Origin: Thermoanaerobaculia bacterium
GTDB lineage: Bacteria > Acidobacteriota > Thermoanaerobaculia > Multivoradales > Multivoraceae
Assembly (NCBI GenBank): GCA_963666565.1
Contig: OY762911.1
Location: 2,880,001-2,944,000, forward strand
Direction of reading: 5' to 3'
DNA length: 64,000 nt
Shown: one piece after another, positions 1 to 64,000 of the stretch
How the letters are laid out: every line of letters begins with the position of its first letter
Position numbering within the stretch: position 1 is the first letter of the stretch
Position numbers and translations under genes: made by a program
The notes under the pieces: generated by a model
Told to the model about the DNA's origin: nothing
Seen by the model: only the letters and a program-made list of their open reading frames with translations
Database searches by the model: none

Positions 1-2376
1 GACCGGTTCCGGGGCGGCGACGGGCCGTGGGTTCTGGGGCTCTTTCTGCTCGTCGCCGTCTTCTACTTCCCGGCGACGAAGGCGGGCTTCGTCTGGGACG
101 ACTCGATCGTGACGACTTCCGAGGCGGTGCGGGAGTGGTCCGGCCTCCGGCAGCTCTGGTTCGAGACCGGGACGACCTATCATCCCGACAACACGCGGGA
201 AGGCCACTTCTGGCCCGTCGTCTACTCGACGTTCTGGCTGGAGCACAAGCTGTGGGGGTTCCAACCGTTCGGCTATCACCTGGTCAACGTGCTGCTGCAC
301 TTCGCCAACTGCTGGCTGATCTGGCGGTTGCTGCGCCGGCTGGCCGTGCCGGGCGCCTGGCTGGCCGCCGCGGTGTTCGCAGTTCATCCGGTCCACGTGG
401 AGGCCGTGGTCTGGGTCATCGCCCGCAAGGACCAGCTCTCGACGCTGTTCTGCCTCGTCGCCGCGCTGGCGTGGCTGCGGTTCGCCGAGTCGCCGCGCGC
501 GGGGCGCTACGCGGGGGCCATGGCGGCGTTCGTCGCCGGTCTGCTGTCGAAGACGATGGCGGCGACGCTGCCGGCCGCGCTCCTCGTCGCGCAATGGTGG
601 AAGCGGGGCCGGGCGAGCGCGGCGGACATCTTGCGTCTGCTGCCGTTCTTCGCCGTGGGCCTGGGCATCGCGTTGAGCGACATGTTCTTCTACCAGGCGC
701 GGGAATCGGCCAGCTTCACGTTCTCGGCCGTCGAACGGCTGCTCATCGCGTCGCGGGCGGTCTGGTTCTACCTCGGCAAGCTGCTCTGGCCGGTCGACCT
801 GGCGGTCGTCTACCCGCGCTGGGAGATCGATCCGTCGTCGCTTCAGGCCTGGCTGTGGCCCGCCGCCGCGGTGGCGGCCGCGGCGCTGCTCTGGCGCCTT
901 CGCGGACGCGTCGGTCGCGGTCCGCTGGCCGGCCTCGGCTTCTTCGTCCTGACCCTGTCGCCGGTGCTCGGGGTCGTGAACAACACGTACATGCAGTGGT
1001 CGTTCGTCGCCGACCGCTACCAGTACCTGGCGAGCCTGGGCGTCATCGCGGTCGTCGCCGGGGCGGCGGCGCGGGCCGCGGAGGGCCTGTCCGGGTTTCA
1101 GCGGAAGGCCGCGCTTGGCGCCGGCGTCGCCGTGCTGGCCGCGCTGGGAACCCTGACCTGGCGCCAGGCGGGCATCTACCGCGACAACGTCACGTTCCAC
1201 AGCCACATCGTCTCGCTCAATCCCGAGGCGCGGGACGCCCACCTGAACCTCGGCGCGGCGCTGTCCGACGTGGGTCGCCACGAGGAGGCCCTGGAGGCGG
1301 CGCGGGTCGCCATCGAGCAGCGGCCGGAGTACGCCGGGGCCTACGCGAACGCCGGCCACGCCCTGATCGACCTGGGCCGCCTGGAGGAGGCGGAGGCGAT
1401 CCTTCGCCGCGGCCGGGAAGTCGACCCGGGGCACCGGAACACGATCCGGAACCTGGCCTCCGCGCTCGAACGGCTGGAGCGGTTCGGTGAGTCGCTCGCG
1501 CTGTACGACGAGTGGCTGGACTTCGACCCGGCGAACGAGCAGGCGCTCGTCGGCCGGGGCGGCGTGCTGCTCCGTATGGGCCGCAACGAGGAGGCGCTCG
1601 CCTTCCTGAAGCGGGAGATTGCGCGACTGCCCGACGCGGCGCCGGGGCGCGGCGCCGACGCGCGCGACCTGCACCGGGCCCGGCTGCGGGTTCAGATGGC
1701 CGTCGCGGCGAGGAAGCTCGGCCGGGCGGAGGAGGTCGCGGACCAGCGCCGCCGGGCTCTGGCGCGGGCGCCGGACCGGCCGGAACCGCTTCACGACCTG
1801 GGCGAGACGCTGCGCGAGGAGGGCCGCCTGGGGGAGGCGATCGAGTGGTACGGCCTGGCGATCGAGCTCGACCCGGAGTTTCCCCTTGCCTACGCGGCGA
1901 TGGGCGACGCGCTCTTCGCCCTGGGACGCCACGACGAGGCGATGGAACGGCTGCTGCGAGCCGAGTCCCTGCTGCCCGCGGATTCGGAACTGGCACCCGA
2001 CCTCCGCCGCCTGATCGGCAGGACGCAGTCGGCGCGAGGTCGGCCCGAGGAGGCGGAGGAGGGCTTCCGTCGCGCCCTGGAACTCGCGCCGGACGATGCC
2101 GCGACTCTGCGGGAGCTGGTTTCTTTGCGCTTCGGCCAGGGCGAGTACGAGGAGGCGCTGGAGGCGCTGCGGACGCTCCTGGAGGTCACTCCCGGCGACC
2201 CGGAGGTCCACGTCAACATCGGCGTGGTGCTCCACCAACTGGGCCGGTCCGAAGAGGCCGCGGCGAGCCTGGAACGGGCGCTGGCGATGGATCCTGACCT
2301 GGAGTCGGCGCGGGCGAACCTCGAGGTCGTGCGGCAGGGGCTGGAATCGGGCGGCGCGGAAGATGCCTGCGGATAG
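1..2376 (+). CDS. TMTC-like membrane protein O-mannosyltransferase (GT-C) with C-terminal TPR repeats; 5'-partial
   Basis: Frame is open from base 1 (DRFRGGDGPWVLGLFLLVAVFYFPATKAGFVWDD). Has GFVWDD, YHLVNVLLH, FAVHPVHVEAVVW, ADRYQYLAS motifs, many TM helices, then multiple TPRs. Confidence 0.85.
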   Translation, partial: DRFRGGDGPWVLGLFLLVAVFYFPATKAGFVWDDSIVTTSEAVREWSGLRQLWFETGTTYHPDNTREGHFWPVVYSTFWLEHKLWGFQPFGYHLVNVLLHFANCWLIWRLLRRLAVPGAWLAAAVFAVHPVHVEAVVWVIARKDQLSTLFCLVAALAWLRFAESPRAGRYAGAMAAFVAGLLSKTMAATLPAALLVAQWWKRGRASAADILRLLPFFAVGLGIALSDMFFYQARESASFTFSAVERLLIASRAVWFYLGKLLWPVDLAVVYPRWEIDPSSLQAWLWPAAAVAAAALLWRLRGRVGRGPLAGLGFFVLTLSPVLGVVNNTYMQWSFVADRYQYLASLGVIAVVAGAAARAAEGLSGFQRKAALGAGVAVLAALGTLTWRQAGIYRDNVTFHSHIVSLNPEARDAHLNLGAALSDVGRHEEALEAARVAIEQRPEYAGAYANAGHALIDLGRLEEAEAILRRGREVDPGHRNTIRNLASALERLERFGESLALYDEWLDFDPANEQALVGRGGVLLRMGRNEEALAFLKREIARLPDAAPGRGADARDLHRARLRVQMAVAARKLGRAEEVADQRRRALARAPDRPEPLHDLGETLREEGRLGEAIEWYGLAIELDPEFPLAYAAMGDALFALGRHDEAMERLLRAESLLPADSELAPDLRRLIGRTQSARGRPEEAEEGFRRALELAPDDAATLRELVSLRFGQGEYEEALEALRTLLEVTPGDPEVHVNIGVVLHQLGRSEEAAASLERALAMDPDLESARANLEVVRQGLESGGAEDACG

Positions 2377-3676
2377 AGGCGTCCGGACGGCCCGGACGGG
2401 GGCGGCGGTTGACGGCGCGCGTCGCGGCGGAGGCTCGCCGCTGGACGCCGCGGAAGGGGCGGGTCCGCGCCGACCCGTGTCGATTGTGGCGCCGACCCTG
2501 CGCGAGGCCGCGAACATCCAGGCACTCGTGGAGCGGGTCGACGCGGCGATGAGGGGTGCCGGGATCGAATGGGAGCTGCTGCTCATCGACGACGACTCGG
2601 ACGACGGGAGCGAGGAGATCGTCGCGGGCCTGGCGCGTCGCCTGCCGGTGAGGATCGAGGTGCGCCGCGGCGTGCCGCCGGGGCTCGCGCTGGCCGTCAT
2701 CGACGGCATCCGGCTTGCCCGGCACGACCTGGTGGTGGTGATGGACGCGGACCTCTCGCATCCGCCGGAACGCATCCGCGACCTGATCGCGGCGCTGGAG
2801 GAGGGCGCCTTCGACGGTGCAGCCGGCGGCGGTGAGGCCGGCGGCGGTGAGGCCGGCGGCGGTGAGTCCGGTAACGGTGGGACCAGCGACGGTGGCCCCG
2901 GCGGCGCCGCCGGCGCGGTCATCGCGGTTGGCAGCCGGTACGCGCCGGGCGCCCGCCTCGACCGTGCCTGGGGCCTCTACCGCGTCCTGAACTCCCGGCT
3001 GGCGACCTGGCTGGCGCGGCCGCTGGTGCGCTGTTCCGACCCGATGTCGGGCTTCTTCGCCGTCGACCGCCGGGCGCTGCCCGACCTGGCGACCCTGGCG
3101 CCCGCCGGCTACAAGATTGGCCTGGAACTCATGGTGCGGGGGCGGCTGCGCGTGCGGGAAGTGGCCATCGACTTCGTCGACCGGGACCGCGGCGCCAGCA
3201 AGATGAACTGGCGCCAGCAGCTCGCCTACCTGCGCCACCTGCGCCGCCTCTACGCGTGGAAGTTCGAGACCCCGGCGCGGGTGCTGAGCTTCGGCCTGGT
3301 CGGCGCGAGCGGCCTCGTCATCGACGTCGCCGTCTACCTGGCCCTGGAGCGGCTCGGAGTGGACCACCGGCTGGCGCGCTTCCTCGCCTTCTGGCCCGCG
3401 GTGACCTCGAACTGGTGGCTGAACCGCAGACTGACCTTCGGCGATCGCCCGCGCCGGCCGCGGGCTCGCCAGTGGGCCTGCTTCGCCGTGGGCAGCGCGC
3501 TCGGGCTGGTCGTCAACGTCGGCAGCTATCTCGCGCTGACCGGCCTGGTCCCGGCGTTCGCGGAGCGTCGGCTGGCCGCGCTGCTCGTCGGCGTCGGCGT
3601 GGGGGCGGCGGTGAACTACGGGATCGCGGCGGGCTACGTCTATCGCCGCGGGAGCGTGGGTTCCGGGGACCGCTGA
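2363..3676 (+). CDS. Polyprenol-phosphate mannose synthase-like GT2 fused to a GtrA-like membrane domain
   Basis: Motifs VSIVAPT, IDDDSDDGS, VMDADLSHPPE, DPMSGFF, GYKIGLEL, DRDRGASKM; C-terminal FGLVGASG..SNWWLNRRLTF is GtrA-like. ATG at 2363 overlaps the upstream gene end. Confidence 0.88.
   Translation: MPADRGVRTARTGAAVDGARRGGGSPLDAAEGAGPRRPVSIVAPTLREAANIQALVERVDAAMRGAGIEWELLLIDDDSDDGSEEIVAGLARRLPVRIEVRRGVPPGLALAVIDGIRLARHDLVVVMDADLSHPPERIRDLIAALEEGAFDGAAGGGEAGGGEAGGGESGNGGTSDGGPGGAAGAVIAVGSRYAPGARLDRAWGLYRVLNSRLATWLARPLVRCSDPMSGFFAVDRRALPDLATLAPAGYKIGLELMVRGRLRVREVAIDFVDRDRGASKMNWRQQLAYLRHLRRLYAWKFETPARVLSFGLVGASGLVIDVAVYLALERLGVDHRLARFLAFWPAVTSNWWLNRRLTFGDRPRRPRARQWACFAVGSALGLVVNVGSYLALTGLVPAFAERRLAALLVGVGVGAAVNYGIAAGYVYRRGSVGSGDR
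2822..2866 (+). repeat. 15-bp tandem repeat x3 (GCCGGCGGCGGTGAG) encoding AGGGE repeats in a Gly-rich loop of the GT2
   Basis: Directly visible in the sequence. Confidence 0.9.
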
Positions 3677-3686
3677 GCGGTCATGG

Positions 3687-4679
3687 TCAGCGGCGGCTGG
3701 TGAGCAGCGCGGATCCGACGAGGACCAGCAGCAGCAGAACGGCCCCGATACCGAGCAGGATCGGCGACGCGTCGGGCCGGCGGTCCTCCGTGACGACCTC
3801 GCTCCCCGGCTCGTCGAAGATCGCGGCGGCGTTCCGGGCGGCGGTGGCGGCCGCGGCCAGGGCGGCCTCGTCCTCCGGCTGGCCGAGGCCGCCGTCCTCG
3901 ACGATCCGCTCCACGGTGTGAACGAGGTCCCAGATCTCGTCCTTCGTGTAGGCCTCGCGGTAGCCCGGCATCGCCGTGCCGTCCATGCCGAGATAGAGGC
4001 GGCCGTAGATGTCGGCGTTGCCGTTTCCGCCCTTGAAGACGCCGCCGACGATGTTCGTCGGCAGGGTGTGGTTGCCCTCGAAGTCGGGCATCGGGTCGTT
4101 GCGGAGCCGGCGTCCGTTCGGGCCGTGGCAGGAAGCGCAGGCCTCCAGGTACAGGCGCTCGCCGCGCGCGCGCCGCTCCTCGTCGAACGGCGGCTCGGGC
4201 GGGATCTCGATCGCCGGGCCGGGAGTCGTCCGTTCGGCGAACTCCGCGTCCGCCTCGGCGGCGCTCAGTTCGCCGGCGGCTACCCGGCGGTCGAGTTCGG
4301 CCCGGATGGCGTCCAGGCTGAAGCTGCGCGTGTAGCGGGCCATCGCCGCGATCTCGTCGTCGGGAACCTGGCCCCAGGCCGACATTCCCGTGCCGGGCAT
4401 GCCGCGGCGGATCGTCTCCTCCAGATCCCGGTCCGAGGGGATGGAGTTCTCGGTCGTCGCGAGCTTGAAACGGCCGGACTGGAAGCTGCGCGGCCGCTCG
4501 CCGGTGGTGTAGCTGAACTTGCCCAGACCGTCGCCGGCTTCGCCGTGGCATTCGCGGCAGTAACGGAGGAAGGCCTGCCGGCCGAGGTTGGGGTCGGGAG
4601 CGGCCGAGTCGGCGGGAGTCGAGTCCTGGGCGCCCTGCGCCATCGCGCTGGTTGCGAGCAGGAGAGTACAGAGGAACAA
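3687..4679 (-). CDS. Exported di-heme c-type cytochrome with C-terminal membrane anchor
   Basis: Signal peptide, two CxxCH motifs (CRECH, CASCH), GMPGTGM and GTAMP distal Met ligands, C-terminal TM helix. Start uncertain. Confidence 0.85.
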   Translation of the reverse strand: MFLCTLLLATSAMAQGAQDSTPADSAAPDPNLGRQAFLRYCRECHGEAGDGLGKFSYTTGERPRSFQSGRFKLATTENSIPSDRDLEETIRRGMPGTGMSAWGQVPDDEIAAMARYTRSFSLDAIRAELDRRVAAGELSAAEADAEFAERTTPGPAIEIPPEPPFDEERRARGERLYLEACASCHGPNGRRLRNDPMPDFEGNHTLPTNIVGGVFKGGNGNADIYGRLYLGMDGTAMPGYREAYTKDEIWDLVHTVERIVEDGGLGQPEDEAALAAAATAARNAAAIFDEPGSEVVTEDRRPDASPILLGIGAVLLLLVLVGSALLTSRR

Positions 4680-4734
4680 TGCTGCGTGCCTCCCAAGGGG
4701 CGAAGGCCGGAGGGCGTGGGGAAAGGAGGACCCT

Positions 4735-4977
4735 ATGACGACTGTTCGATCCTACGAGGCAAAGACGCGGTTGCCCGAACTTCCGGGCGACGTGGAGCGG
4801 GGCGAGGTCGTGACGATCACGCGTCGCGGCAAGCCTGTCGCTCGCATCGTCGGCGCGAAGGGCGCCGAGGAGCCCGTAGCCGCGGTCGTCGAACGGATCA
4901 AGGCGGCGCGCAGCGAGCGTTCCGCCGTCACGACCGAGGAGATCCTCTCCGCTCGCGACGAGGGACGTCGCTTCTAG
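4735..4977 (+). CDS. Phd/YefM-family antitoxin (no adjacent toxin)
   Basis: MTTVRSYEAKTRLPEL..VERGEVVTITRRGKPVARIV; AGGAGG RBS before the ATG at 4735. Confidence 0.85.
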   Translation: MTTVRSYEAKTRLPELPGDVERGEVVTITRRGKPVARIVGAKGAEEPVAAVVERIKAARSERSAVTTEEILSARDEGRRF

Positions 4978-4988
4978 TGGATCTTGGT

Positions 4989-5010
4989 TCGCCGGCAAAC
5001 TTGCCGGCGA
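4989..5010. promoter_or_regulatory. Perfect palindrome TCGCCGGCAA-AC-TTGCCGGCGA, candidate operator of the BREX operon
   Basis: 10-bp arms with a 2-nt spacer, ending 5 bp upstream of the -35 box. Confidence 0.5.
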
Positions 5011-5015
5011 CACAG

Positions 5016-5044
5016 TTGACAGCCTTCCGTGGATTCACTACGAT
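5016..5044 (+). promoter_or_regulatory. Sigma70-type promoter TTGACA-N17-TACGAT driving the BREX operon
   Basis: Consensus -35 at 5016-5021, 17-nt spacer, -10 at 5039-5044; in-frame GTG at 5053. Confidence 0.7.
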
Positions 5045-5052
5045 GCCCGGTC

Positions 5053-5841
5053 GTGGCCATCGAACAGCTACGCGCCGCCCCCGTGGCGGACCTTGAACGC
5101 GCCGGATTTCGCCTCGGCGCGCGCGGCACGCACACGAGCCGCACGATCATGCTGGAAGACCTGGGCGAACTCCTCGCGGCCGTTCCAACGGATAGCGACA
5201 GGAGCGTCTACGCCCACGCCGTCGTCGAAGACAACGTGCTCGGGAAGCAGACGGCGGCTACGCGGCGGCTCAGCTTTCAGCGGCTGCGCGAGCTTTACGG
5301 CCTCGACCCGCGGATACCCCTCTTCCGGGTGCTGCGGCGTCTTTGGGAGATCGACGAGGCGGGGCGGCCTCGGCTGGCCGTGCTCACGGCCATGGCGCGG
5401 GATCCTCTGCTCACGGCCACCGCGCCGGTCGTCGTGCTGTTGTCGCCGGGCGAGGAAATGATGCGTACCACGCTCCTTGAGAAGATCCGGGCAACCGTCG
5501 ACGACCGGCTCAACGACGCCGTGCTCGACAAGGTGGCGCGCAACGCCGGCAGTTCCTGGGTCCAGGCGGGCTTCCTCAGGGGCCGCGTGCGGAAGATCCG
5601 CCGCCGGGTCGCCCCGACGCCGGGAACCGTCGCTCTCGCGCTGTGGCTCGGACGGCTGGAGGGCTACGCGGTGGCCCGGCTGCTCGACTCGCCGTGGGCG
5701 CGGGTTGCCGGCGACGGCGGTCCGGGGGAGCTGCTGCCGGTCGCGCTCCGGGCGGGCCAGCTCGGCCTCGTCCGGGCACGCGCCGCGGCCGGCGTCCTCT
5801 CCATCGACGCTTCCATTCTCGACCCGGCGGTAGCGCGATGA
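5053..5841 (+). CDS. brxA: BrxA-like BREX protein
   Basis: First gene before brxB/brxC; NVLGKQT..TRR, KVARNAGSSW.QAGFL pattern of BREX-1 leader genes. Start set at GTG 5053 because the ORF-track start lies inside the promoter. Confidence 0.65.
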   Translation: MAIEQLRAAPVADLERAGFRLGARGTHTSRTIMLEDLGELLAAVPTDSDRSVYAHAVVEDNVLGKQTAATRRLSFQRLRELYGLDPRIPLFRVLRRLWEIDEAGRPRLAVLTAMARDPLLTATAPVVVLLSPGEEMMRTTLLEKIRATVDDRLNDAVLDKVARNAGSSWVQAGFLRGRVRKIRRRVAPTPGTVALALWLGRLEGYAVARLLDSPWARVAGDGGPGELLPVALRAGQLGLVRARAAAGVLSIDASILDPAVAR

Positions 5842-6404
5842 CCCTCAGCCGCATCGACAGGCTGGCCCGGGCGTACGAACGCCACATCGGCGCGCCGTGG
5901 CAACGCACCCTCGCCGGCGCCCAGCGGGTCGTCTTCGTCGTCTACGACAAGGAGATGGAACGGGCGTTGCGCGCCAGGATCGGCCAGTTCAAGCAGGCGA
6001 CGGTGGGCGCCGGTCACGGCTGGAATCTGGTCGATTGCACCTCCTGGTTCGCGGAGTGGATGGCTCGCGACGAGTACCGCGACGCCTACTTCGAGGATCC
6101 GTCCCTGCTCGAACTGAAGCTCGAAAGCGAGTTCCGCGCCCAGTCGGCCCAGAAGCTCGCCATCGCCCTGGAGCAGGCGGGTGAGACCGACGTGGTCGCC
6201 CTGCTCGGCGTCGCGTCGCTGTACGGTTTCCTGCGCGTGTCCGACCTCATCCGCGCCGTGGAGCCGGCCGTCCGGGGCCGGCTCGTCGTCTTCTTCCCCG
6301 GCAGCAGGAACGAGAACAACTTCCGGCTGCTCGACGCGCGGGACGGCTGGAACTACCTGGCCCAGGCCATCACGCTCCACGATGAACAGGTGACCTTGCC
6401 GTGA
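5838..6404 (+). CDS. brxB: BREX protein BrxB (DUF1788)
   Basis: GVASLYGFLRVS, LVVFFPG, FRLLDARDGWNYLA; ATGA overlap with brxA. Confidence 0.85.
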   Translation: MTLSRIDRLARAYERHIGAPWQRTLAGAQRVVFVVYDKEMERALRARIGQFKQATVGAGHGWNLVDCTSWFAEWMARDEYRDAYFEDPSLLELKLESEFRAQSAQKLAIALEQAGETDVVALLGVASLYGFLRVSDLIRAVEPAVRGRLVVFFPGSRNENNFRLLDARDGWNYLAQAITLHDEQVTLP

Positions 6405-9400
6405 AGATCCACGAACTCCTCGACCGCGACCCGCGCGGCGCCCGCCTCGCGAACAACGGCCAGGCCCGTCTCGACGTGGAGGGCGGCCGATCCGAGGACG
6501 TGCTGCGCGAGGAACTCTCCACGTTCGTCTGCGACGGGCGCTTCGGTGATGCGCTGCAGCGCATCCTCGACCGCTACCTCGCGAACCTGGGCGCGGCGCG
6601 GCAGGACGCGGCCTGGGTCAGCGGGTTCTTCGGCAGCGGCAAGTCGCATTTGCTCAAGATGGCCGCGCACCTGTGGCGGAACACGAGCTTCGAGGACGGC
6701 TCGACGGCCCGCGGCGTGGCCGGGGAGTCTCTCCCCGGCGACGTGCAGGCCGCGCTGCGGGAGCTGGACACCCGGGCGACGCGCGCCGGCCGCCGCCCGG
6801 TCGCCGCAGCCGGCACTCTCCTGGGCGGCAACGACTGGGTCCGCCGCACCGTGCTCGAGATCGTCCTGCGCGCCCGCGGCTGGCCGGACCAGTACGCGCA
6901 GGCGAAGTTCTGCTTCTGGCTGCGGGACGAGGGTGCGCTGGACGCGGTGCGGGCGGCGGTCGAAGCCGGGGAAAGGGACTGGCTGCGGGAACTGAACAAC
7001 CTCTACGTCAGCCCCGTCCTCGCGGGCGCGGTGGTCGACGCGGTGCCGGGCTTCGCCGCCGACGTGAAGAACGCCATGCAGGCGTTGCGGGCGCAGTTCC
7101 CGCCGACCAGGGAGGACATCACCACGGAGCAGTTCGTCGACGCCGCCCGCCGCGCGCTCTCGGACGGCGACGAGCTTCCGCACACGGTGCTCGTGCTCGA
7201 CGAGGTCCAGCAGTACATCGGCGGCGACGAGGACCGGTCGTCGGCCATCACCGAACTCGCGGAGGCGATCCAGACCCGGTTCGACAGCCGGGTGATGCTC
7301 GTTGGCGCGGGCCAGTCGGCGCTGTCGGCCGACACGCCGCATCTGGCCAAGCTCCGCGACCGGTTCGTGATCCGGGTGGAGCTGACCGACGCCGACGTCG
7401 AGGCGGTGACGCGGCGCGTGCTGCTCAGCAAGAAGCAGAGCGCCGTTCCCGAGATCGAGAAGCTCTTCGAGACCCACGCCGGCGAGGTCGCCCGTCACCT
7501 GCGGAACACGCGCATCGGCGCCCGGCCGGAGGACGCCGGCCACCGGGTGGACGACTACCCGCTGCTCCCCGTCCGCCGCCGGTTCTGGGAGGCGTGCTTC
7601 CGGGCCGTCGATGCCGGCGGCGCGCAGAGCCAGCTTCGTTCCCAGTTGCGGATCCTGCACGACTCGCTGGACGGGCTCGCGTCGCGGGACCTCGGCGCCG
7701 CGATACCCGCGTCCGACCTCTTCGGCGCCCTCGCGCCGGACATGGTGAGCACCGGCGTTCTCCTCGGTGAACTCGACACGCGGATCAGGCGGCTCGACGA
7801 CGGGACGGACCGCGGCCGCCTGCGGCGCGACCTCTGCGGGCTGGCGTTCCTGATCGGACGGCTGCCCCGCGAGACCGCGGTCGACATGGGAGTGCGGGCC
7901 ACGCCGTCCGCCCTGGCCGACCTGCTCGTGACCGACATCACGCGGGACGCGTCGGCGTTCCGGCGCGACGTGGAGAGGGAGCTCGAGTCCCTCGCAGAGC
8001 GCGGCGAACTCCTCAAGGTGGGCGAGGAGTACCGCCTCCAGACCACGGAGGGCGCCGAGTGGGACCGCGCCTACCGCGAACAGGTCGCGGCGATGCGGCA
8101 GGACGAGGTCGAGATCGGGCGCGTCCGCAACCAGCTCTTCGGCAGGGAGGTTGAGGAGGCGGTGCGGTCTCTCCGCCTCATCCACGGCGAATCGAAGTTG
8201 CGACGCACGGTCAAGCTCCACGCCGGGGAGGAAGCGCCGGTGCCCGACGCCGAGGCCGTGGTCGTCTGGTGGCGCGACGGCTGGTCGGTTCGGCGGAACG
8301 CCGTGGAGAACGAGGCGCGGCGGGCGGGAGTCGAGGGTCCGACCCTGTTCGCCTGGCTGCCGCGCCGCAACGCGGACGAACTGCGCGAGCGGATCCTCGC
8401 CGTCGAGGCGGCGGGGCGGGTGCTCGACCTGAAGGGCAGCCCCGCCTCGCCCGAGGGGCGGGACGCGAAGGCGGGAATGGAGAGCCGGCGGGACGACGCC
8501 GTCCGCCAGCGCACCGAACTCGTCCTCGACGCGCTGCGGGCAGCGGCCGTCTACCAGGGCGGGGGCACGGAGGTCTACGGCGAGGACCTGCGCCAGCGGA
8601 TCGAGCGGGGCGCCGAGGCCTCGCTGGCGAGGCTCTTCCCGGAGTTCGACAAGGGCGACCACCGGGCCTGGGAGGTGGCGCTCCGCCGCGCCCGCGACGG
8701 CAACGACGCGCCGCTCCAGATCGTCGGTTGGGAGGGGCAGACGGCGGACCATCCGGTGGCCCGCGAAGTGCTCGCGAAAGCTGCGGCCGGCGCGCGCGGC
8801 ACCGAACTGCACCGGGCGCTCCGGGCCGCGCCGTTCGGCTGGCCGCAGGACGCGGTGGACGCCGTGCTGGTGGCGCTGCACCGGAGCGGACACCTGAGGG
8901 CCGTCCGCAACGGGGTCGACGTCGCGGTCGGCGCGCTGGACCAGGCCGGCATCAAGGCGGCGGAGTTCCGGCCCGAGAGGGTCGTGCTCACCGTGAGCGA
9001 CCGGATCGCCGTGCGCGGCCTGTTCCAGCAGGTCGGCGTCCGTGCGCGGAGCGGGGAGGAGGCGCAGTCCGCCCGGAGCTTCCTCGACCGTCTGCAGGAG
9101 CTTGCGGAGTCCGCCGGCGGCGCGGCGCCGCTGCCGCCCGTGCCCGAGACCGGCTTCATCGACGAACTCTCACGGCTTGCGGGCGCGGAACAGTTGGCCG
9201 CCATCCACGAGCGGCGCGAGAGCATCGGCGAGTCGATTGCCGCCTGGACGGCGCTGGCCGAGCGGCGGGAGGGCCGCGAACGGTTGTGGCGGCTCGCGGC
9301 GGGCCTGCGGCGGCATGCCCAGGGTCTCTCGGGCACGGACTCGCCGGAGCAGGAGTTCGAAGCGATCGAGCGGCAGCGATCGCTCCTCGCGGAGACCGAC

Positions 9401-9868
9401 CGCCTCGATCCCCTCGTGGGCCGGCTCGCCGGCGCACTGCGCGAGGAATTGACTGCGCGACGCCACAAGCTCACCGTCGCGGTGACCGGTGCCGCCGAGG
9501 CGCTGGCCGCGGACGCGACCTGGCAGCGCTTGGACCAGGGCGAGCAGGAGGAGATCCTCCGGCAGTGCCAGCTTGACCCGCCTCGCGAGACCCCGATCGC
9601 GACGCGCCAGGAGCTTCTCGCCAACCTCGACAACCGCCCGCTCGCCGCATGGCAGGCCGAGGCCGATGCCGTCCGCGAGCGCGCCTCCCGGGCGTTGGGC
9701 GAAGCGGCGACCCGGCTTGGCGCCGGTTCCGAGGACGAGCCGGCGCCGACCCGCGTCACGATCCGCCCCGTTACGCTTGCCGACGAGGTGGCCGTCCGGG
9801 ACTGGCTGCGGGAGCAGGAGGAGCGGCTGGTGGAGGCGGTGCGGAAGGGGCCGGTGGTGCTGCGGTGA
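6401..9868 (+). CDS. brxC: BREX P-loop ATPase BrxC
   Basis: EELSTFV, WVSGFFGSGKSH (Walker A), LVLDEVQQYI (Walker B), DYPLLP, PFGWPQDA; 1155 aa. Confidence 0.92.
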   Translation: MKIHELLDRDPRGARLANNGQARLDVEGGRSEDVLREELSTFVCDGRFGDALQRILDRYLANLGAARQDAAWVSGFFGSGKSHLLKMAAHLWRNTSFEDGSTARGVAGESLPGDVQAALRELDTRATRAGRRPVAAAGTLLGGNDWVRRTVLEIVLRARGWPDQYAQAKFCFWLRDEGALDAVRAAVEAGERDWLRELNNLYVSPVLAGAVVDAVPGFAADVKNAMQALRAQFPPTREDITTEQFVDAARRALSDGDELPHTVLVLDEVQQYIGGDEDRSSAITELAEAIQTRFDSRVMLVGAGQSALSADTPHLAKLRDRFVIRVELTDADVEAVTRRVLLSKKQSAVPEIEKLFETHAGEVARHLRNTRIGARPEDAGHRVDDYPLLPVRRRFWEACFRAVDAGGAQSQLRSQLRILHDSLDGLASRDLGAAIPASDLFGALAPDMVSTGVLLGELDTRIRRLDDGTDRGRLRRDLCGLAFLIGRLPRETAVDMGVRATPSALADLLVTDITRDASAFRRDVERELESLAERGELLKVGEEYRLQTTEGAEWDRAYREQVAAMRQDEVEIGRVRNQLFGREVEEAVRSLRLIHGESKLRRTVKLHAGEEAPVPDAEAVVVWWRDGWSVRRNAVENEARRAGVEGPTLFAWLPRRNADELRERILAVEAAGRVLDLKGSPASPEGRDAKAGMESRRDDAVRQRTELVLDALRAAAVYQGGGTEVYGEDLRQRIERGAEASLARLFPEFDKGDHRAWEVALRRARDGNDAPLQIVGWEGQTADHPVAREVLAKAAAGARGTELHRALRAAPFGWPQDAVDAVLVALHRSGHLRAVRNGVDVAVGALDQAGIKAAEFRPERVVLTVSDRIAVRGLFQQVGVRARSGEEAQSARSFLDRLQELAESAGGAAPLPPVPETGFIDELSRLAGAEQLAAIHERRESIGESIAAWTALAERREGRERLWRLAAGLRRHAQGLSGTDSPEQEFEAIERQRSLLAETDRLDPLVGRLAGALREELTARRHKLTVAVTGAAEALAADATWQRLDQGEQEEILRQCQLDPPRETPIATRQELLANLDNRPLAAWQAEADAVRERASRALGEAATRLGAGSEDEPAPTRVTIRPVTLADEVAVRDWLREQEERLVEAVRKGPVVLR

Positions 9869-11157
9869 GCATGTCGATAACCACAGAACAACTCGCGTCA
9901 CGCATTCGGGCTGCAAGGGAGGCAACCGGCTTGACACAGGAGGCGGTGGCTGGCGCGCTGAAGCTCTCGCGCCCCGCCGTGTCGCAGATGGAGGCCGGGA
10001 ACCGGGCCGTGTCGGGCCTCGAACTCGAGCGCCTCGGGCGCCTTTTCGGGAGGCGCATGACCGACTTCTTCGACGATGCGTTCTCTCCCGAACGAGGCGC
10101 GGCCATCGCGCTCTTCCGCGCGCATCCGATTCTGAGCAGCGACTCCGACCTACGGGACGCGGTGGGGCTGGCACTGGAGTTCGGGCGTTCCGTGGCCCAC
10201 CTTGAGGACCGGCTCCAGATCGACAGGCGCGAGGTGGTGGCGTACGGCTATGGGACCGCCGCCATGAAGAACAAGTGGGATGCCATCCAGCAGGGAGAGC
10301 GCGTGGCCGGCGCGGAGCGGAACAGGCTGGGGCTGGGCATCGAGCCGCTGCCCGATCTCGTGGATCTGTTGGAGAGGCAGGGCGTGCGCGCCGTGGCGGC
10401 GTCGATGCCTGCCAAAGTGTCCGGCCTGACCCTGGTGGACGATGCGGCGGGCATCGTCGTCGCGGTCAATGGACGGCACGGGTTCAACCGGCAGCGCTTC
10501 TCGCTGGCCCGGGAGTACGCCCATGTCCTGTTCGACCGCGACAGGCAGGCCTGCCTGAGCCGCAGGGAGGACCAGGAATCGTCGATGGAGGTGCGGGCCG
10601 ACTCCTTCGCCGCCACTTTCTTGCTTCCGGCCGACGGTGTTCGTCGCTATGTCCACTACCTCGCCAAGGGGCGCGCGAGCCGGACTCGCCGCCAAGTCTC
10701 GGACGGCCGGGACGTTCAAACCGCGGAGCGCCGACGGCCTCCCGGCAGCCAGGGGCTGCGTCTGCACGACGTGGCAATGCTCGCTCATCACTTCGGCGTC
10801 AGCCGCGTGGCGGCGCTCTACCGCCTGAACGGCCTGGGGATCCTCACCGAACGGCAGCGGGCCGCTTTGGCCGAGTGGAACGTCGGCCACGGCGAACGCC
10901 TCGCGAGCCTGCTTGGTCTTCGGAACCCCGACGCCGCCCGCCGTCGCTTGCCTCGCAAGCGTCTCGTGACCCTCGGAATCGAGGCCCTGGAGCGGGAGAT
11001 CATCTCCTACAGCAAGCTCCGCGAGTTGGCCGGACTAGTGGGCGTGAGCGAGGACGATCTGGAGGAACTCGTGGTGGCCGCAGGAATCGACCCGAGACCG
11101 CCGGTTGATGTGTCGCCGGTGGACTGGGACGTTCTGAGAAGAGGATCGGTGAGGTAG
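9865..11157 (+). CDS. XRE-family HTH fused to ImmA/IrrE-like (peptidase M78) domain; HExxH degenerate (REYAH)
   Basis: RIRAAREATGLTQEAVA..SRPAVSQMEAGNR HTH; RQRFSLAREYAHVL; EVRADSFAATFLLP; HHFGVSR. GTGA overlap with the brxC stop; alternative ATG at 9871. Confidence 0.85.
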   Translation: MSMSITTEQLASRIRAAREATGLTQEAVAGALKLSRPAVSQMEAGNRAVSGLELERLGRLFGRRMTDFFDDAFSPERGAAIALFRAHPILSSDSDLRDAVGLALEFGRSVAHLEDRLQIDRREVVAYGYGTAAMKNKWDAIQQGERVAGAERNRLGLGIEPLPDLVDLLERQGVRAVAASMPAKVSGLTLVDDAAGIVVAVNGRHGFNRQRFSLAREYAHVLFDRDRQACLSRREDQESSMEVRADSFAATFLLPADGVRRYVHYLAKGRASRTRRQVSDGRDVQTAERRRPPGSQGLRLHDVAMLAHHFGVSRVAALYRLNGLGILTERQRAALAEWNVGHGERLASLLGLRNPDAARRRLPRKRLVTLGIEALEREIISYSKLRELAGLVGVSEDDLEELVVAAGIDPRPPVDVSPVDWDVLRRGSVR

Positions 11158-13790
11158 TGGCGAGTCGAGCCGAGGCTCACGACGGGGCGCTGGATGCACT
11201 AAGTCATCCGGTGGTCCTTCGCGGAGCTTGGCTTCGCGTAGACGGCTGGTATCGCAGCGGCAACTTGGCGCCTCAACCCGAACTCTCCCTCTGGCGCCTT
11301 CACCCGGAACGCGAGATGCGCCGGCTAGCGCGCGATCTGCGAAGGGAGAGATGGACGCCGAGCGATTGGCTCCAGGTTCCGTACCCGAAGCGGGGCGCTT
11401 GCTTGCGCCACTACACGATGCCCTCCGTACGCGACCAAGTTGCGTTCATGGCGTTTCTGGTGCTGCTGGGCCCTCTGTTGGATCGCCAGTTTGAGAACTT
11501 CGTATTCGGGAACAGGTGGTATCGGCCGATTCGATGGGAGCGACGGACCGGCCGGGGTCACTGGGTGCAGGGCCCTTACCCGTTGCTGACGGACAAGGCC
11601 TATCTGCCTTACGCCCGCTCGCATGGCCTCTATCGTCGCGTAGCACACTGGACAGTTGCGCGAATGACGAACGCGCGGATACGCGACCACGACTACGGAG
11701 GGCCACTTCAGCTCCCCGACGACTACGTGCGGACATCGCTTCCTGAGTGGACCAGGGAGGAGTGGTGGGCTACTGAAGACCGCGGCGCCCGTTGTGCCTA
11801 CTGGGCAGCTCTGGACCTCCAGCTCGCGTATCCCTCGATTCGTCTCAGTCGACTGCGCGAGAGCATCCGTCAGATGGCCGGCCAAGCTCCGGTCTTCGAG
11901 TTGAGTGGCTTCCCCGAGGCCGTTCTCGACATCATGGCTCGTCCTGGGACTCCCGAGCTTCTTGGCGACCACCTTGCCGACGCGCTCGACGCAGTGACCG
12001 TGTTGTCTGGAGAGATCCCGGAGACTGCTTGGCGTCCCTGCTGCGCGGCTCCGGACCTGCCTCCCGACAACCGCGGCCTTCCCACAGGGCTCGCGATATC
12101 GGGACTTCTGATGAACGTCCTCCTGCACGCCGGCGACAGCGAACTCTTGACGAGCCTAGAGGCCCGGGAAGGTCGGGACCGTAGCGCCTTCCTCAGATTC
12201 GCGGACGACATGTACGTTCTGTCGCGATCCGCCAACGGCCTAGTCGACCTCATTGACGACGTCTGGAGGGCCTTGGTGGGCGAGGACTCCGTCGCCCTCG
12301 CGAGCGGGGTCTCGCCGTCGAACCTCTACCTCAATCTCGGCAAGGTAGCGCCCGAGGAGTTGTCGAAGTTGGTCAACGCCTATCTCAAGGCACAGGGTTG
12401 GAAGTGCTGCGGTAGCTGCCGTCGCCTGAGGCCCCAAGGATCTGCAACCGAAACGGAAGTCCCCACGTTGGGCGACTGGTTCCGTTCGGAGGGAGGCGAT
12501 GGAAGTTCATGGGGCGTGGATCTCCAACGGACGGCAGTGGGTCCCAACGAAGTGGGTCCGTTCTTGACGACATTGGTTTCCCGGCTGAGCGAGCTCGGTA
12601 CGGATACTCTGGCGGAGCGCTTTGGCGAGGGAGCCAGGCATCGGCTCGGCCGACTTCACGAACTGGCCCGATTCGACATCGACGACAAGCAGGTTCGCCC
12701 CGAAACTCGTCGCGCGTTTGCGGCCAATCGGCTAGTCAGGACCTGGCTTTCGCCCGACGGGGCCAAGGCGCGCGCCACCTTGGCGGACATTCGGGAGTCG
12801 ATTGCCTACGTGCTGCGAGTGACGCCTTGGAAATTCTCGCTCTGGAGGTCCGTGGTGAGGGCGGCTGCAATGCGTCCGCCTGAGCGGTCCGAAGAAGACG
12901 AGCGGCTGGCTCGGGATTGGCTTGTCGGCCGGCTCCGGCATATCGCCCACGTTCAAGGCGGTCAGGATTCGCGCTCCTGGATGAACGCTTGGCCGGAGGA
13001 TCTGGAGGATGAGGATCGGAGTGACCGAGACGCGCTTTGGAAGGCGCTGTACCTGTCCTTCCACAGGGCGGCTTTCTGGCATGCGATGGGCGACGTACTG
13101 AGGGAGCTCTGGCGTCACGATGATCGAGTCAAGCAACCACCGGTGGGCGACGCCGGGCCGTCGCCGAGTTGGTGGACGGTACGGGCTCTCCCTGGCGGAG
13201 GGCACGCTGTCGTCGCTGCTTGGCTAGGAGCGCTAGACGAGTGGACGGGCGTGCTCTACCCGTCCGAGGACGTCACGGATCGTCTGAGACGATGGCCTTG
13301 GGAGCTTGACGAACTCGTTGCCGCTGTTCTCGCTTCCAGTGCCCGACCGGAGGTTGCGGAGGGCCTGCGCCGTGCAGAGCGGCCCGGCGGGTCGCTCGCG
13401 GCACCTGTTGCGCTTATCAGCGGCAGGTGGCGGCGAACTGCCGAGCTTCTTGAGAAGGCTGAGCGCGTCCTGCCGCCACATGCGAAGGAAAGGGCCCTGA
13501 ACGAGAGCGCACTCGCACATCTCTACTTGGCGGGTCGCCGAAAGGGCTTGGCACCCGTCCTGTTTCCGGCGGGCCAGCCGCCGCGAATTCTGGGGGCTCC
13601 CCGAGACACTGACCATGCGATCGCCGTCGGAATGGCTCTTGGGTGTGGCGCGAGCATCGGCCTGGACCTGCTGCGGCAAGCGCTTCTTGATCCCGCGGTG
13701 GCGGCTCGAAAGGCCTCGCGTGATCCGCACGCCCTCCGGGAGTACGGACGCGCACGGCGTCTTTACCTGGGCCACGAGGTGCAGGCGTAA
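11157..13790 (+). CDS. Reverse transcriptase of the UG/Abi (defence-associated RT) type with long helical C-terminal region
   Basis: VPYPKR..LRHYTMPSVRDQVA, FGNRW, ALDLQLAYPSI, GLPTGLAISGLLMN, catalytic FLRFADDM, NLGK. No maturase or endonuclease domain seen. Confidence 0.9.
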   Translation: MASRAEAHDGALDALSHPVVLRGAWLRVDGWYRSGNLAPQPELSLWRLHPEREMRRLARDLRRERWTPSDWLQVPYPKRGACLRHYTMPSVRDQVAFMAFLVLLGPLLDRQFENFVFGNRWYRPIRWERRTGRGHWVQGPYPLLTDKAYLPYARSHGLYRRVAHWTVARMTNARIRDHDYGGPLQLPDDYVRTSLPEWTREEWWATEDRGARCAYWAALDLQLAYPSIRLSRLRESIRQMAGQAPVFELSGFPEAVLDIMARPGTPELLGDHLADALDAVTVLSGEIPETAWRPCCAAPDLPPDNRGLPTGLAISGLLMNVLLHAGDSELLTSLEAREGRDRSAFLRFADDMYVLSRSANGLVDLIDDVWRALVGEDSVALASGVSPSNLYLNLGKVAPEELSKLVNAYLKAQGWKCCGSCRRLRPQGSATETEVPTLGDWFRSEGGDGSSWGVDLQRTAVGPNEVGPFLTTLVSRLSELGTDTLAERFGEGARHRLGRLHELARFDIDDKQVRPETRRAFAANRLVRTWLSPDGAKARATLADIRESIAYVLRVTPWKFSLWRSVVRAAAMRPPERSEEDERLARDWLVGRLRHIAHVQGGQDSRSWMNAWPEDLEDEDRSDRDALWKALYLSFHRAAFWHAMGDVLRELWRHDDRVKQPPVGDAGPSPSWWTVRALPGGGHAVVAAWLGALDEWTGVLYPSEDVTDRLRRWPWELDELVAAVLASSARPEVAEGLRRAERPGGSLAAPVALISGRWRRTAELLEKAERVLPPHAKERALNESALAHLYLAGRRKGLAPVLFPAGQPPRILGAPRDTDHAIAVGMALGCGASIGLDLLRQALLDPAVAARKASRDPHALREYGRARRLYLGHEVQA

Positions 13791-13793
13791 CAG

Positions 13794-15596
13794 ATGTTGC
13801 CGACGCTCCATCGACTGCTTTGGGGTCCCACTCGGGAGAAGCGTCTCGCGGAATGGGCGCCCCGGCCATGGGAGGTGCCCGCGGTTGGTCTGCCTGTCCG
13901 CGTAGCGGTCTTTCTCTACTCATCGGTAGCGCGGTCCCCGTGTCCTTCTGAGTGGACGCCGGAAGCGGGACCGCTGACGTGGTCGCTTGGCGGTGAGCTG
14001 GAGGTCCTTGGCGCAGGCAGGCTCGCCCAGTTCGAGATGAACCCGGCAGCTTCGCCAAGCGGTAGCGCATCCCCCGGTCGAGGTCCCGTTCTCAGGCGCA
14101 CCACCGCTTGGGAAGTTCCGCCGCATGAGGCGTACTTTCTTCCTCTTGCGGCTGCGGCCGAAGTGGCGGCGATCAAGGCCGAGGACTATGCACTCTACTG
14201 CGACGTTCTCCTGCTGATTACCGCGCTCGACGGTGGTGAAGCGATTCTCTCGGGATTGGCCGAGCGAGGAGTCGGTGCCGTTCCATTCGTGGACCGATGG
14301 GCTTGGCGGTCCCGAATCCACCTTCCTGAGGCGGCGTGGGCGGCGATGGACGCAATTCTCCGCTGGTCTACGAGGCCTGACCGTGAGTTCGGTCCGGGAC
14401 GAGAGGAGTTTGCTCACGCTCTTGAGGCTTGCTGCCCGAAGACGATCACGAACGACGACTTCAAGCGCGAGCGCATCGACATCGGCTTGGCGGACGCGCG
14501 CTCCACCGAAGTTCCCCGCACGGTGCGGCCACCAGGGCTGGTGGACGGCAAACTGCCGGAGGAACTTGAAGTGAACGAGGCGGAGCTCGCCGACTCGCTC
14601 CTGCTTCGCGTCGGCCAAACGTTTGAGCCGAAGCGGTCGTTCAACTCGATGCTCTCCTCCTTTCCCCGCATGGAGCTAGAGGCAGGCAACGCCGTCCTTG
14701 AACAGATCGCCAGTGCGTTCCAGGCGCCACATCACCCGAGCCCGGAGCAGACCCCCGGTCTCGTCGTGTTTCCCGAACTGGCCGTGCCGCAACCCGAGGC
14801 CCGCACGGTTCGCGACCTGGTCCGCGAGACTGGCATCGCTTCGCTGAGCGGCCTCTACTGGCGGCAACTCAAGCCTGCGTATCCGGCACGGGGCTTGACC
14901 CGCGCATCCAGGAGTTGGTTCGTCAATGAGGCCGAGCTCACGCTCCCCGTGGGCCACAAAGAGCCCGGGCCTACCAGTGTTCGTTGGTACCGGGTTCGCA
15001 AGCCGGTGCCGGCCCATATCGAGGCCGGCTTGGCATCGGCGCTTGGTTCCCGGTGCTGTGGACAAGACGAGCTGAAACCCGGCGAGGAGACTTGCTGGGC
15101 CATGCTCAAGGGGCGGAGGTGGTACAGGTTCCTCCATCCCGATTGGGGCGACTTCTCGGTCGCGATCTGCGCAGACCTGCTCGATGCCGCGCCTTGGCGC
15201 TCCTTGCGAGGCGAGATCATGCATCTCTTCATGGTCGCCTTCAATCAGGATCTCGACCTGTTCGACGCGCTGACGCGGACAAGGTCGTACGAGAACTTCG
15301 CGAACGTCGTGACCGTGAATGACGGCCGCTACGGCGGCAGCGTGCTGTGGACGCCCAAGCGGGGCCACCGTCGGGAGGCGGGGCGCGTTCGAGGCGGCGG
15401 TCTCTCAGTTACGGCCGACGTGCGATTGCCCGTGAAGGAGCTCTTTCGCCGACAGAGGTTCGGAGTCGCCGAGGCGGAGCGCCGTGCGGAAGTGCAGTGG
15501 CAGGGCAAGAAGGAAGATCCTGAGAAGTTCAAGGCGCCGCCTCCCGGATTCAGGCGGCGCGCTTCGAATCAGTGCCCGAAGTTCAAGGAGGTTTGA
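13794..15596 (+). CDS. Protein with C-terminal nitrilase/carbon-nitrogen hydrolase domain (RT partner)
   Basis: Glu-Lys-Cys triad pattern: VVFPELAVP, NEAEL..RVRKPVPAHIE, VAICADLLD; then AFNQD and VTVNDGRYGGS. Confidence 0.82.
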   Translation: MLPTLHRLLWGPTREKRLAEWAPRPWEVPAVGLPVRVAVFLYSSVARSPCPSEWTPEAGPLTWSLGGELEVLGAGRLAQFEMNPAASPSGSASPGRGPVLRRTTAWEVPPHEAYFLPLAAAAEVAAIKAEDYALYCDVLLLITALDGGEAILSGLAERGVGAVPFVDRWAWRSRIHLPEAAWAAMDAILRWSTRPDREFGPGREEFAHALEACCPKTITNDDFKRERIDIGLADARSTEVPRTVRPPGLVDGKLPEELEVNEAELADSLLLRVGQTFEPKRSFNSMLSSFPRMELEAGNAVLEQIASAFQAPHHPSPEQTPGLVVFPELAVPQPEARTVRDLVRETGIASLSGLYWRQLKPAYPARGLTRASRSWFVNEAELTLPVGHKEPGPTSVRWYRVRKPVPAHIEAGLASALGSRCCGQDELKPGEETCWAMLKGRRWYRFLHPDWGDFSVAICADLLDAAPWRSLRGEIMHLFMVAFNQDLDLFDALTRTRSYENFANVVTVNDGRYGGSVLWTPKRGHRREAGRVRGGGLSVTADVRLPVKELFRRQRFGVAEAERRAEVQWQGKKEDPEKFKAPPPGFRRRASNQCPKFKEV

Positions 15597-15599
15597 CCG

Positions 15600-16781
15600 A
15601 TGGCGACGATCCACACCCTACAGCTCGATGGTTTCTTGTCCTTCCCGCCGGGTTCGTCGGCGTTCGAGCTTCAGCCTCTGAACGTACTGATCGGACCGAA
15701 CGGCGCCGGCAAGTCGAACTTCATCGAGGCGTTCGAGCTTCTCGCGGCTGCGCCGGTGGACTTTGCCGCGGCAGTACGGAGTGGGGGCGGCGCGAAGGAA
15801 TGGCCGTGGAAGGGAGTGGGCGCTAGGTCCACCGCCCGCATCGAGACCGTGCTGGCTGATGGAACCCCGACTGGTCGGCCGCTTCGCCATGGCATCGAGT
15901 TCGGCTCGGTCGCCCGCCGGGCGGAGGTCCTCGACGAGGTGGTGGAGGAGACGAGGCCCTACGCGGGGAACGAGGACGTTTTCTTCTACTATCGGTTCCA
16001 ACAAGGCGAGCCAGCGATCAGCGTTCGCGAGGAAGGCGGCAAAGCGGTCCAGCGGAGCCTGAAGAGAGAGAACCTGCCTCCCGATCAGTCGGTCCTCGCT
16101 CGCTACAAGAGCGTCGACCTCTGCCCGGAAGTTGCGTGGGTCTCGGAGCGCTTCAAGGCGATTCGGACATTCCGTGAGTGGACGTTCGGCCGCTTCGCGT
16201 CGCTTCGGGAGCCGCAACGCTCCGACCTGCCGGACGACAGCCTGCTGCCGAACAACTTGAATCTCGCGCTTGTTCTGAACTACATCGGACACTCCGGCGC
16301 GACGCAACTGGAGCACGAGATGCGGCAGTTTCTCCCGCGGTTCGCACGCCTGTCCACGCGAGTCGCCGGCGGATCCGTGCAGTTCTACGTTCACGAGAAC
16401 GGATTGACCGCACCCATTCCGGCAAGCCGTCTCTCGGACGGCACGATGCGGTTCATGGCCATCCTTGTCACCTTGCTTCATCCCGACCCGCCTCCCCTTG
16501 TTTGCATCGAGGAGCCAGAGCTTGGGCTGCACCCGGACGCGGTTGTCGGGCTGGGGGACCTCCTCGTCGAGGCATCCTCGCGGATGCAGCTGGTCGTGAC
16601 GACGCACTCCGACGCTCTGGTTGCTGCTCTCTCCAACCGAGCAGACTCGGTCGTCACGTGCCAGTGGAAGGGCGGGGGAAGCGCCTTGGAGCGAGTTGAT
16701 CCGGAGCGGCTTCGCAGGTGGCTCCACGAATACACCTTGGGCGACATCTGGCGGATGGGCAAGCTGGGTGCGAACCCGTGA
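15600..16781 (+). CDS. ABC-type (AAA_21-like) ATPase
   Basis: LNVLIGPNGAGKSN, LSDGTMR signature, VCIEEPELGLHP, VTTHSD. Confidence 0.9.
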   Translation: MATIHTLQLDGFLSFPPGSSAFELQPLNVLIGPNGAGKSNFIEAFELLAAAPVDFAAAVRSGGGAKEWPWKGVGARSTARIETVLADGTPTGRPLRHGIEFGSVARRAEVLDEVVEETRPYAGNEDVFFYYRFQQGEPAISVREEGGKAVQRSLKRENLPPDQSVLARYKSVDLCPEVAWVSERFKAIRTFREWTFGRFASLREPQRSDLPDDSLLPNNLNLALVLNYIGHSGATQLEHEMRQFLPRFARLSTRVAGGSVQFYVHENGLTAPIPASRLSDGTMRFMAILVTLLHPDPPPLVCIEEPELGLHPDAVVGLGDLLVEASSRMQLVVTTHSDALVAALSNRADSVVTCQWKGGGSALERVDPERLRRWLHEYTLGDIWRMGKLGANP

Positions 16782-17395
16782 CCGACATCGAGGTCTACAT
16801 GGAAGGCGGAGGCCGCACCGCCAGTTCGAGGGCGCTGCTCCGTGAAGGGGCGGAGGAGTTTCTTGGGGAACTTCGATCCGCTGCGCGAAGCCGGGGCCTC
16901 GAACTGAGGATCGTCTGCTGCGGCGGGCGAGGCGAGGCACGAGCCGACTTCGTCGAGGCAAGGAGCGAGGGGCGGTTCGCGGCGCTCCTGCTAGTGGACT
17001 CGGAGAAGCCGGTCGAGGGCGATCCCAGAACCCACCTCGTCACTCACGACGGCTGGGGGGATCTGGAACCGGCGTCCGAGAGCGAGATTCACCTAATGGT
17101 GCAGGTGATGGAGACCTGGCTCGTCGCCGATCCTCAGGCGCTCGCGAGGCACTATGGACCTGCCTTTCGCACGGACCTTCTGCCGGCGGACCAGGACTTG
17201 GAGACGGTAGAGAAGGAGACGGTGCTCGCGACCCTCGAAGAGGCTACTGCACCGACGTCGGAGGGCCGCTACCACAAGATCCACCATGCCAGACGGCTCC
17301 TCGGCCTGATCGACTCGGAGAGGGTCCAAGCGCGCTGCCCGCATTGCAAGCGGCTCTTCGAGATGCTGACGGCCTTGATCGAGGAGGCGGCCTGA
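16778..17395 (+). CDS. DUF4276-like (TOPRIM-related) partner of the ATPase
   Basis: IEVYMEGGG, CGGR, LLVDSE, MVQVMETWLVAD, YHKIHH; GTGA overlap with the ATPase stop. Confidence 0.75.
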   Translation: MTDIEVYMEGGGRTASSRALLREGAEEFLGELRSAARSRGLELRIVCCGGRGEARADFVEARSEGRFAALLLVDSEKPVEGDPRTHLVTHDGWGDLEPASESEIHLMVQVMETWLVADPQALARHYGPAFRTDLLPADQDLETVEKETVLATLEEATAPTSEGRYHKIHHARRLLGLIDSERVQARCPHCKRLFEMLTALIEEAA

Positions 17396-17396
17396 G

Positions 17397-20300
17397 ATGA
17401 CCGGAGCCCTAACGCCCGACCTCCGCAAGCAGTTGGAGAAGGCCGTCCGCTCCGCGCGCGCCGAAGGCGAGGCCGGCACTCGCGCTGCGCTGCGGGCGCT
17501 CGCGGTGGACGGCGCCCGGCCGCACGAGTCGATGTCCGCCGACGAGCGCAAGCTGCGGCGGCGGCTTCGCGCCCACGGCCGGCAGTTGGGCGACGTACGG
17601 GACCGGGAGAGCGGAGCGCAGGAGATCGGGCGGCTCGTCCACGAGGTCGCCTACGAGCACTGGCACCGGATGCTGTTCGCTCGGTTCCTGGCGGAGAACG
17701 GGTTGCTGGTCGAGCCCCGGTCCCGGGTTTCGGTATCGCTGGACGAGTGCGCTGAACTGGCGCGCGAAGCGGGCGCCACGGACGGCTGGCAGGTCGCCGA
17801 GAGGTTCGCTGCCGAGATGTTGCCCCGGATCTTCCGGCCAGACGACCCGGCCCTCGCGGTGACGCTGGCGCCGGAGACGCGGCAGAGGTTGGAGCGGCTG
17901 GTGGAAGATCTGCCAGACAGCGTGTTCACGGCGAGCGACGCGCTTGGCTGGACGTACCAGTTCTGGCAGGCGGACCGGAAGGAGGAGGTAAACCAGTCGG
18001 GCGCGAAGATCGGCGCGGACGAACTTCCCGCGGTGACGCAGTTGTTCACCGAGAACTACATGGTCCAGTTTCTGTTCCACAACACCATCGGCGCGTGGCG
18101 GGCCGGCAAGCACCTGGAGCAGCGGCCCGAACTGGCCGAGCGTGCCGCGAGCGAAGGGGAACTCGGGGCCGCCGTGCACATCGAACCGCGAGGCGGCCTC
18201 GACGGCTACGACTTCGACTACCTGCGGTTCGTCCGCGAACCGGCCGGCGACGACGGCGAGGATGTGGCCCGGACCTCGACTGGACCTTGGCGGCCAGCCG
18301 GCGGTGCCTTCCGCCGCTGGCCCGACCGGGCGGCGGACCTTCGGGTGCTGGACCCATGCTGCGGAAGCGGCCACTTCCTCATCGAGGGCTTGGAACTCCT
18401 GGTGCGGCTGCGCATGGAGGAGGAGGGCCTCGGGGTCGAGCACGCCGTCGGGGCCGTGTTGAGGGACAACCTGTTCGGACTGGAGATCGACCAGCGCTGC
18501 ACGCAGATCGCGGCTTTCAATCTTGCACTGGCCGCGTGGAAGATGGTGGGCCGCCCGATCGACTTGCCGCCGCCACGGATTGCCTGCTCCGGTCTCGCCG
18601 TGAGCGCTTCGAAGGACGACTGGGTGAGGCTTGCCGAGGGCGATCAACGTCTGGAAGGCACGCTCGACCGGCTCCACGACCTCTTCAAGCAGGGGCCCAT
18701 TCTCGGTTCGTTGATCGACCCGGCGGGGGTCGGCGAGGAACTGTTCCAGGCCGACTTCGCGACGGCGGAGCGCGCTCTGAGCCGGGCGGTCGCCCAGGAA
18801 GACGCCGGCGAGGAAGAGCGGGAGCGCGCGGTGGCGGCGCAGGGGATGTCGCGCGCCGCCGGACTGCTGGCCGGCGAGTACGACCTCGTGATCACCAACG
18901 TGCCCTATCTGGCGCGTCGCAAGCAAGCCGCGAGCCTGCAGGACTTCGCGCTCAAGAGTCACCCGGACGCTAAGGCCGACTTGGCGACCATTTTCGTGTC
19001 GAGGATTCTCCGGTGGCTCGGGACCGGCGGCGTTCAGGCGGTCGTCGCGCCGCAGAACTGGCTGTTTTTGACCAGCTATAGGAAGCTGCGCGAGCGGCTG
19101 CTCGCCGAACGGACGTGGCGATTCGTGGCGCGGCTGGGACCCGGCGCGTTCGAGACGATAGGCGGGCACGTCGTGAACGTCGCCATGGCCGTGCTGTCGG
19201 CCAAGAGGCCGGACGAAAACTGGCGCATGGCCGGCATCGACGTGTCGGCACCCCGCGGCGAGAAGCCGATTCCGGCGCGGAAGAAGGCGGAGTTGCTGCG
19301 GACTCGTGGGAGAAAGCCGGTCTCACAACTTCCGCAGGCTCGGCAGCGACGCAATCCAGATGCCGTGGTCAGGCTACTCGACTACGGAGAAGCGGTTCAG
19401 GTTCTTCTATCTGAGCATGCTCAGGGTCTTGCCGGCATACTGAACGGCGATTCTCTCCGTTTTCGTCGCATGGTGTGGGAGTTCCATCCCGTTCCGCCGG
19501 AGTGGGTCTTGCAGCAGACAAGCGTCGACGAACCGAGCTTCTTTGGCGGACATTCAGGAGTCATCTACTTCGATGAGGAGAACGGCCATCTCCGCGAGGA
19601 TGCTCTCGTTCGACGGGAGAGGCTTCACGACTCGGACCGCCGTGGCAACGCGGCATGGGGTCGGAACGGAATCGGCATCAGCCAGATGACGACGTTGCCT
19701 GCGACGCTGTACTCGGGGGCCAAGTTCGACTCCAACGTGGCGGTCATTCTCCCTAGAGAGGGGGCACTCGTTGAGTCAATCTGGTGCTACTGCTCCGCTC
19801 CCGAGTACGCGCGGGCCGTGCGGGAGATCGACCAAAAGCTGAATGTAACCAACGCCACGTTGGTGAAGGTTCCATTCGATCGAGGTCACTGGAGGAAGGT
19901 CGCCGCCGCCCGGTACCCCAACGGCCTCCCCGAGCCGTTCTCCGACGACCCGACTCAATGGCTTTTCCACGGCCACCCGTGCGGCTCGGTGGTCTGGGAC
20001 GAGGAGACGAAGTGGACCGCCCACGGTCCGCTCCGTGCAGACGCTTCCGTGCTCCACGTCGCCGTCGCGCGGCTCCTCGGCTACCGCTGGCCAGCGGAGC
20101 TCGACCCGGACATGCGGCTGGCGGCAGAGTCCCGAGAATGGGTCGAGCGGTGCCGGGAACTGCACCACTTCGCCGACGAGGACGGCATCGTCTGCCTTCG
20201 GGCAGCGGCTGGCGAGCTGCCGGCGGCCGACCGGCTGCGCTCCCTGCTCGCGGCCTCCTACGGCGAGGCGTGGTCCGACGGGAAGGAGGGCCAGCTTCTT

Positions 20301-21035
20301 GGTGCGGCCGGAAACGGCAAACGGCCGCCCAGGTCTCTGGACGAGTGGCTCCGCGACCGGTTCTTCGCCGAGCACTGCAGGCTGTTCCACAACCGGCCCT
20401 TCGTCTGGCACGTCTGGGACGGCCTCAAGAACGGCTTCCACGCGTTGGTGAACTGCCATCGCCTGTGCGGGCCGGATGGCGAAGGCCGGCGAACGCTGGA
20501 AGCGCTCGCGTACCGGCATCTGGGCGAGTGGATAGCTCGTCAGCGCGCGGCGCAGGGTCAGGATCGGGAGGGGGCGGACGCCCGGCTCGCCGCCGCCCTG
20601 GACCTTCAGCGGCAGTTGGAACTCATCCTGAAGGGTGAACCGCCTTACGACCTCTTCATCCGCTGGCGCCCGCTCCACGAGCAGCCGGTCGGCTGGGCGC
20701 CGAACCTCGACGACGGCGTGAGGCTCAACATCCGCCCCTTCATGCGGGCGGAACTCCAGTCCGGCGGCCGCAAGGGCGCCGGCATCCTCCGCGTCAGGCC
20801 GAACATCACCTGGAAGAAGGACCGCGGCAAGGAACCAGGGAGCCTTCGCCCTAGGGATGACTTCCCCTGGTTCTACTCCTCCGTTGGCCAAGGTACCGAG
20901 GTAGACCGCACGGACTACGCGGCGTCGCTGGAGGCGGATTTTGATGGCAACCGCTGGAACGACCTTCACTACTCACGGGCCGTCAAGGAGGCTGCCCGGA
21001 CGCGTGGACGGAGCGAGACGAGGGCGTCGGCGTGA
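17397..21035 (+). CDS. pglX: BREX DNA adenine methyltransferase PglX (BrxX)
   Basis: PAVTQLFTE.YMV, VLDPCCGSGHF (SAM motif), LFGLEID, VITNVPY (NPPY-like), HNRPFVWH, PNLDDGVRLNIRP. Confidence 0.92.
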   Translation: MTGALTPDLRKQLEKAVRSARAEGEAGTRAALRALAVDGARPHESMSADERKLRRRLRAHGRQLGDVRDRESGAQEIGRLVHEVAYEHWHRMLFARFLAENGLLVEPRSRVSVSLDECAELAREAGATDGWQVAERFAAEMLPRIFRPDDPALAVTLAPETRQRLERLVEDLPDSVFTASDALGWTYQFWQADRKEEVNQSGAKIGADELPAVTQLFTENYMVQFLFHNTIGAWRAGKHLEQRPELAERAASEGELGAAVHIEPRGGLDGYDFDYLRFVREPAGDDGEDVARTSTGPWRPAGGAFRRWPDRAADLRVLDPCCGSGHFLIEGLELLVRLRMEEEGLGVEHAVGAVLRDNLFGLEIDQRCTQIAAFNLALAAWKMVGRPIDLPPPRIACSGLAVSASKDDWVRLAEGDQRLEGTLDRLHDLFKQGPILGSLIDPAGVGEELFQADFATAERALSRAVAQEDAGEEERERAVAAQGMSRAAGLLAGEYDLVITNVPYLARRKQAASLQDFALKSHPDAKADLATIFVSRILRWLGTGGVQAVVAPQNWLFLTSYRKLRERLLAERTWRFVARLGPGAFETIGGHVVNVAMAVLSAKRPDENWRMAGIDVSAPRGEKPIPARKKAELLRTRGRKPVSQLPQARQRRNPDAVVRLLDYGEAVQVLLSEHAQGLAGILNGDSLRFRRMVWEFHPVPPEWVLQQTSVDEPSFFGGHSGVIYFDEENGHLREDALVRRERLHDSDRRGNAAWGRNGIGISQMTTLPATLYSGAKFDSNVAVILPREGALVESIWCYCSAPEYARAVREIDQKLNVTNATLVKVPFDRGHWRKVAAARYPNGLPEPFSDDPTQWLFHGHPCGSVVWDEETKWTAHGPLRADASVLHVAVARLLGYRWPAELDPDMRLAAESREWVERCRELHHFADEDGIVCLRAAAGELPAADRLRSLLAASYGEAWSDGKEGQLLGAAGNGKRPPRSLDEWLRDRFFAEHCRLFHNRPFVWHVWDGLKNGFHALVNCHRLCGPDGEGRRTLEALAYRHLGEWIARQRAAQGQDREGADARLAAALDLQRQLELILKGEPPYDLFIRWRPLHEQPVGWAPNLDDGVRLNIRPFMRAELQSGGRKGAGILRVRPNITWKKDRGKEPGSLRPRDDFPWFYSSVGQGTEVDRTDYAASLEADFDGNRWNDLHYSRAVKEAARTRGRSETRASA

Positions 21036-21257
21036 CGCCTACAGAGAATCGAGGGGCATTCAGGGCGTTGACCTGTTTACGAGCTGCTCGACGAGCGCGA
21101 GTTGCGCCTGACGATCTTCGCCGCTGGACCGTCGGAGGATTGAGGACTTTGCTGCGCGCCACGATTGCGCCGTTCGGACTCAGGGCGGGTCTCGTTGCCG
21201 GCGCCGATATGGACACCGTCGATCCCCAGGACAGGGCTTGAGGATTAGGAGAGAGCG

Positions 21258-23618
21258 TTGGCTTCCACCGCATCGCACACCGCTGAGGTCGCACCCGCCG
21301 CCGACACGATCCTCGGCCGCCTGATCGCCGCCCTCCGCGACAAGGCTGGCCCGCTGGACGGCCACGAACGGCCGGCCGCCGTCCTCTGGCCCGACCCGGA
21401 CGAAGAATGGCGTCCTCTGGTCGCCACCCTCCGCGAAAGGCTGCGTGAGTTCCTGACCCTTGGCGTTTACGACGAGGCGGCCCGGTGCGGCCCGGCCATC
21501 TGGCTGCGCGCGGCCGTCGACGGCGAGCTTGGCGGGGCGGCACCGACGAACGGGCGGCCGCCCATCCTGTACCTTCCCGCCGTCTCCCGCCAGCAGCTTC
21601 GCGCCGGCGACGACTGCCCGGACAATCTGAAGCCCCTGGTCGAACTTCTCTATCGGGGCGCCGTCTGGGCTCACCCGAACGGGCGGGAGTGGACGGTGCG
21701 GGCCTTCCTGAGTTCCCCGAAGTCGCTCGGCCTGGGCGTCCCGGACGATCGCGGTACGAGGCAGGCCATGCTGCAGGCTCTGCCGGAGGTCGCGGTGGCG
21801 CCGCTCGACCGGCTGGGAGGCAGGCGGCTCGACGCGGACTTCTTCCACCGCGTGTTGAGCCCCGACCCGCTGCGCGACGTGTTGCAGTGGCTGGGCGAAG
21901 GCGACGCAATGCGGTCCCGTCTCGGTCCGGAGCGGTGGGGCGCCTTCCGCAGCCGCTGCCGGGACGAACTCGACTTCGACCCGCAGACGGCGCCCGACGT
22001 AGCGGCCGGCGAGCGGCTGGGTACCGGCGAGGGCGAATGGGCGCGGGTATGGGAACGGTTCCTGGAAGCGCCGGAGAGTTACGAGTGGGTGGCCGACGTT
22101 CTGCTGCGGAGTCGACCGGCGGGCGTTCTTCCTTTCGAGTCGGAACGGTGGCCGGACCTGAATGCCGAGGCCGAGGAGGTTCTCCGGCTCCAACTCGAAG
22201 AACTGCGCGACCTGAGCCACGACGACGCCTGCCGGGATTTGCTCCAGGCGGAGGAGGAGCATGGCCGTCGCCGCTACTGGGTCTGGGCGGGTCTCGGGCT
22301 CTCGCCGCTGGCCGTCGTCTTGGCGCCTCTGGCGCGTCTGGCCGCGGAAGCGCGAACGACGCTGGCCGGCGGCACGCCCGGCGAGGTCGCCCGCGGCTAC
22401 GTCGAGCACGGATGGGCGGCCGATGCCGCGGCCCGCGAGGCCCTGGCCGCCGCCGGTGCCGCGGACCGGGAACTCGTCGCGGCGGTCGTCCGGCGCGTGC
22501 TGCTGCCGTGGCTCGAGGGCGGCGCCCAAGCCTTCCAGGCCGCCGCCGAGCGGGAGGCCCTGCCGGCGCGCGGCGGGCAGCCGCCGGTCGAAGCGGAGGA
22601 AGGAACGTGCCTGCTGTTCGTGGACGGTCTGCGCTACGAGCTGGCGCGCACGTTGGCTGATCTGCTCGAGGGGCGAGGCTTCGGCACGGACCTGCGGCAT
22701 CGCTGGGCGGCGCTGCCGACGCTGACGGCCACGGGCAAGCCGGCGGCGACGCCGGTGGCTGCCGATGTGACGGGGACGGAGCTCGGTGCCGACTTGACGC
22801 CGGCGTTCGCCGCGACCGGCCGGCGCGCCGACGCCGAGGCGCTCCGAACCGCCATCGAGGCGCGCGGCTACCAGGTGCTGGGCACCGGAACGCTCGACGC
22901 GCCGCTCGGCAGTCCCGCTCGCGGCTGGGCGGAAGAGGGCGCCATCGACAAGCTCGGGCACGAACTCGCCGCGGCCGACTTCGCCCGCAAGCTGCGCGAC
23001 GAGCTGGAGGCGCTCGCCGACCGCGTCGCGCGCCTCCTCGAAGTCGGCTGGAAGAGGGTCCGGCTCGTGACCGACCACGGCTGGCTGCAGATGCCCGGCG
23101 GGTTGCCCAAGGTCGACTTGCCTCAGCATCTCACCGTCAGCCGGGGCGCGCGCTGCGCCGCGGTGGCTGGCGCCTCGCAGCCAGACGCGCCGATGCCGCC
23201 GTGGCACTGGAACGCGAACGAGTCGTTCGCCTCGGCGCGGGGCGCCGGCGCCTTCCGCCGGTCGGTGGAGTACGCCCACGGGGGGCTCAGCATCCAGGAG
23301 TGCCTGGTTCCCGATCTGACGGTGCGTACGGCGGCTTCGACCGCCCCGAGCGCGCGGATCCGCACCGTCACCTGGCGCGGCTTCCGTTGCCTCGTCGAGG
23401 CCACGGCGGAAGCCGGAACGGTCGCCGCCGACCTGCGCCTGGCGGCGGAGCTGAGCCAGTCGGTCGCGGGGGCCGGCAAGCCCGTGGAGGCGGACGGCTC
23501 GGTCAGCCTGCTGCTCGCCGACGACGACCACGAACAATCGCGGCTGGTTCTCGTCCTTGTCGATGAGGAGGGTCGGATTCTCGACCGCCGCGAGACCGCT
23601 GTGGGAGAGGACTCGTGA
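21258..23618 (+). CDS. pglZ: BREX PglZ-domain phosphatase/phosphodiesterase
   Basis: LFVDGLRYE, LPTLTATGK, IDKLGH, VTDHGW, YAHGGLSIQECLVP. Confidence 0.92.
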   Translation: MASTASHTAEVAPAADTILGRLIAALRDKAGPLDGHERPAAVLWPDPDEEWRPLVATLRERLREFLTLGVYDEAARCGPAIWLRAAVDGELGGAAPTNGRPPILYLPAVSRQQLRAGDDCPDNLKPLVELLYRGAVWAHPNGREWTVRAFLSSPKSLGLGVPDDRGTRQAMLQALPEVAVAPLDRLGGRRLDADFFHRVLSPDPLRDVLQWLGEGDAMRSRLGPERWGAFRSRCRDELDFDPQTAPDVAAGERLGTGEGEWARVWERFLEAPESYEWVADVLLRSRPAGVLPFESERWPDLNAEAEEVLRLQLEELRDLSHDDACRDLLQAEEEHGRRRYWVWAGLGLSPLAVVLAPLARLAAEARTTLAGGTPGEVARGYVEHGWAADAAAREALAAAGAADRELVAAVVRRVLLPWLEGGAQAFQAAAEREALPARGGQPPVEAEEGTCLLFVDGLRYELARTLADLLEGRGFGTDLRHRWAALPTLTATGKPAATPVAADVTGTELGADLTPAFAATGRRADAEALRTAIEARGYQVLGTGTLDAPLGSPARGWAEEGAIDKLGHELAAADFARKLRDELEALADRVARLLEVGWKRVRLVTDHGWLQMPGGLPKVDLPQHLTVSRGARCAAVAGASQPDAPMPPWHWNANESFASARGAGAFRRSVEYAHGGLSIQECLVPDLTVRTAASTAPSARIRTVTWRGFRCLVEATAEAGTVAADLRLAAELSQSVAGAGKPVEADGSVSLLLADDDHEQSRLVLVLVDEEGRILDRRETAVGEDS

Positions 23619-25690
23619 ACTCGCAGACTTCCCGGAACCTGGAGATGGACCGCCTGGACGAACTCGCCGCGGAGGCGTTCCCCGGCTATCTGGTGCGCAA
23701 GGACCTGGTGCGGCGCTACGCCCGGCAGTACCCGGTGCCCACCTACGTGGTGGAGTTCCTCCTGGGCCGCTACTGCGCGAGCGTGGACGAGGACGAGATC
23801 GAGGAGGGGCTGGTCGTCGTCAAGAGGCAGCTCGAAGGGCGGACCGTGCGCCCCAGCGACCAGGAGGTCTTCAAGTCGCGCGCCCGGGAGAACGGCTCGG
23901 TCAAGCTGATCGACATCGTCCGCGCCCGGCTCGACGCGCGCAACGACCGCTACGCCGCCGAACTGCCGAGCTTGGGCCTGCGCGGCGTCGACGTGGGCGA
24001 CGCCATCGTCACCGAGAACCAGCGGATGCTGACGGACGGCTTCTACGCCGAGGTGACGCTGGAGTACGACGCGGTGGCGGCACTGGAGGAGCGGGCCAAC
24101 CCGTTCCGCATCGCGTCGCTCCGGCCGATTCAGATGTCGGACCCGCGGGTGCTCGACGTGTTCGCGCGGGGCCGCCGGCAGTTCACGACGGACGAGTGGC
24201 GGGACTTCCTGATCCGCTCCGTGGGCCTCGAACCGGCGGCGCTGGACGAGCGGGCGAAGCGGGTCGCCCTGCTGCGGATGGTCCCCTTCGTGGAGCGGAA
24301 CTACGACCTGGTGGAACTCGGCCCGCGCGGCACCGGCAAGAGCCACATCTACCAGCAGATCTCGCCGTACTCGCACCTTCTCTCGGGCGGCAAGGCGACG
24401 GTGGCGAAGATGTTCGTCAACATGGCGAACGGCCAGCGCGGCCTGGTCTGCCAGTACGACGTCGTCTGCTTCGACGAGGTCTCCGGCGTCTCCTTCGATC
24501 AGAAGGACGGCGTCAACATCATGAAGGGCTACATGGCGTCCGGCGAGTTCAGCCGGGGCAAGGAGAGCATCCGCGCCGACGGCGGCATCGTCATGGTGGG
24601 CAACTTCGATGTCGACGTGGAGCAGCAACAGCGCATCGGCCACCTGCTCTCGCCCCTGCCCAGGGAGATGCGGGACGACACGGCATTCCACGACCGCATC
24701 CACGCCTACGCGCCGGGCTGGGACTTCCCGAAGCTGAACCCGGAGGACCACCTGACGGATCACTTCGGCCTCGTGACCGACTTCCTGAGCGAGTGCTGGA
24801 ACCAGTCCCGGCAGTCGACGCGGCTGGACGCGCTGCAGAACCGGGTCTTCTGGGGCGGCGCGCTCAGCGGCCGCGACATCGAGGCCGTGAACAAGACCTG
24901 TTCCGGTCTGCTGAAGCTCCTGTACCCCGACCGGGAGATGCCCATCGAGGAGGACGACCTGGAGTGGATCGTCCGGCTCGCCCTGGAGTCGCGCCGGCGC
25001 GTGAAGGAGCAGCAGAAGCGCTGCCTCAGGAGCGAGTTCGGCAACACCCACTTTTCCTTCACGCTGGGCGTGGACGGGGTGGAGCAATTCGTCGCCACGC
25101 CGGAACTCCACAGCGACGAGGCCATCGACAGCGACCCGCTGCCGCCCGGACAGGTCTGGGCCATCGGTCCCGGCGCCGGCGAGACGGGCGCCGGCCTGTA
25201 CCGCGTCGAGGTCGCGCTGGGGCCGGGAAGCGGCGCGAAGATCGTCAACTATCCCGTGCCCCCGGCCTTCCGCGAGAGCGTCAGGGTCGGCGAGCAGAAC
25301 CTGTACCGCGCCGCGAGGGAGCTTGTGGGACATCGCGACCCGCGCGGCTTCGAGTACTCGGTGCAACTCCAGTCCTTCGATGCCGACAAGTCCGGCGTCG
25401 GCCTCGGCATGCCGGTGCTCGCCGCCTGCGTCGGCGCGCTGCTCGACCGCGGAACCCGTGGCGGCGCGATCGTCGTGGGCCCGCTCAACCTCGGCGGCAG
25501 TCTGGACATGCTCCATCACCCCGTCTCGATCGCGGAACTGGCCGTCGACAAGCAGGCGACGACCCTGCTCATGCCGGTCAGCGCGAGGAAGGCGCTGAAC
25601 GAGATGGCGGACGAGCTGTGGACGAAGGTGAACGTCGAGTACTACAGCGACCCGGTGGATGGGGTGTTCAAGGCGTTGCTGCCTCAATGA
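23615..25690 (+). CDS. brxL: BREX Lon-like AAA+ protein BrxL
   Basis: VPTYVVEFLLGRYC, VELGPRGTGKSH, DVVCFDEV, KGYMASGEFSRG, AFHDRIH, degenerate Lon C-domain. Confidence 0.93.
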   Translation: MNSQTSRNLEMDRLDELAAEAFPGYLVRKDLVRRYARQYPVPTYVVEFLLGRYCASVDEDEIEEGLVVVKRQLEGRTVRPSDQEVFKSRARENGSVKLIDIVRARLDARNDRYAAELPSLGLRGVDVGDAIVTENQRMLTDGFYAEVTLEYDAVAALEERANPFRIASLRPIQMSDPRVLDVFARGRRQFTTDEWRDFLIRSVGLEPAALDERAKRVALLRMVPFVERNYDLVELGPRGTGKSHIYQQISPYSHLLSGGKATVAKMFVNMANGQRGLVCQYDVVCFDEVSGVSFDQKDGVNIMKGYMASGEFSRGKESIRADGGIVMVGNFDVDVEQQQRIGHLLSPLPREMRDDTAFHDRIHAYAPGWDFPKLNPEDHLTDHFGLVTDFLSECWNQSRQSTRLDALQNRVFWGGALSGRDIEAVNKTCSGLLKLLYPDREMPIEEDDLEWIVRLALESRRRVKEQQKRCLRSEFGNTHFSFTLGVDGVEQFVATPELHSDEAIDSDPLPPGQVWAIGPGAGETGAGLYRVEVALGPGSGAKIVNYPVPPAFRESVRVGEQNLYRAARELVGHRDPRGFEYSVQLQSFDADKSGVGLGMPVLAACVGALLDRGTRGGAIVVGPLNLGGSLDMLHHPVSIAELAVDKQATTLLMPVSARKALNEMADELWTKVNVEYYSDPVDGVFKALLPQ

Positions 25691-25966
25691 CCGGCTGGCT
25701 CTGTGCTCCGGGCGAGGACAGGGCTCCGTTCCCCGACTGCCATGGCTCTGCACCCCGGTGGACATGAACCCAAGAGTGCCCGTCCCTTGCGGGAACCACG
25801 TGAATTGTGGTGGGATCCGCTCGTCCGACCGTTCTAGAGCCGGACGGCCGAGCGAGACCCGGCTCGCGGCCTGGAACTGAGCCTCTCGCTGGAACGAACA
25901 TCCTCGCCCAACCAACGAGACCAGTCGCGCTTCACGAGGCCGCGAGTTTGTAACTCCGGGGGAACG

Positions 25967-26923
25967 ATGGAGTCTCTGACACCAATTGAACAGCAAAGGC
26001 AACCTGAAGTGTCGAGACTCACTCGGCGCGGGATCATTGACTATCTGAAGATCCAACAGGTCGAGTGGAGTGGCGTCCTCAACGACGTCGACTTTCTCGA
26101 GCGGATCTTCGACCTCCGCACCCTACCGTCGCACGACCGGCGGTTCAGCAACGCAAAGAGGGACATATGGCAGCACAGAGTAAACAACGTGTACGACTGG
26201 AACGACGACTGGGTCTACTCTGATCCTCGCTTTGATCTGACGGGGTGTTCGTCCCGGCTTTTCCTGACCTTCTTGTGCGAGATGGTCCATCCAGTTGTCC
26301 GTGCCGATTCCGAAGAGACTGCTGAGATGGTTAGTCAATTCAACGAGCGACTTCGGATGGATGGATGGGAACTCTACGAGGTGGAGCGCATTGCGGAGCG
26401 ACCTCGGTTTGCCGCGCGCGAACGGGGACCCGGACGGGGTAGGGCGATCGCGCGCGCTCGCGAAAGCGCTCGGGCTTTGAGTGCCGAGTGGATGAGCGGT
26501 GAAGTTGAGAGGATGGAGGGTGCGGTTGACGGGGATCCGGCTTTAGCGATTGGAACGGCGAAGGACTTGGTGGAGAGCTGCTGCAAGTGCGTTCTTTCGG
26601 ATCGGGGAATCGAGATCGGGAGGAAGGCGACGCTGCCACAGCTTGCGAAGCGGATGGCCGGCGAACTGAGTCTAGTTCCAGAGAGTGTTCCAGAGTCGGC
26701 CAAGGGCGCGGACAACGTTCGCCGTGTCCTTCAGAATCTCGCGTCGTTGGTACACAACCTCGCTGAACTGCGCGGTCTTTACGGCTCCGGACACGGACGA
26801 GATGGCCAGTACCGTGGGCTCCAACCGAGGCATGCCCGCTTGGCGGTTGGCGCGGCCGTGACGTTCATTGATTTCGTGGTGGAGACGCACGCTCAACGTA
26901 ACGCATCGTCCGTCGATTCGTAG
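25967..26923 (+). CDS. Abortive-infection family protein (AbiJ-type N-terminal domain plus Abi_C/HEPN-like C-terminus)
   Basis: FLERIFDL..LPSHD.RF..DIWQHRVNN..DW.DDWV..HPVVR N-domain; DPALAIGTAKDLVESCCK and ELRGLYGSGHGR C-domain. Confidence 0.78.
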   Translation: MESLTPIEQQRQPEVSRLTRRGIIDYLKIQQVEWSGVLNDVDFLERIFDLRTLPSHDRRFSNAKRDIWQHRVNNVYDWNDDWVYSDPRFDLTGCSSRLFLTFLCEMVHPVVRADSEETAEMVSQFNERLRMDGWELYEVERIAERPRFAARERGPGRGRAIARARESARALSAEWMSGEVERMEGAVDGDPALAIGTAKDLVESCCKCVLSDRGIEIGRKATLPQLAKRMAGELSLVPESVPESAKGADNVRRVLQNLASLVHNLAELRGLYGSGHGRDGQYRGLQPRHARLAVGAAVTFIDFVVETHAQRNASSVDS

Positions 26924-27005
26924 CAGGTTCCGCCACGGGCGTTCGTAACGGCGCTCCTAGCCACTGGGCGGTGGACGATTCGTGTCGGCCGAGAGTCAGC
27001 GTTCG

Positions 27006-28688
27006 CTACCTCGGGTCGTCCGCTTGGCCTGCCTCCATTTGGACCCGCTCAAAGTAGACCGCCTCCAGCAGGTCGAGCTTGTCCTTGATGACGCCCGTCG
27101 CCGGGTGCGGCGCCGGCGCGTCGAGGACCATCCATGTGTCGGTCTCGCCGTCGTACTCCGGCCATTCCGGGGTGCCGTCGCCGTTCGGGTCGCCGGTGGC
27201 GGCGAAGCGGGTCCAGTAGCCGGCCATCGCGTCGGCCAGGGCGGCGCCGTCGTCGCCCCGGTAGTTCTCGGCGCCCTGTTCGCCGGGGTCGCCGAAGACG
27301 TAGGCGACCTCGGAGCCGTGCGGGGCGCCCGGGAAGGTCTCGCGCTGGGCTTCGGGGACGAATCGGAAGTAGTACGCACGGCCCGGCGAGCCGACGTTCT
27401 TCATCTGGGCGGCGAGGTAGCGGGCGGAGATGACGTAGCGCTGGTCGCCGAAGAGGGTGGCGGCGGCGATGCGCTCGGCGTCGGCTGCGGCCCCGGCTGC
27501 GGTCCCGGCCTCGGCGGCGGTCGCCCGATCCGGGCCGGCGGCGGCGTCCGCCGCGGCACTCGCGCCGGCAGCTCCGTTTGCGCCGTAGAGAGACCGGGCC
27601 AACGCCTCGCGTTCGCCGAAGCCGGCGAAGTAGTCGGCGGGCGTCATCGCGAAGGCGCGGAAGATGGTGCCCTCGAAGCTGTTGCCGCCTGTGATGTAGG
27701 GCACGTCGTGCTGCTTGCCGCGGGCGAAGACGATGCCCGGCTCGTCGGGGAGGACGGCGCCGGTGATCGGTACCCAGAAGCCGGTGCCGAGGCCGTTGAG
27801 GTCCTCGAACGGAATCGTCCGCAGGTCGGCGGCGGAGGGTTCGTCGCCGAGGTCGAAGCCGGCGGCGGCGACGAGCGCTGCGCCGTGGTCGCGGGCGGAC
27901 GGCAGGCCCCAGCGGGCTTCGCTGAGGTGGGGCAGCCGCCAGGTGCCGTAGCCGCTCTGGGCGATTGCCCGGTGGAACAGGCCGGCGGCCTCGGGCACGC
28001 TCATCAGGGTGTTCACCGCCATGCCGCCCGCCGAGACGCCGAAGATCGTCACGCGGTCCGGGTCGCCGCCGAAGGCCGCGGCGTTGCGCTGCACCCACTC
28101 GAGGGCGGCGATCATGTCGAGCACGCCGTGGCTGCCTTCGGGCTCGCCGGATGCCGCCGCCTCCGCGGCCAGGGCGGGGTGGGCGAAGAAGCCGAGCGCC
28201 CCCAGCCGGTACTGGATACTGACGACGACGACGCCGCGACGCGCCAGGCCGGTGCCGCGGCCGGTCGCGGGGGCTTCGCCGAGCCGGCCGTTGCCGGCGC
28301 GGAAGCCGCCGCCATGGATCCAGACCATGACCGGCAACGGGTCGTCGCCGTCGCGGTCGACGGGTGTCCACACGTTCAGGTACAGGCAGTCTTCGCTTTG
28401 GGGAAGCTGGGCGCGGCCCTGCGGGCAGATGGGCTCGTAGTCGCTGGCCTGGAGGGGTTCGGTCCAGTGCGTCGCGGCCTGGGCCGTCCGCCAGCGCAGG
28501 TCGCCCTCGGGTGCTTGCGCGAACGGGATGCCGAGGAAGGCGGCTATGTCGTCGCTGCCTTCCGGAGCGAAGCCCTGGACGGGGCCGGCGTCGGTCTGGA
28601 CCAGGAACGGGTCGGACGGCTCGCCGGCGCAGGCGAGGAGGAGGGGGAGGATGAAGATGGCGGTGGCGAGGCGGTACGGGGCTTTCAT
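27006..28688 (-). CDS. Carboxylesterase type B, lipoprotein
   Basis: Lipobox LLLAC, FLGIPFA, SEDCLYLNVW, WIHGGGF, GVSAGG nucleophile, HGSEV. Confidence 0.92.
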   Translation of the reverse strand: MKAPYRLATAIFILPLLLACAGEPSDPFLVQTDAGPVQGFAPEGSDDIAAFLGIPFAQAPEGDLRWRTAQAATHWTEPLQASDYEPICPQGRAQLPQSEDCLYLNVWTPVDRDGDDPLPVMVWIHGGGFRAGNGRLGEAPATGRGTGLARRGVVVVSIQYRLGALGFFAHPALAAEAAASGEPEGSHGVLDMIAALEWVQRNAAAFGGDPDRVTIFGVSAGGMAVNTLMSVPEAAGLFHRAIAQSGYGTWRLPHLSEARWGLPSARDHGAALVAAAGFDLGDEPSAADLRTIPFEDLNGLGTGFWVPITGAVLPDEPGIVFARGKQHDVPYITGGNSFEGTIFRAFAMTPADYFAGFGEREALARSLYGANGAAGASAAADAAAGPDRATAAEAGTAAGAAADAERIAAATLFGDQRYVISARYLAAQMKNVGSPGRAYYFRFVPEAQRETFPGAPHGSEVAYVFGDPGEQGAENYRGDDGAALADAMAGYWTRFAATGDPNGDGTPEWPEYDGETDTWMVLDAPAPHPATGVIKDKLDLLEAVYFERVQMEAGQADDPR

Positions 28689-28724
28689 AACGGGGATCCT
28701 AGCGGCCCGTTCCGGACGGGTGTC

Positions 28725-28863
28725 GGTGCGTGGGTCCGCTGACCCGCTCGCGGGCGAAGCCGCGGAGCGGCGCGGACCGGACAAGAGAGCCGCCGGCCAA
28801 GGGCCGGCGACGATGCTGGAAGCCGCCTTCGGCGGCAGCGGGTCGGAAGACCCGCGCACCCGG
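28725..28863. repeat. REPIN-like element (two inverted REP-like hairpins; left copy degenerate)
   Basis: GGTGCGTGGGTCCGCTGACCCGC ... GCGGGTCGGAAGACCCGCGCACCCGG; the core is shared with the copies at 33292 and 44721. Confidence 0.8.
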
Positions 28864-28870
28864 CAGTGGG

Positions 28871-30319
28871 TCAGCCTTGGCCGCCGGCGGTCGGGGTCAG
28901 GTCGGACGGCAGCGCCCGGCGGCGGCCGGGCGCGACGGCGATCGTCTCCAGGAGGTCCAGCATGGTGCGCCAGCCGCGCTCCACGTTCTGCACCGAGATC
29001 CGTTCGTTGTTGCCGTGGACGCCGCCCTGGTCGGCGCCGGGGATCACGGCGGGCGAGAAGCCGTAGGCGACGATCCCGAGGTCGCGGAAGAAGTGGCTGT
29101 CGGTGAAGCCGGCGGTCACCGCGGGCATCACGGTGGAACCGGGAAAGCGCCGCGCCGTGACGGCCTCGATGGCGCGGTAGAGGTCGGTGTCCGTCGAGGA
29201 TACGGCCGACGTGAACGACATCAGGACCTCGACCGAGATGGACGGCTGGTTCAGGCGCTTCCTCAGGTCGCGGATGAAGAGCCGCGGGCTCTGATCGGGC
29301 AGCAGTCGGCAGTCCAGTTCGGCGCTGGCGGCGGGCGCCACGACGTTGATCTTGCTCGACGCGTTGAGCCGGGTGACCGCGCAGGTGTTCCTGGTGAGCG
29401 CGTGCAGCGACGGATTCGTCCGGTGCAGCGCCGCGAGCCGTTGCGGCGACGCGATCAGGCGCTTGGCATCGGCCAGGTGGGCCGCCGCCGCTTCGAGATC
29501 GGCCAGACGCCGGAAGTAGTCGGCCACGGCCGGCACGATGCGGGGTTCGAACGGATCGAGCCGCAGGCGTTCGAGTGCCTCGACCAGGTCCGTCACGGCG
29601 CTCCGGGGCGAGGGGCTGGAGCCGTGGCCGGCAGGTCCGACCGCGTTCAGGCGGAGCCACATCGGCACCTTCTGGGTCACCTCGACGCTGAACACGACGC
29701 GGTTGCCGAGCACCCGGCCGCTGCCGCCCTCGTTCAGCAGCAGGCCGACGTTCTCGATCAGGTCCGGCCGGTTGCGGACGAGCCAGCCGGCGCCGAGCCG
29801 CCCGCCGGCTTCTTCGTCCGCCGTGGCCAGGAAGATGACGTCGCGGTCCAGCGGCTGGCCGGAGCGGGCGAGGGCGAGGAACGCCTCCAGGTGCATGATG
29901 CCCAGGCCCTTCGTGTCGAGCGCCCCACGGCCGTTGAGGTAGCCGTTCTCGTAGGTCCCGGAGAGCGGATCGTGCTTCCAGAAGCGCGGGTCGGCGGGCA
30001 CCACGTCGATGTGGTGGATGAGGACGATGCCCGGCGCCGGTCCGCCTTCGAGCCGCGCCCAGATGCTGCCGCGGCCGGGCGCCGGCTCCACGGTTTCGTA
30101 GGCGATGCCTTCGCGTTCGAAGATGTCGGCGAAGAAGGCGACCGCCTCGCTCTCGTTGCCGGGCGGGTTCGTCGTGTCGATGCGGATGTACTGCTGGAGG
30201 CGCTGCGAGGCCAGCGGCAGCCGCTGGTCGGCGGCGGTGTCCTTCGACTGGGCCGCGGCTTGGGGCGCCAGGGTGAGGAGCGCGGCCAGGGCGGGAACGA
30301 GCGTGGCGGCGGTTCGCAT
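28871..30319 (-). CDS. M20/M25/M40 family metallopeptidase/amidohydrolase, exported
   Basis: IDTTNPPGNE, HHIDVVP, GRGALDTKG, DEEAGG, GFTDS, HGNNERI; signal peptide from MRTAATL. Confidence 0.9.
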   Translation of the reverse strand: MRTAATLVPALAALLTLAPQAAAQSKDTAADQRLPLASQRLQQYIRIDTTNPPGNESEAVAFFADIFEREGIAYETVEPAPGRGSIWARLEGGPAPGIVLIHHIDVVPADPRFWKHDPLSGTYENGYLNGRGALDTKGLGIMHLEAFLALARSGQPLDRDVIFLATADEEAGGRLGAGWLVRNRPDLIENVGLLLNEGGSGRVLGNRVVFSVEVTQKVPMWLRLNAVGPAGHGSSPSPRSAVTDLVEALERLRLDPFEPRIVPAVADYFRRLADLEAAAAHLADAKRLIASPQRLAALHRTNPSLHALTRNTCAVTRLNASSKINVVAPAASAELDCRLLPDQSPRLFIRDLRKRLNQPSISVEVLMSFTSAVSSTDTDLYRAIEAVTARRFPGSTVMPAVTAGFTDSHFFRDLGIVAYGFSPAVIPGADQGGVHGNNERISVQNVERGWRTMLDLLETIAVAPGRRRALPSDLTPTAGGQG

Positions 30320-30456
30320 CGGGTTGGTCGTTGAAGCGTCCGAACGGTCGGTCGGTGAACGGCGAGCATATGGCAAGTGGGGTCAACCGCTAGCGGCGGC
30401 TATGATCGCTCGGCTGCGTAAGGGATCCCAGGACGGAAGGATCGAAGGAGAGGCTC

Positions 30457-32427
30457 TTGACCAGATCACAACGAAGACTCGCGGCGTCGGTGCTGATGTC
30501 GCCGCTGCTTGCCCTCGTTTCGGCCACGGCCTGGGCGCAGCATGGCGTCGGCGCGGGCGACTGGCCGTCCTACGGCGGCGACTACGGCAGCACGAAGTAC
30601 ACCGCGCTCGACCAGATCGACCGGGACAACGTCGCCGACCTCGAGGTGGCATGGGGTTGGGACTCCCCCGACAACGCCGAGGCGGCGGAACGGGCCCGCT
30701 TTCTCAGGCCGGGCCCCTACAAGGTGACGCCGCTCATGGTCGACGGCGTGCTCTATGCGGCGACGTCCTTCGGTCAGGTCGCCGCCCTCGATGCCGCGAC
30801 CGGCGAGCAGAAGTGGGTCTTCGACACGGAGGACTGGCGGCGCAGCCGGCCCACGAACCTCGGCTACAACCACCGCGGCGTCGGCTACTGGACGGACGGC
30901 GAGCAGGAGCGGCTCCTCATGCCGACGAACCAGGCGTACCTGTGGGCCATCGACGCCCACACCGGCGAGCCGGTCGGCGACTTCGGCGAGGGCGGCAAGG
31001 TCGACCTGACGGAGGGGCTCGGACGACCGGTGCAGCGGCGCGTTTACTCGGTCATCTCCGCGCCCATGATCGTCGGCGACACGGTGATCGTCGGTTCCTC
31101 GATCTTCGACGGGCCGACGCGCAAGGAGATGCCGCCCGGACACGTCCGCGGCTTCGACGCGCGCACCGGCGAGCAGAAGTGGATCTTCCACACGATCCCC
31201 CAGGGCGACGAGCCGGGCGTCGAGACCTGGGAAGACGAGTCCTGGACCTACACCGGCAACACGAACGTCTGGTCGCTGATGAGCGGCGATCCGGAACTGG
31301 GCTACGTCTACCTGCCGATCGGTACGCCGACGAACGACTGGTACGGCGGCCACCGCCTCGGCGACAATCTGTACGCCGAGAGCATCGTCTGCCTGGACGC
31401 GGCGACCGGCGAAAAGGTCTGGCACTTCCAGTTCGTCCACCACGGGCTCTGGGACTACGACGTGCCGGCGGCGCCGAACCTCGTCGACATCACGGTCGAC
31501 GGCAAACGGATCAAGGCGGTCGCCCAGATCACGAAGCAGGGCTTCATCTACGTCTTCGACCGCGCGACCGGCGAGCCGGTGTGGCCGATCGAGGAGCGGC
31601 CGGTGCCGCAGACGGACGTCCCCGGCGAGCGCACGTCGCCGACCCAGCCGTTCCCGACGAAGCCTCTGCCGTACGAACACCAGGGGTTCGAGAGCGACGA
31701 CATGCTCATCTCGTTCACGCCGGAACTCCACGAGGCGGCCAGGGAGATCCGCGACAAGTGGGTCTACGGGCCCCTGTTCACGCCGCCGTCGCTCCAGGGC
31801 ACCCTGCTGCTGCCCGGCTGGGGAGGCGGCGCGAACTGGTACGGCGCCGCGGTCGATCCCGAGACGTCCACGATCTACATCCCGTCGTTCACGGGGCCGA
31901 TGGTGGTCAAGCTGGTCGAGCCGGACGGCGCGCGCTCGAACTTCCGCTACGTGCGCGGCATGGACGGCATCGAGAGCTTCTTCCTGCCGGGGCCGATGGG
32001 CCTGCCGCTGACCCGGCCGCCGTACGGCCGAATGACGGCGATCGATCTGAACACGGGCGAGCACTCCTGGATGAAGCCGCTGGGCGACGGGCCGCGGCGG
32101 CAGGTAGAGGACATGACAGGCGAGGATCCGGGCCCCCTCGGCGGTCCGCCCGCGGCCGGTCCGCTGCTGACGAAGACGCTGCTGTTCCAGGCCCAGGGCG
32201 GCGCGCCGGGGCTGACCGGCGGCGACGGCGGCGGCCCATCCGTCCTGCGGGCGCACGACAAGGGCACGGGCGAAGTGGTTCACGAGATCGAGCTGGACGG
32301 AGCGCCGAGCGGGACGCCGATGTCCTACGAGATCGGCGGCCGGCAGTACATCGCGCTGGCGGTCAGCGGCGCGGAGGAGGGTGAAGCGGGGATCGTCGCC
32401 CTCGCCCTGCCGGAGGCCGGCCCGTGA
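30457..32427 (+). CDS. PQQ-dependent quinoprotein (glucose dehydrogenase-like)
   Basis: DWPSYGG, LDQIDRDNV, repeated ALDAATGE..W beta-propeller motifs, HHGLWDYD, GGANW, PMSY..GRQYI. Confidence 0.9.
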   Translation: MTRSQRRLAASVLMSPLLALVSATAWAQHGVGAGDWPSYGGDYGSTKYTALDQIDRDNVADLEVAWGWDSPDNAEAAERARFLRPGPYKVTPLMVDGVLYAATSFGQVAALDAATGEQKWVFDTEDWRRSRPTNLGYNHRGVGYWTDGEQERLLMPTNQAYLWAIDAHTGEPVGDFGEGGKVDLTEGLGRPVQRRVYSVISAPMIVGDTVIVGSSIFDGPTRKEMPPGHVRGFDARTGEQKWIFHTIPQGDEPGVETWEDESWTYTGNTNVWSLMSGDPELGYVYLPIGTPTNDWYGGHRLGDNLYAESIVCLDAATGEKVWHFQFVHHGLWDYDVPAAPNLVDITVDGKRIKAVAQITKQGFIYVFDRATGEPVWPIEERPVPQTDVPGERTSPTQPFPTKPLPYEHQGFESDDMLISFTPELHEAAREIRDKWVYGPLFTPPSLQGTLLLPGWGGGANWYGAAVDPETSTIYIPSFTGPMVVKLVEPDGARSNFRYVRGMDGIESFFLPGPMGLPLTRPPYGRMTAIDLNTGEHSWMKPLGDGPRRQVEDMTGEDPGPLGGPPAAGPLLTKTLLFQAQGGAPGLTGGDGGGPSVLRAHDKGTGEVVHEIELDGAPSGTPMSYEIGGRQYIALAVSGAEEGEAGIVALALPEAGP

Positions 32428-33284
32428 AGCTGATGTCTCTGCTGCGCGACGGCCGGTCCGCGATCGGCGTGCTGGCCGGCGACGAGACGGCGGTCGACCT
32501 GAGCGTCGCCGCGCCGGACCTGCCGCGCGGCATGTGCCGGTTCCTGGCTGCCGGCCAGGAGGCGATGGAGGCGGCCCGCGCCGCCGTCGACTCCGGCGCC
32601 GGCCGCGTGCCGCTCGCCGATCAGACGTTGCTGGCGCCGGTGCCGCGGCCGCGCAAGTTCTTCGCCATCGGCCTGAACTACGCCGACCACGCGGCCGAGA
32701 CCGGGCAGGAGCTCCCGAAGTTCCCGACCGTGTTCAACAAGCAGGTCACGTGCGTCAACCGGCCGGGCGGCGACATCCACGTCCCGCGGGCGTCCTCGGC
32801 CGTCGACTACGAGGGTGAGTTCGCCTTCGTCGTCGGCCGCAGGTGCCGGGGCGTCGTCGCCGAGGACGCGGCGGCCGCCATCGCCGGCTACACGATCGTC
32901 AACGACGTCTCGGTCCGCGACTGGCAGCGGCGCTCGCCGACGATGATCCTCGGCAAGGGCTGGGACACCCACGGTCCGATGGGGCCGTATCTCGTCACCG
33001 CCGACGAGATCGCGGATCCGGACGCGCTCGGCATCCGCACCTGGGTCAACGGCGAGTTGCGGCAGGACTCGAACACGCGGGAACTCGTCTTCGACTGCCG
33101 GAAGCTGGTCGAGACGATCTCGACCATGTGTACGCTCGAACCGGGCGACGTCGTCAGCACCGGCACGCCGGCCGGAGTGGGCGCCGCCTACGATCCGCCG
33201 AAGTTCCTGGTCCCCGGGGACACGGTGCGGATCGAAATCGACGGACTGGGAACGCTCGAGAACCCGGTCGTCGCCGAGCCGTAG
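32424..33284 (+). CDS. Fumarylacetoacetate hydrolase family protein
   Basis: IGLNYADH, DYEGE, NDVSVRD, GKGWDT.GP, GDVVSTGTPAGVG. Confidence 0.92.
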   Translation: MKLMSLLRDGRSAIGVLAGDETAVDLSVAAPDLPRGMCRFLAAGQEAMEAARAAVDSGAGRVPLADQTLLAPVPRPRKFFAIGLNYADHAAETGQELPKFPTVFNKQVTCVNRPGGDIHVPRASSAVDYEGEFAFVVGRRCRGVVAEDAAAAIAGYTIVNDVSVRDWQRRSPTMILGKGWDTHGPMGPYLVTADEIADPDALGIRTWVNGELRQDSNTRELVFDCRKLVETISTMCTLEPGDVVSTGTPAGVGAAYDPPKFLVPGDTVRIEIDGLGTLENPVVAEP

Positions 33285-33291
33285 CCGCCCG

Positions 33292-33434
33292 CTGGGTGCG
33301 CGGGTCTTCCGACCCGCATGCCGCCGAAGGCGGCGGGAGCATCGTCGCCGGCCTTTGGCCGGCGGCCTTGTTGTCCGGGCTGCGCCGCTCCGCGGCTTTC
33401 GCCCGATTGCGGGTCAGAAGACCCGCGCACCCGG
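33292..33434. repeat. REPIN-like element: CTGGGTGCGCGGGTCTTCCGACCCGC and its inverted copy around a ~90-bp core
   Basis: Both terminal REP-like hairpins are visible; lies between convergent genes. Confidence 0.88.
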
Positions 33435-33441
33435 CGGGAGG

Positions 33442-36400
33442 TCAGCCGCGGCCGCGGCCGACGGCGATGCGCACTTCCAGGTCGGGCCGCCTGGACCGCA
33501 GTTCGACCTGGATGGACTGGACCTCGGACTCGGTGAGCGGCTCCGCGGTCGAGTATCCGAGCATGTACTGGCTGCGGAGCTCCTCGCCGATGTGGTCGTA
33601 GGCCCAGATCACGGCGTCCATGCTGCCGACGTAGTACACCCGGCCGCCGCTCGCCTTGGAGATCGCCTCCATGTCGAGCTTCCTTGGTCCGCGTCCGAAC
33701 GCATCCTCGCCAAGGATCATGTTGATGACGTAGACCGGCACTCCCGAGTTCTCCGCGGTCTTGAAGGTCCGCCGGTAGCTGGCCTGGCTGCCGAAGTCGT
33801 CGCCGTCGGTCAGCACGACGAGCGCGCGGCGGCCCTGGTCGCGGGCGAGATGGACGAGACCGAACTCGATCGCGTCGTAGAGGGCCGTGTGGCCGTCCGC
33901 CCGCATGTCCTTCAAGCTGCCGATCAGGTCCCGGACCCGGCTCGTCGTGTCCGAGATGAGGCGCGGCCGCGTGTCGAAGTCCACGAGAAACGCCTGGTCG
34001 ATCTTCGTCAGAACGTTGCCCAGGAAGCGCGCGGCCGCCCGGCGCGTGTCGGCCATCAGCGGGGCCATGCTCTGGGAGCTGTCCACCGCCAGTCCCAGGA
34101 CCAGGGGCACGTCCTCGGCGATCGCGAAGCGCTCGATCGGGATCTCCCGGCGGCCCGCCCGCAGCACGAAGTCCTCCCGGGTCAGGGTCTTGATCGGTTT
34201 GCCCTGCTCGTCGTTGACGACGACGTACACCTCGACGAGGTTGACGGTCGTCTCGGCGATGGGGTTCTCGGAGGAGAGGAACTCCACATCCTCGACCATC
34301 GTGCCGTCGTCGAAATGGAAGGCGACGCGGGCGAAGTCGGCGCCGGGCATGGCCGGTCCCGGCAGGACGGTTCGGAACGGGGGCCGGGTCATCGTCGCCG
34401 TCAGCCGGTCGTTGCGGTAGAACTCGACCCGGTCGAGGCGCCTGCCTCCCGCCAGTTCCACCTGGGCCTCGATGGCGTAGCTCTCGCCCGCCCGGGCTTC
34501 GACCGACGCGATGCCGACGTCGGTTCTCGCCTGGCGCTGGTTGATCGTCAGTTCGTCCTCGCTCAGCCACCGGTCCGAACGGTCGTAGGCGACGACCCGA
34601 ACGGTGCGGGGCACGGCCTCCGGTCCCAGGTCGATTCTCGTCTCGAACGGCTTCCTGCGGTCGTCGAACACGAGTTCGTCGTCGAGGTAGAACTCGACCC
34701 GCCGGACGATCGTGCTGGTCGCGATCGTGCCGAAGGACCTCTTGCCGCTCAGGCCGGACCGCTGGCCGCGCGGCGGCAGGAGGCGCACCAGGCTCGCCAC
34801 CGGCGCCGCGTCGCCCAGGTCGGGCGGGGGAGGGTCGGCGGCCCAGCCGGAGCGCCGTGCGGCGGCCTTCGCCGCGGCGAGAATCTCCGCTTCGGTCGGT
34901 TCGCCCGCGCCCGGCGCGAGCAGTTCGGGATCGCCGCGGTCGTCCAGGGGATTCGAGCCGGGCTCCAGGAAGGTCGCCGCCCACCGGTCGTTCCGCAGGT
35001 CCTCGACCATCAGGACGAGTTCGTCGATGGCCGTCGGCAGGTCGAAGAGGGCGCGGAAGCGCCAGGCGCCCCCGTCGAGGTCGCCGCCGGCGCCCGAGCG
35101 ATGGAGCAGGAAGGGCGGCGTGTCCAGGCCCCGGCCGTAGACCGTTGCCCTGAGGGCGGCGCTCGACGGCGGAGGACGGCTGCCGATCGTGGCGAGGCCG
35201 TCGAGCGTGACCAGTTCCGCGGCCGCGCCGTCGGCGGTGGTCTGGATCCCCTGAGGCAGCAGGACGCTGCGAATCGTCAGGTCGCCGCTGGCGCCGACGG
35301 AGGCATCGTCTCCGTCCCGGTTCAACGCCTCGAGAGCCCGGCTCGCGCGCAGGGCGATCAGGTCGGTCGGCGCGGCGACCGTGGCCCAGCGGCGCGCGGC
35401 CGGCTCGACCGGCGGGCCGCCGCCGGCCGCCGCCAGCCGGACGTTCACGGGATGCGCGGCGCCGTCCGGGGCGCCGCTCGAGCGGTAGCGGATGCGCCAC
35501 GAGGTCCGCAGCCGGTCGATGGCCGCCATCAGTTCTTCCCCGTTGGCCAGCACCCGGCCGCCGCTGGCGTGGGCGGCCTGCCGCGACGACTCCGCGCGCC
35601 CTGGAAGGAGATCGTCGACTTCCTCGGCCGCGGGCGCCGCGTGGACGGGATAGACGCGCCAGCCGAGAGCCGCGACCGCCCGGGCCAGGCTGCGCTGCCG
35701 GCGCTGCTCGGCGACGGCGGCGCGCTCGAACGCCGGGGTCGGTTCGCCCAGGAGGCGCTGGGCGAAGCCGTCGGCGGAGAGGTCCGTGCCGTCGCGCACC
35801 AGGAACAGGACCCGCGGCGGACCCCTCGCCCAGTCGTCGTCCTCGAGCGTTTCGAGCAGGTTGGACCGCTGCCCGCGCAGCGTGTCGAGTTCCAGCAGGA
35901 AGCCTTCCAGCAGATCGGCCGTGCGCAGGCCGTCCGCGTCGGGATCGCCCGAGCGGGCGTCGGCGGCGTCTTGCAGGTCGCGGCGCAGTTCCAGCAGCGC
36001 GCCCGCGCCGCCGGACTGGGCGGCGACGGCGGCCAGCGCGGCGCGGACGTCGACGGCATTGGCAGTGGGTTCGAGCATCCTCTCGACGATCAGGTCGGCG
36101 GCGGCGATCTCGACGTCGCCGAGCGCGACGAGGGCCTCGGCTGCGTCGCCGATGGCGGCCGCCGCCGTCTCCACGCCGTCCGGCGTCGAACCCGGCAGGT
36201 CGAAGTAGACGACGATCCGCCAGCGTTCGGCGACCGGCTCGACCGCGGAGATCTCCCGGAGTTCGCCGTTCTCCAGCACCTCCAGCGCAGCGGCGTCGGG
36301 CGACGCCAGGGAGCCGGCGGGAAGCTGCACGACGATCTGGGACTCGCGGCTCAGGACCTGCGCCGCGCCGGTGCCGGCGGTCGTGCCGGCGAGCGTCGCA

Positions 36401-36444
36401 GCCAGGACCGGCGACAGCCAGCGCCGCGAACGCGTGGGAATCAT
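33442..36444 (-). CDS. Exported VWA-domain protein with Ig-like domains
   Basis: Signal peptide, RVEFY..PF Ig-like repeats, VNLVEVYVVV, MIDAS DSSQSM, TALYDAI, VLTDGDD, ELRSQYMLGY. Confidence 0.85.
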   Translation of the reverse strand: MIPTRSRRWLSPVLAATLAGTTAGTGAAQVLSRESQIVVQLPAGSLASPDAAALEVLENGELREISAVEPVAERWRIVVYFDLPGSTPDGVETAAAAIGDAAEALVALGDVEIAAADLIVERMLEPTANAVDVRAALAAVAAQSGGAGALLELRRDLQDAADARSGDPDADGLRTADLLEGFLLELDTLRGQRSNLLETLEDDDWARGPPRVLFLVRDGTDLSADGFAQRLLGEPTPAFERAAVAEQRRQRSLARAVAALGWRVYPVHAAPAAEEVDDLLPGRAESSRQAAHASGGRVLANGEELMAAIDRLRTSWRIRYRSSGAPDGAAHPVNVRLAAAGGGPPVEPAARRWATVAAPTDLIALRASRALEALNRDGDDASVGASGDLTIRSVLLPQGIQTTADGAAAELVTLDGLATIGSRPPPSSAALRATVYGRGLDTPPFLLHRSGAGGDLDGGAWRFRALFDLPTAIDELVLMVEDLRNDRWAATFLEPGSNPLDDRGDPELLAPGAGEPTEAEILAAAKAAARRSGWAADPPPPDLGDAAPVASLVRLLPPRGQRSGLSGKRSFGTIATSTIVRRVEFYLDDELVFDDRRKPFETRIDLGPEAVPRTVRVVAYDRSDRWLSEDELTINQRQARTDVGIASVEARAGESYAIEAQVELAGGRRLDRVEFYRNDRLTATMTRPPFRTVLPGPAMPGADFARVAFHFDDGTMVEDVEFLSSENPIAETTVNLVEVYVVVNDEQGKPIKTLTREDFVLRAGRREIPIERFAIAEDVPLVLGLAVDSSQSMAPLMADTRRAAARFLGNVLTKIDQAFLVDFDTRPRLISDTTSRVRDLIGSLKDMRADGHTALYDAIEFGLVHLARDQGRRALVVLTDGDDFGSQASYRRTFKTAENSGVPVYVINMILGEDAFGRGPRKLDMEAISKASGGRVYYVGSMDAVIWAYDHIGEELRSQYMLGYSTAEPLTESEVQSIQVELRSRRPDLEVRIAVGRGRG

Positions 36445-36452
36445 CTCACCTT

Positions 36453-36572
36453 TACCTTACTTCCTGGCCGCCTTCGGCGGCAGCGTGTCAGAAGACCCGC
36501 GCACCCAGCGGACGTGCAGTTCCCTGCGCGACAGCGCAGCCTGACGGCTGCGAGTACTCCTACCTTACTTCC
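36453..36572. repeat. Half REPIN plus small hairpin, flanked by 12-bp direct repeats TACCTTACTTCC
   Basis: Direct repeats at 36453-36464 and 36561-36572; REP-like sequence at 36483-36508. Confidence 0.75.
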
Positions 36573-39565
36573 CGCCCTTCGATGGTCCGGGCGACGACGT
36601 CGCCGCGCGCCAGCTCGACGCTGACTTCGCGCCAGTTGGGACCGCCCGGCTCTTCCTTCGGGTAATAGGTCAGGAGGTAGTGGCTGCGGAGTTCGCGGCT
36701 GATCGAGTCGAAGATCGGTTCCAGATCCTGGTCGTGGCGCACGTAGTAGACGCGGCCGCCGCCGGCCTTGGCCATCCGTTCGAGCTTGCCGACGAACGTG
36801 CGCGTACTGAAGCTGCGGCCGTCCGTGCGCGCGGCCTCGTCGTTCATCAGCACGAGGTAGACCGGCACCCGGGCGCGCCGCGCCTGCTCCAGGCTCTGCC
36901 GGAAGGCGGCGTCCGAGTCCTCGTCGTCGCCGTCGTAGAAGACGACGAGCGCCTTTCGGCCACGCAGCCCCTCCAACTGGTCGAGCGCCAGCGACAGCGC
37001 GCCCCAGACGGCGGTGCGGCCGCGCGGCCTGAGCGATCCGATGCCGCCGCGCACGGCGTTCAGGTTGTAGGTGGCGGCCCGGACCAGGCGCGGCTCGGTG
37101 CCGAAGCCGACCAGGAAGGCGCGGTCGCGCCGCGGTTCGAGCGATTCGAGGAACTCGGTGGCCGCCCGCTTCACGTCCGGCATGCGGAGGAACAAGCTGC
37201 TGGAGGTGTCGATCGCGAGCCCCAGGGTGAGCGGCAGGTCGAAGGCGATCCGGAACGACTCGAGCTCCTGGGCGCGGTCGTCCTCGAACACGGAGAAGTC
37301 GGCGGCCGTCAGGTCCCTCACCGGCAGACCCGAGCGGTCCGTGGCGACGACGTAGAGCTGGACCAGCTCGACGCCGATGCGGGCGGTCAGGCCGGGCCGG
37401 GAGAGGAACAGCACGTCCTCCGCGATCCGTCCGTCCGTCAACTGGGCCTCGACCCGCAGGTAGGACTCCGGGTCGCCCACCGGCACCAGCACCTCGCGGC
37501 GGAAGGGCGCCTCGGCGGCGGTCGCCGCGAGCCGGTCCTTCACGAAGAAGCGCATCTCCATCAGGCTGCCGCCGCGCGGCAGCTTGACCTCGGCGGCGAC
37601 CTCCACCGGCCCGGCCTGCGGCCCTTCGCTCGGCTCGGTGATGCGGACCCAGAACGCGTGGGGCGGCTGGTTGACGAGCAGTTCGTGGCGGTCGAGCTCC
37701 CGGTCCCCGGCGTCGAAGGCGACGGCCTCCACCCGGCCGAGACGGTCGCCGCGGCCGAGGTCGATCCGCGCCCGGTAGGGCGCCCGGTTGCGCGCCGCGA
37801 CCCGCCGGCCGTTGAAGTAGAAGACGACCCGCTCGACCCGGTCGACGAACGGGTCGAGCACCTCGGCGACGAAGGCCGCGCGGCCGCGCCGGTTCGCCGG
37901 GTCCTCGGGTCGCAGATTGATCGCCTTGGCGCGCTCGCCGCTCCGCGCGTCCGCGGCCTCTTCGACGAGGTCGAGGAAGTCGACGACGGCGTAGCCCCAG
38001 CGCCCGTCGCGGAGGTTCTCGGCCAGGACGATCGCGGAATCCGTGCCGGGCGGAAGCTGGAGAGGCCGCTCGAAGGTCAGGTTCTCCGCGCCGGGCGGGG
38101 CGAACGGGACGCCGTGGCTGGGGACGACGGTACCGTCCTCGCGGTGCAGCCCGGTGCTGACCCGCCAGTCCGAAGCGTCGCCCGGAGGCACTCCGTCCGG
38201 CGGCACGATGGTGCTGGTCAGCCGGCCGACAGTGCGTTGGGGCGACGTCGACTCGATGCGGATCGACGCGACGACCTCGACCCCCGCGCCGTCGCCGCCC
38301 TCGAACTCGCTGTCGAGCTCGCCCTCGAAGGCGCGCCGCAGCCGCACTTCGGCGACGTCGTTCGGCGAGCCCGCTCCGGGGGTGACGGTGGGCGCCGCGA
38401 TCTCCCTGTCGCGAGAGCCGCCGCTCAGATCGAACGGTCCGGCCGCGGCGGCGCGATCCGGCAGATCGAAGCTCGCCTCGAAGCGCTGGGGGAGCCGCTC
38501 GATCCAGTCCGCGATCTCGACCTCGTTCAGAAGCACCTCGCCGCCGGTGGCCTCCGCGGCCGACGCCCAGTCGGACGGCCGCACGAACAGCCCCAGCTCC
38601 TCCTCGACCGTCCGCGAGTCGCCCGACCGGGGCCGGTTGAAGCGCAGCGTGAAGCCCACGGTCACCTCGTTCGAGCGGATCTCCGGCCCGTCGCCGTCCT
38701 CCTCGTCGGCGAAGGCCACGGGCGCCGCGGTCCAGCCGAACGCCGCCGCGGTCCGGCCGACGGCGGCGACGCTCGGCATCGTCGCCGCCTCGACGGCGAG
38801 CGAACCGGCAGTCGGCACGAGTTCGAGGTAGTAGTTCAGCGGATCGGCGACCAGCCCGTCGGCGAGGACGATGAGGTGCCGGCGGTTGGCCGGCGCGTCG
38901 CCCGGGCCGGCCTCCGCGGCCTCGCGCCTCAGGTCCTCCCGGCCCGCCAGGAAGGAAACGAGCTCGTCGATCTGGCGCCGGCGCATCGCCGCCTCGTCGC
39001 GGATCGCATCGGTCGCCAGTTGCTGGAGAACCGCCTCCAACTCCGCCTGCCGAGCGCCGCCGCCCGCCGCCGCCTGCCGTTGAGCGCGCGAAATCTCGAT
39101 CTCCCGCTCGCTCGCGAACAGCCGTCGCCGGTCGACCAGCGCGCTTGCCGCCTCCTCGTCCGTGGCGAGACGGCCCAGCGCCGCCTCCGCGAGGTCCCGG
39201 TCCCGAGTCGGCGGCAGGATCGTCCGCGCCTCCGGATCCGCCACCACGATCTCCAGGCTGCCGGCCTCGAGCAGCGGATCCAGTTGCTCCAGCAGCGCCT
39301 GGGCAAGCTGGAACACCGGCCCCGGCCTGGTCAACGCGAAGTCGACGTAGACCAGCGTCTGCCAGCCGCCATCCGCCCTGGCGACCCGCTCGATCTCGAT
39401 CTCCTCACTGCCGACCCGGAGGTCCAGTTCCCCGCGCAACTCCCGCGCCGACGCACCCTCCGCCTCGAACGTCACCGTCTGCTGGCCCAACGCCGAAGCG
39501 GCCATGCACGCCCACAAGGCGGCCGATCCGGCGCAGGCGCCGCCAAAGCGGCGCCGGCCCGCCAA
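36560..39565 (-). CDS. Exported VWA-domain protein with Ig-like domains (paralogue of the downstream gene)
   Basis: VELVQLYVVA, MIDAS DTSSSL, TAVWGAL, YDGDD, ELRSHYLLTY. Start tentatively TTG 39565, which gives a signal peptide; the longer ORF runs into a repeat element. Confidence 0.8.
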   Translation of the reverse strand: MAGRRRFGGACAGSAALWACMAASALGQQTVTFEAEGASARELRGELDLRVGSEEIEIERVARADGGWQTLVYVDFALTRPGPVFQLAQALLEQLDPLLEAGSLEIVVADPEARTILPPTRDRDLAEAALGRLATDEEAASALVDRRRLFASEREIEISRAQRQAAAGGGARQAELEAVLQQLATDAIRDEAAMRRRQIDELVSFLAGREDLRREAAEAGPGDAPANRRHLIVLADGLVADPLNYYLELVPTAGSLAVEAATMPSVAAVGRTAAAFGWTAAPVAFADEEDGDGPEIRSNEVTVGFTLRFNRPRSGDSRTVEEELGLFVRPSDWASAAEATGGEVLLNEVEIADWIERLPQRFEASFDLPDRAAAAGPFDLSGGSRDREIAAPTVTPGAGSPNDVAEVRLRRAFEGELDSEFEGGDGAGVEVVASIRIESTSPQRTVGRLTSTIVPPDGVPPGDASDWRVSTGLHREDGTVVPSHGVPFAPPGAENLTFERPLQLPPGTDSAIVLAENLRDGRWGYAVVDFLDLVEEAADARSGERAKAINLRPEDPANRRGRAAFVAEVLDPFVDRVERVVFYFNGRRVAARNRAPYRARIDLGRGDRLGRVEAVAFDAGDRELDRHELLVNQPPHAFWVRITEPSEGPQAGPVEVAAEVKLPRGGSLMEMRFFVKDRLAATAAEAPFRREVLVPVGDPESYLRVEAQLTDGRIAEDVLFLSRPGLTARIGVELVQLYVVATDRSGLPVRDLTAADFSVFEDDRAQELESFRIAFDLPLTLGLAIDTSSSLFLRMPDVKRAATEFLESLEPRRDRAFLVGFGTEPRLVRAATYNLNAVRGGIGSLRPRGRTAVWGALSLALDQLEGLRGRKALVVFYDGDDEDSDAAFRQSLEQARRARVPVYLVLMNDEAARTDGRSFSTRTFVGKLERMAKAGGGRVYYVRHDQDLEPIFDSISRELRSHYLLTYYPKEEPGGPNWREVSVELARGDVVARTIEGREVR

Positions 39566-39574
39566 CCGACGCCG

Positions 39575-39762
39575 ACCAGCCTGCCCGGAGCGCCGAGGGG
39601 GGCGTCGACCAGCGGGCTCGAAGCGAGCGACTCCCGAGCCCACCACGCCTTGCAAGACCGTGCCGAAGCGAGCGAAGTGAAGCGAGCGCAAACCCCTCAT
39701 CCTCTCTGTAAGCGTGAGCGGCCGATGGCCGACGCCCCCCTCGGCGTTCCGGGCAGGCGGGT
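39575..39762. mobile_element. MITE-like element with ~40-bp imperfect terminal inverted repeats
   Basis: ACCAGCCTGCCCGGAGCGCCGAGGGGGGCGTCGACCAGCGG (from 39575) pairs with the reverse complement of 39722-39762; internal GAAGCGAGCG repeats. Confidence 0.6.
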
Positions 39763-39779
39763 ACACCCCGGCAGCCCCG

Positions 39780-41258
39780 CTAGGCGACGATCTGGTGGAT
39801 CGGTTCCGCGCCTTCGACGCCGACGAGCTTCTGGTCGAGGCCGGCGTGGAAGTACGAGAGCGCGTTCGGGTCCAGGCCCAACTGCTGGAGGATCGTGGCG
39901 TGGAGGTTCTTGACGTGGAAGCGGTCGACCTCGGCGCGGTTGCCGAGTTCGTCCGTCTCGCCGACGCTGACGCCGCCCTTGATGCCGCCGCCGGCCATCC
40001 ACATCGTGAACCCGTAGGCGTTGTGGTCGCGGCCGGTCCCCTCGGCGTACTCGGCCGTGGGCTGCCGGCCGAACTCGCCGCCCCAGATGACCAGCGTGCT
40101 GTCGAGCAGGCCGCGCTGCTTCAGGTCGCGGAGCAGCCCGGCGATCGGCTGGTCCGTCCCGCCGGCGTGGTACTCGTGGTTCTTCACCAGGTCGCCGTGC
40201 GCGTCCCAGTTGTGGTCGTTGTGGTTGCCGCCCGAGTAGACCTGGATGAAGCGGACGCCGCGCTCGACCAGGCGGCGCGCCAGCAGGCAGCGCCGGCCGA
40301 AGTCCTTCGTGCGGTCCTGGTCCAGGCCGTAGAGCCGGCGCGTCTCCTCCGACTCGCCGGAGAGGTCGACCGCCTCCGGGGCGTGCTGCTGCATCCGGTA
40401 GGCGAGCTCGTAGCTGGCGATGCGGGCGGCAAGCTCGCTGTTCTCGGAGCGCGGCTCGGCGTGCTCCTCGTTGTACTCCCGCAGGCGGTCGAGCAGCCGG
40501 CGCTGCGCCTGTCGCGACATTCCCGGAGGCGGGTCGAGGGCCAGGATCGGCGTCCCGCTCGACCGGATCACGGTGCCCTGATAGCTGGCCGGCATGTAGC
40601 CGCTCGACCAGTTCTTGGCGCCGCTGATCGGTCCGCCGGTGGGGTCCAGCATGACGACGAAGCCGGGCAGGTTCTCGTTCTCGGTGCCGAGGCCGTAGTT
40701 CACCCAGGAACCGAGCGCGGGGCTGCCGGAGAGGATGCGGCCGCTGTTCATCTGGAGCATGGCCGAGCCGTGAAGCGGCGCGTCCGCGGTCATCGAGTGG
40801 ATGAAGGCGATGTCGTCCACGCAGCCGCCCAGGTTCGGGAACAGGTCGGAGACCCACTTGCCGCACTCGCCGTACTGCTTGAACTTCCACTTCGGCCCGA
40901 CCACGCGGCCCTGGTTGCGGGTGCCGCCGCGGCCCTTCGTGGCGATCTCGATCGTCTTGCCGTCGAGCGGGTAGAGATCGGGCTTGTAGTCGAAGGTGTC
41001 GACCTGGCTGGGGCCGCCGTACATGAACAGGAAGATGACCGACTTGGCGGGGCCGTCGAAGTGGGGCGGCTTCGCGGCCAGGGGGTTCTTCCAGGCGGTG
41101 GCGCCGTCGGCGGCGACGGTCTGGGCGGCGAGGAAGTCGTCGTTCGCCAGCATGCCGGCGAGCGCCACGGACGTGAAGGCGCCGCCGGCTTCCCAGAGGA
41201 ACTCGCGCCGGGTCCGGCCGCAGAAGGTGTTGCGTGGGCGTTCGGTTTCGCGGGTCAT
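39780..41258 (-). CDS. DUF1501 family protein (sulfatase-like, Tat signal)
   Basis: RREFL Tat motif, AKSVIFLFMYGGPSQVDTFDYKP, PALGSWVNYGLG, ARRLVERGVRF, WDAH, GGEFGR, GRDHN. Confidence 0.9.
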   Translation of the reverse strand: MTRETERPRNTFCGRTRREFLWEAGGAFTSVALAGMLANDDFLAAQTVAADGATAWKNPLAAKPPHFDGPAKSVIFLFMYGGPSQVDTFDYKPDLYPLDGKTIEIATKGRGGTRNQGRVVGPKWKFKQYGECGKWVSDLFPNLGGCVDDIAFIHSMTADAPLHGSAMLQMNSGRILSGSPALGSWVNYGLGTENENLPGFVVMLDPTGGPISGAKNWSSGYMPASYQGTVIRSSGTPILALDPPPGMSRQAQRRLLDRLREYNEEHAEPRSENSELAARIASYELAYRMQQHAPEAVDLSGESEETRRLYGLDQDRTKDFGRRCLLARRLVERGVRFIQVYSGGNHNDHNWDAHGDLVKNHEYHAGGTDQPIAGLLRDLKQRGLLDSTLVIWGGEFGRQPTAEYAEGTGRDHNAYGFTMWMAGGGIKGGVSVGETDELGNRAEVDRFHVKNLHATILQQLGLDPNALSYFHAGLDQKLVGVEGAEPIHQIVA

Positions 41259-41296
41259 CGTTCCGCTCCTTTCGACTCGACGGTCGAGGCGGTTTC

Positions 41297-43642
41297 TCAA
41301 TCCAGATAGGCGAACTCGTTCAGATTCAACAGCAGGAGGGAGTAGCTGGCGAACGCGGCGGAGGAGTCGAAGCCCTCCTCCCGCCGCAGCTCCTCGATCA
41401 GGCCGACGCCGCGGGCCACTTCGACCGGGCGCGCCCGCCGGGCCAGCACGGCCTCGAGCGCGCCGGAGACCCGGTCTTCCAGCGCGCCCCCGGCGCCGTC
41501 GACGCTCGCCGCCAGCGCCGCCGCCTGTTCGCTCATGAACTCGCCGTTCAGCATCATCAGCGCCTGGGTCGGCTGGGTCGTCGTGAAGCGAACCGGGCAG
41601 GTCGAGTCCGTGTCGGCCATGTCGAGACTCTCGAGCAGCGGATGGAGCAGCGACCGCTTGACGTGGATGTAGACGCTGCGCCGGGATGCCTGCTCCGTCG
41701 TCGCTTCGCCCCAGGCCGCGTCGGGACGCGAGGCGGTCGCCAGAACCTCTTCCGGCATCGGCGGATAGACGCTGGGGCCGCCGAGTTCCAGGTTGAGCCG
41801 GCCGCTCGCGGCGAGGACGGAGTCCCGGATCTCTTCGGCGGTGAGCCGCCTCATGTTGAAGCGGCTGAACAGGTCGTTGCCGGGATCGGCTTCGAGCGCT
41901 CCGTCGGGCGGGCGCGAGGACATCCGGTAGGCCCGGCTGGTCATCATCAGCCGGTGCATCGACTTGAGACTCCAGTCGCGCTCCGTGAACTCGGTCGCCA
42001 GCCAGTCGAGCAGATCGGGATGGGTGGCCGGTTCGCCGAAGCGGCCCAGGTCGTTCGGCGTCGGCGACAGGCCGCGGCCGAAGTGGTATTGCCAGAGCCG
42101 GTTCGCCATCACCCGGGAGGTGCGCAGGTTGCCCTTGTCGGCGATCCACCGGGCCAGGGCGTGGCGGCGGCCGGTCGTGGGGGAGTCGGCCGCGGCCGGT
42201 TCGAGCCCGGGGTCGCCGTCGCCGAGGATGAGCGGGAAGCCGGGCTCGACCCGTTCGGCCGGCGCGTGCGGGTTGCCGCGAATGAGGACGTGGGTCGGCG
42301 GCGCTTCCGGGCCGATCTCCTTGACCCGCAGCACCTGGATGAGGTTCGCCGGGCCCCAGTCCGCCGGCAGGCTGGAAACGCCGGCGTCGCCCAGGTTCGC
42401 CGGGATCCAGTCCGTGTAGTTCCTGGGCGTCGGCTGGTTGCCGCCGCCGACCTTGTAGGGAGCGATGCCGCGGAAGAACGACAGCATCCGGTAGTAGTCG
42501 GTCTGCGGGATCGGGTCGCCGCGGTGGTTGTGGCAGCGCGCGCAGCCGATCGACATGCCGAGCATGACGCGGGAGGTCGTGTCGAGCACCGAGTCCAGGT
42601 CGTCGTACTGCGCGAGTTCCGTGTCCGTCGGCTCGTCGTCCCAGATGCCGAGCCGCAGGTAGCCGGTGGCGACGATCGACGCCGTCGTGGGCTCGTCGAG
42701 TTCGTCGCCGGCGAGCTGGTGGGTCAGGAACTCGTCGTAGGGCATGTCCGCGTTCAGGGCGTCGATCACCCAGTCGCGGTAGCGCCACGCGGAGGGCTTC
42801 TTGCGGTCGCGCTCGTAGCCGTCGGTCTCCGCGTAGCGGACGAGGTCGAGCCAGTGCCGGCCCCAGCGCTCGCCGTAGTGGGGCGAGGCCAGCAGGCGGT
42901 CGATCAGGCGTTCCCAGGCGTCGGGACGCTGGTCCCTCTCGAAGGCCTCGACGTCCGCGAGGGTCGGCGGCAGGCCGGTCAGGTCGTAGCTCGCGCGGCG
43001 GATCAGGGTGCGGCGGTCGGCTGCAGGGGGCGGTTCGAGGCCGGCCGCCTCGATGCGGGCGAGCAGGAAGTTGTCGATCGGGTTGAGCGGCCATTCCGCG
43101 TCCGCCACGGCGGGGACGTCCGGGCGCTCCAGCGGTCGCACGGACCACCAGGCCCGGTCGGCGTCGGTGATCTCGTACTCGTCGCCGGCCGGCGCGACCT
43201 CCGTGAGCTCGTCCTCGTCGCCTCCGAACGGGGCGCCGAGCTGGATCCACTGTCGGATCGCGTCGAGATCGGCGTCGGCCAGACGGCCCGAGGGCGGCAT
43301 CTGCAACTGTTCGTCCTCGTACTCGACCGCGTGCAGGAGCAGGCTCAGGACGGGCTCGGAGGTGGAGATGGCCGGTCCCCGTTCGCCGCCGCGGAGCAGT
43401 CCGGCCCTGGTGGTCAGCAGCAGGCCGTTCTCGGCGCGCTCCGGGTCGGAATGGCACATGAAGCAGTTCCGCTCCAGCACGGGCCGGACGTTCTCCTCGA
43501 ACAGCTTGATGCCGTCGGCCGGCGTCTGGGCGGTCTGCGCGCCCGCCGACGCCGCCGTCAGCAGGGCGAGCGCCGCCGCGGCGCCCGACCTGGCGACGGG
43601 CCGCGTCCGCTGCGCCGATGGAGGCATGCTGCGCGCGATCAT
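41297..43642 (-). CDS. PSD1/planctomycete cytochrome c domain protein (DUF1549/DUF1553)
   Basis: CFMCH and CARCH heme motifs, NPIDNF, HYGERWGRHWLDLVRYAET, NRLWQYHFGRGL, HPDLLDWLA, LLNLNEF. Start at 43642 or 43627. Confidence 0.9.
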   Translation of the reverse strand: MIARSMPPSAQRTRPVARSGAAAALALLTAASAGAQTAQTPADGIKLFEENVRPVLERNCFMCHSDPERAENGLLLTTRAGLLRGGERGPAISTSEPVLSLLLHAVEYEDEQLQMPPSGRLADADLDAIRQWIQLGAPFGGDEDELTEVAPAGDEYEITDADRAWWSVRPLERPDVPAVADAEWPLNPIDNFLLARIEAAGLEPPPAADRRTLIRRASYDLTGLPPTLADVEAFERDQRPDAWERLIDRLLASPHYGERWGRHWLDLVRYAETDGYERDRKKPSAWRYRDWVIDALNADMPYDEFLTHQLAGDELDEPTTASIVATGYLRLGIWDDEPTDTELAQYDDLDSVLDTTSRVMLGMSIGCARCHNHRGDPIPQTDYYRMLSFFRGIAPYKVGGGNQPTPRNYTDWIPANLGDAGVSSLPADWGPANLIQVLRVKEIGPEAPPTHVLIRGNPHAPAERVEPGFPLILGDGDPGLEPAAADSPTTGRRHALARWIADKGNLRTSRVMANRLWQYHFGRGLSPTPNDLGRFGEPATHPDLLDWLATEFTERDWSLKSMHRLMMTSRAYRMSSRPPDGALEADPGNDLFSRFNMRRLTAEEIRDSVLAASGRLNLELGGPSVYPPMPEEVLATASRPDAAWGEATTEQASRRSVYIHVKRSLLHPLLESLDMADTDSTCPVRFTTTQPTQALMMLNGEFMSEQAAALAASVDGAGGALEDRVSGALEAVLARRARPVEVARGVGLIEELRREEGFDSSAAFASYSLLLLNLNEFAYLD

Positions 43643-43675
43643 ACCGCGCCCGGAGAACCGCACGGCGTCCCTCCG

Positions 43676-43701
43676 CTGGGTGCGCGGGTCTTCTGACCCG
43701 C
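43676..43701 (+). repeat. Single REP-like copy followed by a partial core
   Basis: CTGGGTGCGCGGGTCTTCTGACCCGC. Confidence 0.85.
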
Positions 43702-43797
43702 CCAAGCGCGGCGCCGCGGAGCGGCGCAGCCCGCCGGCTCCCGAGAAGAACGCGCCGCGCAGCGGCGACCGCTGCGCCGGGTAAGCTCCGGTGCGGT

Positions 43798-44691
43798 TTG
43801 GCCCAGCACAGACACGGCGCTCTGCCTGCGCCGCATGACGCGACCGCGACGCTGCTCCTGAGTTGCGACGACGCGGTCGGCCTCATCGCCTCCGTCACCG
43901 GGTTCGTCAACGAGCACGGGGGCATCATCTGCTCGTCCGAGACCCACCGCGACGAGGAACTCGGCAAGTTCTTCCAGCGCCTGGAGTTCGAGATCGACCG
44001 CTTCGACCTCGACCGGGAAACGATCCAGCCGTCGATCGAATTGACGATCGGGGATCACGTGTCGGTCAGGAGCCACATCGCCTTCTCGGACGAGGAGCAG
44101 CGGGTGGCGGTGCTGGCCTCGAAGCCGGCGCATTGCCTGCACGACCTGCTGTCGCGCTGGCGGCTGGGCGAGTTGCCGGGGCGGCCGGTCTGCGTCATCA
44201 GCAACCACCCGGATCACGCGGCGGAAGCGGAGTACAACGGGCTGCCGTACCACTGCCTGCCGGTGACGCCCGAGACCCGCGGCGAGCAGGAAGGGCGGAT
44301 GATCGAGATTCTGGAGGAGGCGAAGGTCGATCTGATCGTGCTGGCGCGCTACATGCAGATCCTCTCGCCGCGGTTCCTCGATCGCTTCCCGAACCGGATC
44401 ATCAACATCCACCACTCCTTCCTGCCGGCGTTCCCGGGCGGCAGGCCGTACCGGCAGGCCTACGTGCGCGGCGTCAAGGTCGTCGGCGCCACCGCGCACT
44501 ACGCGACCGCCGACCTGGACCAGGGACCGATCATCGAGCAGGACGTCACCCGCGTCAGCCACCGCGACTCGGTGACCACCCTCGCGCGCCGCGGCAAGGA
44601 CCTCGAACGCGTCGTCCTCGCCCGCGCCGTCCAGGCGCACCTGGAGCACCGCGTCCTCGTCGTGGAGAACCGCGCGATCGTCTTCGGCTAG
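43798..44691 (+). CDS. purU: Formyltetrahydrofolate deformylase
   Basis: N-terminal ACT domain, HCLHDLL, VISNH, VLARYMQILS, INIHHSFLPAF.G..PY.QA, GATAHY..DLDQGPIIEQ. Start approximate. Confidence 0.93.
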   Translation: MAQHRHGALPAPHDATATLLLSCDDAVGLIASVTGFVNEHGGIICSSETHRDEELGKFFQRLEFEIDRFDLDRETIQPSIELTIGDHVSVRSHIAFSDEEQRVAVLASKPAHCLHDLLSRWRLGELPGRPVCVISNHPDHAAEAEYNGLPYHCLPVTPETRGEQEGRMIEILEEAKVDLIVLARYMQILSPRFLDRFPNRIINIHHSFLPAFPGGRPYRQAYVRGVKVVGATAHYATADLDQGPIIEQDVTRVSHRDSVTTLARRGKDLERVVLARAVQAHLEHRVLVVENRAIVFG

Positions 44692-44700
44692 CCGGGTGCA

Positions 44701-44928
44701 CTGGGTGCGCGGGTCTTCCGCTGGGTGCGCGGGTCTTCCGACCCGCATGCCGCCGAAGGCGGCGGGAGAAACGTCGCCGGCCTTTGGCCGGCGGCCTTGT
44801 TGTCCGGGCTGCGCCTCGCGCGACTTCTTGTCGACGTGCGCTCGAACTTCTCCTTCGCCATGAGGTTGCTCCTGCTATCTCGCTTCGCGGCTTCGCCAGC
44901 GAGCGGGTCAGAAGACCCGCGCACCCAG
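44701..44928. repeat. REPIN-like element with a 20-bp tandem duplication of its left end and a ~60-bp foreign insert
   Basis: Same arms and core as the 33292 copy, with extra sequence at about 44815-44883. Confidence 0.88.
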
Positions 44929-46764
44929 CTACTGCTCGGCGCAGGCGGCCCGCAACTGTCGGGAGGCTTGGGCGAACGCCGGATTGTCGGCGGCGAAGCG
45001 GCGGCCATCGTCGAGGAGCGCCGTGGCCTCTTCGCAGCGGTCGGTCCGGGCAAGGATGGCGGCGAGGCGGAGCCGCGCCAGCGTGAAGTCGGGGCGAACG
45101 GCCAGAGTGGCGGCGAAAGCGCGGGCGGCTTCTTCCGGGCGCCGAAGGTCGAGCAGGACCATGCCGAGGACGAAGCTGGTCTGGGGTTCCGTCGGGTCGA
45201 GGCGCTGGGCCGTGCGGAGCTCCCGCGCGGCGTCGGCGAGGCGCCGCTCGATGGCGAGGACGCCGCCAAGTTCGGTTCGCAGGCGAGCCTCTTCGGCGGC
45301 GGGGAACCGCGTGGAGCGAAGGCCCCGTTCCAGGCCGGTCCGGGCTTCGCGCAGCCGGTTCTGCTGCCGCAACACGACGCTCAGCGCCTGCAGGGCGGCG
45401 GCGTCCGACGGGGCGGCGGCGACTCGCGCGTTCAGGATGTCCAGGGCCTCGGCCGGCCGGCCGGACGCGGCGAGGGCGGCGGCGCGCCGGGTCGGCGCCT
45501 CGGCGTAGGCGGGATCGAGCGCCAGGACGCGGTCGTAGCGCTCCAGCGCCTGCGTGGGGCGGCCCGCCCGGTCGAGGAGCAGCGCGAGCTGATAGTGGGC
45601 CTGCTTGTAGTCGGGCGCGAGCTCCGTCGCGCGGGTCAGACGCCGGATCGCTTCGTCCGATCGGCCGAGGGTGGCGAGGAGCTGTCCCAACTCGAAGTGC
45701 GCCGGCGCCTGGTCCGGGTGGAGAGCCAGCAGCTCTTCGTAGGCGGCTTCGGCTTCGTCGAACTGGCCGGCGTCGACCTGGGCCAGCGCCAGGTGCTTGC
45801 GCGCCTCCAGGTTCGTCGGATCCGCCTCGATGGCGCGGCCGAATACGGTCGCCGCGGCAGCGAACTCGCCGGCCTGCACCGCGATCAGACCCTGCTGGAC
45901 GAGAGCGGCGCTGCCGGTGGGCAGGTAGGCGAGTTCCCGGACCAGCGGGTCGTCGAAGGGGAAGTCGGTGTGGCTTGCCCGGGCGAGGTGCTCGGCCGCG
46001 CGGTCTTCGTCGCCCAGGCGGCGCCAGGCCATGGCGAGCGCATAGTGTCCGCGGCCCGCGCCGGGCTCGGCGGCGACGGCGCGCTCCAGGTAGTCGGCGG
46101 CGGTCTCGGCGTCGCCGCGGTCGAGTGCGAGTGTCCCGAGTCCGTACAGGGCCGGCGCGAACTCGGGCCGCAGTTCCAGCGCGCGGTTCCACAGGGCGGC
46201 CGCCTCTTCGGGCTGGCCGCGCTCGGCCTCCGATTGGGCGAGGCGCTGGATCGCCGGCACCAGGTCGGGCTCGATCGCCAGCGCGGCGCGGTAGGAGGCG
46301 GCCGCAGCCTCGTGGTCGCCGCGGGTTTCCTCGCCGAAGCCACGGAGGTAGGGCCAGCGATGGTCGGATGCGTCGAGTCGCTGTGCTTCCCGGTAGCAGG
46401 CTTCGGCCGCCTCGAGCGCGGTGAAGGCGTGGCTGTCCAGCAGTTGCACGCCGTGGTAGAGCTTGCCAAGTTCGCCGACCGCGGCCGCCAGTTCGGGGCC
46501 GGCGGCGCCGGCGTCCTCAAGCGAGCGGACCCGGCGTTCCAGGCTGGCGATCTGGCCGCGGACCGCCGGATCGTGGGCTTCGTAGCTGGAGGGGAGCGGC
46601 AGGCGCTCGGCTGCGCCGCAGGCGAGGAGGGGCAGCAGAACGACGTGGATGGCATGGGTCGCCAAGACGGCGCCGACCTTGCGGTCGGCAGGATTTCCCG
46701 GCCGCCTGCGGCGGCAGCGGGTCGGAAGACCCGCGCACCCGGCGCCACGGCGTTGTTGCTTCAT
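44929..46764 (-). CDS. TPR-repeat lipoprotein (partner of the ASPIC/UnbV protein)
   Basis: Lipobox LLLAC-like (LPLLAC), AEACYREA, RWPYLRG, many TPRs, FDDPL; ATGA overlap with the upstream gene. Start uncertain. Confidence 0.8.
   Translation of the reverse strand: MKQQRRGAGCAGLPTRCRRRRPGNPADRKVGAVLATHAIHVVLLPLLACGAAERLPLPSSYEAHDPAVRGQIASLERRVRSLEDAGAAGPELAAAVGELGKLYHGVQLLDSHAFTALEAAEACYREAQRLDASDHRWPYLRGFGEETRGDHEAAAASYRAALAIEPDLVPAIQRLAQSEAERGQPEEAAALWNRALELRPEFAPALYGLGTLALDRGDAETAADYLERAVAAEPGAGRGHYALAMAWRRLGDEDRAAEHLARASHTDFPFDDPLVRELAYLPTGSAALVQQGLIAVQAGEFAAAATVFGRAIEADPTNLEARKHLALAQVDAGQFDEAEAAYEELLALHPDQAPAHFELGQLLATLGRSDEAIRRLTRATELAPDYKQAHYQLALLLDRAGRPTQALERYDRVLALDPAYAEAPTRRAAALAASGRPAEALDILNARVAAAPSDAAALQALSVVLRQQNRLREARTGLERGLRSTRFPAAEEARLRTELGGVLAIERRLADAARELRTAQRLDPTEPQTSFVLGMVLLDLRRPEEAARAFAATLAVRPDFTLARLRLAAILARTDRCEEATALLDDGRRFAADNPAFAQASRQLRAACAEQ
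46717..46742 (-). repeat. REP-like copy inside the 5' end of the TPR gene
   Basis: GCGGGTCGGAAGACCCGCGCACCCGG. Confidence 0.85.
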
Positions 46765-48554
46765 CGTTCGCCTTCGCCCTGCCGGAGCTCGTGGTAGGCG
46801 CCGGGTGGAAGCGCGCCGAAGGACTCTTCGGCGCCGGCTAGCCAGTCGACGCGGATGTCCTCGATGGTGGCGTCGCCGAGGCCGATCAGCACCCGCGGAT
46901 CGCTGGACGAGGCGTAGCTCATCGCCGCGCGGACCCGGCGCGCGAGCGCCCGGCCGTCGGTGAGCCGCACCCGGACCAGGCTGCCGAGGGCGTCCCGGTT
47001 GCCGCCGGCGGTCACGAGCCGGAGGCCGATCCAGCCGTTGTCCTGGCCGACCAGGTTCACCAGCAGCCTCGCCGGTCCGCCGTTGTTCGTGACGAGCACG
47101 TCCGTGTCGCCGTCGTTGTCGACGTCGCCGAATGCGGCGCCGCGGGAGACCTCGTAGGCGGCGAAGACCGGTCCGCCGAGCGCGGAGGCATCCTCGAAGC
47201 GGCCGTCGCCGAGATTGCGGAAGAGCTGGTTCGGTTGGCCGAAGCGGCGCTCGTGTTCGGTGGCCGCGGCCGTGCGCGCGGCGGCCCTGTCGCCCGAGCG
47301 GGCGCGGTCCAGGCGCCGCACGGCGCCGTTCACCGCGAGGAGATCGAGGTCGCCGTCGTTGTCGAAGTCGAACCAGCCGGCGCCGAAGCCGGTCATCGGC
47401 AGGCTGGGCGCGTCCAGGCCCGCGGGAACGCCGGCATCGGCGAACAGGGCGTCGCCTTCGTTCACGTAGAGGGTGCTCGTCTCGCCCGTGATGTGGGTCA
47501 CGTAGAGGTCCTCGTCGCCGTCTCCGTCGAGGTCGCCGGCGTCGACGCCCATGCCCGCCTCCGGTTCGCCCCGGCGGTTGACGGCCGAGCCGCCGAAGAA
47601 CGCGCGGTTCTCGAAGCGGCCGTCGCCGAGGTTCATCCACATCTGGTTCGCCGTGCCGTCGTTGGCCACGTAGAGATCGAGCCGGCCGTCGAGATCCAGA
47701 TCGGCCGGCACGGCGCCGAGGCCGTTGCCGAATTCGGCCGCGAGGCCGGCGCGGTCCGTGGACTCCTCGAAGCGCCCGTTGCCGTCGTTGCGGAACAGGC
47801 GGTCCGGCTCGGCGCGGTAGGTCTTCGGGCTGCAGTAGTCCGGCTCGCCGCTGCCGAAGGTGCAGAGCGTGTGGCTGCCGAGATTGAAGTCGACGTAGTT
47901 GCCGACGAACAGGTCGAGCGCTCCGTCCGCGTCGTAGTCGAAGAACGCGGCGGGAACGCTCCATCGCGGGTCGTCGGCGCGGGCAGCCGCTGTCGCGTCT
48001 TCGAATCGGCCGCCGCCCGCGTTGCGCCAGAGCTGGTTGGGGCCCAGGTTCGTGACGTAGAGGTCAACGTGGCCGTCCCCGTCGAAGTCCCCGGCGGCGA
48101 CGCCCATGCCGTAGCCGGTGGCGTCGATGCCGGACTGCTCCGTTGCATCGACAAAGCGAAGTTCGCCTGTTTCGGCCAGTTCGTTTCGGAACAGGCGGTC
48201 GCGAGCGGGGGAGTCGGCGGCGGCACTCCGGGCGCCCGCGGTGCCCGGGTTCAGCGGGCCGCCTTGCACCAGGTATGCGTCGAGATCGCCGTCGCCGTCG
48301 GCGTCGAACAACGCCGCGCCCGAGCCCATGATCTCGGGCAACAGGAACCGGCCGCCGGCGGCGTTCCGGTGCTGGAAGACCAGGCCGACTTCGGCGGCGC
48401 TCTCTTCAAGGGCCGCCGGCGTCGCCGGCGCGGCAGCGGGCGTGTCCGTACTCACCGGTTCCTCCACGAGGCCGATTCGTGGGTCTTCTGCGCAGTTGAG
48501 GATCCCGGCCGTACAGATCAGGACCGTGACGAGCGGGCGGGGCGTTGGCGGCAT
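46761..48554 (-). CDS. CRTAC1/ASPIC-UnbV family FG-GAP repeat protein
   Basis: PEIMGSGAALFDADGDGDLD, repeated D.D.DG.D motifs, SRGAAFGDVDNDGDTD, SYASSSDPRV.GLG. Confidence 0.9.
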   Translation of the reverse strand: MPPTPRPLVTVLICTAGILNCAEDPRIGLVEEPVSTDTPAAAPATPAALEESAAEVGLVFQHRNAAGGRFLLPEIMGSGAALFDADGDGDLDAYLVQGGPLNPGTAGARSAAADSPARDRLFRNELAETGELRFVDATEQSGIDATGYGMGVAAGDFDGDGHVDLYVTNLGPNQLWRNAGGGRFEDATAAARADDPRWSVPAAFFDYDADGALDLFVGNYVDFNLGSHTLCTFGSGEPDYCSPKTYRAEPDRLFRNDGNGRFEESTDRAGLAAEFGNGLGAVPADLDLDGRLDLYVANDGTANQMWMNLGDGRFENRAFFGGSAVNRRGEPEAGMGVDAGDLDGDGDEDLYVTHITGETSTLYVNEGDALFADAGVPAGLDAPSLPMTGFGAGWFDFDNDGDLDLLAVNGAVRRLDRARSGDRAAARTAAATEHERRFGQPNQLFRNLGDGRFEDASALGGPVFAAYEVSRGAAFGDVDNDGDTDVLVTNNGGPARLLVNLVGQDNGWIGLRLVTAGGNRDALGSLVRVRLTDGRALARRVRAAMSYASSSDPRVLIGLGDATIEDIRVDWLAGAEESFGALPPGAYHELRQGEGER

Positions 48555-48580
48555 CCTACGGAGTGTATGGAGCGGGAACG

Positions 48581-48612
48581 AGAAAGGGGAGAGAGCCGAA
48601 GCCCTCTCCCCT
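48581..48612 (-). terminator. Rho-independent terminator after TonB-dependent receptor 1
   Basis: Minus strand AGGGGAGAGGGC-TTCG-GCTCTCTCCCCT followed by TTCT. Confidence 0.75.
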
Positions 48613-48763
48613 CGATTCCCTCGACCGGGGGCCGAAGCCCCCAGGCAGCGATCCGGCCTAGCGCCCCGAAACCCCTAGCGGTGCTCGGTGTTTCGGCCCA
48701 TCCCGTCCGCACGGCGGAGCCTGCGCCCCGAACTTGCTCCGCTGCGTTCTGCGGCGCAGGCTC

Positions 48764-51700
48764 CTAGAACCGGATCTTGAAGTTGGCCCGGACCGTCCGC
48801 GGGCGCTGGAAGAACCGGCGCACGGGCAGAACCTCGCCGGCGCTGTTCCAGGAGCGGCGGCGCTGCTGGTTCGTGGCGTTCAGCACCTCGACGCGGAGTT
48901 CGCCGCGGACATCCTGGAAGCCCAGGGGGAATCCCCAGGCGCCGCTCAGGTTGACCGTGTACTCGTCGGCAGTCCGCCTGCCCTCCGTGCCGGACGGATG
49001 GAGCGGGAAGCCGACGCCCGTGTTCGAGGTTCCGGGGCGCTGGTTGGCGTTGGCGTCCGTCACGTCGACCGGCAGGCAGATCGGAATCGACGTGGGGATG
49101 CCGGGCGGCCGCGGACCGCAGGGCCGCTCGTAGCCGGCGCCGGACGACGTGGTCCAGGGCGTGCCGGTCTGGAACGTCAGGTGGCCGCCCAGCGTCAGAT
49201 CCTGGTTGCCCAGGCGCCAGGTCTTGAAGCCGAAGGTGTTCCAGATCCACTCGCGGTCGTACGTGCCGTTGGCCCCGCGCCGGTTGATCATGCTCGCCGG
49301 GTAGCCGAGCCAGTCCGTCAGGCGGGCGACGCAGTCCTCCGGATAGAGCGGCGTCCGCCCGGTGCGGCGGTCCGGCCTCGTCTGGGCGGCCTGGCAACTA
49401 TCGATGTTCTGCTGGTTCAGCACGACGTGAGCCGCCTCGAGGTAGGTGCTGTTCGTGTTGTTCCACCAGGCGCCGGCGCCGGTCGTGTCCGTGCTGGCCC
49501 AGGCCAGGTTGTTGTACAGCGCCCAACCGTCCGCGAAGCGGCGGTTCAACTGGAGCTGAACCCCCTTGAACGAGTTCTTCGCCGGATCGGCCAGTTCAAG
49601 GGCCTCCCGGTTCAGTTGGGCCGGGCGCTCGGCCGGGTCGTAGCCCTGAGCGGCCCAGGTGGCGGCCCGCGCGTCATCGAAGGCCACAAGTATGTCGTAC
49701 AGGTCGTGGTAGTTCTCGGTGACGCCGATGTTCCGTCCCTTGTGGTCGAGCTGGTTGTTGGAGAACATCATGTCCTGCAACTGCCAGTCGATGTACTTGA
49801 GGTCAAGGGCCCAGTTGGGGCGGAACTGCCACTCGAGGCCGAGGATCGCCTCCTGCTTGTAGTACGTCTGGACGTCGTAGTCCAGGACGCCGGCCTGGAC
49901 CGCGTCCCACATGAGGCCCGGCGTCGTCAGCTCCCAGGAGAGGTTGTAGCCGGGCAAGGGCGCGCCGACCGTTCCGTTGTGGAGCGAGTCCCGCCGTTGC
50001 GGGACGCGGCAACCGTAGTTGGTCAGGCCGAGGAACTGCAGGAAGTCGAAGGTCGCGATGTCCGCGGGATCGCAGAAGAGGAAGACCTCGTGCCCCTCGT
50101 AGCCGTTCCACAGGTCGTGCATGCTGGGGACGTTCGAGTCGCCGCCCGAGATCCACGCCTGGTTGAGCATCGCGTGGTACTGGCCCCAGCTCGCGTTGAG
50201 CAGCAGGGCGCCGTCCCCCTTGATGTCGTAGGTGATGTTGATCCGCGGGTCGACGTAGGTGTCGTCGATGACCTGGCGCCGGACGTCGTTCCACGCCTCC
50301 TGCTGCTCGGCCCGAAGGCCCATGTTGATCGTCCAGTGATCGCCGATCGTGAAGCGGTCCCGAATGTAGTAGCCGAGGTTGCGCACCTCGCTGTCGCCCG
50401 TGCCGCGTCCGACGCAGGTGCCGGTCGTACGGACGACTTCGCCGTTCACGTGCTCGACCGTGGTCGGCCGGTGGGGCATGCCGTCAGGGGCGTTGCCCTC
50501 GCAGGTCAGGAAGGTCGAGTTGTGGTCGGTGAAGTAACAGGTCCGGCCGCGGATGGGCGAGGTTCCCGTGCGGGTGAACGGCGTGGCGCAAGTGTCGTCG
50601 GCGATCGTCCCCGCGCCGAGGAAACCGAACGGGTTCGTCGGATCGAAGCCCCAGCCCTGGAGCAGGGGCACGCGGGCGTTCTCGCCCTCCCACTTCGTGT
50701 CCTGGTAGTCGATGCCGTACTTCAGCTCGTGGTTCGCGCCGGCGAACTGGGTCAGGCCGACGTTCGCCTGCTCGCGCGGGAAGGCGTTGAAGCCGAAGCC
50801 GTCGGAGAGGATCCAGCCGTTGTGCCAGGAAGAGAGGTTCTCGGCGTCCCGGTAGACGTTGTAGTTGTTGCCGGGGTAGAAGATGCCCTTGCTCGGGTCG
50901 AACGGGAACCGCAGCGGGTAGCTGGTGTCGCCGCCCGACGTGTTCGTCGCCGTGTGGCCCGCGACCGGCCCGCGGTCGAGCGACTTCGCCTGCAGGCAGG
51001 TCTCGATCATGCGGGCGGGCGTGTCGCGGTAGTTGTCCTGGGACAGCCACTCGAGGACGGGAATGCCGTCCACCGCCTGGGCGGCGGGGTTCTCCTGCTG
51101 GAGCGTGTCGTGGCAGGCGAGGAACTTGTTCTCCTGGGTCTCCTGGTCGGCGATCTTCGCCTCCATGAACCAGTTGCTGGAGAGCGCCCAGTTCCAACTG
51201 ATCGTGGAGAGGACGCTGTCGTTCTCGTGCGGCGTCGGCGTCCAGTAGTCGTAGGACTGCCAGTTGAAGTAGTTGCGGAACGCCGGGGTGTCGATCCCGG
51301 ATGCCGCGAACGAGTGCGACGCCGACGGCTGCATGTTCAGCTTGAGGATGCGGGCGTCGGCGTACAGGCTGACGTCGTACGGGTCGCCGCCGAGCAGGCG
51401 CTCGGAGTAGGCGTCGTCGAACTCGGACGCGCCAATGAAGAACCAGAACTTGTCCCGCATGAGAGGACCGCCGGTGGAGAACTCGTAGCCGTCGCTGGAA
51501 CCGGCCCACTCGTCGCTGCCGGGCAGGCAGGCGTCGCGGTTGATCGTGGAGACTTCCTCGACGATGCTGGGCGGGATCTGGCCGCGGCCCTGGTCCCGTT
51601 CGTCGCCGTGGCAGCGCCGGAACCAATCGACCGGGTAGGGCCGGTTCCGTCGTTCCGCCAGCGAGGGCTGATCCCTGTAGTCGGCGCTCCAGTCGACCCG

Positions 51701-52444
51701 CTGGTGGTTCCAGAGGACATCCGCGTGCCAGCGGTTCGTGCCCGACTTGACGATCACGTTGGTGGAGGAGCCGATGTAGCGGCCGTACTCGGCGGAGGAG
51801 CCGCCGGCCTCCATCGACACCTCGGTCAGAGCCGTCGTGGGCAGGAACACGCGGCTGCCGCCGAACTTGGCGAACGTCGTGTCGACGCCGTCCACGTAGA
51901 CGCCCTGATCGGCGAAGTGGGTGCCGTTGACCGAGGGCCGCGTCTGCTGGATGTCGTCGTTCTCCGCGTCCGCGGTGACGCCCGGAAGGGCGTTGATCAC
52001 GCCGTAGTAGGTGCGCGTCGTGCCGGCGGTCTGCTCGCCGATCTCGGAGGTCACCGTGCTGCCGGCCGTGACGTTGAACTTGTCGACCATCGGCGTTTCG
52101 GCCGTGACGTCGACGACGCCGCCCTCGACCGCGGCCTGCAGGGTGAGGTCGACGGACTTGCGGTCGCCGGCCGCGGCGTGGAAGGTCGCCTGGGCTCCGC
52201 CCAGACCCTCCAGTTCCGCGGTCAGTTCGTAGGTGTCGGGCACGACGCCGACGAACCGGTACTGGCCGTTCTCGTCCGTGATCGCGAACTTGTCGCCGCG
52301 GCCGCTGGAGAGGGTGACGCTGACGCCGGGCAGGGCGGAGCCCCCCGGGTCGACGACGGTGCCGCTGATCGTGGCCGTCTCCGGCGCGTCGGCGAAGGCG
52401 GCGAAGGGGATCAGCAGAATCAGGATCGCTGCGAGTCGCTTCAT
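48764..52444 (-). CDS. TonB-dependent receptor with carboxypeptidase-regulatory-like N-domain (paralogue 1)
   Basis: Signal peptide, ISGTVVD..G..LPGVSV, ALPGV, SAEYG..NVIVKSGTN plug/barrel motifs, C-terminal Phe. Confidence 0.88.
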   Translation of the reverse strand: MKRLAAILILLIPFAAFADAPETATISGTVVDPGGSALPGVSVTLSSGRGDKFAITDENGQYRFVGVVPDTYELTAELEGLGGAQATFHAAAGDRKSVDLTLQAAVEGGVVDVTAETPMVDKFNVTAGSTVTSEIGEQTAGTTRTYYGVINALPGVTADAENDDIQQTRPSVNGTHFADQGVYVDGVDTTFAKFGGSRVFLPTTALTEVSMEAGGSSAEYGRYIGSSTNVIVKSGTNRWHADVLWNHQRVDWSADYRDQPSLAERRNRPYPVDWFRRCHGDERDQGRGQIPPSIVEEVSTINRDACLPGSDEWAGSSDGYEFSTGGPLMRDKFWFFIGASEFDDAYSERLLGGDPYDVSLYADARILKLNMQPSASHSFAASGIDTPAFRNYFNWQSYDYWTPTPHENDSVLSTISWNWALSSNWFMEAKIADQETQENKFLACHDTLQQENPAAQAVDGIPVLEWLSQDNYRDTPARMIETCLQAKSLDRGPVAGHTATNTSGGDTSYPLRFPFDPSKGIFYPGNNYNVYRDAENLSSWHNGWILSDGFGFNAFPREQANVGLTQFAGANHELKYGIDYQDTKWEGENARVPLLQGWGFDPTNPFGFLGAGTIADDTCATPFTRTGTSPIRGRTCYFTDHNSTFLTCEGNAPDGMPHRPTTVEHVNGEVVRTTGTCVGRGTGDSEVRNLGYYIRDRFTIGDHWTINMGLRAEQQEAWNDVRRQVIDDTYVDPRINITYDIKGDGALLLNASWGQYHAMLNQAWISGGDSNVPSMHDLWNGYEGHEVFLFCDPADIATFDFLQFLGLTNYGCRVPQRRDSLHNGTVGAPLPGYNLSWELTTPGLMWDAVQAGVLDYDVQTYYKQEAILGLEWQFRPNWALDLKYIDWQLQDMMFSNNQLDHKGRNIGVTENYHDLYDILVAFDDARAATWAAQGYDPAERPAQLNREALELADPAKNSFKGVQLQLNRRFADGWALYNNLAWASTDTTGAGAWWNNTNSTYLEAAHVVLNQQNIDSCQAAQTRPDRRTGRTPLYPEDCVARLTDWLGYPASMINRRGANGTYDREWIWNTFGFKTWRLGNQDLTLGGHLTFQTGTPWTTSSGAGYERPCGPRPPGIPTSIPICLPVDVTDANANQRPGTSNTGVGFPLHPSGTEGRRTADEYTVNLSGAWGFPLGFQDVRGELRVEVLNATNQQRRRSWNSAGEVLPVRRFFQRPRTVRANFKIRF

Positions 52445-52489
52445 GAGTGCTCCTCGGATGAGGGTTGGATCGAGGCCGAGTGAGAGGCC

Positions 52490-52548
52490 ACTATACGACC
52501 GATGGGGAGCGAGTCAAAGGAGGCGGGACGGATCCAGCAGGTTGGATC
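52490..52548 (-). promoter_or_regulatory. TBDR1 promoter TTGACT-N16-TATAGT with upstream palindrome GATCCA-N6-TGGATC
   Basis: The same elements are conserved upstream of paralogue 2. Confidence 0.55.
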
Positions 52549-52767
52549 GAGTCTTGCGGGGGCTCGACATCGCGCGCGGCGTACCGTGGTCCGCTTGGGA
52601 GTTGCGGCGCGAGACCGTCGACTCGGCTCGCACGCGCGGCGTACCCGCTCGGCTATGCTGTCCGCGCCCTTGCCGAGTGCCCGGACTGTCGGGCCGCGCA
52701 TTCTCGCTCCTTCATCGGGGCGCTCCCGACCGGAGGCGTCCCACCCGATCAAGGAGAACGACACACC

Positions 52768-53454
52768 ATGACGACCCACGACACAGCGCCGGCGCCCGCC
52801 GGTTCCATCACCCTGGACGAGTTCCGTCAGAGCCTGGCGGAACTCCGCGCACGCGGCCGCGAACTGGAGGCCAGGAAGGACCGGGACCATGCGCGGGCCA
52901 TGAGAGAACTGGCCGAAATCCGGGAGCAGCAGAAAGAGACGGACCGCATCGTGAAGGAGACGGCTCTTCAGCAGAAGGAAACCGACCGTCAGATGAAGGA
53001 GACGGACCGTCGCCTGAAGAAGACGGAGAGCCTCTTCAACACGCAGTGGGGCAGGCTGATGGAGAGCCTGGTCGAGGGCGACATCGTGGCCCTGTTGAGG
53101 GATCGCGGCATCGACGTGCGGCACACCCAGGAGGGGCGGTTCCGCGGCAGGCGGAACGGGGAGCACTTCGAGGTCGACATCCTCGCGGAGAACGGCCGGG
53201 AAGTCGTGGTCGTGGAGGTGAAGACGACGCTGAGGCCGGAGCACGTGAAGAAGTTCGTCTCGAGGCTCCCGGACTTCGCGGAGTACTTTCCCGCCTATCG
53301 GGGCAAGCGAGTCCTCGGCGGGATGGCGTACCTGCAGTGCGACCCGTCATTGCGGACTCACGCGGAACGCCAGGGGCTGTTCGTGATCCAGGCGACGGGA
53401 AGCAGCGCCAGCATCGTCAACGCGCCGGGCTTCGTGCCCCGCGTCTTCTCCTGA
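52768..53454 (+). CDS. Coiled-coil plus PD-(D/E)XK nuclease-like protein (DUF3782-like)
   Basis: KETDR heptad repeats, WGRLMESLV, EVDILAENG..VVVEVKTTL, AERQGLFVI; AGGAG RBS. Confidence 0.8.
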   Translation: MTTHDTAPAPAGSITLDEFRQSLAELRARGRELEARKDRDHARAMRELAEIREQQKETDRIVKETALQQKETDRQMKETDRRLKKTESLFNTQWGRLMESLVEGDIVALLRDRGIDVRHTQEGRFRGRRNGEHFEVDILAENGREVVVVEVKTTLRPEHVKKFVSRLPDFAEYFPAYRGKRVLGGMAYLQCDPSLRTHAERQGLFVIQATGSSASIVNAPGFVPRVFS

Positions 53455-53462
53455 CTCCGCCG

Positions 53463-53488
53463 CTGGGTGCGCGGGTCTTCTGACCCGC
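53463..53488 (+). repeat. Single REP-like copy between convergent nuclease-like genes
   Basis: CTGGGTGCGCGGGTCTTCTGACCCGC. Confidence 0.85.
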
Positions 53489-53556
53489 TCTGCGGAGGCG
53501 CCGCTGAGCGGACGGCAGGCCGGACTCGACCATGCGCCGGCCGGCCGCCGCGCTCA

Positions 53557-54561
53557 CTATCGCTTGTCCGTGTCGCCCCGTTCGAGCCGGCGGAGGAAAT
53601 CCGCGGCGCTGGCGCATCGGAGCGCTGCGCGCATGAGTTCGGCCTCGCCCAGGTCGTGGAGGTCAGCCAGGCTCGCCCGCTGGGCCGACGTTACGCTGAT
53701 GCCCCGTTCCGCGAGAAGGGCGATCGCGCTTGCGGTTCGCGCTTGGGTCCTCCCCACGGCCTCGCCTTCGGTTCTCCCCTTGGCTTCGCCTTCGGCTCTC
53801 CCCTTGGCGCGGCTCTCGTCGCGGTGACGCCGCAGCCACGGGTCGTCGTCCGGCCCGGTACCTTCGGCGGCCGCCAGCGCCATGCCGACGCGGTGAAGAG
53901 CCTCGACCGTGCCGTGCGACCTTGCCGGTTCGTTCAGGGCCGTGTGGATCTCCTTCGCCGTCCAGCCGGGAAAGACGCGGCTGCTCGTCGCCTGACGGAA
54001 ACGGCCGGCTTCGAGGACGTGGATCGTGAGCCCCGGCAGGCGCGACTTCGGGCGGCTCGCGGACCGTTCCTCCGGCACGTCCACCCACACCTCGGGGAAG
54101 CCCCATGCCTCGTAGAGCGGCACTTTCCAGCCGCGGACGTCGGTGAAGTAGTCGACCTCCAGGACCACGTCCGGCTTGTCGTCCGCGTCCACGTCGAGCC
54201 TCGGCTTCAGTTCCCCTGCGGGTGGCGGGTCTAGGTAGACGATCTGGTCCGCCTGCAGCAACTGGAACGTCCTGCCGCGAGCGCCGAAGCGAACGAGGTC
54301 GGCTGTCCCGAAGGTCTCGATGGGCGCTCCTCTGGAAGCGGCGATCAGGCGCGCGAGCCCGGCCAGCCGCTGCGAGGGCTGCTCGTGGAAGAAGGTCGTC
54401 GGCTCGCTCACGACCATTGCGGTCGCGGTGCGGGATTCCCAATACTCCAGCCGGCCCTCGTAGTCCTCGATCTCCTCGGGGGGAATGTGGATGGCCTTGC
54501 AGCCGGGGAAGTCGGCCGGATCGAGCGGCGCCGCCTTCCATCCAGACGGCGGATTGGGCAT
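53557..54561 (-). CDS. Uma2-family endonuclease-like protein with Rpn-like C-terminal repeats
   Basis: GRLEYW, QADQIVYL, PDVVLEVD..TD, LYEAWGFPEVWVD; tail AKGRAEGEAKGRTEGEAVG. Confidence 0.8.
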   Translation of the reverse strand: MPNPPSGWKAAPLDPADFPGCKAIHIPPEEIEDYEGRLEYWESRTATAMVVSEPTTFFHEQPSQRLAGLARLIAASRGAPIETFGTADLVRFGARGRTFQLLQADQIVYLDPPPAGELKPRLDVDADDKPDVVLEVDYFTDVRGWKVPLYEAWGFPEVWVDVPEERSASRPKSRLPGLTIHVLEAGRFRQATSSRVFPGWTAKEIHTALNEPARSHGTVEALHRVGMALAAAEGTGPDDDPWLRRHRDESRAKGRAEGEAKGRTEGEAVGRTQARTASAIALLAERGISVTSAQRASLADLHDLGEAELMRAALRCASAADFLRRLERGDTDKR

Positions 54562-54788
54562 CAGTTCAGAATGAGGTGGACGATGAGTGCCAGCACGCCC
54601 ACCGTCCCGTACGTCGCCAGGATGAGCAGTAGCCAGAGAGCCGTGCCGATCCTGCCTAGCTCGGCCCGTAGGCCGCTAACCTGGTTGCAGAGGTCACGGG
54701 CCTGGGACTCAAGGTAGGTTGTCGAGGACCATTGGATCGGCGCGCCGGCACGCGGGGCTCCGAACTTCGCTAGATCGTCTCTCTTCAT
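54561..54788 (-). CDS. Small membrane protein, translationally coupled to the Uma2 gene
   Basis: AGGAG RBS, C-terminal hydrophobic helix, TGATG stop/start overlap with the Uma2 gene. Confidence 0.55.
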   Translation of the reverse strand: MKRDDLAKFGAPRAGAPIQWSSTTYLESQARDLCNQVSGLRAELGRIGTALWLLLILATYGTVGVLALIVHLILN

Positions 54789-55018
54789 GGCGGTTCTCCT
54801 GGTTGCTTGAGGGTCGAGATAGACGACCTGGCCCGCCGGCAACGGCGCCTGCGTCCCGCCGTCATGGCGTCGATCCTACAGGGCCGGAAATCCTCCCGCG
54901 ACCCGGTCGACTGTCCATGCGCTGCCAGCCTCGGCGCCTCGACTCGGAGGCGACGACAGGACCCGGGCGTGCCGCGGTGGAACCTGCGGTAGATCCCGTC
55001 GCGAACAGCGCCTATGAC

Positions 55019-55150
55019 TCAGCCCTTCACGAGTTCGTCCAGACCGATGGCGAGCGCGTCGGCGAGGCGCCGGAGCGTGTGAACGGAGCCGGTTCGCCGG
55101 CCAGCCTCGATGCCGACGATCTGGACGCGGCTGGTGGCGGCGGCGCGGGC
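55019..55150 (-). pseudogene. Truncated XRE-family HTH remnant
   Basis: Reads ARAAATSRVQIVGIEAGRRTGSVHTLRRLADALAIGLDELVKG*, with an in-frame stop and no start codon upstream. Confidence 0.6.
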
Positions 55151-55388
55151 CGGTGGCCCGGCAGTTTCCCTGGGAAGCGGTTTCGACTATCTTGAGCATG
55201 GGTGGCCTGTCCTTTCTCCCGGCATCCGACCGGGCATTCGGTTGAACACCCAAGAGGATAGGCCGCCTGGCCTACATCACCGGATCCACGACTTCTGGGA
55301 CTAGCCCGGCTGGCGACATGGACGACCTCAAGGCAGTCCCGTCACGCATGAACCACCACGCGCGTTCTTCGACGAACTGGCCTGACCC

Positions 55389-56423
55389 TTAGGGGGCTCC
55401 CGTACGCGGTCGCCGCAACTCGAGACCGGAGGCGGATTCCTTCCGCGTTCGTATCACGCGGCGATCTTCGTCCCCGGCCAGAGTGGCCGCAAGGTCCTCA
55501 GCAAACGTAAGGTCGTGGAAATGCCACGAGTGAGACCAGTCGCCCACGTCCAGCTCGGGCTCGCGAAGGCCCTTCCAATGATTGCCAACGTTGACGTTAA
55601 CGACGCAATCGGAGGTGTCCTCCGGAGTTCCAACCCGACCGATTCGCGGCTGAGCGCCGAGGCGCTTCACGTTCGACAGCTTGAGCGCTCGATCATAAGG
55701 ATTCTGGTAGTTCGTGATGCGGGTGGAGTGCTCGAAGAGAGAGGCGCTCTTGTTGTCGCGCATCGACAGGGATTTGCGCGCGACATCGGCACCGATAAAC
55801 GCGACCTGACTCACATTCCAGTTCACTCTTGACAAGGGACGTGATTGAGCGGCGTAGTAGAAGGCCTCCCGCACCACATAGGCGCCTGTCGAGTGTGCAA
55901 GGAGATGCACGTCGATGTCACAGTGTAGCTCGTCTTGAGCGCGTTGTGCGAGTGCAAGCAGTCGAATCGCATCGTCAGCCAGTTCATCGGCAGTCTTTCG
56001 CGCGTCAGATCTATCTTCTAGGTAGTTGAGCGCTGAGTCAGCCGAGGGCCAGTCGAAGCTAACGACGGCTCCTGCGAAGCCGAACTTCGAGAGATTTCCT
56101 CGCAAGAGATCCTGACGTTGAAGAACCCTTTCCTGGGAGTTGTTGTAGCCGTGGACGAAGATCAAGACGTCGCCACGAGTGTAACGACTGTAAGGGTTCT
56201 TGGGGTCCGCGATCTCGGACGGGCCTAGGTCTGCGCGCCGACGGAGTTCTGCTAGCCATTTGTCCCTGTCTAGGCGGTGCTCTTCTGGGTGGGGTGTCTC
56301 TCGGGAGGGGACGAGCAGATAGCGAGTAGGTCCGGGCTCGGAGCCGAACTTACCGTTAGACCTGACGTTTCGTACGCAGACCATGAAGTTGGGCAGAGGG
56401 TTCTCAAGGCTCTCTCGTTCCAT
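55389..56423 (-). CDS. Alpha/beta hydrolase (DUF900-like)
   Basis: LIFVHGYNN, SFDWPS, LLAHSTG nucleophile, NPYDRALKLS, C-terminal HSW; visibly lower GC. Confidence 0.82.
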   Translation of the reverse strand: MERESLENPLPNFMVCVRNVRSNGKFGSEPGPTRYLLVPSRETPHPEEHRLDRDKWLAELRRRADLGPSEIADPKNPYSRYTRGDVLIFVHGYNNSQERVLQRQDLLRGNLSKFGFAGAVVSFDWPSADSALNYLEDRSDARKTADELADDAIRLLALAQRAQDELHCDIDVHLLAHSTGAYVVREAFYYAAQSRPLSRVNWNVSQVAFIGADVARKSLSMRDNKSASLFEHSTRITNYQNPYDRALKLSNVKRLGAQPRIGRVGTPEDTSDCVVNVNVGNHWKGLREPELDVGDWSHSWHFHDLTFAEDLAATLAGDEDRRVIRTRKESASGLELRRPRTGAP

Positions 56424-56441
56424 ATCGAGCGCTCCTACTGG

Positions 56442-56918
56442 CTAGGTCGACGGTGTCCGTGCCTCAACTTCGGCCTGCTTCTTCTTTGCCTGAGACGCGC
56501 GAAGCGCCGCCTCCGCATTCGCGGCATCGACGAGGGCGTCGCGGGTGGACTTGGAGAACTTGAAGTAGCTTTGGAAGACCGTAATGGCACCCACGCTTCC
56601 TCCGGCGATTAGGAAGCCGGTGATGAGGATGCCGATAGCGTCAGCGCTGGGCGTCTCGAAGAGTACGTGGAGAACGTCAAAGCGGTACTTTGAGGCGATT
56701 CCGAGGGAGAGCGCGAGGGCAAAGAGACCCTTGGTCCCAGGGAGTCTGCTGTGCCTCTTGGAGTGGTCGGCGGTTGAAGGCTTCGTGAAGAGGCGCAGGA
56801 ACCACTCGTGTTCGAAGAGGAAGGCGAGCGCGCGTTCGACGATTCCGGCGACGAGGACGGTAACGGAGAGGGCTACGAAGACATCCTTGAGGTGCTCAGA
56901 CTGCGGGACTTCCTCCAT
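56442..56918 (-). CDS. Hypothetical multi-pass membrane protein with C-terminal coiled coil
   Basis: Three hydrophobic segments, GGAGA RBS before ATG 56918, same orientation as the hydrolase. Confidence 0.65.
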   Translation of the reverse strand: MEEVPQSEHLKDVFVALSVTVLVAGIVERALAFLFEHEWFLRLFTKPSTADHSKRHSRLPGTKGLFALALSLGIASKYRFDVLHVLFETPSADAIGILITGFLIAGGSVGAITVFQSYFKFSKSTRDALVDAANAEAALRASQAKKKQAEVEARTPST

Positions 56919-56930
56919 TCTTGGGTCTCC

Positions 56931-56970
56931 TGAAAGAAGGGGGGAGAGAGCCGAAGCCCTCTCCCCCTTG
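56931..56970 (-). terminator. Rho-independent terminator after TonB-dependent receptor 2
   Basis: Same GGGGAGAGGGC-TTCG-GCTCTCTCCCC hairpin plus TTCTTT as at 48581-48612. Confidence 0.75.
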
Positions 56971-57022
56971 ATTTCCGACCAAACCAAGGGGCGTCAGGCC
57001 CCCGGGTTCTTGCCGATCCGGT

Positions 57023-60000
57023 CTAGAACCGGAACTTGATGTTGGCGCGGACTGTCCGCGGGCGCTGGAAGAACCGGCGCACGGGGTAGACCTCGCCTCG
57101 ACCGTCCCAGTCGCGGCGGCGCTGCTGGTTGGTCGCGTTCAGGACCTCGACCCGGAGTTCGCCACGAACGTCCCGGTAGCCCATGGGGAAGCCCCATGCG
57201 CCGCTCAGGTTGATCGTGTACTCGTCCGCGGTCCGGTGTCCCTCGGCGCCCGCCGGGAAGAGGCGCACGCCGATCCCGCCGTTCGCCGTGCCCGGCCGCG
57301 CGTCGCTGGTCGGGTCGGAGGGAGTGATCGGCGGGCAGGTCCGCAGACCGCTAGGCCTGGAGCCCGGGGCGCAGGTCTTGGTGGCGCTGATGCCGGCGCC
57401 TTCCGACCGGTACCAGGGGGTGCCGGTCTGGAAGGTCAGGTGACCGCCCAGGGTCAGATCCTGGTTGCCGATCCGCCAGGTCTTGAACCCGAAGGAGTTG
57501 TAGATCCAGGTGCGGTCGTACACGTGGTTCGGACCGCGCTGGTTGATCATGCTGCCAGGCATGCCGATGAACTGAGACAGCCGCGCGTGGCAGTCCTCGG
57601 GATACGTCCTCGTCCTGCCGGTGCGGCGATCGGGTTCCGTCTGGCTTTCCTGACAATCGTCGAGGTGCGCCTCGCTGAGGTTCACGTGAGCCAGCTCCAG
57701 GTAGCCGCTGTCCGTGTTGTTCCACCAGACGCCTCCGCCCGTGGTGTCCGTCTCGGACCAGGCGACGTTGTTGTACAGCGCCCAGCCGTCGGCGAACCGG
57801 CGGTTCAACTGGATCTGCAGACCCCGGTAGGCGTTCTTCGCCGGATCCGCGTTGGCGAGGGCCTCGCGGTTGACGGCACTGACGCGGTCGGCTTCATCGA
57901 AGCCGGCTGCGACCCACCTGTCCCTTCTCGCGTCGTCGAAGGCGAGAACGATCTTCTCGAGGTCGTGGTAGTTCTCCGTGATGCCGATGTTGCGGCCCCG
58001 GTAGTCGAGCTGGAAGTTCGAGAACATCATGTCCTGCAACTGCCAGTCGATGTACTTCACATCCAGGGCCCAGTCGGGGCGGAACTGCCACTCGAGGCCG
58101 ATGATCGCCTCCTGCTTGTAGTAGGTCTGGATGTCAAAGTCGTAGTAGCCCTCCTGGACCGCGTCCCACATGAGGCCGGGTTGCGCCAGCTCCCAAGACA
58201 GGTTGTAGCCCGGGATCCCCTCGCCGACCGTGCCGTTGCGGAGCGTGTCGCGCCGCGACGGGTGGTTGCAGTCGTAGCTGACGTAGCCGATCGACCTCAG
58301 GAGGTTCATCCCGAACACGTCCATCGGATCGCAGAAGAGGAAGACCTCGCGGCCCTCGTACCCGTTCCAGAGGTCGTGCATGCTGGGCCTGGCCACATCG
58401 CCGCCGGAGATCCACGCCTGGTTGAGCATCGCGTGGTACTGGCCCCAGGTTGCGTTGAGCAGCAGGGCGCCATCCCCCTTGATGTCGTAGGCGATGTTGA
58501 TCCGAGGATCGACATAGGTGTCGTCCACGACCTGGCGCCGGACATCGTTCCAGGCCTCCTGGACTTCCGCCCGGACGCCGAGGTTGATCACCCAGTGATC
58601 GCCGATCGTGAAGCGGTCACGGGCGAAGAATCCGACGTTGCGGACTTCCGTGTCGCCGCTGCCGCGACCGACGCAGGTGCCGATCGTGCGGACGATCTCG
58701 CCGTTGACTCTCTCGATCTGCGTGGGCCGGTGCGGCAAGCCGTCCGTGTGGTTGCCCTCGCAGGTCAGGAGCGGCGAGTTGTAATCGACGAAGTAGCAGC
58801 CGCGGCCCCGCGTCGTGGCGCCGAGGAAGTTCGGGCTGTCAGGCGACGTGCCGTAGCCCCGCAGCAGGGAACACGAATCGTCTTCCAGGGAACCGGCCTG
58901 GTAGTAGCCGAAGGGGTTGGTGGAGTCGAAACCCCAGCCGTTGAACAGCGGCACGCGGGCGTTCTCGCCCTCCCACTTCGTGTCCTGGTAGTCCAGGCCG
59001 TACTTCAACTCGTGGTTGGCGCCGATGAACTGGGTCAGGCCGACGTTCCCCTGTTCGCGCGGAAACGCGTTGAAACCGAAGCCGTCGGAGAGGATCCAGC
59101 CGTTGTGCCAGGCCTGCAGGTTCTCGTTGTCCCGGTACACGTTGTAGTTGTTGCCGGGATAGAAGATTCCCAGCTCCGGCTTGAACGGGAACCGCAGCGG
59201 GTAGCTCGTGTCGCCGCCCGAGGTGTTCGTTGCGCTATGTCCGGCGATCGGGCCACGGTCGAGCGACTTGGCCTGCAGGCAGGTCTCCACCATGCGCGCC
59301 GAGGCGTTGGGGAAGTTGTCCTGGGCAAGCCACTCGAGGATTGGAAGGCCGTCGACGTTCAGGACCTCGGGGTTCTCCTGCTCCAGCTTGTTGTAGCAGG
59401 CGAGGTACTTGTTCTCCTGCGTCTCCTGGAAGGCGATCTTGGCCTCCAGGTACCAGTTGCTCGAGATGGCGTAGTTCCAGTTGACCGTCGACAGCACGCT
59501 GTCGTTCTCGTGCGGCGTCGGCGTCCAGTAGTCCGATGACGGAATGTGGAAGTAGTTCCGGAACGCCGGCGTGTCGATCGCCGAAGCGGCGAAGGAGTGG
59601 CTGGCGGTCGGCTGCATGTTCAGCTTGAAGATGCGCGCGTCGTTGAACAGGCTGATGTCGTACGGGTCGCCGCCGATCAGCCGCTCTGAGTACGCGTCGT
59701 CGAACTCGCTGACGCCGAGGAAGAACCAGAACTTGTCGCGCTGGATCGGACCGCCCGCGGAGAACTCGTAACCGTCGGAGGCGCCGGCCCACTCGTCGCT
59801 GCCGGGCAGGCAGGGCTCGCGGTTCGTCGTGAACAGCTCCGAACTCAGGTCGCCGGCGGGGATCTTCCCGCGGCCAGCGTCCCGGTCGTCGCCGTGGCAA
59901 CGGCGGAACCAGTCGACCGGATAGGGCTTGTTCTGCCGCTGGTCGAGGGCCGGCTGGTCCTTGTAGTCGGCGCCCCAGTCGATCGCCTGGCGCTGCCAGA

Positions 60001-60727
60001 GCGCGTCGACGTGCCACCGGTTGGTGCCCGACTTGACGATGACGTTCGTCGAGGAGCCGATGTAGCGGCCGTACTCGGCGGAGGCGCCGCCGGCCTCCAT
60101 CGACACTTCGGTGACCGCCGTGGTCGGCAGGAAGACCCTGCTGCCGCCGAACTTGGCGAACGTCGTGTCGACGCCGTCGATGTAGACGCCCTGGTCGGCG
60201 AAGTGGGTGCCGTTGACCGAGGGGCGCGTCTGCTGGATGTCGTCGTTCTCCGCGTCGGCGGTGACGCCGGGCAGGGCGTTGATGACGCCGTAGTAGGTCC
60301 GCGTCGTGCCGGCGGTCTGCTCGCCGATCTCGGACGTCACGGTGCTGCCCGCGGTGATGTTGAACTTGTCGACCATGGGCGTTTCGCCGGTGACGGTGAC
60401 CTCACCCTCGATGGCGGCCTGCAGCGTCAGATCGACTGACTGCCGGTCGCCGGCGGCCGCGTGGAAGGTCGCGGCGGCTTCGCCCAGGCCCTGAAGTTCC
60501 GCCTTCAGGTCGTACTCGCCTGGCACGACGCCGACGAACCGGAACTGGCCGTTCTCGTCCGTGATCGCGAACTTGTCGCCGCGTTCGCTGGACAGGGTGA
60601 TGCTGACGCCTGGAAGCGCCGAGCCTCCCGGGTCAACGATCGTGCCGCTGACGGTTGCGGTCTCCGGTGCGTCGGCGAAGGCGCCGAACGGGACCAGCAT
60701 CATCAGGACCACTGCGAGTCGCTTCAT
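57023..60727 (-). CDS. TonB-dependent receptor (paralogue 2)
   Basis: Highly similar to 48764..52444 along its whole length. Confidence 0.88.
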   Translation of the reverse strand: MKRLAVVLMMLVPFGAFADAPETATVSGTIVDPGGSALPGVSITLSSERGDKFAITDENGQFRFVGVVPGEYDLKAELQGLGEAAATFHAAAGDRQSVDLTLQAAIEGEVTVTGETPMVDKFNITAGSTVTSEIGEQTAGTTRTYYGVINALPGVTADAENDDIQQTRPSVNGTHFADQGVYIDGVDTTFAKFGGSRVFLPTTAVTEVSMEAGGASAEYGRYIGSSTNVIVKSGTNRWHVDALWQRQAIDWGADYKDQPALDQRQNKPYPVDWFRRCHGDDRDAGRGKIPAGDLSSELFTTNREPCLPGSDEWAGASDGYEFSAGGPIQRDKFWFFLGVSEFDDAYSERLIGGDPYDISLFNDARIFKLNMQPTASHSFAASAIDTPAFRNYFHIPSSDYWTPTPHENDSVLSTVNWNYAISSNWYLEAKIAFQETQENKYLACYNKLEQENPEVLNVDGLPILEWLAQDNFPNASARMVETCLQAKSLDRGPIAGHSATNTSGGDTSYPLRFPFKPELGIFYPGNNYNVYRDNENLQAWHNGWILSDGFGFNAFPREQGNVGLTQFIGANHELKYGLDYQDTKWEGENARVPLFNGWGFDSTNPFGYYQAGSLEDDSCSLLRGYGTSPDSPNFLGATTRGRGCYFVDYNSPLLTCEGNHTDGLPHRPTQIERVNGEIVRTIGTCVGRGSGDTEVRNVGFFARDRFTIGDHWVINLGVRAEVQEAWNDVRRQVVDDTYVDPRINIAYDIKGDGALLLNATWGQYHAMLNQAWISGGDVARPSMHDLWNGYEGREVFLFCDPMDVFGMNLLRSIGYVSYDCNHPSRRDTLRNGTVGEGIPGYNLSWELAQPGLMWDAVQEGYYDFDIQTYYKQEAIIGLEWQFRPDWALDVKYIDWQLQDMMFSNFQLDYRGRNIGITENYHDLEKIVLAFDDARRDRWVAAGFDEADRVSAVNREALANADPAKNAYRGLQIQLNRRFADGWALYNNVAWSETDTTGGGVWWNNTDSGYLELAHVNLSEAHLDDCQESQTEPDRRTGRTRTYPEDCHARLSQFIGMPGSMINQRGPNHVYDRTWIYNSFGFKTWRIGNQDLTLGGHLTFQTGTPWYRSEGAGISATKTCAPGSRPSGLRTCPPITPSDPTSDARPGTANGGIGVRLFPAGAEGHRTADEYTINLSGAWGFPMGYRDVRGELRVEVLNATNQQRRRDWDGRGEVYPVRRFFQRPRTVRANIKFRF

Positions 60728-60770
60728 GGAGCTCCTCCTCGGATCAAGTTGTAGGGAAATGCGTGAAGGG

Positions 60771-60851
60771 ACTATACACGAGCGGGGAGGATGTCAAGGG
60801 CGGAGCGGGAGACCGGGCTTGCGGGGCGTGGAGGATCCAGATGGTTGGATC
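60771..60851 (-). promoter_or_regulatory. TBDR2 promoter TTGACA-N15-TATAGT with upstream palindrome GATCCA-N6-TGGATC
   Basis: Conserved with the paralogue 1 upstream region. Confidence 0.55.
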
Positions 60852-60949
60852 GGGACCGGGTACGTCGGCGTCTTGGGGCGTTCGGCGCCGGAAGAGCGAT
60901 CCGGCGGCAGTAGAGCGTTCCTGGAGACGGGCGGCCTCGGTTCAGGCCG

Positions 60950-61324
60950 TCAGCGTTGCGGCTCGCCCGCCAGCGGCACGAGCCGCGAGGCGCGGATTCT
61001 CCGGTCCCGGGTGAGCAGCGGCGCCTTCTCCACGATGCTGGTCGCCGCGATCAACTCGTCGGCCGGGTCGGCCCGGAAGTCGAGTTGGCAACTGGTGTGG
61101 CAGATCGCCGGCGTCAGGGGCCAGATCCGAATCTGGCGCAGGACCCGGCGGACTCTTGGGTCCTCGAGGTCGAACTCGATCCGCCCAAGCTGTGCGAGCT
61201 TGGCGATCTCCCAGAGGACGATCGGCGAGATTCCCCACTCGTTCGCGGCCAGAATCCGGCGTTCGCCGGGACGCAGGGCGTCCTCGAGGGCGTGAATCAG
61301 GATGTGGGTGTCAAGATTCAGCAT
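60950..61324 (-). CDS. vapC: PIN-domain VapC toxin
   Basis: LDTHILI, ISPIVLWEI, DPADELIAAT, LLTRDRRI. Confidence 0.9.
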   Translation of the reverse strand: MLNLDTHILIHALEDALRPGERRILAANEWGISPIVLWEIAKLAQLGRIEFDLEDPRVRRVLRQIRIWPLTPAICHTSCQLDFRADPADELIAATSIVEKAPLLTRDRRIRASRLVPLAGEPQR

Positions 61325-61532
61325 CCCACTTGACGCCGGTGCTCATGATGTCGCCCGTGACGCGGATCTTGCCTCGGAGACTGCCGATCAGGTGCTCCGA
61401 CGTGCGGGCGACCGGGATCAGTTTCGCCACGGGGCGTCCGCGTTTGGTGATGACGATGCCGTCCGGGTCGACCCGATCCAGGATAGCCAGACACTTCTCC
61501 TTGAACTGAGCGGCGGCGATGGTCCGGGTCAT
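61311..61532 (-). CDS. Phd/YefM-family antitoxin
   Basis: MTRTIAAAQFKEKCLAILDRV..IVITKRGRPVAKLIP; overlaps the vapC start. Confidence 0.88.
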   Translation of the reverse strand: MTRTIAAAQFKEKCLAILDRVDPDGIVITKRGRPVAKLIPVARTSEHLIGSLRGKIRVTGDIMSTGVKWDAES

Positions 61533-61583
61533 CTCCGTATCCTCCTTGGGCGTACTCCGCGTCCGTTGCTGCAAAGCGGACAG

Positions 61584-61612
61584 ATCATATGACCGGACGT
61601 TGTTGGTGTCCA
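61584..61612 (-). promoter_or_regulatory. TA promoter TGGACA-N17-TATGAT, with the palindrome TCATATGA over the -10 box
   Basis: Near-consensus boxes with an overlapping palindrome, typical of an autorepressed TA operon. Confidence 0.6.
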
Positions 61613-61693
61613 GAACGGAGCCGTCGCACCGCTGCCGGATGCGTCTACTTGGTGGAGTTTCCCCCGCTTTCGCGGACGGTTCGTGTTTAGGGT

Positions 61694-62554
61694 TCAGGCG
61701 GCTTCGTAGTCCCGGTGGTAGTCGTTCTCGAAGTTGACGGGCGAGAGGTACCCGAGGGCCGGGTGGCGACGATGCGGGTTGTACCAGCCCTCGATGTAGC
61801 GGAAGAGTTCCCTCCTTGCCTCGGCATGGTTCCGGAACGTGGTCCGGTCGAGGAGTTCGCACTCAAGGCTGGCGAAGAGGCTCTCGGCCATCGCGTTGTC
61901 GTAGCAGTCTCCGACCGAGCCCATGGAGAGCCGGATCCCGGCCTTGCGGCAGCGCTTCCCGAACTGGAGCGAAGTGTACTGGCTGCCTCGATCGGAGTGA
62001 TGGACGACCCCCTCGCCCGGGCGGCGCTGGGCGACGGCCATGTTCAGGGCGTCCACCACGAGTTCGGCCCGCGGGCGGCCGGCCATCGCCCAGCCGACGA
62101 TCCGGCGGCTGAAGACGTCCAGCACGATGGCCAGGCAGAGAAAGCCGCACAGCGTCGGCACGTACGTGAAGTCGGCCACCCAGAGGCGGTCGGGCGCTTC
62201 GCTCTCGAACTCCCGGTCGACCAGATCCGGCGCCGGGCGAGCGGTCTTGTCGCGGCGCGTCGTCCGCGGCCTCTTGCGGCGGCTTACGCCGGCCAGGTCC
62301 GACTCTCGCATGAGTCTGGCGACGCGCTTGCGGCTCGCCAGGACGCCCTCGTCGGCCAACTGTGCCTGGATCCGGGGAGCGCCGTAGGTGCCCCGGCTGG
62401 CTTCGTGGATCGACCGAACCCGCTCGGACAGGGCGGCGTCCGCCCGGACCCTGGCCGACGGGACTCGCTTGCGCCACGCGTAGTACCCGCTCGTGGAGAC
62501 GCCGAGCACTCGAGCCATCGCAGCGATCCGGAACTCGGCCTGGTACGCCCTCAT
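61694..62554 (-). CDS. IS3 transposase OrfB (DDE integrase core)
   Basis: YGAPRI, WVADFTYV, DVFSRRIVGW, HHSDRGSQY, DNAMAES, WYNPHRRH. Confidence 0.93.
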   Translation of the reverse strand: MRAYQAEFRIAAMARVLGVSTSGYYAWRKRVPSARVRADAALSERVRSIHEASRGTYGAPRIQAQLADEGVLASRKRVARLMRESDLAGVSRRKRPRTTRRDKTARPAPDLVDREFESEAPDRLWVADFTYVPTLCGFLCLAIVLDVFSRRIVGWAMAGRPRAELVVDALNMAVAQRRPGEGVVHHSDRGSQYTSLQFGKRCRKAGIRLSMGSVGDCYDNAMAESLFASLECELLDRTTFRNHAEARRELFRYIEGWYNPHRRHPALGYLSPVNFENDYHRDYEAA

Positions 62555-62859
62555 GAACCCGTAGACCTCTTGGGCTTTGTCTCCCGGGCGAACCAGGCCG
62601 TTGCTCTTGCCAGTATCTCCCGCTCTTCCCGCAGCCGGCGATTCTCGCGGCGCAGACGGCGGAGCTCTTCGCGCTCCGCCGTGGTCAGTCCGTCAGCGCG
62701 GCGGCCTTCGTCCCGATCCGCCTGCGCCGCCCAGTTGCGGATGGACTGCGCTGAAGGCTCGAACTCGCGGGCGAGTTGGTCCGGGCTGCGCCCGGACCGG
62801 ACCAGATCCACCATCTGGCGCCGGTACTCAGCCGGGTACCGGGGTCTTGATCTTGGCAT
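62551..62859 (-). CDS. IS3 transposase OrfA (HTH)
   Basis: YPAEYRRQMV..LAREF..SIRNW, ELRRLRRENRRLREEREIL; ATGA overlap with orfB. Confidence 0.9.
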   Translation of the reverse strand: MPRSRPRYPAEYRRQMVDLVRSGRSPDQLAREFEPSAQSIRNWAAQADRDEGRRADGLTTAEREELRRLRRENRRLREEREILARATAWFARETKPKRSTGS

Positions 62860-63215
62860 CGTGGGTACCTCCTCCTCCAAGGATGTGGTGTCCACGAAAC
62901 CGGGTCAACCTCAGGAAACACCCCCCGCGGACGACGCGCCGGCCCTGGGCACCCCAACGTCTCTGCTTTCGTCCCGCCATCGATCCGCCTTGCCAACGTG
63001 TGCTCTCCACTATTCAACGGGATGCCCGCTGTGTCACGTACGTTGGCAGAGAGGGCGGCTGCGATCGTGCGGGTCATTCGGATGTCCTTGTGGCGGGCTC
63101 AGCGCCTCTTGGACAGACCATGCGATCGGACACTGTTTGTGTCCAGAGGATCGAGCGCGGTGTTTGGGAAGGTGCGAGTGGCTGGTTGCTGGCCAGCGAC
63201 TGGCGTACTCCGTGC

Positions 63216-63998
63216 CTACTCGGGCGTGGGCTCAAGGGTGACAGTGAAGGGAAGCTCCTCTGGACCCGGATCGAGTTCGAACGCTGCACCCCACCGGTGT
63301 TCGCCGACCCAGAGCGAAACTGTGTAGGCGCCCGGAGTCAAGCAGCCGAGGCCCACCCGGCCGTCCTCCGAGAAGGTCGTACCGGGCAGTGCTCCAGGCA
63401 GATGATGGGCGACCTTGACGCCAGCTTCGGTGTTGACCCGGACGAGGGAGAGGGTTTCGCCCGCACAACTTCGGCCCAAGCACCGGAGCTCCAGCAGGCG
63501 GCCCAATGGCAAGGTGCGATTCAACTGTGCCGTCCGCGCGGCCTCGACCGTCACCTTGTCGGCACCGACACAGGCGCCACCATGACTCCAGAGGACCGTG
63601 ACCTCTCCTGGTGGTACGTTGTCGGCTCGGAGAACGTCGGCGGCCTCGGCGACGAGGCCAGCCGCGGCCAAAGTCTCGTCGGGACCCAGGACGTGAATCC
63701 ATGCACCGACCATCGGAAGACCCGGTGTGGCGAGCCGGACTTCCACTTCGCCGAGTGTCCCCTCGTTGACTTGGAGAGTCTGGAAGGGAAAGTGCATGTC
63801 CGCGTTCAGAGTGAGTTCGGTGTGGGCAAGGCCCGCTCCGGTGTCGGCCTGTAGCCGATAGTGGCCCGGCGGTGCAGGGGGCAGGGTGAAGTACCCATTC
63901 TCTGCCGTGGAGGTGCCGGCGACTTCGAGACCCAGATCGCCGATCAGTGCAACGTGGGCCTGCTTGAGGGTGTGGCCTGCTGGCGGCCGCAGTTCGCC
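63216..63998 (-). CDS. Hypothetical protein with carboxypeptidase-regulatory/prealbumin-like repeats; 5'-partial
   Basis: Frame is open to the window edge; repeated ENGYFTLPPAPPGHYRL, DNVPPGEVTV and DGRVGLGCLTPGAYTV motifs. Confidence 0.6.
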   Translation of the reverse strand, partial: GELRPPAGHTLKQAHVALIGDLGLEVAGTSTAENGYFTLPPAPPGHYRLQADTGAGLAHTELTLNADMHFPFQTLQVNEGTLGEVEVRLATPGLPMVGAWIHVLGPDETLAAAGLVAEAADVLRADNVPPGEVTVLWSHGGACVGADKVTVEAARTAQLNRTLPLGRLLELRCLGRSCAGETLSLVRVNTEAGVKVAHHLPGALPGTTFSEDGRVGLGCLTPGAYTVSLWVGEHRWGAAFELDPGPEELPFTVTLEPTPE

Positions 63999-64000
63999 GC

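Follow-up and report, generated by a model that had tools for sequence, protein, structure and literature searches.

A Thermoanaerobaculia (Acidobacteriota) species carries a complete type 1 BREX operon in which a reverse transcriptase (RT) gene and a nitrilase gene lie between brxC and pglX. We analysed this operon in a stretch of 64,000 nucleotides (the window) and in related genomes. Close relatives hold other cassettes, or nothing, in the same slot, so the RT-nitrilase module is better described as interchangeable cargo than as a built-in part of BREX. The explanation that we favour, and consider likely as a whole, is a type 1 BREX locus with two cargo bays, in which the RT-nitrilase module would be swappable and the defences layered and mechanistically independent. 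Under this explanation, for which we show the genes present, their arrangement across relatives and the conservation of catalytic residues, the brxC/pglX and pglX/pglZ junctions would be bays where recombination brings in, removes or exchanges self-contained defence cassettes. The first bay would here hold three separable modules (an XRE-HTH/M78 regulator, a split RT and nitrilase, and HEC-01), and the second would have lost its contents except for a remnant of a Schlafen gene.

The BREX operon and its embedded genes

Eleven genes, identified with PADLOC and Pfam, follow one another on one strand (the plus strand, as do all genes below unless stated): brxA, brxB, brxC, xre, RT, nit, abc, duf4276, pglX, pglZ and brxL. 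The type 1 BREX set is complete, with its six core genes in the expected order and with strong, mostly full-length matches: brxA (5053..5841; PADLOC BrxA, 1.5e-79), brxB (5838..6404; PADLOC BrxB, 2.8e-69; Pfam BrxB), brxC (6401..9868; PADLOC BrxC-PglY, E 0, residues 1-1154, full length), pglX (17397..21035; PADLOC PglX, E 0, full length; Pfam Eco57I, N6_Mtase and MmeI_Mtase), pglZ (21258..23618; PADLOC PglZ, 2.4e-247, full length) and brxL (23615..25690; PADLOC BrxL, 7e-280; Pfam BrxL_ATPase, 3.2e-126, and BrxL_N). As type 1 BREX requires, Pfam finds an N6-adenine methyltransferase domain in the PglX methyltransferase and Lon-like ATPase domains in BrxL. Read directly from the sequence, the junctions are an ATGA overlap (brxA/brxB), GTGA (brxB/brxC), GTGA again at brxC/xre if GTG 9865 is taken as the xre start, TAG/GTG with one base in common (xre/RT), 3 nt (RT/nit and nit/abc), a GTGA overlap (abc/duf4276), 1 nt (duf4276/pglX), 222 nt (pglX/pglZ) and GTGA (pglZ/brxL). 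An earlier note on this DNA had given this gene set, order, strand and set of junctions, all of which are borne out, and its description of a type 1 BREX system carrying a putative DRT1-like RT-nitrilase defence module is supported by the PADLOC and Pfam matches. GC3 is 0.84 to 0.95 in the BREX core genes and 0.71, 0.74, 0.79 and 0.80 in RT, nit, abc and duf4276, respectively. An AbiJ-like gene (25967..26923; Pfam AbiJ_NTD3, 2.6e-54, and Abi_C, 1.9e-23; GC 0.59) closes the island. A pseudogene suspected at 27.0-28.9 kb was rejected, as this is an ordinary carboxylesterase gene on the minus strand.

The operon is preceded by a sigma-70-like promoter (5016..5044; TTGACA at 5016-5021, 17 nt, TACGAT at 5039-5044; 10/12 matches). 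It is the sole sigma-70-like match in 20 kb, where shuffled sequences lead one to expect 0.5 +/- 0.6, so that the count by itself is weak evidence; its position and sequence are also conserved among congeners. The single promoter claimed for this place in the earlier note thus stands. The brxA reading frame is open from 5029, and GTG 5029 falls within the promoter-like element; the start is most likely GTG 5053, a column in which congeners have ATG or GTG. This codon is 8 nt past the -10 hexamer, and the brxA mRNA may thus be leaderless. Directly abutting the -35 hexamer, we read a perfect 10-bp inverted repeat, TCGCCGGCAA-AC-TTGCCGGCGA (4989..5010), which is present in 12/14 aligned congener loci and could be either an operator or the terminating hairpin of the upstream gene. 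The latter is a small Phd/YefM-antitoxin-like gene just 5′ of the BREX promoter (4588..4977; Pfam PF02604, 1.1e-8), which is kept in this place in congeners and whose true start is probably internal, the Pfam match covering residues 50-91.

The RT gene (11157..13790; RVT_1, 2.3e-5; RT_UG6, 6.7e-21, partial) encodes a protein of the class 3 UG/Abi type. Its catalytic motif, RFADDM (residues 347-352), is intact; among 45 sequences F348 and D350 are invariant and A349 is nearly so. As in other class 3 systems, a C-N hydrolase gene is adjacent, namely that of an RT-associated nitrilase with a 275-aa N-terminal extension (13794..15596; PADLOC RTasNitrilase, 5.3e-35). Nitrilase C459 aligns with DRT1 C1116, and at least 95% of 25 sequences retain E328, K403 and C459, so that E328 and K403 would be the partners of C459 in a catalytic triad. 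In all 11 metagenome loci with downstream sequence, nit follows RT, six of them having one fused ORF; 45 of 120 homologues listed are longer than 1350 aa, and 54 of the best 150 representatives have at least 1250 aa. The existence of fused homologues argues that the RT and the nitrilase work together.

The earlier note had proposed to run PADLOC and to place the RT in a UG/Abi RT phylogeny. The PADLOC matches led to a class 3 type and to no full-length fit to any named UG group. The RT_UG6 profile gives 72.5 bits, with its best stretch at positions 171-357 of 925, rather than the full-length UG6 match with a C-terminal kinase-like domain; seven RT relatives match it in the same partial way, and the best PADLOC matches across the RT family are RT_UG6, RTasNitrilase, RT_UG5-nitrilase and Drt1a. 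DRT1 itself (PDB 9yfd) is matched only by the nitrilase core (6e-6) and, with a profile, by the RT palm (4.6e-7), and there is no single polypeptide of 1200-1300 aa related to DRT1, whose priming site is Ser402, along its whole length. The structure model of the RT (pLDDT 89.9, pTM 0.93) has an RT fold, for which Foldseek retrieved from the PDB only generic RT matches, a group II intron RT (8e-7), then DRT9, AbiA and DRT4, all with TMq at most 0.28; 9yfd was not among the matches and is possibly absent from the PDB copy used, which has entries to 2026-04-08. This comparison yielded no assignment for the C-terminal half (about 400-877), and a protein cluster search with the RT returned generic RT clusters only. 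We thus classify the pair, by its sequence, as a predicted split class 3 UG/Abi system that is DRT1/UG5/UG6-like.

By analogy with DRT1 (PMC13275509) and DRT11 (PMC13436386), the RT would make protein-primed, untemplated DNA that controls the nitrilase effector, and infection would be aborted. Since no UG group fits over its full length, and since the RT profile resembles group II intron RTs in sequence at least as closely as it does the DRT1 RT, DRT1-type chemistry is an extrapolation here. An RT templated by an ncRNA is not supported: positions 4000-27500 contain no Rfam match at the gathering threshold, and the gene junctions leave no intergenic room for such a template, which fits untemplated, protein-primed synthesis.

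The two remaining embedded genes form a HEC-01 pair with full-length matches. HEC-01A (15600..16781; PADLOC, 1.8e-140, 4-391 of 393; Pfam AAA_21, 4.1e-35) is an AAA_21/OLD-type ABC ATPase with the Walker A motif GPNGAGKS. The adjacent HEC-01B (16778..17395; PADLOC, 1.9e-60, 3-200 of 202; Pfam DUF4276, 8.2e-16) belongs to DUF4276, which PMC12065111 places in the Toprim superfamily. Combined in this way, the OLD-type ABC ATPase and the Toprim-like protein would give a PARIS-like sensor-nuclease architecture. The pair is not PARIS itself, as the AriA-type match (2.1e-33) has DUF4276 as its partner instead of the DUF4435 protein AriB.

Cargo exchange across the genus

Of 42 genomes in the genus, 17 have BREX, as judged by BrxC. 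These loci share a cytochrome c gene on their upstream side, as well as the promoter region, and so are syntenic. Five of the 42 genomes encode the RT. All five copies lie between brxC and pglX, and a search of the 42 genomes with the window RT found none outside this slot. Among 19 readable brxC-pglX slots, RT and nit are found in five, and a 3′ remnant of the nitrilase gene alone in two (L032 and L033). XRE occupies 12 slots, ABC with DUF4276 eight (ABC alone, degraded or as a remnant, is in three more), a PDC-S70-like gene with two unknown genes five, and TIR+8xMP four; three slots (L030, L034 and L035) have none of these modules.

The flanking genes and the borders of the cassettes point in the same direction. 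The first 690 aa of BrxC from locus L004, an RT carrier, are 97.2% identical to those from two loci with the S70 cassette, L029 and L047, and the RTs of four carriers have only 67-74% mutual identity. In L002 a 5′ stub of the S70 gene adjoins the RT gene; in L004 and L001 3′ stubs of xre precede it, and in L001 so does a copy of the brxC 3′ end. These reciprocal remnants imply repeated cassette replacement. The genus thus offers a natural series: a BREX locus that occupies a single chromosomal site can be read in 19 allelic forms, whose gene stubs record cassette exchange within an operon. The second bay appears to have a similar history: just downstream of pglX, tblastn detects a 34-codon 3′ remnant, with one internal stop, of a Schlafen/HATPase_c_4 cargo gene (21039..21140; 73.5% identical to the L030 protein at residues 395-428), and the pglX-pglZ spacing is at least 1.25 kb in 14/14 other loci showing both genes, versus 222 nt in the window. 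From its sequence, this remnant appears to mark a cassette lost from the pglX-pglZ slot. A mobile element was rejected as an explanation, as direct repeats flanking the cargo are only chance-like and the scanned window genes include no integrase or transposase family.

The earlier note had called the RT-nitrilase module integral and wired between brxC and pglX, and had inferred a second line of abortive infection that is possibly set off once PglX or BrxC has been disabled by anti-BREX proteins of a phage. The position of all five genus copies and the operonic gene junctions agree with such functional integration, and there is precedent in the PARIS system inside Salmonella BREX, which senses Ocr (PMC11341690, PMC11464382), as well as in a 2026 survey that makes the case for embedded effectors as backups of BREX (PMC12839542). 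However, the RT is absent from 14/19 slots, including alleles whose BrxC is 84-97% identical, and nearly identical BrxC proteins accompany other cargo. The candidate for a PARIS-like sensor of anti-restriction is moreover HEC-01, not the RT, and HEC-01 is the commoner of the two (8/19 versus 5/19 slots). The note had further proposed to see whether the closest homologues of the RT recur between brxC and pglX in unrelated genomes, and had held that homologues mostly outside BREX loci would speak against integration. The RT-bearing BREX loci all belong to congeners and to one syntenic site, which is most simply explained by one acquisition event, and this is probably what occurred. The RT homologues P0002-P0008 are 65-76% identical to the window RT; more distant ones, with at most 55% identity, are outside BREX in 14/14 metagenome loci, with the nitrilase kept and often fused, and no BREX gene is among the best 25 of 147 PADLOC families in their flanks. 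The pattern that the note itself had named as refuting integration is largely present. The terms integral and wired are thus unsupported, and we regard a guard built into BREX as quite unlikely. Some dependence on BREX may nonetheless exist, given that all five genus copies are in BREX, and the fact that four diverged species have retained RT-nitrilase suggests that selection favours its presence in the slot.

At the opposite extreme, the cargo could be a decaying relic, expressed or not, with no remaining defence. Its regulator is damaged and the promoter of that regulator deleted (see below), the RT-nitrilase copy of one congener (G024/L003) contains 11 in-frame stops, and gene stubs are common in both the brxC-pglX and the pglX-pglZ slot. 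However, the RT, nit, ABC and DUF4276 ORFs of the window are full length when compared with homologues, and FADD in the RT, E-K-C in the nitrilase and Walker A in the ABC ATPase are all retained, which makes a defunct relic very improbable.

The XRE-M78 regulator and a lost internal promoter

The first gene of the cargo, xre (9871..11157; Pfam Peptidase_M78; PADLOC RmrA models, to 2.6e-26), encodes an RmrA-like fusion of an XRE-HTH domain with an M78 (ImmA/IrrE-type) peptidase, which the capP and capH models of PADLOC also match. Homology with congeners makes ATG 9871, 2 nt past the brxC stop, its most likely start, rather than GTG 9865. Both domains are present, but the HExxH zinc motif is not intact: the window has REYAH (CGG codon at 10510-10512), whereas 10/10 congeners have HEYAH. 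The window also differs upstream of xre. A regular-expression search found TTGACG-N8-GTWCGATWANCGTAC in the brxC-xre spacer of seven congener loci (L002, L029, L032, L033, L047, L048 and L050; three further rows are shorter copies of three counted places), and inspection by eye shows a looser variant in L053; neither the window nor the rest of its genome contains the motif. We interpret the spacer in congeners as the own promoter of xre with a palindromic putative operator, and the window genome as having apparently lost this promoter and operator by deletion and the HExxH motif by mutation.

As congeners keep the internal promoter that the window genome deleted, the tight single-promoter wiring of the window appears to be a local and derived state, produced partly by recent deletion. 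This calls for caution in inferring integration from the junctions, since functional integration does not follow from close gene spacing and a single promoter alone. From the loss of the internal promoter and the junctions of at most 3 nt between brxA and pglX, we infer that the cargo and pglX are transcribed together with brxABC from the brxA promoter. The co-expression of the RT arm with BREX that the earlier note had claimed is thus very probable in this genome.

The regulator itself allows two further readings. In the first, XRE-M78 and RT-nitrilase would be a RosmerTA-like regulator/antitoxin-toxin pair, in which XRE restrains a toxic RT-nitrilase until a phage signal activates the peptidase, and BREX would be a mere landing site. 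This would agree with the RmrA, capP and capH matches, with the overlap of the xre stop and the RT start in the window, with the palindromic putative operator of congeners and with the stubs of the xre 3′ end that precede the RT in L004 and L001 and make the xre/RT junction look ancestral for the RT lineage. However, XRE homologues also precede the S70 module, TIR+8xMP and HEC-01 in other loci, L004 retains RT-nitrilase although its xre is a stub, and no adjoining xre was found at the 14 more distant RT-nitrilase loci. In the window, moreover, RT and nit are intact despite REYAH and the lost operator. We consider such a dedicated pair unlikely.

In the second reading, which we put forward tentatively, the brxC-pglX junction of this BREX lineage would be a dedicated effector bay gated by a regulator, in which an XRE-M78 switch with its own promoter and operator controls any downstream Abi cassette, be it RT-nitrilase, TIR+8xMP, the S70-like trio or HEC-01. 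The RT-nitrilase would then be an unclassified class 3 UG/Abi lineage, with its BREX context as the first pointer to a role in defence, and the window genome a gate-less natural mutant. If this is true, the switch probably also controls pglX-pglZ-brxL, and the deletion of promoter and operator, together with the change from HExxH to RExxH, would hard-wire Abi cassettes to constitutive BREX transcription. The putative XRE operator and the matched gated and ungated alleles that the locus supplies bear on how embedded abortive-infection modules are silenced.

Comparison with known systems

In PMC11341690, PARIS (ariA/ariB) is embedded in the type 1 BREX island of Salmonella Typhimurium D23580, and E. 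fergusonii pEFER has a BREX and BrxU island. Like the D23580 locus, ours places a second self-contained system inside type 1 BREX, including an ABC-ATPase and Toprim-type pair, here HEC-01; it differs in holding three modules in the slot, including an RT-nitrilase, in its Acidobacteriota host genus and in slot contents that vary between congeners. PARIS presumably also sits between brxC and pglX in Salmonella BREX. The 2026 survey (PMC12839542, NAR) deals with effectors embedded in the core operon, with BREX genes on either side; it reports OLD-ABC and TOPRIM pairs in at least 1242 taxa, and Schlafen, histidine-kinase-like and wHTH proteins in at least 1017. Both kinds occur in the loci of our genus. 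The main text of that survey does not contain the terms ‘reverse transcriptase’, ‘nitrilase’ or ‘DUF4276’; RT cargo or UG6 contexts could appear in its supplements or in those of PMC9226505. Among the papers searched, nitrilase together with BREX and brxC gave no relevant match, the sole match being a metabolic nitrilase (PMC9716671).

HEC-01 resembles PARIS in combining an ABC ATPase with a Toprim-like effector, and Mad3/Mad4 of MADS are grouped as a further relative; it differs in that its effector is DUF4276, whereas AriB is DUF4435. We take HEC, in PADLOC, to stand for ‘Hma-embedded candidate’, and we know of no experimental trigger for HEC-01. XRE and M78 regulators include RmrA of RosmerTA, CapH/CapP of CBASS and ImmR/ImmA. 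Like these, the protein encoded by xre fuses an HTH to an M78 peptidase, and congeners have a palindromic putative operator inside its own promoter; unlike them, the window copy has lost the first His of HExxH as well as promoter and operator. We identified no dedicated RmrT-type toxin at the window locus.

The RT-nitrilase shares with the class 3 UG/Abi RTs (DRT1/UG1, DRT11/UG5-large, UG5-small and UG6) the coupling of an RT to a C-N hydrolase, in split and fused forms. Unlike in these systems, HMM matches, which score 40-120 bits, are confined to the nitrilase core and the RT core (profile positions about 170-357 of 925), and RT and nitrilase together have ~1470 aa, versus ~1000 aa in UG5-large and 1200-1300 aa in UG1. 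In contrast to UG6, there is no DnaG-type primase partner (cluster 192), which was found neither in the Pfam matches of the window genes nor among the best 25 families of 65 flank ORFs at the distant loci; there is no transmembrane partner either. The defence prediction for UG6 was called inconclusive (Mestre et al. 2022), and the UG6/UG5-like RT-nitrilase family now gains guilt-by-association support from members inside BREX and from more distant members in other defence islands.

Gene content and promoter region of the operon

The BREX operon of the window lies entirely on the forward strand, and begins with brxA (open from 5029, with a probable start at 5053, to 5841), brxB (5838-6404) and brxC (6401-9868). 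These are followed by a gene encoding an XRE-type helix-turn-helix and an M78 peptidase domain (9865 or 9871 to 11157), a reverse transcriptase (RT; 11157-13790), a nitrilase-domain protein of 600 amino acids (13794-15596), an AAA_21 ABC ATPase (15600-16781), a DUF4276 protein (16778-17395), and then pglX (17397-21035), pglZ (21258-23618) and brxL (23615-25690). This gene order and its junctions are identical to those that an earlier note had read from the sequence. The six BREX genes and the ATPase-DUF4276 pair (HEC-01A and HEC-01B) gave strong, mostly full-length PADLOC and Pfam matches, full-length for both HEC-01 proteins. Given these genes and junctions, the note's observation of a BREX operon with an RT and a nitrilase was correct. 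The PADLOC matches of the latter two proteins are partial (RT_UG6, 72.5 bits, covering the RT core only, and RTasNitrilase, 119 bits). The genome assembly is a single contig of 4.79 Mb. Immediately 3′ of brxL there is an AbiJ-like gene on the same strand (25967-26923; GC 0.59, GC3 0.67), and beyond it are housekeeping-type genes on the minus strand, encoding a carboxylesterase and an M20 peptidase.

The only sigma-70-like match within positions 4400-24399 is TTGACA-17-TACGAT at 5016-5044. As shuffled sequences give 0.5 +/- 0.6 such matches, the count alone is weak evidence; the element is also kept in the BREX loci of congeners (members of the same genus). These loci have in common the promoter region and, upstream of it, a cytochrome c gene, and the BREX site is thus syntenic. 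Since the alignment of congeners has an invariable ATG/GTG column 8 nt past the -10 hexamer (5044-5055 in the window), brxA probably starts at 5053, on an mRNA predicted to be leaderless or nearly so. Directly 5′ of the -35 hexamer is a perfect 10-bp inverted repeat (4989-5010), which 12 of the 14 congener loci aligned also have. Its role may be that of an operator, to which the adjoining Phd/YefM-like protein would perhaps bind, or that of a hairpin terminating the upstream gene. That protein is encoded by an orphan antitoxin-like gene (4588-4977) immediately upstream of BREX, with no adjoining toxin gene, and it is kept in several congeners.

Variable cargo in the brxC-pglX and pglX-pglZ intervals

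The note had further described the RT-nitrilase pair as integral to BREX, a description that the genus does not support: the RT module is one among several interchangeable cassettes in the 19 brxC-pglX intervals that we read. These belong to the window and to congener loci L001-L004, L029, L030, L032-L036 and L047-L053 (L029 stops inside the interval; a further locus, L025, stops inside brxC). The XRE-M78 gene is found in 12 of the 19 and the ABC ATPase with DUF4276 in eight, and the ATPase recurs in three others (alone in L032, degraded in L003 and as a 91-aa stub in L004). The RT with the nitrilase occupies five intervals, as does a PDC-S70-like gene accompanied by two unknown genes (S70 trio), and TIR plus 8xMP is present in four. 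Two intervals (L032 and L033) retain a 3′ remnant of the nitrilase alone (about residues 491-596), and three have none of these modules (L030, L034 and L035). Where modules are present their order is invariant: XRE, the middle cassette or cassettes, HEC-01 and then pglX.

Over its first 690 residues, BrxC from L004, which has RT cargo, matches BrxC from L029 and L047, which have S70 cargo, at 97.2% identity, while the four intact RTs of the genus share only 67-74% identity with each other. Judged from these sequences, BREX core and cargo are uncoupled. The borders of the cassettes hold fragments of other alleles: in L002 a 5′ stub of the S70 gene (residues 1-50) adjoins the RT, in L004 (9916-10000) and L001 (about 9900-10000) the RT is preceded by 3′ stubs of xre, and in L001 25 nt of the brxC 3′ end are additionally duplicated ahead of the RT. 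We read these stubs and the brxC copy as footprints of reciprocal recombination between BREX cargo alleles.

The S70 trio follows XRE in L029, L032, L033, L047 and L050, as an alternative to the RT-nitrilase pair. Its products are a PDC-S70-like protein (~170 aa) and two proteins without any Pfam or PADLOC match (about 340 and 400-510 aa), and it is a candidate uncharacterised defence module. Other loci show smaller peculiarities. An ORF of 73 codons with a hydrophobic C-terminus, absent from the window, lies directly 5′ of pglX in L030 (5614-5835), L035 and L052, and is the sole content of the interval in L030 and L035. The L048 pglX (8853-10666) aligns to the window PglX at residues 5-129 and 749-1210 only, which suggests an internal deletion that would have taken out the methyltransferase core.

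The tight wiring behind a single promoter that had been claimed for the operon is partly the product of a recent local deletion. In seven loci (L002, L029, L032, L033, L047, L048 and L050), brxC and xre are separated by a spacer of 125-165 nt that contains the element TTGACG-N8-GTWCGATWANCGTAC, i.e. a -35-like hexamer, a near-palindrome and then a TACnnT -10-like hexamer; a looser variant can be read by eye in L053. The arrangement matches that of an autoregulated XRE promoter, with a predicted operator. The window has no such spacer (9866-9873): after the brxC TGA come GC and the codons ATG TCG ATA ACC, which encode the same XRE N-terminus as in L047. The spacer is also missing from L052, and the TTGACG-N8-palindrome motif was found neither in the window nor anywhere in its genome. 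Moreover, the window XRE reads REYAH (the Arg codon CGG at 10510-10512 replaces the first His of HExxH) where all ten congeners compared read HEYAH, and its M78 motif therefore lacks one zinc ligand. The close brxC-xre junction of the window thus appears to be a derived state, and we infer that its cargo and pglX would rely on read-through from the brxA promoter, with a presumably defunct XRE gate.

The pglX-pglZ interval is, to judge by its contents, a second cargo bay. It measures 1.25-7.6 kb in all 14 other loci in which both genes are visible, and, where our queries matched, it holds Schlafen/HATPase_c_4 genes, Ppl-like ABC genes or both. In the window it is 222 nt long, and positions 21039-21140 within it are a 3′ remnant of 34 codons, interrupted by a stop, from a Schlafen/HATPase_c_4 gene.

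Identity and distribution of the RT-nitrilase pair

In Mestre et al. [quoted passage not shown] In PADLOC, RT_UG6, RTasNitrilase, RT_UG5-nitrilase and Drt1a were in every case the best models, both for the window protein and for seven distant relatives, at 40-120 bits and never over the full length. The RT retains RFADDM, in which F348 and D350 are invariant and A349 nearly so over 45 sequences; the nitrilase protein retains E328, K403 and C459, the last of which aligns with the catalytic C1116 of DRT1. A class 3 system that requires only an RT and a nitrilase has a precedent in DRT11 (UG5-large), as described in PMC13436386. Because of the nitrilase pairing, the PADLOC matches, the catalytic residues and this precedent, we assign the pair to class 3, as a putative member of an unnamed subgroup, and, by analogy, infer that its chemistry would be that of its class 3 relatives. 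Rfam gave no match at the locus and there is no intergenic room between the operon genes, both of which would be consistent with untemplated synthesis. The structure model of the RT is confident; in the copy of the PDB that was searched, its matches are to generic RT folds only.

Within the genus, BrxC is present in 17 of 42 genomes and the RT in five, always between brxC and pglX (5/5). Of 401 genomes drawn evenly from the phylum, only two have the RT, namely the window genome itself and a partial match on a short contig, and the four loci with the RT in the genome collection belong to Thermoanaerobaculia/Acidobacteria MAGs. The carriers of the RT within BREX are congeners and not unrelated genomes. 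One congener copy (L003/L031; G024:C2:3292-5982) has many in-frame stops in the RT and nitrilase, 11 of them within the C-terminal two thirds of the RT. It may be a pseudogene, or the stops may be errors of long-read assembly; the BREX genes beside it look intact.

A scan of the metagenome collection with an alignment of 37 RT homologues returned 14 loci at 24-55% identity. Eleven of them have sequence downstream of the RT; in each of these the RT is succeeded by a nitrilase, and in six the two are fused in one ORF. None of the 14 has BREX genes by tblastn with the window BREX and cargo proteins as queries; among the families listed for their flanks (best 25) are other defence genes, such as NsnA, MkoA, HmaC, GmrSD and methylases. 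Exhaustive searching with HMMER yielded 127 cluster representatives with E-values no higher than 1e-30, and among the best 150 representatives 54 are at least 1250 aa and 19 are 800-960 aa long. Since fusions are common and the metagenome loci lack BREX genes, the RT-nitrilase pair appears to be a self-contained system, usually fused and usually outside BREX. Its functional cross-talk with BREX is possible.

Comparison with known systems

In the literature searched, we found no description of a class 3-like RT-nitrilase pair as BREX cargo. The window RT differs from UG6, which is partnered by a DnaG-type primase: Pfam detected neither such a primase nor a transmembrane partner among the window genes. 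The defence prediction for UG6 is itself called inconclusive by Mestre et al. 2022 (PMC9226505). Because DUF4276 is a Toprim-superfamily domain, according to PMC12065111, HEC-01 has a PARIS-like layout, likewise pairing an ABC ATPase with a predicted Toprim nuclease. OLD-ABC/TOPRIM pairs inside BREX are reported at scale in PMC12839542, and a Salmonella BREX carries an embedded PARIS (PMC11341690). The window locus is of this known kind, a BREX operon with embedded defence cargo.

Follow-up and report, generated by a model that had tools for sequence, protein, structure and literature searches.

A reverse transcriptase (RT) gene and a downstream nitrilase gene (ORF2) lie in one reading frame of the 64,000-nucleotide stretch of DNA analysed here (the window), with a single stop codon between them. 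With a probability of about 0.7, the pair forms a two-subunit system of the class 3 UG/Abi RT-nitrilase type that inherited its split, is carried as cargo in a type-1-like BREX locus, and would work by the steps proposed below. Evidence for this reading is provided by the junctions of related genes, by the conservation of both proteins, by a predicted contact between them and by the gene neighbourhood.

The two proteins

The RT consists of a core that reaches to about residue 540 and a helical C-terminal region, the helical character of residues 540-877 being taken from a homologue. Its match to the PADLOC model RT_UG6 pairs RT residues 306-539 with positions 171-357 of the 925 in the model. 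The Pfam model RVT_1 matches at 2.3e-5, under the Pfam cut-off. Among solved structures in the PDB, the RT profile finds retron-type and group II intron RTs at 3e-8, with fingers and palm aligned, and the FADD box falls on the YADD of a retron-type RT.

This FADD is conserved in 54 relatives: F348, A349 and D350 never vary, D351 reaches at least 90% conservation, and 90 other columns of the RT are invariant as well. Because residues 10-53 are also kept in relatives, the GTG at 11157 is taken as the start of the gene, rather than that of an 824-aa gene call (P0003). The start codon (11157-11159) overlaps the stop of the upstream gene (TAG, 11155-11157), which leaves no room upstream of the RT for a non-coding RNA. 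Only 3 nt separate the end of ORF2 from the next gene, and Rfam is empty over 9000-18000, where the one match at E 1 or better is of a chance, miRNA-type kind (E 0.71).

ORF2 carries its nitrilase domain in the C-terminal half. Residues E328, K403, E410 and C459 are invariant across 27 ORF2 relatives, and thus the Glu-Lys-Cys triad is present. The nitrilase fold is found by VIA-align in 1fo6_A (Z 10.3, rmsd 4.1, 206 aligned) and in many other members of the superfamily. ORF2 also matches the PADLOC model RT_UG5-nitrilase (2.2e-26). The only solved structure found by its profile is that of DRT1 (9yfd), at 1.5e-8 over about 90 residues, with C459 placed on C1116 of DRT1. No Pfam family, the nitrilase model included, matches ORF2 at E 0.01 or better. 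Foldseek matches to the ORF2 model are weak (best E 6.3e-3, nothing at E 1e-3 or better), and the model itself is of moderate confidence (pLDDT 66.9, with residues 459-538 below 50).

Ahead of the nitrilase lies a further domain, modelled as resembling the C-lobe of protein kinases. Its structural neighbours in VIA-align include Gcn2 (9f58_A; Z 9.7, rmsd 3.5, 149 aligned) and Pim-1 (5tur_A; Z 9.4, rmsd 3.7, 159 aligned), and in a fused homologue the kinase-like fold begins at the junction (4a7c_A; Z 8.5, rmsd 3.7, 157 aligned); Z values of 8-10 for this fold are middling by VIA-align's own grading. By sequence the domain has no family match.

Judged by the conservation of their residues, both ORFs look functional. 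An earlier note on this DNA had read the FADD active site, an intact E-K-C triad and the lack of upstream space for a non-coding RNA from the letters, and all three hold. It had also allowed that the second ORF might lack a nitrilase fold, and the match to 1fo6_A speaks against that.

Table 1. Features of the RT-nitrilase pair and of the surrounding locus, in window coordinates.
Feature	Position	Strand	Basis and remarks
brxA	5029-5841	+	PADLOC BrxA 1.5e-79
brxB	ORF 5643-6404, match from ORF residue 69	+	PADLOC BrxB 2.8e-69
brxC	6401-9868	+	PADLOC BrxC E=0, full length
XRE-type HTH and M78 (ImmA/IrrE-like) peptidase gene	9871-11157	+	Pfam HTH_3 1e-9, Peptidase_M78 2.3e-12
Reverse transcriptase, 877 aa	11157-13790	+	GTG start; PADLOC RT_UG6 6.7e-21
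FADD catalytic box, RT residues 348-351	12198-12209	+	Alignment of relatives
RT tail, residues 860-874, motif L.EY.RARR.LLG	13734-13778	+	Conserved in relatives; predicted ORF2 dock
Junction	13776-13796	+	GAGGTG, TAA, CAG, ATG; set against 15 other split junctions
ORF2, 600 aa	13794-15596	+	Same frame as RT ORF
ORF2 N-terminal domain, residues 1-221, kinase C-lobe-like (predicted)	13794-14456	+	VIA-align; opens with conserved PTLHRLLWG
Nitrilase (C-N hydrolase) domain, ORF2 residues 265-569	14586-15500	+	PADLOC RTasNitrilase 5.3e-35, VIA-align
Nitrilase residues	E328 14775-14777, K403 15000-15002, E410 15021-15023, C459 15168-15170	+	ORF2 alignment
HEC-01A, AAA_21 ATPase	15600-16781	+	PADLOC 1.8e-140, Pfam
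HEC-01B, DUF4276	ORF 16718-17395	+	PADLOC 1.9e-60, Pfam
pglX	17397-21035	+	PADLOC PglX E=0
pglZ	21258-23618	+	PADLOC PglZ 2.4e-247

Split and fused forms in the family

The RT ORF ends with TAA (13788-13790), followed by CAG (13791-13793) and then by the ATG of ORF2 (13794-13796) in the shared frame. A Shine-Dalgarno-like GAGGTG (13776-13781) ends 12 nt before this ATG. If the stop were passed, a single product of 877+1+1+600 = 1479 aa would result. These elements stand as the earlier note had given them. Of the three explanations it offered, a natural two-gene system, readthrough and a nonsense lesion, the first is the one borne out, in that relatives share the split.

The family was compared as 120 proteins, namely the window RT and 119 listed matches at 44-76% identity. 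RT-only proteins of 840-930 aa account for 63 of the 120 and fused RT-nitrilase proteins of 1390 aa or longer for 45, a fused share of 45 among 108 classified relatives. The break point always falls in one short, variable linker of about 8-18 poorly conserved residues, a domain boundary between the RT tail motif and PTLHRLLWG. In split relatives the tail motif lies at the C-terminus, and in fused ones it directly precedes the linker; RT-only proteins stop a few residues past the motif, where fused ones have the variable linker.

Junction DNA was read at 28 loci from genomes and 4 from metagenomes, of which 15 are split, 16 fused and 1 degraded. The junctions were compared at 70% identity or below, the best relative (P0004, 76% identity) being a partial protein. 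ORF2 lies in the -1 frame in all 15 split relatives, none of which has the register of the window. Their junctions include TAATG, TAGTG, TGATG, ATGA (four or more), GTG overlaps, TAGccATG and TAAccATG. No slippery heptamers for -1 frameshifting were seen by eye at the ATGA-type junctions. The alignment across the junction that the earlier note had proposed thus finds the position of the split conserved, in the variable linker, and its register different.

The window is the sole in-frame case among 16 split junctions read as DNA, where one third would be expected by chance. Its junction has one base more than the TAATG and TGATG overlaps of the nearest relatives and none of the 15 other split junctions is in frame; from these sequences its register therefore looks like chance and nothing beyond it. 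One substitution would turn the junction into a fusion. A single in-frame stop at the RT/ORF2 boundary is also present in L042, a distant relative, which leaves some chance that the in-frame state recurs.

By sequence comparison, the split is inherited and shared with relatives, and is not a lesion. In the IQ-TREE phylogeny the window belongs to an all-split clade of 5 with 100% support, and in the FastTree phylogeny to a 17-row clade without a fused member. The earlier note had allowed that close homologues might all be fused; the closest clade is entirely split.

A recent nonsense mutation would mean that a new TAA cut a fused gene, which is now heading for decay or for loss of the nitrilase. 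It would fit the single in-frame stop, the existence of fused homologues of 1455-1492 aa at 44-51% identity, and the decayed copies in the same genomic slot (L012/G024, with 11 stops, and remains of the nitrilase 3' end in G004 and G020). Against it stand the wholly split clade and the junctions of the nearest relatives, which overlap out of frame and whose start codons align with the ATG of the window. ORF2 begins M-L-P-T-L-H-R-L-L-W-G in the window and M-E-P-T-L-H-R-L-L-W-G in two of these relatives (L001 and L003). Moreover, the C-terminus of the RT is at most one or two residues away from that of relatives, every invariant residue is kept in both ORFs, and the Shine-Dalgarno-like site precedes the ATG. 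A recent lesion is for these reasons quite improbable.

Programmed readthrough, in which the TAA would sometimes be passed so that RT, ORF2 and the 1479-aa fusion are made in a set ratio, is less probable again. The shared frame with CAG alone between stop and ATG would suit it, as would the alignment of the read-through sequence with fused homologues and the in-frame stop of the distant L042. A C follows the stop, and in E. coli a C after the stop codon makes a weaker termination context. However, the stop is TAA, the in-frame stop is not conserved, and a fused product is not needed because none of the 15 other split junctions in the close family keeps the frame. Nor was any known recoding element or RNA family found with Rfam over 9000-18000.

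There is hardly any chance that the true gene is fused and the stop a sequencing or assembly error. The genome is assembly-derived and single-base errors occur, but positions 13300-14300 are identical, with zero differences, in contigs of three runs (word depths 26, 53 and 7.6), each from a different sample of the same study, with the window's own source possibly among them. The split state also fits the entire clade. Among the runs listed, none with RNA carries 13300-14300, and a run from another study (X5) leaves the junction uncovered.

Across the family, the sequences indicate several rounds of cutting and rejoining at the linker. On the 120 rows at least 9 changes of state are needed, with supported branches forcing 8 of these, and on the 29 rows verified by DNA at least 3. 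A fused protein (P0052) retains a Met at the start position of its split sisters. Since the trees are unrooted, whether a change was a fission or a re-fusion is only inferred. No relative was found on viral contigs.

The earlier note mentioned neither this repeated switching nor the extra N-terminal domain of ORF2 nor the BREX setting.

Predicted contact between the subunits

Co-folding of the two chains, which the earlier note had suggested, supports a complex. RT residues 540-877 with ORF2 score 0.81, against 0.00 for the best of 3 controls. Of 80 solved complexes 58 come up to that mark, and of 110 mismatched pairs 2 do, counts that are only a rough calibration because own alignments were used. 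The runs share at least 92% of contacts, with partner pLDDT of at least 81, and the contacts of lowest error are those of the RT tail, residues 860-874. The sole related solved structure for this prediction is the distant DRT1. According to the models, the two products are probably interacting subunits that meet through the RT tail.

The BREX setting

The BREX type 1 core set of brxA, brxB, brxC, pglX and pglZ is found together in one operon. As to brxL, the ORF that follows pglZ (23557-25767) has no PADLOC or Pfam match. The RT pair sits between brxC and pglX, and shares this interval with other genes.

The HTH-M78 gene begins with an ATG 2 nt past the brxC stop and matches the PADLOC models RmrA (2.6e-26) and capP (7.5e-14). 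Its product is likely a regulator. The gene is not obligate for the RT pair, because it is present without the RT in two genomes (G004 and G020) and missing at another locus (L003). In 8 genomes of the same genus the HEC-01 pair adjoins pglX while the RT pair is absent from there, and HEC-01A/B are a candidate for a separate defence pair that shares the slot. Like PADLOC's Hma-embedded candidates, to which HEC-01 belongs, the RT pair occupies a variable BREX slot, here adjoining the HEC-01 pair. BrxU/GmrSD is an example of BREX cargo; no description of an RT-nitrilase pair in this role was found in the literature searched.

Instead of cargo, the pair could be a working accessory of BREX, for instance a fallback abortive layer coupled to BREX components or to the HTH-M78 regulator. 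Besides the window, 9 of 28 other genome loci have the pair inside BREX, in two architectures (between brxC and pglX, or between pglXI and pglZ) and in several phyla. The RT start overlaps the upstream BREX-side gene in the window, and by tblastn coordinates the start overlaps or abuts the upstream gene at three further loci (L006, L009 and L027). On the other hand, 19 of the 28 loci are outside BREX, and at 7 of these the pair is beside another, unrelated PADLOC defence gene, as is typical of defence islands. Within the same genus the slot carries other cargo or none, so a generic hotspot fits. Furthermore, DRT1 (PMC13275509) and the UG5 system DRT11 (PMC13436386) are described as defending on their own. 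A working accessory is unlikely on balance, though the likeliest of the alternatives weighed here.

Relation to known RT-nitrilase systems

The best PADLOC matches of the RT are UG-group RT models, which assigns it to the UG/Abi lineage, and the C-N hydrolase partner, large size and extension between the RT and C-terminal domains are those of class 3. The RT core is nearest to RT_UG6, yet the full length of that profile is not matched; in 8 relatives the match spans model positions of about 4-425 of 925, with 57-93 bits.

UG6 is a class 3 UG/Abi RT whose nitrilase is described as the product of a separate downstream gene (Mestre et al. 2022, PMC9226505). The window has the same arrangement, which is not fixed in its family (45 fused, 63 split). 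UG6 is further described with a kinase-like domain that lacks catalytic residues and is C-terminal on the RT, whereas here a kinase C-lobe-like fold is predicted at the N-terminus of ORF2, on the nitrilase polypeptide. A DnaG-type primase gene is associated with UG6 (cluster 192 of Mestre et al.; PMC9226505). Toprim, DnaG and CHC2 zinc-finger domains were absent from the 86 of 133 flanking ORFs scanned (Pfam, E 1e-6 or better), and no primase family was found by Pfam among the neighbours in the window either. The UG6 clusters and members are tabulated in that paper and may already include the family of the window; its text calls the defence prediction for UG6 inconclusive (PMC9226505).

The earlier note took fusion of RT and nitrilase to be established for DRT1-type systems. 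This is true of DRT1 but incomplete, as separately encoded nitrilases are described for UG5-small and UG6 (PMC9226505, PMC13436386), and because of these the split as such is not new. In UG5 (UG5-small and UG5-large, or DRT5S/L; DRT11), fused and separate-nitrilase forms occur in one family, as here, and the nitrilases belong to one UG-associated radiation (PMC9226505, PMC13436386). Unlike UG5, ORF2 has an extra domain of about 220 aa ahead of the nitrilase; the window RT is not nearest to UG5, and its proteins are much larger, at 877+600 aa compared with 1005 aa for DRT11 (PMC13436386).

DRT1 (UG1; 9yfd) likewise combines an RT with a nitrilase effector, and C459 aligns with its catalytic C1116, mutation of which is reported to abolish defence (PMC13275509). 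However, DRT1 is one polypeptide and the window has two ORFs. The similarity is also weak, with E 0.0039 for the RT profile against 9yfd and the 1.5e-8 of ORF2. The Drt1a profiles of PADLOC reach 2.6e-4 for the RT and, over 80 residues only, 1.6e-11 for ORF2, which falls short of a match.

A more far-reaching proposal is that the pair represents an unnamed class 3 UG/Abi group, which combines an RT core like that of UG6 with a pseudokinase-like domain preceding the nitrilase and lacks a primase. Its lineages would switch between one gene and two by single-base changes in the linker, with the window caught one substitution short of fusion. The module would not be random island cargo but would serve BREX specifically, its activity being linked to BREX or to the HTH-M78 regulator. 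Taken as a whole, this is doubtful, and somewhat more so than an accessory role by itself.

Proposed mechanism

Under the preferred reading of an inherited two-subunit system, the RT gene and ORF2 would encode two subunits, carried as cargo between brxC and pglX. TAA-CAG-ATG would be one more variant of the junction, still separating two genes. ORF2 would be translated from its own ATG, by way of GAGGTG, by re-initiation after the TAA, or by both. Fused homologues and the co-fold suggest that the RT tail docks on ORF2, which would restore the arrangement of the fused protein.

DRT1 is described as synthesizing DNA without a template, protein-primed from a conserved serine; this priming residue, Ser402, is reported there as not conserved in other class 3 RTs (PMC13275509). 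By analogy with DRT1 and DRT5S/L, the RT may synthesize DNA without an RNA template from a protein primer. The DNA product may in turn control how the nitrilase effector assembles and how active it is, and this effector would bring about abortive infection when phage is sensed.

Implications

Where an in-frame stop separates two domains of a defence gene, relatives should be compared before a pseudogene is annotated.

A two-chain system allows each of the two proteins, RT and nitrilase, to be purified, mutated and titrated on its own. Such a system could help to explain how the nitrilase is controlled by DNA synthesis and which substrate it hydrolyses, both of which the DRT1 paper leaves open (PMC13275509). 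Recurrence inside BREX and beside other defence genes provides evidence from context for a defence role of UG6-like systems. Finally, a defence enzyme that occurs both split and fused amounts to a set of natural experiments, which point to the domain boundary and to the RT tail as the docking element.

The RT gene, ORF2 and their junction

The reverse transcriptase (RT) gene and the nitrilase-bearing ORF2 behind it are both intact, with conserved catalytic residues; their split is conserved, and fused homologues exist. An earlier note had described an in-frame TAA-CAG-ATG junction preceded by GAGGTG, and an FADD active site. Both were borne out in the sequence, the junction in all its coordinates. 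The stretch 13300-14300 is identical in contigs of three sequencing runs, which represent three samples from one study and possibly include the window's own source.

Features of the RT-ORF2 locus
Feature	Position	Strand	Basis
RT ORF, 877 aa, GTG start	11157 to 13790	+	ORF reading
FADD box	RT residues 348-351	+	window sequence
SD-like GAGGTG	13776-13781	+	read in window sequence
Junction TAA, CAG, ATG	TAA 13788-13790; ATG at 13794	+	read in window sequence
ORF2, 600 aa, same frame as RT	13794-15596	+	ORF reading

The stop codon of the upstream gene (TAG, 11155-57) overlaps the start codon of the RT (GTG, 11157-59). Because of this, there is no intergenic space 5' of the RT, as the note had said. 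The locus leaves no room for an ncRNA and gave no Rfam match. Conservation of RT residues 10-53 among relatives, with R27 and W46 invariant, shows the GTG to be the true start. The 824-aa gene call on record (P0003) was rejected: it begins 53 codons too late, omitting window 11157-11315 and with it these residues.

Split and fused forms

A protein search gave 229 matches, of which the best 120 were listed; 120 rows were used, including the window. Among these, 63 are 840-930 aa long, 45 are 1390 aa or longer, and 12 have other lengths and are unclassified. The short forms listed finish a few residues past the motif L.EY.RARR.LLG, except for P0056, which ends earlier. In fused forms, the motif is followed by a variable linker of about 8-18 residues, which leads into PTLHRLLWG.

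Junctions can also be read as DNA. The 28 genome loci with both halves comprise 13 split, 14 fused and one degraded (L012), and four metagenome loci are evenly divided (2 split, 2 fused). Aligned across the junction, split homologues break at the same linker. Their junctions are of classic coupled types (TAATG, TAGTG, TGATG, ATGA, stop-overlapping GTG starts, TAGccATG, TAAccATG). ORF2 lies in the -1 frame at all 15 split junctions other than the window's, which is the single in-frame case among 16. Readthrough of the TAA, another reading in the note, would yield one long polypeptide in the window, but the frame of the other 15 junctions speaks against it, and it is scarcely credible. The in-frame stop is incidental.

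Random assembly frameshifts were rejected as a source of the splits, because every break lies within the same 30-nt linker and comes with a well-formed start codon.

Fifteen more distant relatives (24-38% identity) comprise nine fused forms, two split in the -1 frame, one split elsewhere, two incomplete or rearranged, and one, L042, with a single in-frame TGA without a nearby start. In L042 (Bacillota, about 32% identity) this TGA, at 9839-9841, occupies the equivalent RT/nitrilase boundary, and the next in-frame start is ~27 codons on; possible explanations for the TGA are a lesion, an error or recoding. Two fused homologues (L025:7001-10845 and L026:7001-11132) carry about 1.3-1.9 kb of extra DNA within the RT match and may be interrupted genes. 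In L026, a DDE transposase gene flanks the pair on its other side.

Evolution of the split

A FastTree phylogeny built from the RT portion calls for at least nine switches between fused and split, with eight forced by supported branches; shuffled labels give a mean of 34.6. The window falls in a 17-row clade without a fused member. The second tree, an IQ-TREE "quick" run on the 29 rows verified by DNA, omits the degraded, interrupted or near-duplicate L012, L025, L026 and L028; it requires at least three changes and places the window in an all-split clade of five with 100% support.

The note had also offered a recent nonsense lesion of a fused gene. Such a lesion is highly improbable, given this clade and the out-of-frame junctions: the closest relatives (L001-L003, 65-70% identity) are likewise split, with ORF2 out of frame, and their ORF2 start codons align with the window's ATG.

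Since the trees are unrooted, we infer the direction of change, except at P0052. This fused protein is nested among split forms and keeps a methionine where its split sisters start, as expected after a re-fusion. The RT tree of L001-L030 disagrees with taxonomy, mixing members of Acidobacteriota, Pseudomonadota, Gemmatimonadota, Myxococcota and Spirochaetota. This suggests that the RT-nitrilase module has often been transferred horizontally.

Domains of the two proteins

The best PADLOC match of the RT is RT_UG6 (6.7e-21), although only residues 306-539 align, to model positions 171-357 of 925. Eight relatives likewise match in part (positions about 4-425, 57-93 bits). The Pfam RVT_1 score is under its cut-off. 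A PDB search with a profile of 54 relatives found retron-type and group II intron RTs (3e-8), whose YADD aligns with FADD, and reached DRT1 at only 0.0039.

ORF2 residues 276-588 match the PADLOC RT-associated nitrilase model (5.3e-35); RT_UG5-nitrilase (2.2e-26) and Drt1a (1.6e-11) also match, and a Pfam search of ORF2 gave no family. The E-K-C triad is indeed intact: E328, K403 and C459, together with E410, are invariant in 27 relatives. The sole solved structure reached by the ORF2 profile is DRT1 (9yfd, 1.5e-8), with C459 aligned to C1116, whose mutation abolishes DRT1 defence (PMC13275509).

AlphaFold models ORF2 with moderate confidence (pLDDT 66.9, pTM 0.75), and the Foldseek rows for the nitrilase superfamily are all weak (best E 6.3e-3). 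In an independent structure search, residues 265-569 matched nitrilase-superfamily chains (e.g. 1fo6_A, Z 10.3, rmsd 4.1, 206 aligned) and residues 1-221 matched protein-kinase C-lobes (9f58_A, Z 9.7, rmsd 3.5, 149 aligned; 5tur_A, Z 9.4, rmsd 3.7, 159 aligned); the tool counts Z values of this size as only moderately above background. For the fused homologue L006, 600 residues around the junction were folded with alignment A3 (pLDDT 82.7, pTM 0.80). Kinase C-lobes align from residue about 327-330 on (4a7c_A, Z 8.5, rmsd 3.7, 157 aligned), and the search found no kinase-like fold upstream of the junction. Because the predicted lobe begins exactly where ORF2 would, the break lies at a domain boundary.

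Predicted binding

Co-folding of RT 540-877 with ORF2, as the note had proposed, scored 0.81, 0.81 and 0.80 in three runs; the best of three controls scored 0.00. Of 80 solved complexes, 58 reach the mark of the RT-ORF2 pair, as do 2 of 110 mismatched pairs; both counts are rough here because our own alignments were supplied. The runs share at least 92% of contacts, with partner pLDDT of at least 81. The lowest-error contacts join the conserved RT tail (860-874) to ORF2 24-26, 104-124 and 355-374. The models support RT-ORF2 binding, which the existence of fused homologues also argues for; the only related complex with a solved structure is the distant, single-chain DRT1.

The BREX locus as a cargo slot

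The window's gene order is brxA, brxB, brxC, HTH-M78 (a putative regulator), RT, ORF2, HEC-01A, HEC-01B (a candidate defence pair), pglX, pglZ. L001, L002, L003 and L012 occupy the same slot. Three of them include the HTH-M78 gene, and HEC-01 ranges from present through fragmentary to absent. L002 has two genes between HTH-M78 and RT (5942-6807), one for a ThsB-type TIR protein (Pfam 2.8e-18) and one for an 8xMP membrane protein (5.7e-30).

From the flanks of the other 24 loci, 133 ORFs were extracted, of which 86 went to Pfam and 36 to PADLOC. In a second BREX architecture, the pair lies between pglXI and pglZ (L005, the fused L006, L009, L027); in L007, pglZ lies downstream. At seven more loci the neighbours include other defence genes (SIR2-HerA, HmaC, a type IIG enzyme, PDC-S06, NsnB, Ppl, E1-E2/JAB). 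Among the flanking ORFs scanned, twelve loci gave no defence match and none had a DnaG-type primase. L005 carries a 321-aa ORF (11449-12414) between the nitrilase gene and pglZ of its PglXI-type BREX; it matches PADLOC RT_III-A (9.8e-15) in the model's C-terminal part only.

A pglX homologue occurs in 15 of 41 other genomes of the genus. Upstream of it are HEC-01A/B alone (eight genomes), brxC directly (two loci) or a nitrilase gene (G012, G061). G004 and G020 retain the HTH-M78 gene; behind it lie ~3 kb of ORFs that lack a family match, one being weakly PDC-S70-like, and then a 3' nitrilase remnant of ~105 aa. Among 36 same-genus genomes drawn, two yielded the RT, intact in one and carrying 11 stops in the other. 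The latter (L012) is a decayed pair in the same slot, its RT match holding 7 TGA, 3 TAG and 1 TAA. Because slot content varies in this way, the brxC-pglX interval (window 9871-17395) is a cargo hotspot with turnover in this genus, and the RT pair, HTH-M78 gene and HEC-01 are separable modules.

Downstream of the window's BREX locus is an AbiJ-type gene (25967-26923; AbiJ_NTD3 2.6e-54, Abi_C 1.9e-23). A 736-aa ORF at the expected place of brxL (23557-25767) has no Pfam or PADLOC match.

A probable two-component system

Conserved split, conserved catalytic residues and predicted interface support the note's reading of two genes, an RT and a separate nitrilase. Translation of ORF2 would begin at its own ATG, led by the SD-like site, by ribosomes re-initiating past the TAA, or in both ways, and the RT tail would dock on ORF2. 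By analogy, DRT1-like logic would be expected, the effector being a chain of its own. The class 3 systems DRT1, DRT5S and DRT5L carry out protein-primed, template-free DNA synthesis; DRT1 adducts drive tetramer and filament assembly, both enabling and restraining the nitrilase, and defence is abortive and requires both active sites (PMC13275509).

The split itself is known, because published UG5-small and UG6 systems have separate nitrilase genes (PMC9226505 and PMC13436386). The family is class 3 UG/Abi and UG6-like. Unlike UG6, it matches the UG6 profile in the RT core only and lacks the primase neighbour among the flanking ORFs scanned. The predicted kinase-like domain lies on the nitrilase chain, and the family has fused as well as split forms. 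No description of an RT-nitrilase pair carried as BREX cargo turned up in a literature search. The supplementary tables of Mestre et al. may list members of the family. What is noteworthy is the repeated switching between fused and split forms at one linker, together with recurrent embedding in BREX loci, rather than the stop codon.

Follow-up and report, generated by a model that had tools for sequence, protein, structure and literature searches.

A repetitive element in the chromosome of a Thermoanaerobaculia bacterium carries an insert that is an exact patch from two places of the genome's own tuf-rpsJ operon. The best reading of this insert is that it is a repair scar, neither a mobile element nor a gene. 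We consider it probable that the insert was produced by templated filler synthesis that was primed by microhomology and switched template once, at a broken REPIN later sealed by end joining. The locus lies in a 64-kb stretch of DNA (hereafter the window) that corresponds to C1:2880001-2944000, where C1 is the single contig of a 4.79-Mb genome with 70% G+C. Coordinates given below with the prefix C1 are those of the contig, and the features of the locus are collected in Table 1 in window coordinates.

Table 1. Features of the interrupted REPIN, its insert and its surroundings (window coordinates; a dot marks a feature to which no strand is assigned)
Feature	Position	Strand	Basis or remarks
Sister REPIN without insert, empty-site reference	33292..33434	+	alignment, folding
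Formyltransferase-domain protein gene (PurU-like), left flank	43618..44691	+	PF00551, E 3e-42
57-codon reading frame (predicted)	44688..44861	-	borrowed tuf ribosome-binding site and ATG, through REPIN, to palindromic GCTAGC stop
REPIN copy carrying the insert	44721..44926	+	two inverted REPs around three internal hairpins
rpsJ-derived piece, encodes HVDKKSRE	44815..44840	-	= C1:225778-225803, 26/26 nt, E 9e-8
tuf/rpsJ joint microhomology, 6 nt	44835..44840	.	CGTGCG on +, CGCACG in sense
tuf-derived piece	44835..44884	-	= C1:227182-227231, 50/50 nt, E 4e-22
TPR-repeat protein gene, right flank	44929..47964	-	profile/annotation of window

A two-part copy of the tuf-rpsJ operon

Alignment of the focal repeat (44690-44940) with the sister copy (33280-33450) revealed one 66-column insertion, the remainder being collinear. 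This agrees with the initial annotation, which had noted about 60 extra bp relative to the sister and had read them as the start of tuf running into a fragment of rpsJ. When window positions 44800-44900 were searched against the whole genome with blastn-short, exact matches were returned to both the host's tuf leader and its rpsJ, with E values that exclude a chance match of either donor (Table 1). Window positions 44835-44863 also match a second tuf copy (C1:244054-244082, 29/29 nt), in its coding part only. The donor is the rpsJ-adjacent tuf copy, because the insert has the leader unique to that copy.

The tuf donor covers positions -23 to +27: an AGGAG motif, the ATG (44861, minus strand) and codons 1-9, MAKEKFERT, all as originally described. 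Translation of the source locus bore out the assignment of this peptide to the beginning of EF-Tu and of HVDKKSRE to S10, the rpsJ donor being internal to the S10 ORF (..SPHVDKKSREQ..). At the donor locus, on the minus strand of the contig, the fusA stop codon is followed by a 79-nt spacer, tuf, a 48-nt spacer and rpsJ. The two pieces in the insert have the same orientation and keep the operon order; 1378 bp between them are skipped, and they overlap by the 6 nt at which two points of this unit, more than 1 kb apart, had been proposed to be joined. Both donors fall within a 1.45-kb segment of the 4.79-Mb genome and keep strand and operon order, which points to one template molecule copied with a single jump; two independent fragments would not produce such an arrangement.

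The joints between the insert and the REPIN share fewer bases: 3-4 nt on the tuf side (GCT at 44882-44884, or CGCT at 44881-44884) and 0-1 nt on the rpsJ side (base 44815, C). Among 200,000 random breakpoint pairs in the donor locus, microhomology of at least 6 nt occurred at a frequency of 0.0038, of at least 4 nt at 0.027 and of at least 3 nt at 0.07. The donors cover all of 44815-44884 and both flanks align to the family consensus; the insert therefore contains nothing untemplated (0 bases).

The initial annotation had also described 5-bp direct repeats, CTCGC, as bounding the insert. The pentamer does occur at both insert ends (44815-44819 and 44879-44883, a period of 64 nt), but it is not a target-site duplication, because both pentamers belong to the donor pieces and the target has no CTCGC: the uninterrupted site reads GCGC/CGCT (the slash marking the insertion site), both in the sister and in a consensus built from 88 copies. 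The occurrence of CTCGC at both ends is either chance, for which we roughly estimate a probability of about 0.01-0.03, or a hint of a circular or concatemeric intermediate. Such an intermediate, with its 64-nt period, was rejected as the route of entry, since integration by that homology fails at a target without CTCGC. The insert likewise has no target-site duplication, no terminal repeats of its own and no transposase. Insertion of an IS or MITE was rejected as well: the insert consists wholly of two host gene pieces, and the target was not duplicated.

Four public sequencing runs (X1-X4; three samples from one study, one organism) contain this stretch; they may include the source data of the assembly and do not represent independent strains. 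k-mer contigs from these runs were placed on 44300-45400. A 79-nt contig (44786-44864; X1, depth 28.5) spans the REPIN/rpsJ and rpsJ/tuf joints, and a 73-nt contig (44855-44927; X1-X4, depths 29.4, 8.5, 45.6 and 32.7) spans the tuf/REPIN joint, each with 0 differences from the assembly. The initial annotation had asked for reads spanning 44690-44940; these contigs together bridge all three joints and exclude an assembler chimera. Depths over the unique flanks in X1-X4 were about 50, 8.5, 45 and 33. None of the 23 runs listed is an RNA run.

Two minor features of the donor and the insert deserve mention. The two tuf genes are identical over 1188 bp (C1:226015-227202 = 242887-244074) and have different leaders, the second copy being preceded by tRNA-like sequence; this combination looks like the outcome of gene conversion between them. 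The predicted 57-codon frame that opens at the borrowed start codon is co-oriented with the upstream TPR gene and is probably incidental.

The interrupted REPIN and its relatives

The focal repeat is a true REPIN by structural definition. Its REP motif lies at 44723-44735 and the complement at 44914-44926 (33294 and 33420, respectively, in the sister), and the inverted REPs, GGGTGCGCGGGTC....GACCCGC, pair into a 24-bp outer stem around three small hairpins. The sister folds with a predicted energy of -63.9 kcal/mol (z -8.76; 0/200 shuffles as good). The focal copy folds with its insert at -72.3 kcal/mol (z -7.05) and retains the outer stem, the insert being positioned in the 5' arm of the third internal hairpin. 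BLAST identified 142 near-full copies of the 143-bp element in the genome. The REP motif was matched 816 + 749 times at no more than 2 mismatches (about 1,565 matches, some of them probably spurious), and there are 159 adjacent forward/reverse REP pairs.

The genome has a single match to a RAYT-type Y1 transposase (PF01797, C1:749427-749648, 36 bits against a cut-off of 23). Directly downstream of this gene lie a REP array and a REPIN (C1:749713-749931), with a further REPIN at C1:747108-747245, and the 100-kb bin around it contains 139 REP motifs, the maximum for the genome. Inverted REPs, a long hairpin, many copies and a single RAYT gene flanked by REPs together make the element a REPIN, and in these respects it resembles known REPIN-RAYT systems. 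It differs from them in carrying host coding sequence, which is absent from the published description of REPINs. The REPIN literature, represented here by Bertels and Rainey (2011, PMC3116915), treats the copying and decay of these elements, and among the papers listed in a search of REPIN-RAYT literature on insertions and hairpins, no title reports a host coding insert in a REPIN. RAYT cleavage was considered as the source of a break and, by inspection, set aside as the leading idea: the insertion site is about 30 nt inside the right REP, and the donor boundaries share no motif.

The PurU-like and TPR genes that flank the element are convergent, and between them there is one copy of the 143-bp repeat with an extra half-REP before it. 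The stop codon of the TPR gene is 2 nt from the end of the REPIN, and the sense orientation of the insert is that of the TPR gene. Best matches of the PurU-like protein showed 83% identity in metagenomes and 77% in the MAG Candidatus Multivorans thiocomprendens (Acidobacteriota); no conspecific contig with this flanking protein was found in metagenomes or named genomes. The extra half-REP (44700-44720) places the 20-nt 5' REP half, CTGGGTGCGCGGGTCTTCCG, twice in tandem at 44700-44739, an arrangement also seen at one other locus (C1:2351654-2351686). Same-direction REP arrays of 2-8 units, with a period of 25-36 nt, are common in the genome.

A search of the genome for comparable events returned only the focal one. 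We took 22-mers occurring exactly twice and chained them, which gave 113 islands of at least 26 nt with unlike flanks. The two focal islands were the only ones linking unique coding DNA to a REP element; the others comprised the tuf duplication, REP-like sequence, local inverted repeats of a second repeat family (see below) and short coding-coding coincidences (this last class inspected in part). Captured fragments were also sought in the longer REP pairs and rejected after inspection of all 159 pairs, the class of about 186 bp being a subfamily with an extra (fourth) hairpin module. None of the 88 other copies of 125-150 bp has even one extra base at the insertion site. BLAST of a 45-kb ribosomal-protein region (C1:205000-250000) against the genome disclosed no other captured copy of anything in 213-247 kb, whose outside matches were the focal ones and a few weak, paralogue-like ones.

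A search through 41 other genomes of the genus with the 1701-bp tuf-rpsJ locus recovered the native genes and no captured piece; the short additional matches fall on the same parts of the query in many of these genomes and have the appearance of conserved motifs. Four congeners judged by sequence and two judged by coordinates have little or nothing at the orthologous intergenic site. The site is occupied by a different repeat in five others, consists of a 37-bp spacer in one and holds about 980 bp of other sequence in another. With orthologous sites empty or otherwise filled, the REPIN and its insert are therefore recent, within the lineage of this species. A 40-mer across the junction had 0 matches in metagenome_contigs and 0 in the species-representative genome_contigs, where the organism's own genome may be left out. 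Judged from these comparisons, the insertion event appears to be unique, with no second case in this genome or in the 41 congeners.

Two further observations were made in passing. A REP pair at C1:755905-756178 surrounds about 170 nt of unique coding-looking sequence, which could be an old captured fragment or merely a gene remnant flanked by two REPs. The second abundant repeat family has GGGGAGGGTCCC-type arms that form local inverted repeats about 140 bp apart (for example at C1:1635356-1635532 and 4201959-4202135, and at five loci of related genomes), and in several congeners it fills the intergenic site held here by the REPIN.

Probable templated filler synthesis and competing readings

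Joints of 3-4, 6 and 0-1 nt are those expected of microhomology-primed synthesis, a template switch and near-blunt ligation, respectively. We infer that one REPIN copy suffered a break, or a stalled and broken 3' end, within its third internal hairpin. One of the 3' ends would have used 3-4 nt to anneal to the fusA-tuf spacer in single-stranded form, and extension by about 46 nt would have carried it as far as tuf codon 9. The extended end may then have slipped and re-annealed in rpsJ via CGCACG, 1378 nt onward on the same molecule, where a further 20 nt would have been added. In the last step the other end would be joined on at 0-1 nt of homology, most likely by the genome's Ku-LigD end-joining system. 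A mirror-image order of steps on the opposite strand would fit equally well. Synthesis could have run in the sense direction, primed at the tuf leader with the antisense DNA strand as template, or in the antisense direction, primed inside rpsJ with the sense strand (DNA or mRNA) as template. The template jumping by a polymerase or reverse transcriptase (RT) put forward in the initial annotation is compatible with these junctions.

The genome encodes Ku (PF02735, 166 bits) and, in one 942-aa frame adjoining ku, a LigD with polymerase (TIGR02778, 244 bits) and ligase (TIGR02779, 249 bits summed) domains. With both present, a route is available that needs no dedicated RT. For SbcD, the best score was 25 bits against a cut-off of 77.65, so that no match above the cut-off is available to account for cleavage of the hairpin. 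Several observations count against repair of a break: there is a single event and hence no pattern across events, the insertion site is no indel hotspot (0/88 copies), and donor and acceptor are about 2.1 Mb apart on the circular chromosome, a distance not easily reconciled with a DNA template. Moreover, we know of no established case in which long templated insertions from a distant locus are a product of bacterial Ku-LigD repair.

As to the template, we lean slightly towards exposed DNA of the heavily transcribed operon, a tentative choice, over mRNA, which we rate lower; the sequence itself is compatible with either. Both weights include fork-type copying, so that together they slightly exceed the weight we give to filler synthesis at a break. 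The RNA variant is a sub-case of this filler synthesis, differing in its template: the filler would be cDNA of the fusA-tuf-rpsJ mRNA. A 3' DNA end would prime reverse transcription in rpsJ, jump at CGCACG to tuf codon 9 and run to -23, after which the cDNA would be joined via the 3-4-nt homology; the RT activity could be that of DNA polymerase I, of a different repair polymerase or of either defence RT. The mRNAs of tuf and of the S10 operon are expected to be among the most abundant, single-stranded and diffusible molecules of the cell. An mRNA donor would need no unwinding and would exist in many copies, in contrast to the lone DNA duplex about 2.1 Mb off. Both pieces lie on one probable transcript, given that the two spacers are short (79 and 48 nt) and that simple scans for promoters and terminators found no terminator-like or promoter-like site in either spacer. 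Their sense-collinear order also agrees with an RNA template, and would be equally expected for a DNA template. The identity of the donor discriminates weakly between the two, because highly transcribed DNA is also preferentially single-stranded.

Bacterial Pol I is reported to reverse-transcribe efficiently during RNA-templated repair synthesis (PMC12776460, PMC13646829), and microhomology-mediated end joining in Pseudomonas is reported to involve a group II intron-like RT (10.1101/2022.03.14.484287). Yet the insert bears no RNA-specific hallmark, having neither a tail nor untemplated bases. Its -23 boundary is at microhomology within the fusA-tuf spacer, where there is no promoter-like site and no demonstrated transcript end. 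A scan of the genome with PF00078 detected two RT-like genes only, both defence-type (one UG6-like, the other a short DRT4-like gene), and no group II intron-like RT. Furthermore, rRNA and tRNA greatly outnumber any mRNA, and neither was the donor. We regard an RNA template as possible but on the whole unlikely.

Template switching at a replication fork, of the FoSTeS/MMBIR type, would require no two-ended break: the nascent strand would stall at the hairpin, disengage, use microhomology to copy two short stretches of the tuf-rpsJ region and return. The REPIN has a very stable fold as single-stranded DNA and is therefore a plausible fork barrier. Fork-type switches usually use nearby forks, and here the donor is about 2.1 Mb away; the return joint, with its 0-1 nt of homology, also suits end-joining ligation better than re-priming. 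We judge this mechanism improbable, despite the serial microhomology joints and short copied segments that are the signature of the model (PMC2621351).

Capture of a pre-formed double-stranded fragment is a still weaker candidate, and we give it little credence. Under this scenario, tuf-rpsJ DNA already deleted for the 1378 bp, deriving for instance from the debris of a dead sister chromosome or from transferred DNA, would have been ligated into the break by NHEJ, much as linear fragments are captured in an NHEJ-dependent manner at a chromosomal I-SceI break in the Sinorhizobium meliloti experiments of PMC6379672. Two independent rare events would be required, and a deletion removing nearly all of tuf and the start of rpsJ would be a dead-end allele of essential genes. 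The 3-4 nt of homology at one end suggest annealing rather than ligation of a random fragment, and the absence of the junction 40-mer from both contig collections also speaks against such a molecule. Finally, an assembly or sequencing chimera, which might be suspected of an insert in a repeat of about 140 copies where assemblers may err, is exceedingly improbable: the junctions are bridged at single-copy depth, close to that of the flanks, by short-read contigs built independently from four runs, and the joints that skip 66 positions in the read table are explained by three further copies in the genome that match the site over 16 nt on each side. Over 20 nt on each side no copy elsewhere in the genome matches, so an empty allele is a possible further source of such joints.

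Known repair systems and the reverse transcriptases of the genome

In eukaryotes, error-prone repair of breaks is well known to leave complex templated insertions behind; in bacteria they are rarely documented as natural events. Templated or filler insertions are described for synthesis-dependent microhomology-mediated end joining (Yu and McVey 2010, PMC2943611), a scheme that the junction pattern here matches, and human cells can acquire templated insertions of sequence from distant loci (PMC5110952). The insert described here resembles such eukaryotic fillers in being a short copy of the organism's own genome, with microhomology at its junctions, more than one segment and no target-site duplication. 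The eukaryotic insertions, however, depend on polymerase theta, LINE-1 or other RTs, whereas here a REPIN in a Ku-LigD bacterium received sequence from a single operon expected to be highly expressed.

For bacteria, the evidence located is experimental: Dupuy, Sauviac and Bruand (2018, PMC6379672) showed that NHEJ can incorporate DNA at chromosomal breaks, the reported products being captured ready-made fragments and additions only a few nucleotides long. Both cases involve a bacterium with Ku and LigD and the entry of ectopic or foreign DNA into a break with no requirement for homology. They differ in that a supplied linear cassette was captured whole in the published experiments, whereas ours is a natural event with a 76-nt two-part copy of the cell's own operon. 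A two-part filler with internal microhomology argues for copying, not for ligation of a ready fragment. G2L4, an RT, also offers a parallel through microhomology-primed synthesis at bacterial break ends, and would link an RT to repair. It is described as joining ends rather than importing distant sequence, and the present genome has no RT of the group II intron-like type.

A search of the literature on bacterial templated insertions and filler DNA (microhomology, LigD, breaks) yielded no natural bacterial case among the papers listed. As far as full-text searches show, no fully resolved natural bacterial case in which a REPIN holds a two-part filler from an operon seems to have been published. 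In a genome encoding Ku and LigD, the locus offers a clean example from nature in which the origin of each base is traced, and it illustrates that such repair can carry a ready-made ribosome-binding site and start codon to a new place. It also supplies a search image, short exact islands tying unique coding DNA to repeats, that a k-mer census could apply to thousands of genomes. A wider census would ask whether donors are enriched for highly expressed genes and whether scars track NHEJ or RT genes; the latter bears on RNA-templated repair in bacteria. If the template was indeed RNA, this would imply that a housekeeping polymerase (Pol I or that of LigD) or a defence RT is able to return mRNA sequence to a bacterial chromosome, and the significance of the locus would be high only if this were shown. 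As a single neutral-looking scar, the insert probably has little consequence for the organism itself.

The RT gene in the window (11157-13790) has RT_UG6 as its best PADLOC match (E 7e-21) and is followed by a nitrilase-like gene (RTasNitrilase, E 5e-35). The initial annotation had called any link between this RT and the insert speculative, and that caution holds: the gene encodes a defence-type, UG6-like RT within a BREX island about 31 kb from the insert, and the two have in common only their residence in one genome. The second RT gene (C1:378250-379233) is DRT4-like and encodes 328 aa, compared with 467-542 for the profiles; an ISL3 transposase gene lies directly downstream. From this arrangement, the DRT4-like gene was probably cut short by the IS. 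The RT gene and the ISL3-family transposase gene together occupy C1:378250-380506 (L013 1051-3306).

The BREX-like island spans window positions 5481-25690 and includes genes for BrxB, an Eco57I/N6-type (PglX-like) methylase (17379-21035), PglZ and BrxL. Its accessory genes encode an HTH + M78 peptidase regulator (RmrA-like; 9649-11157), the UG6-like RT, its nitrilase-like partner (13794-15596), an AAA_21 ATPase (15597-16778) and a DUF4276 protein (16700-17392). Elsewhere in the window, an IS3-family transposase pair (HTH_Tnp_1 and rve integrase core; 61697-62904) lies near a PIN-domain gene (60950-61342).
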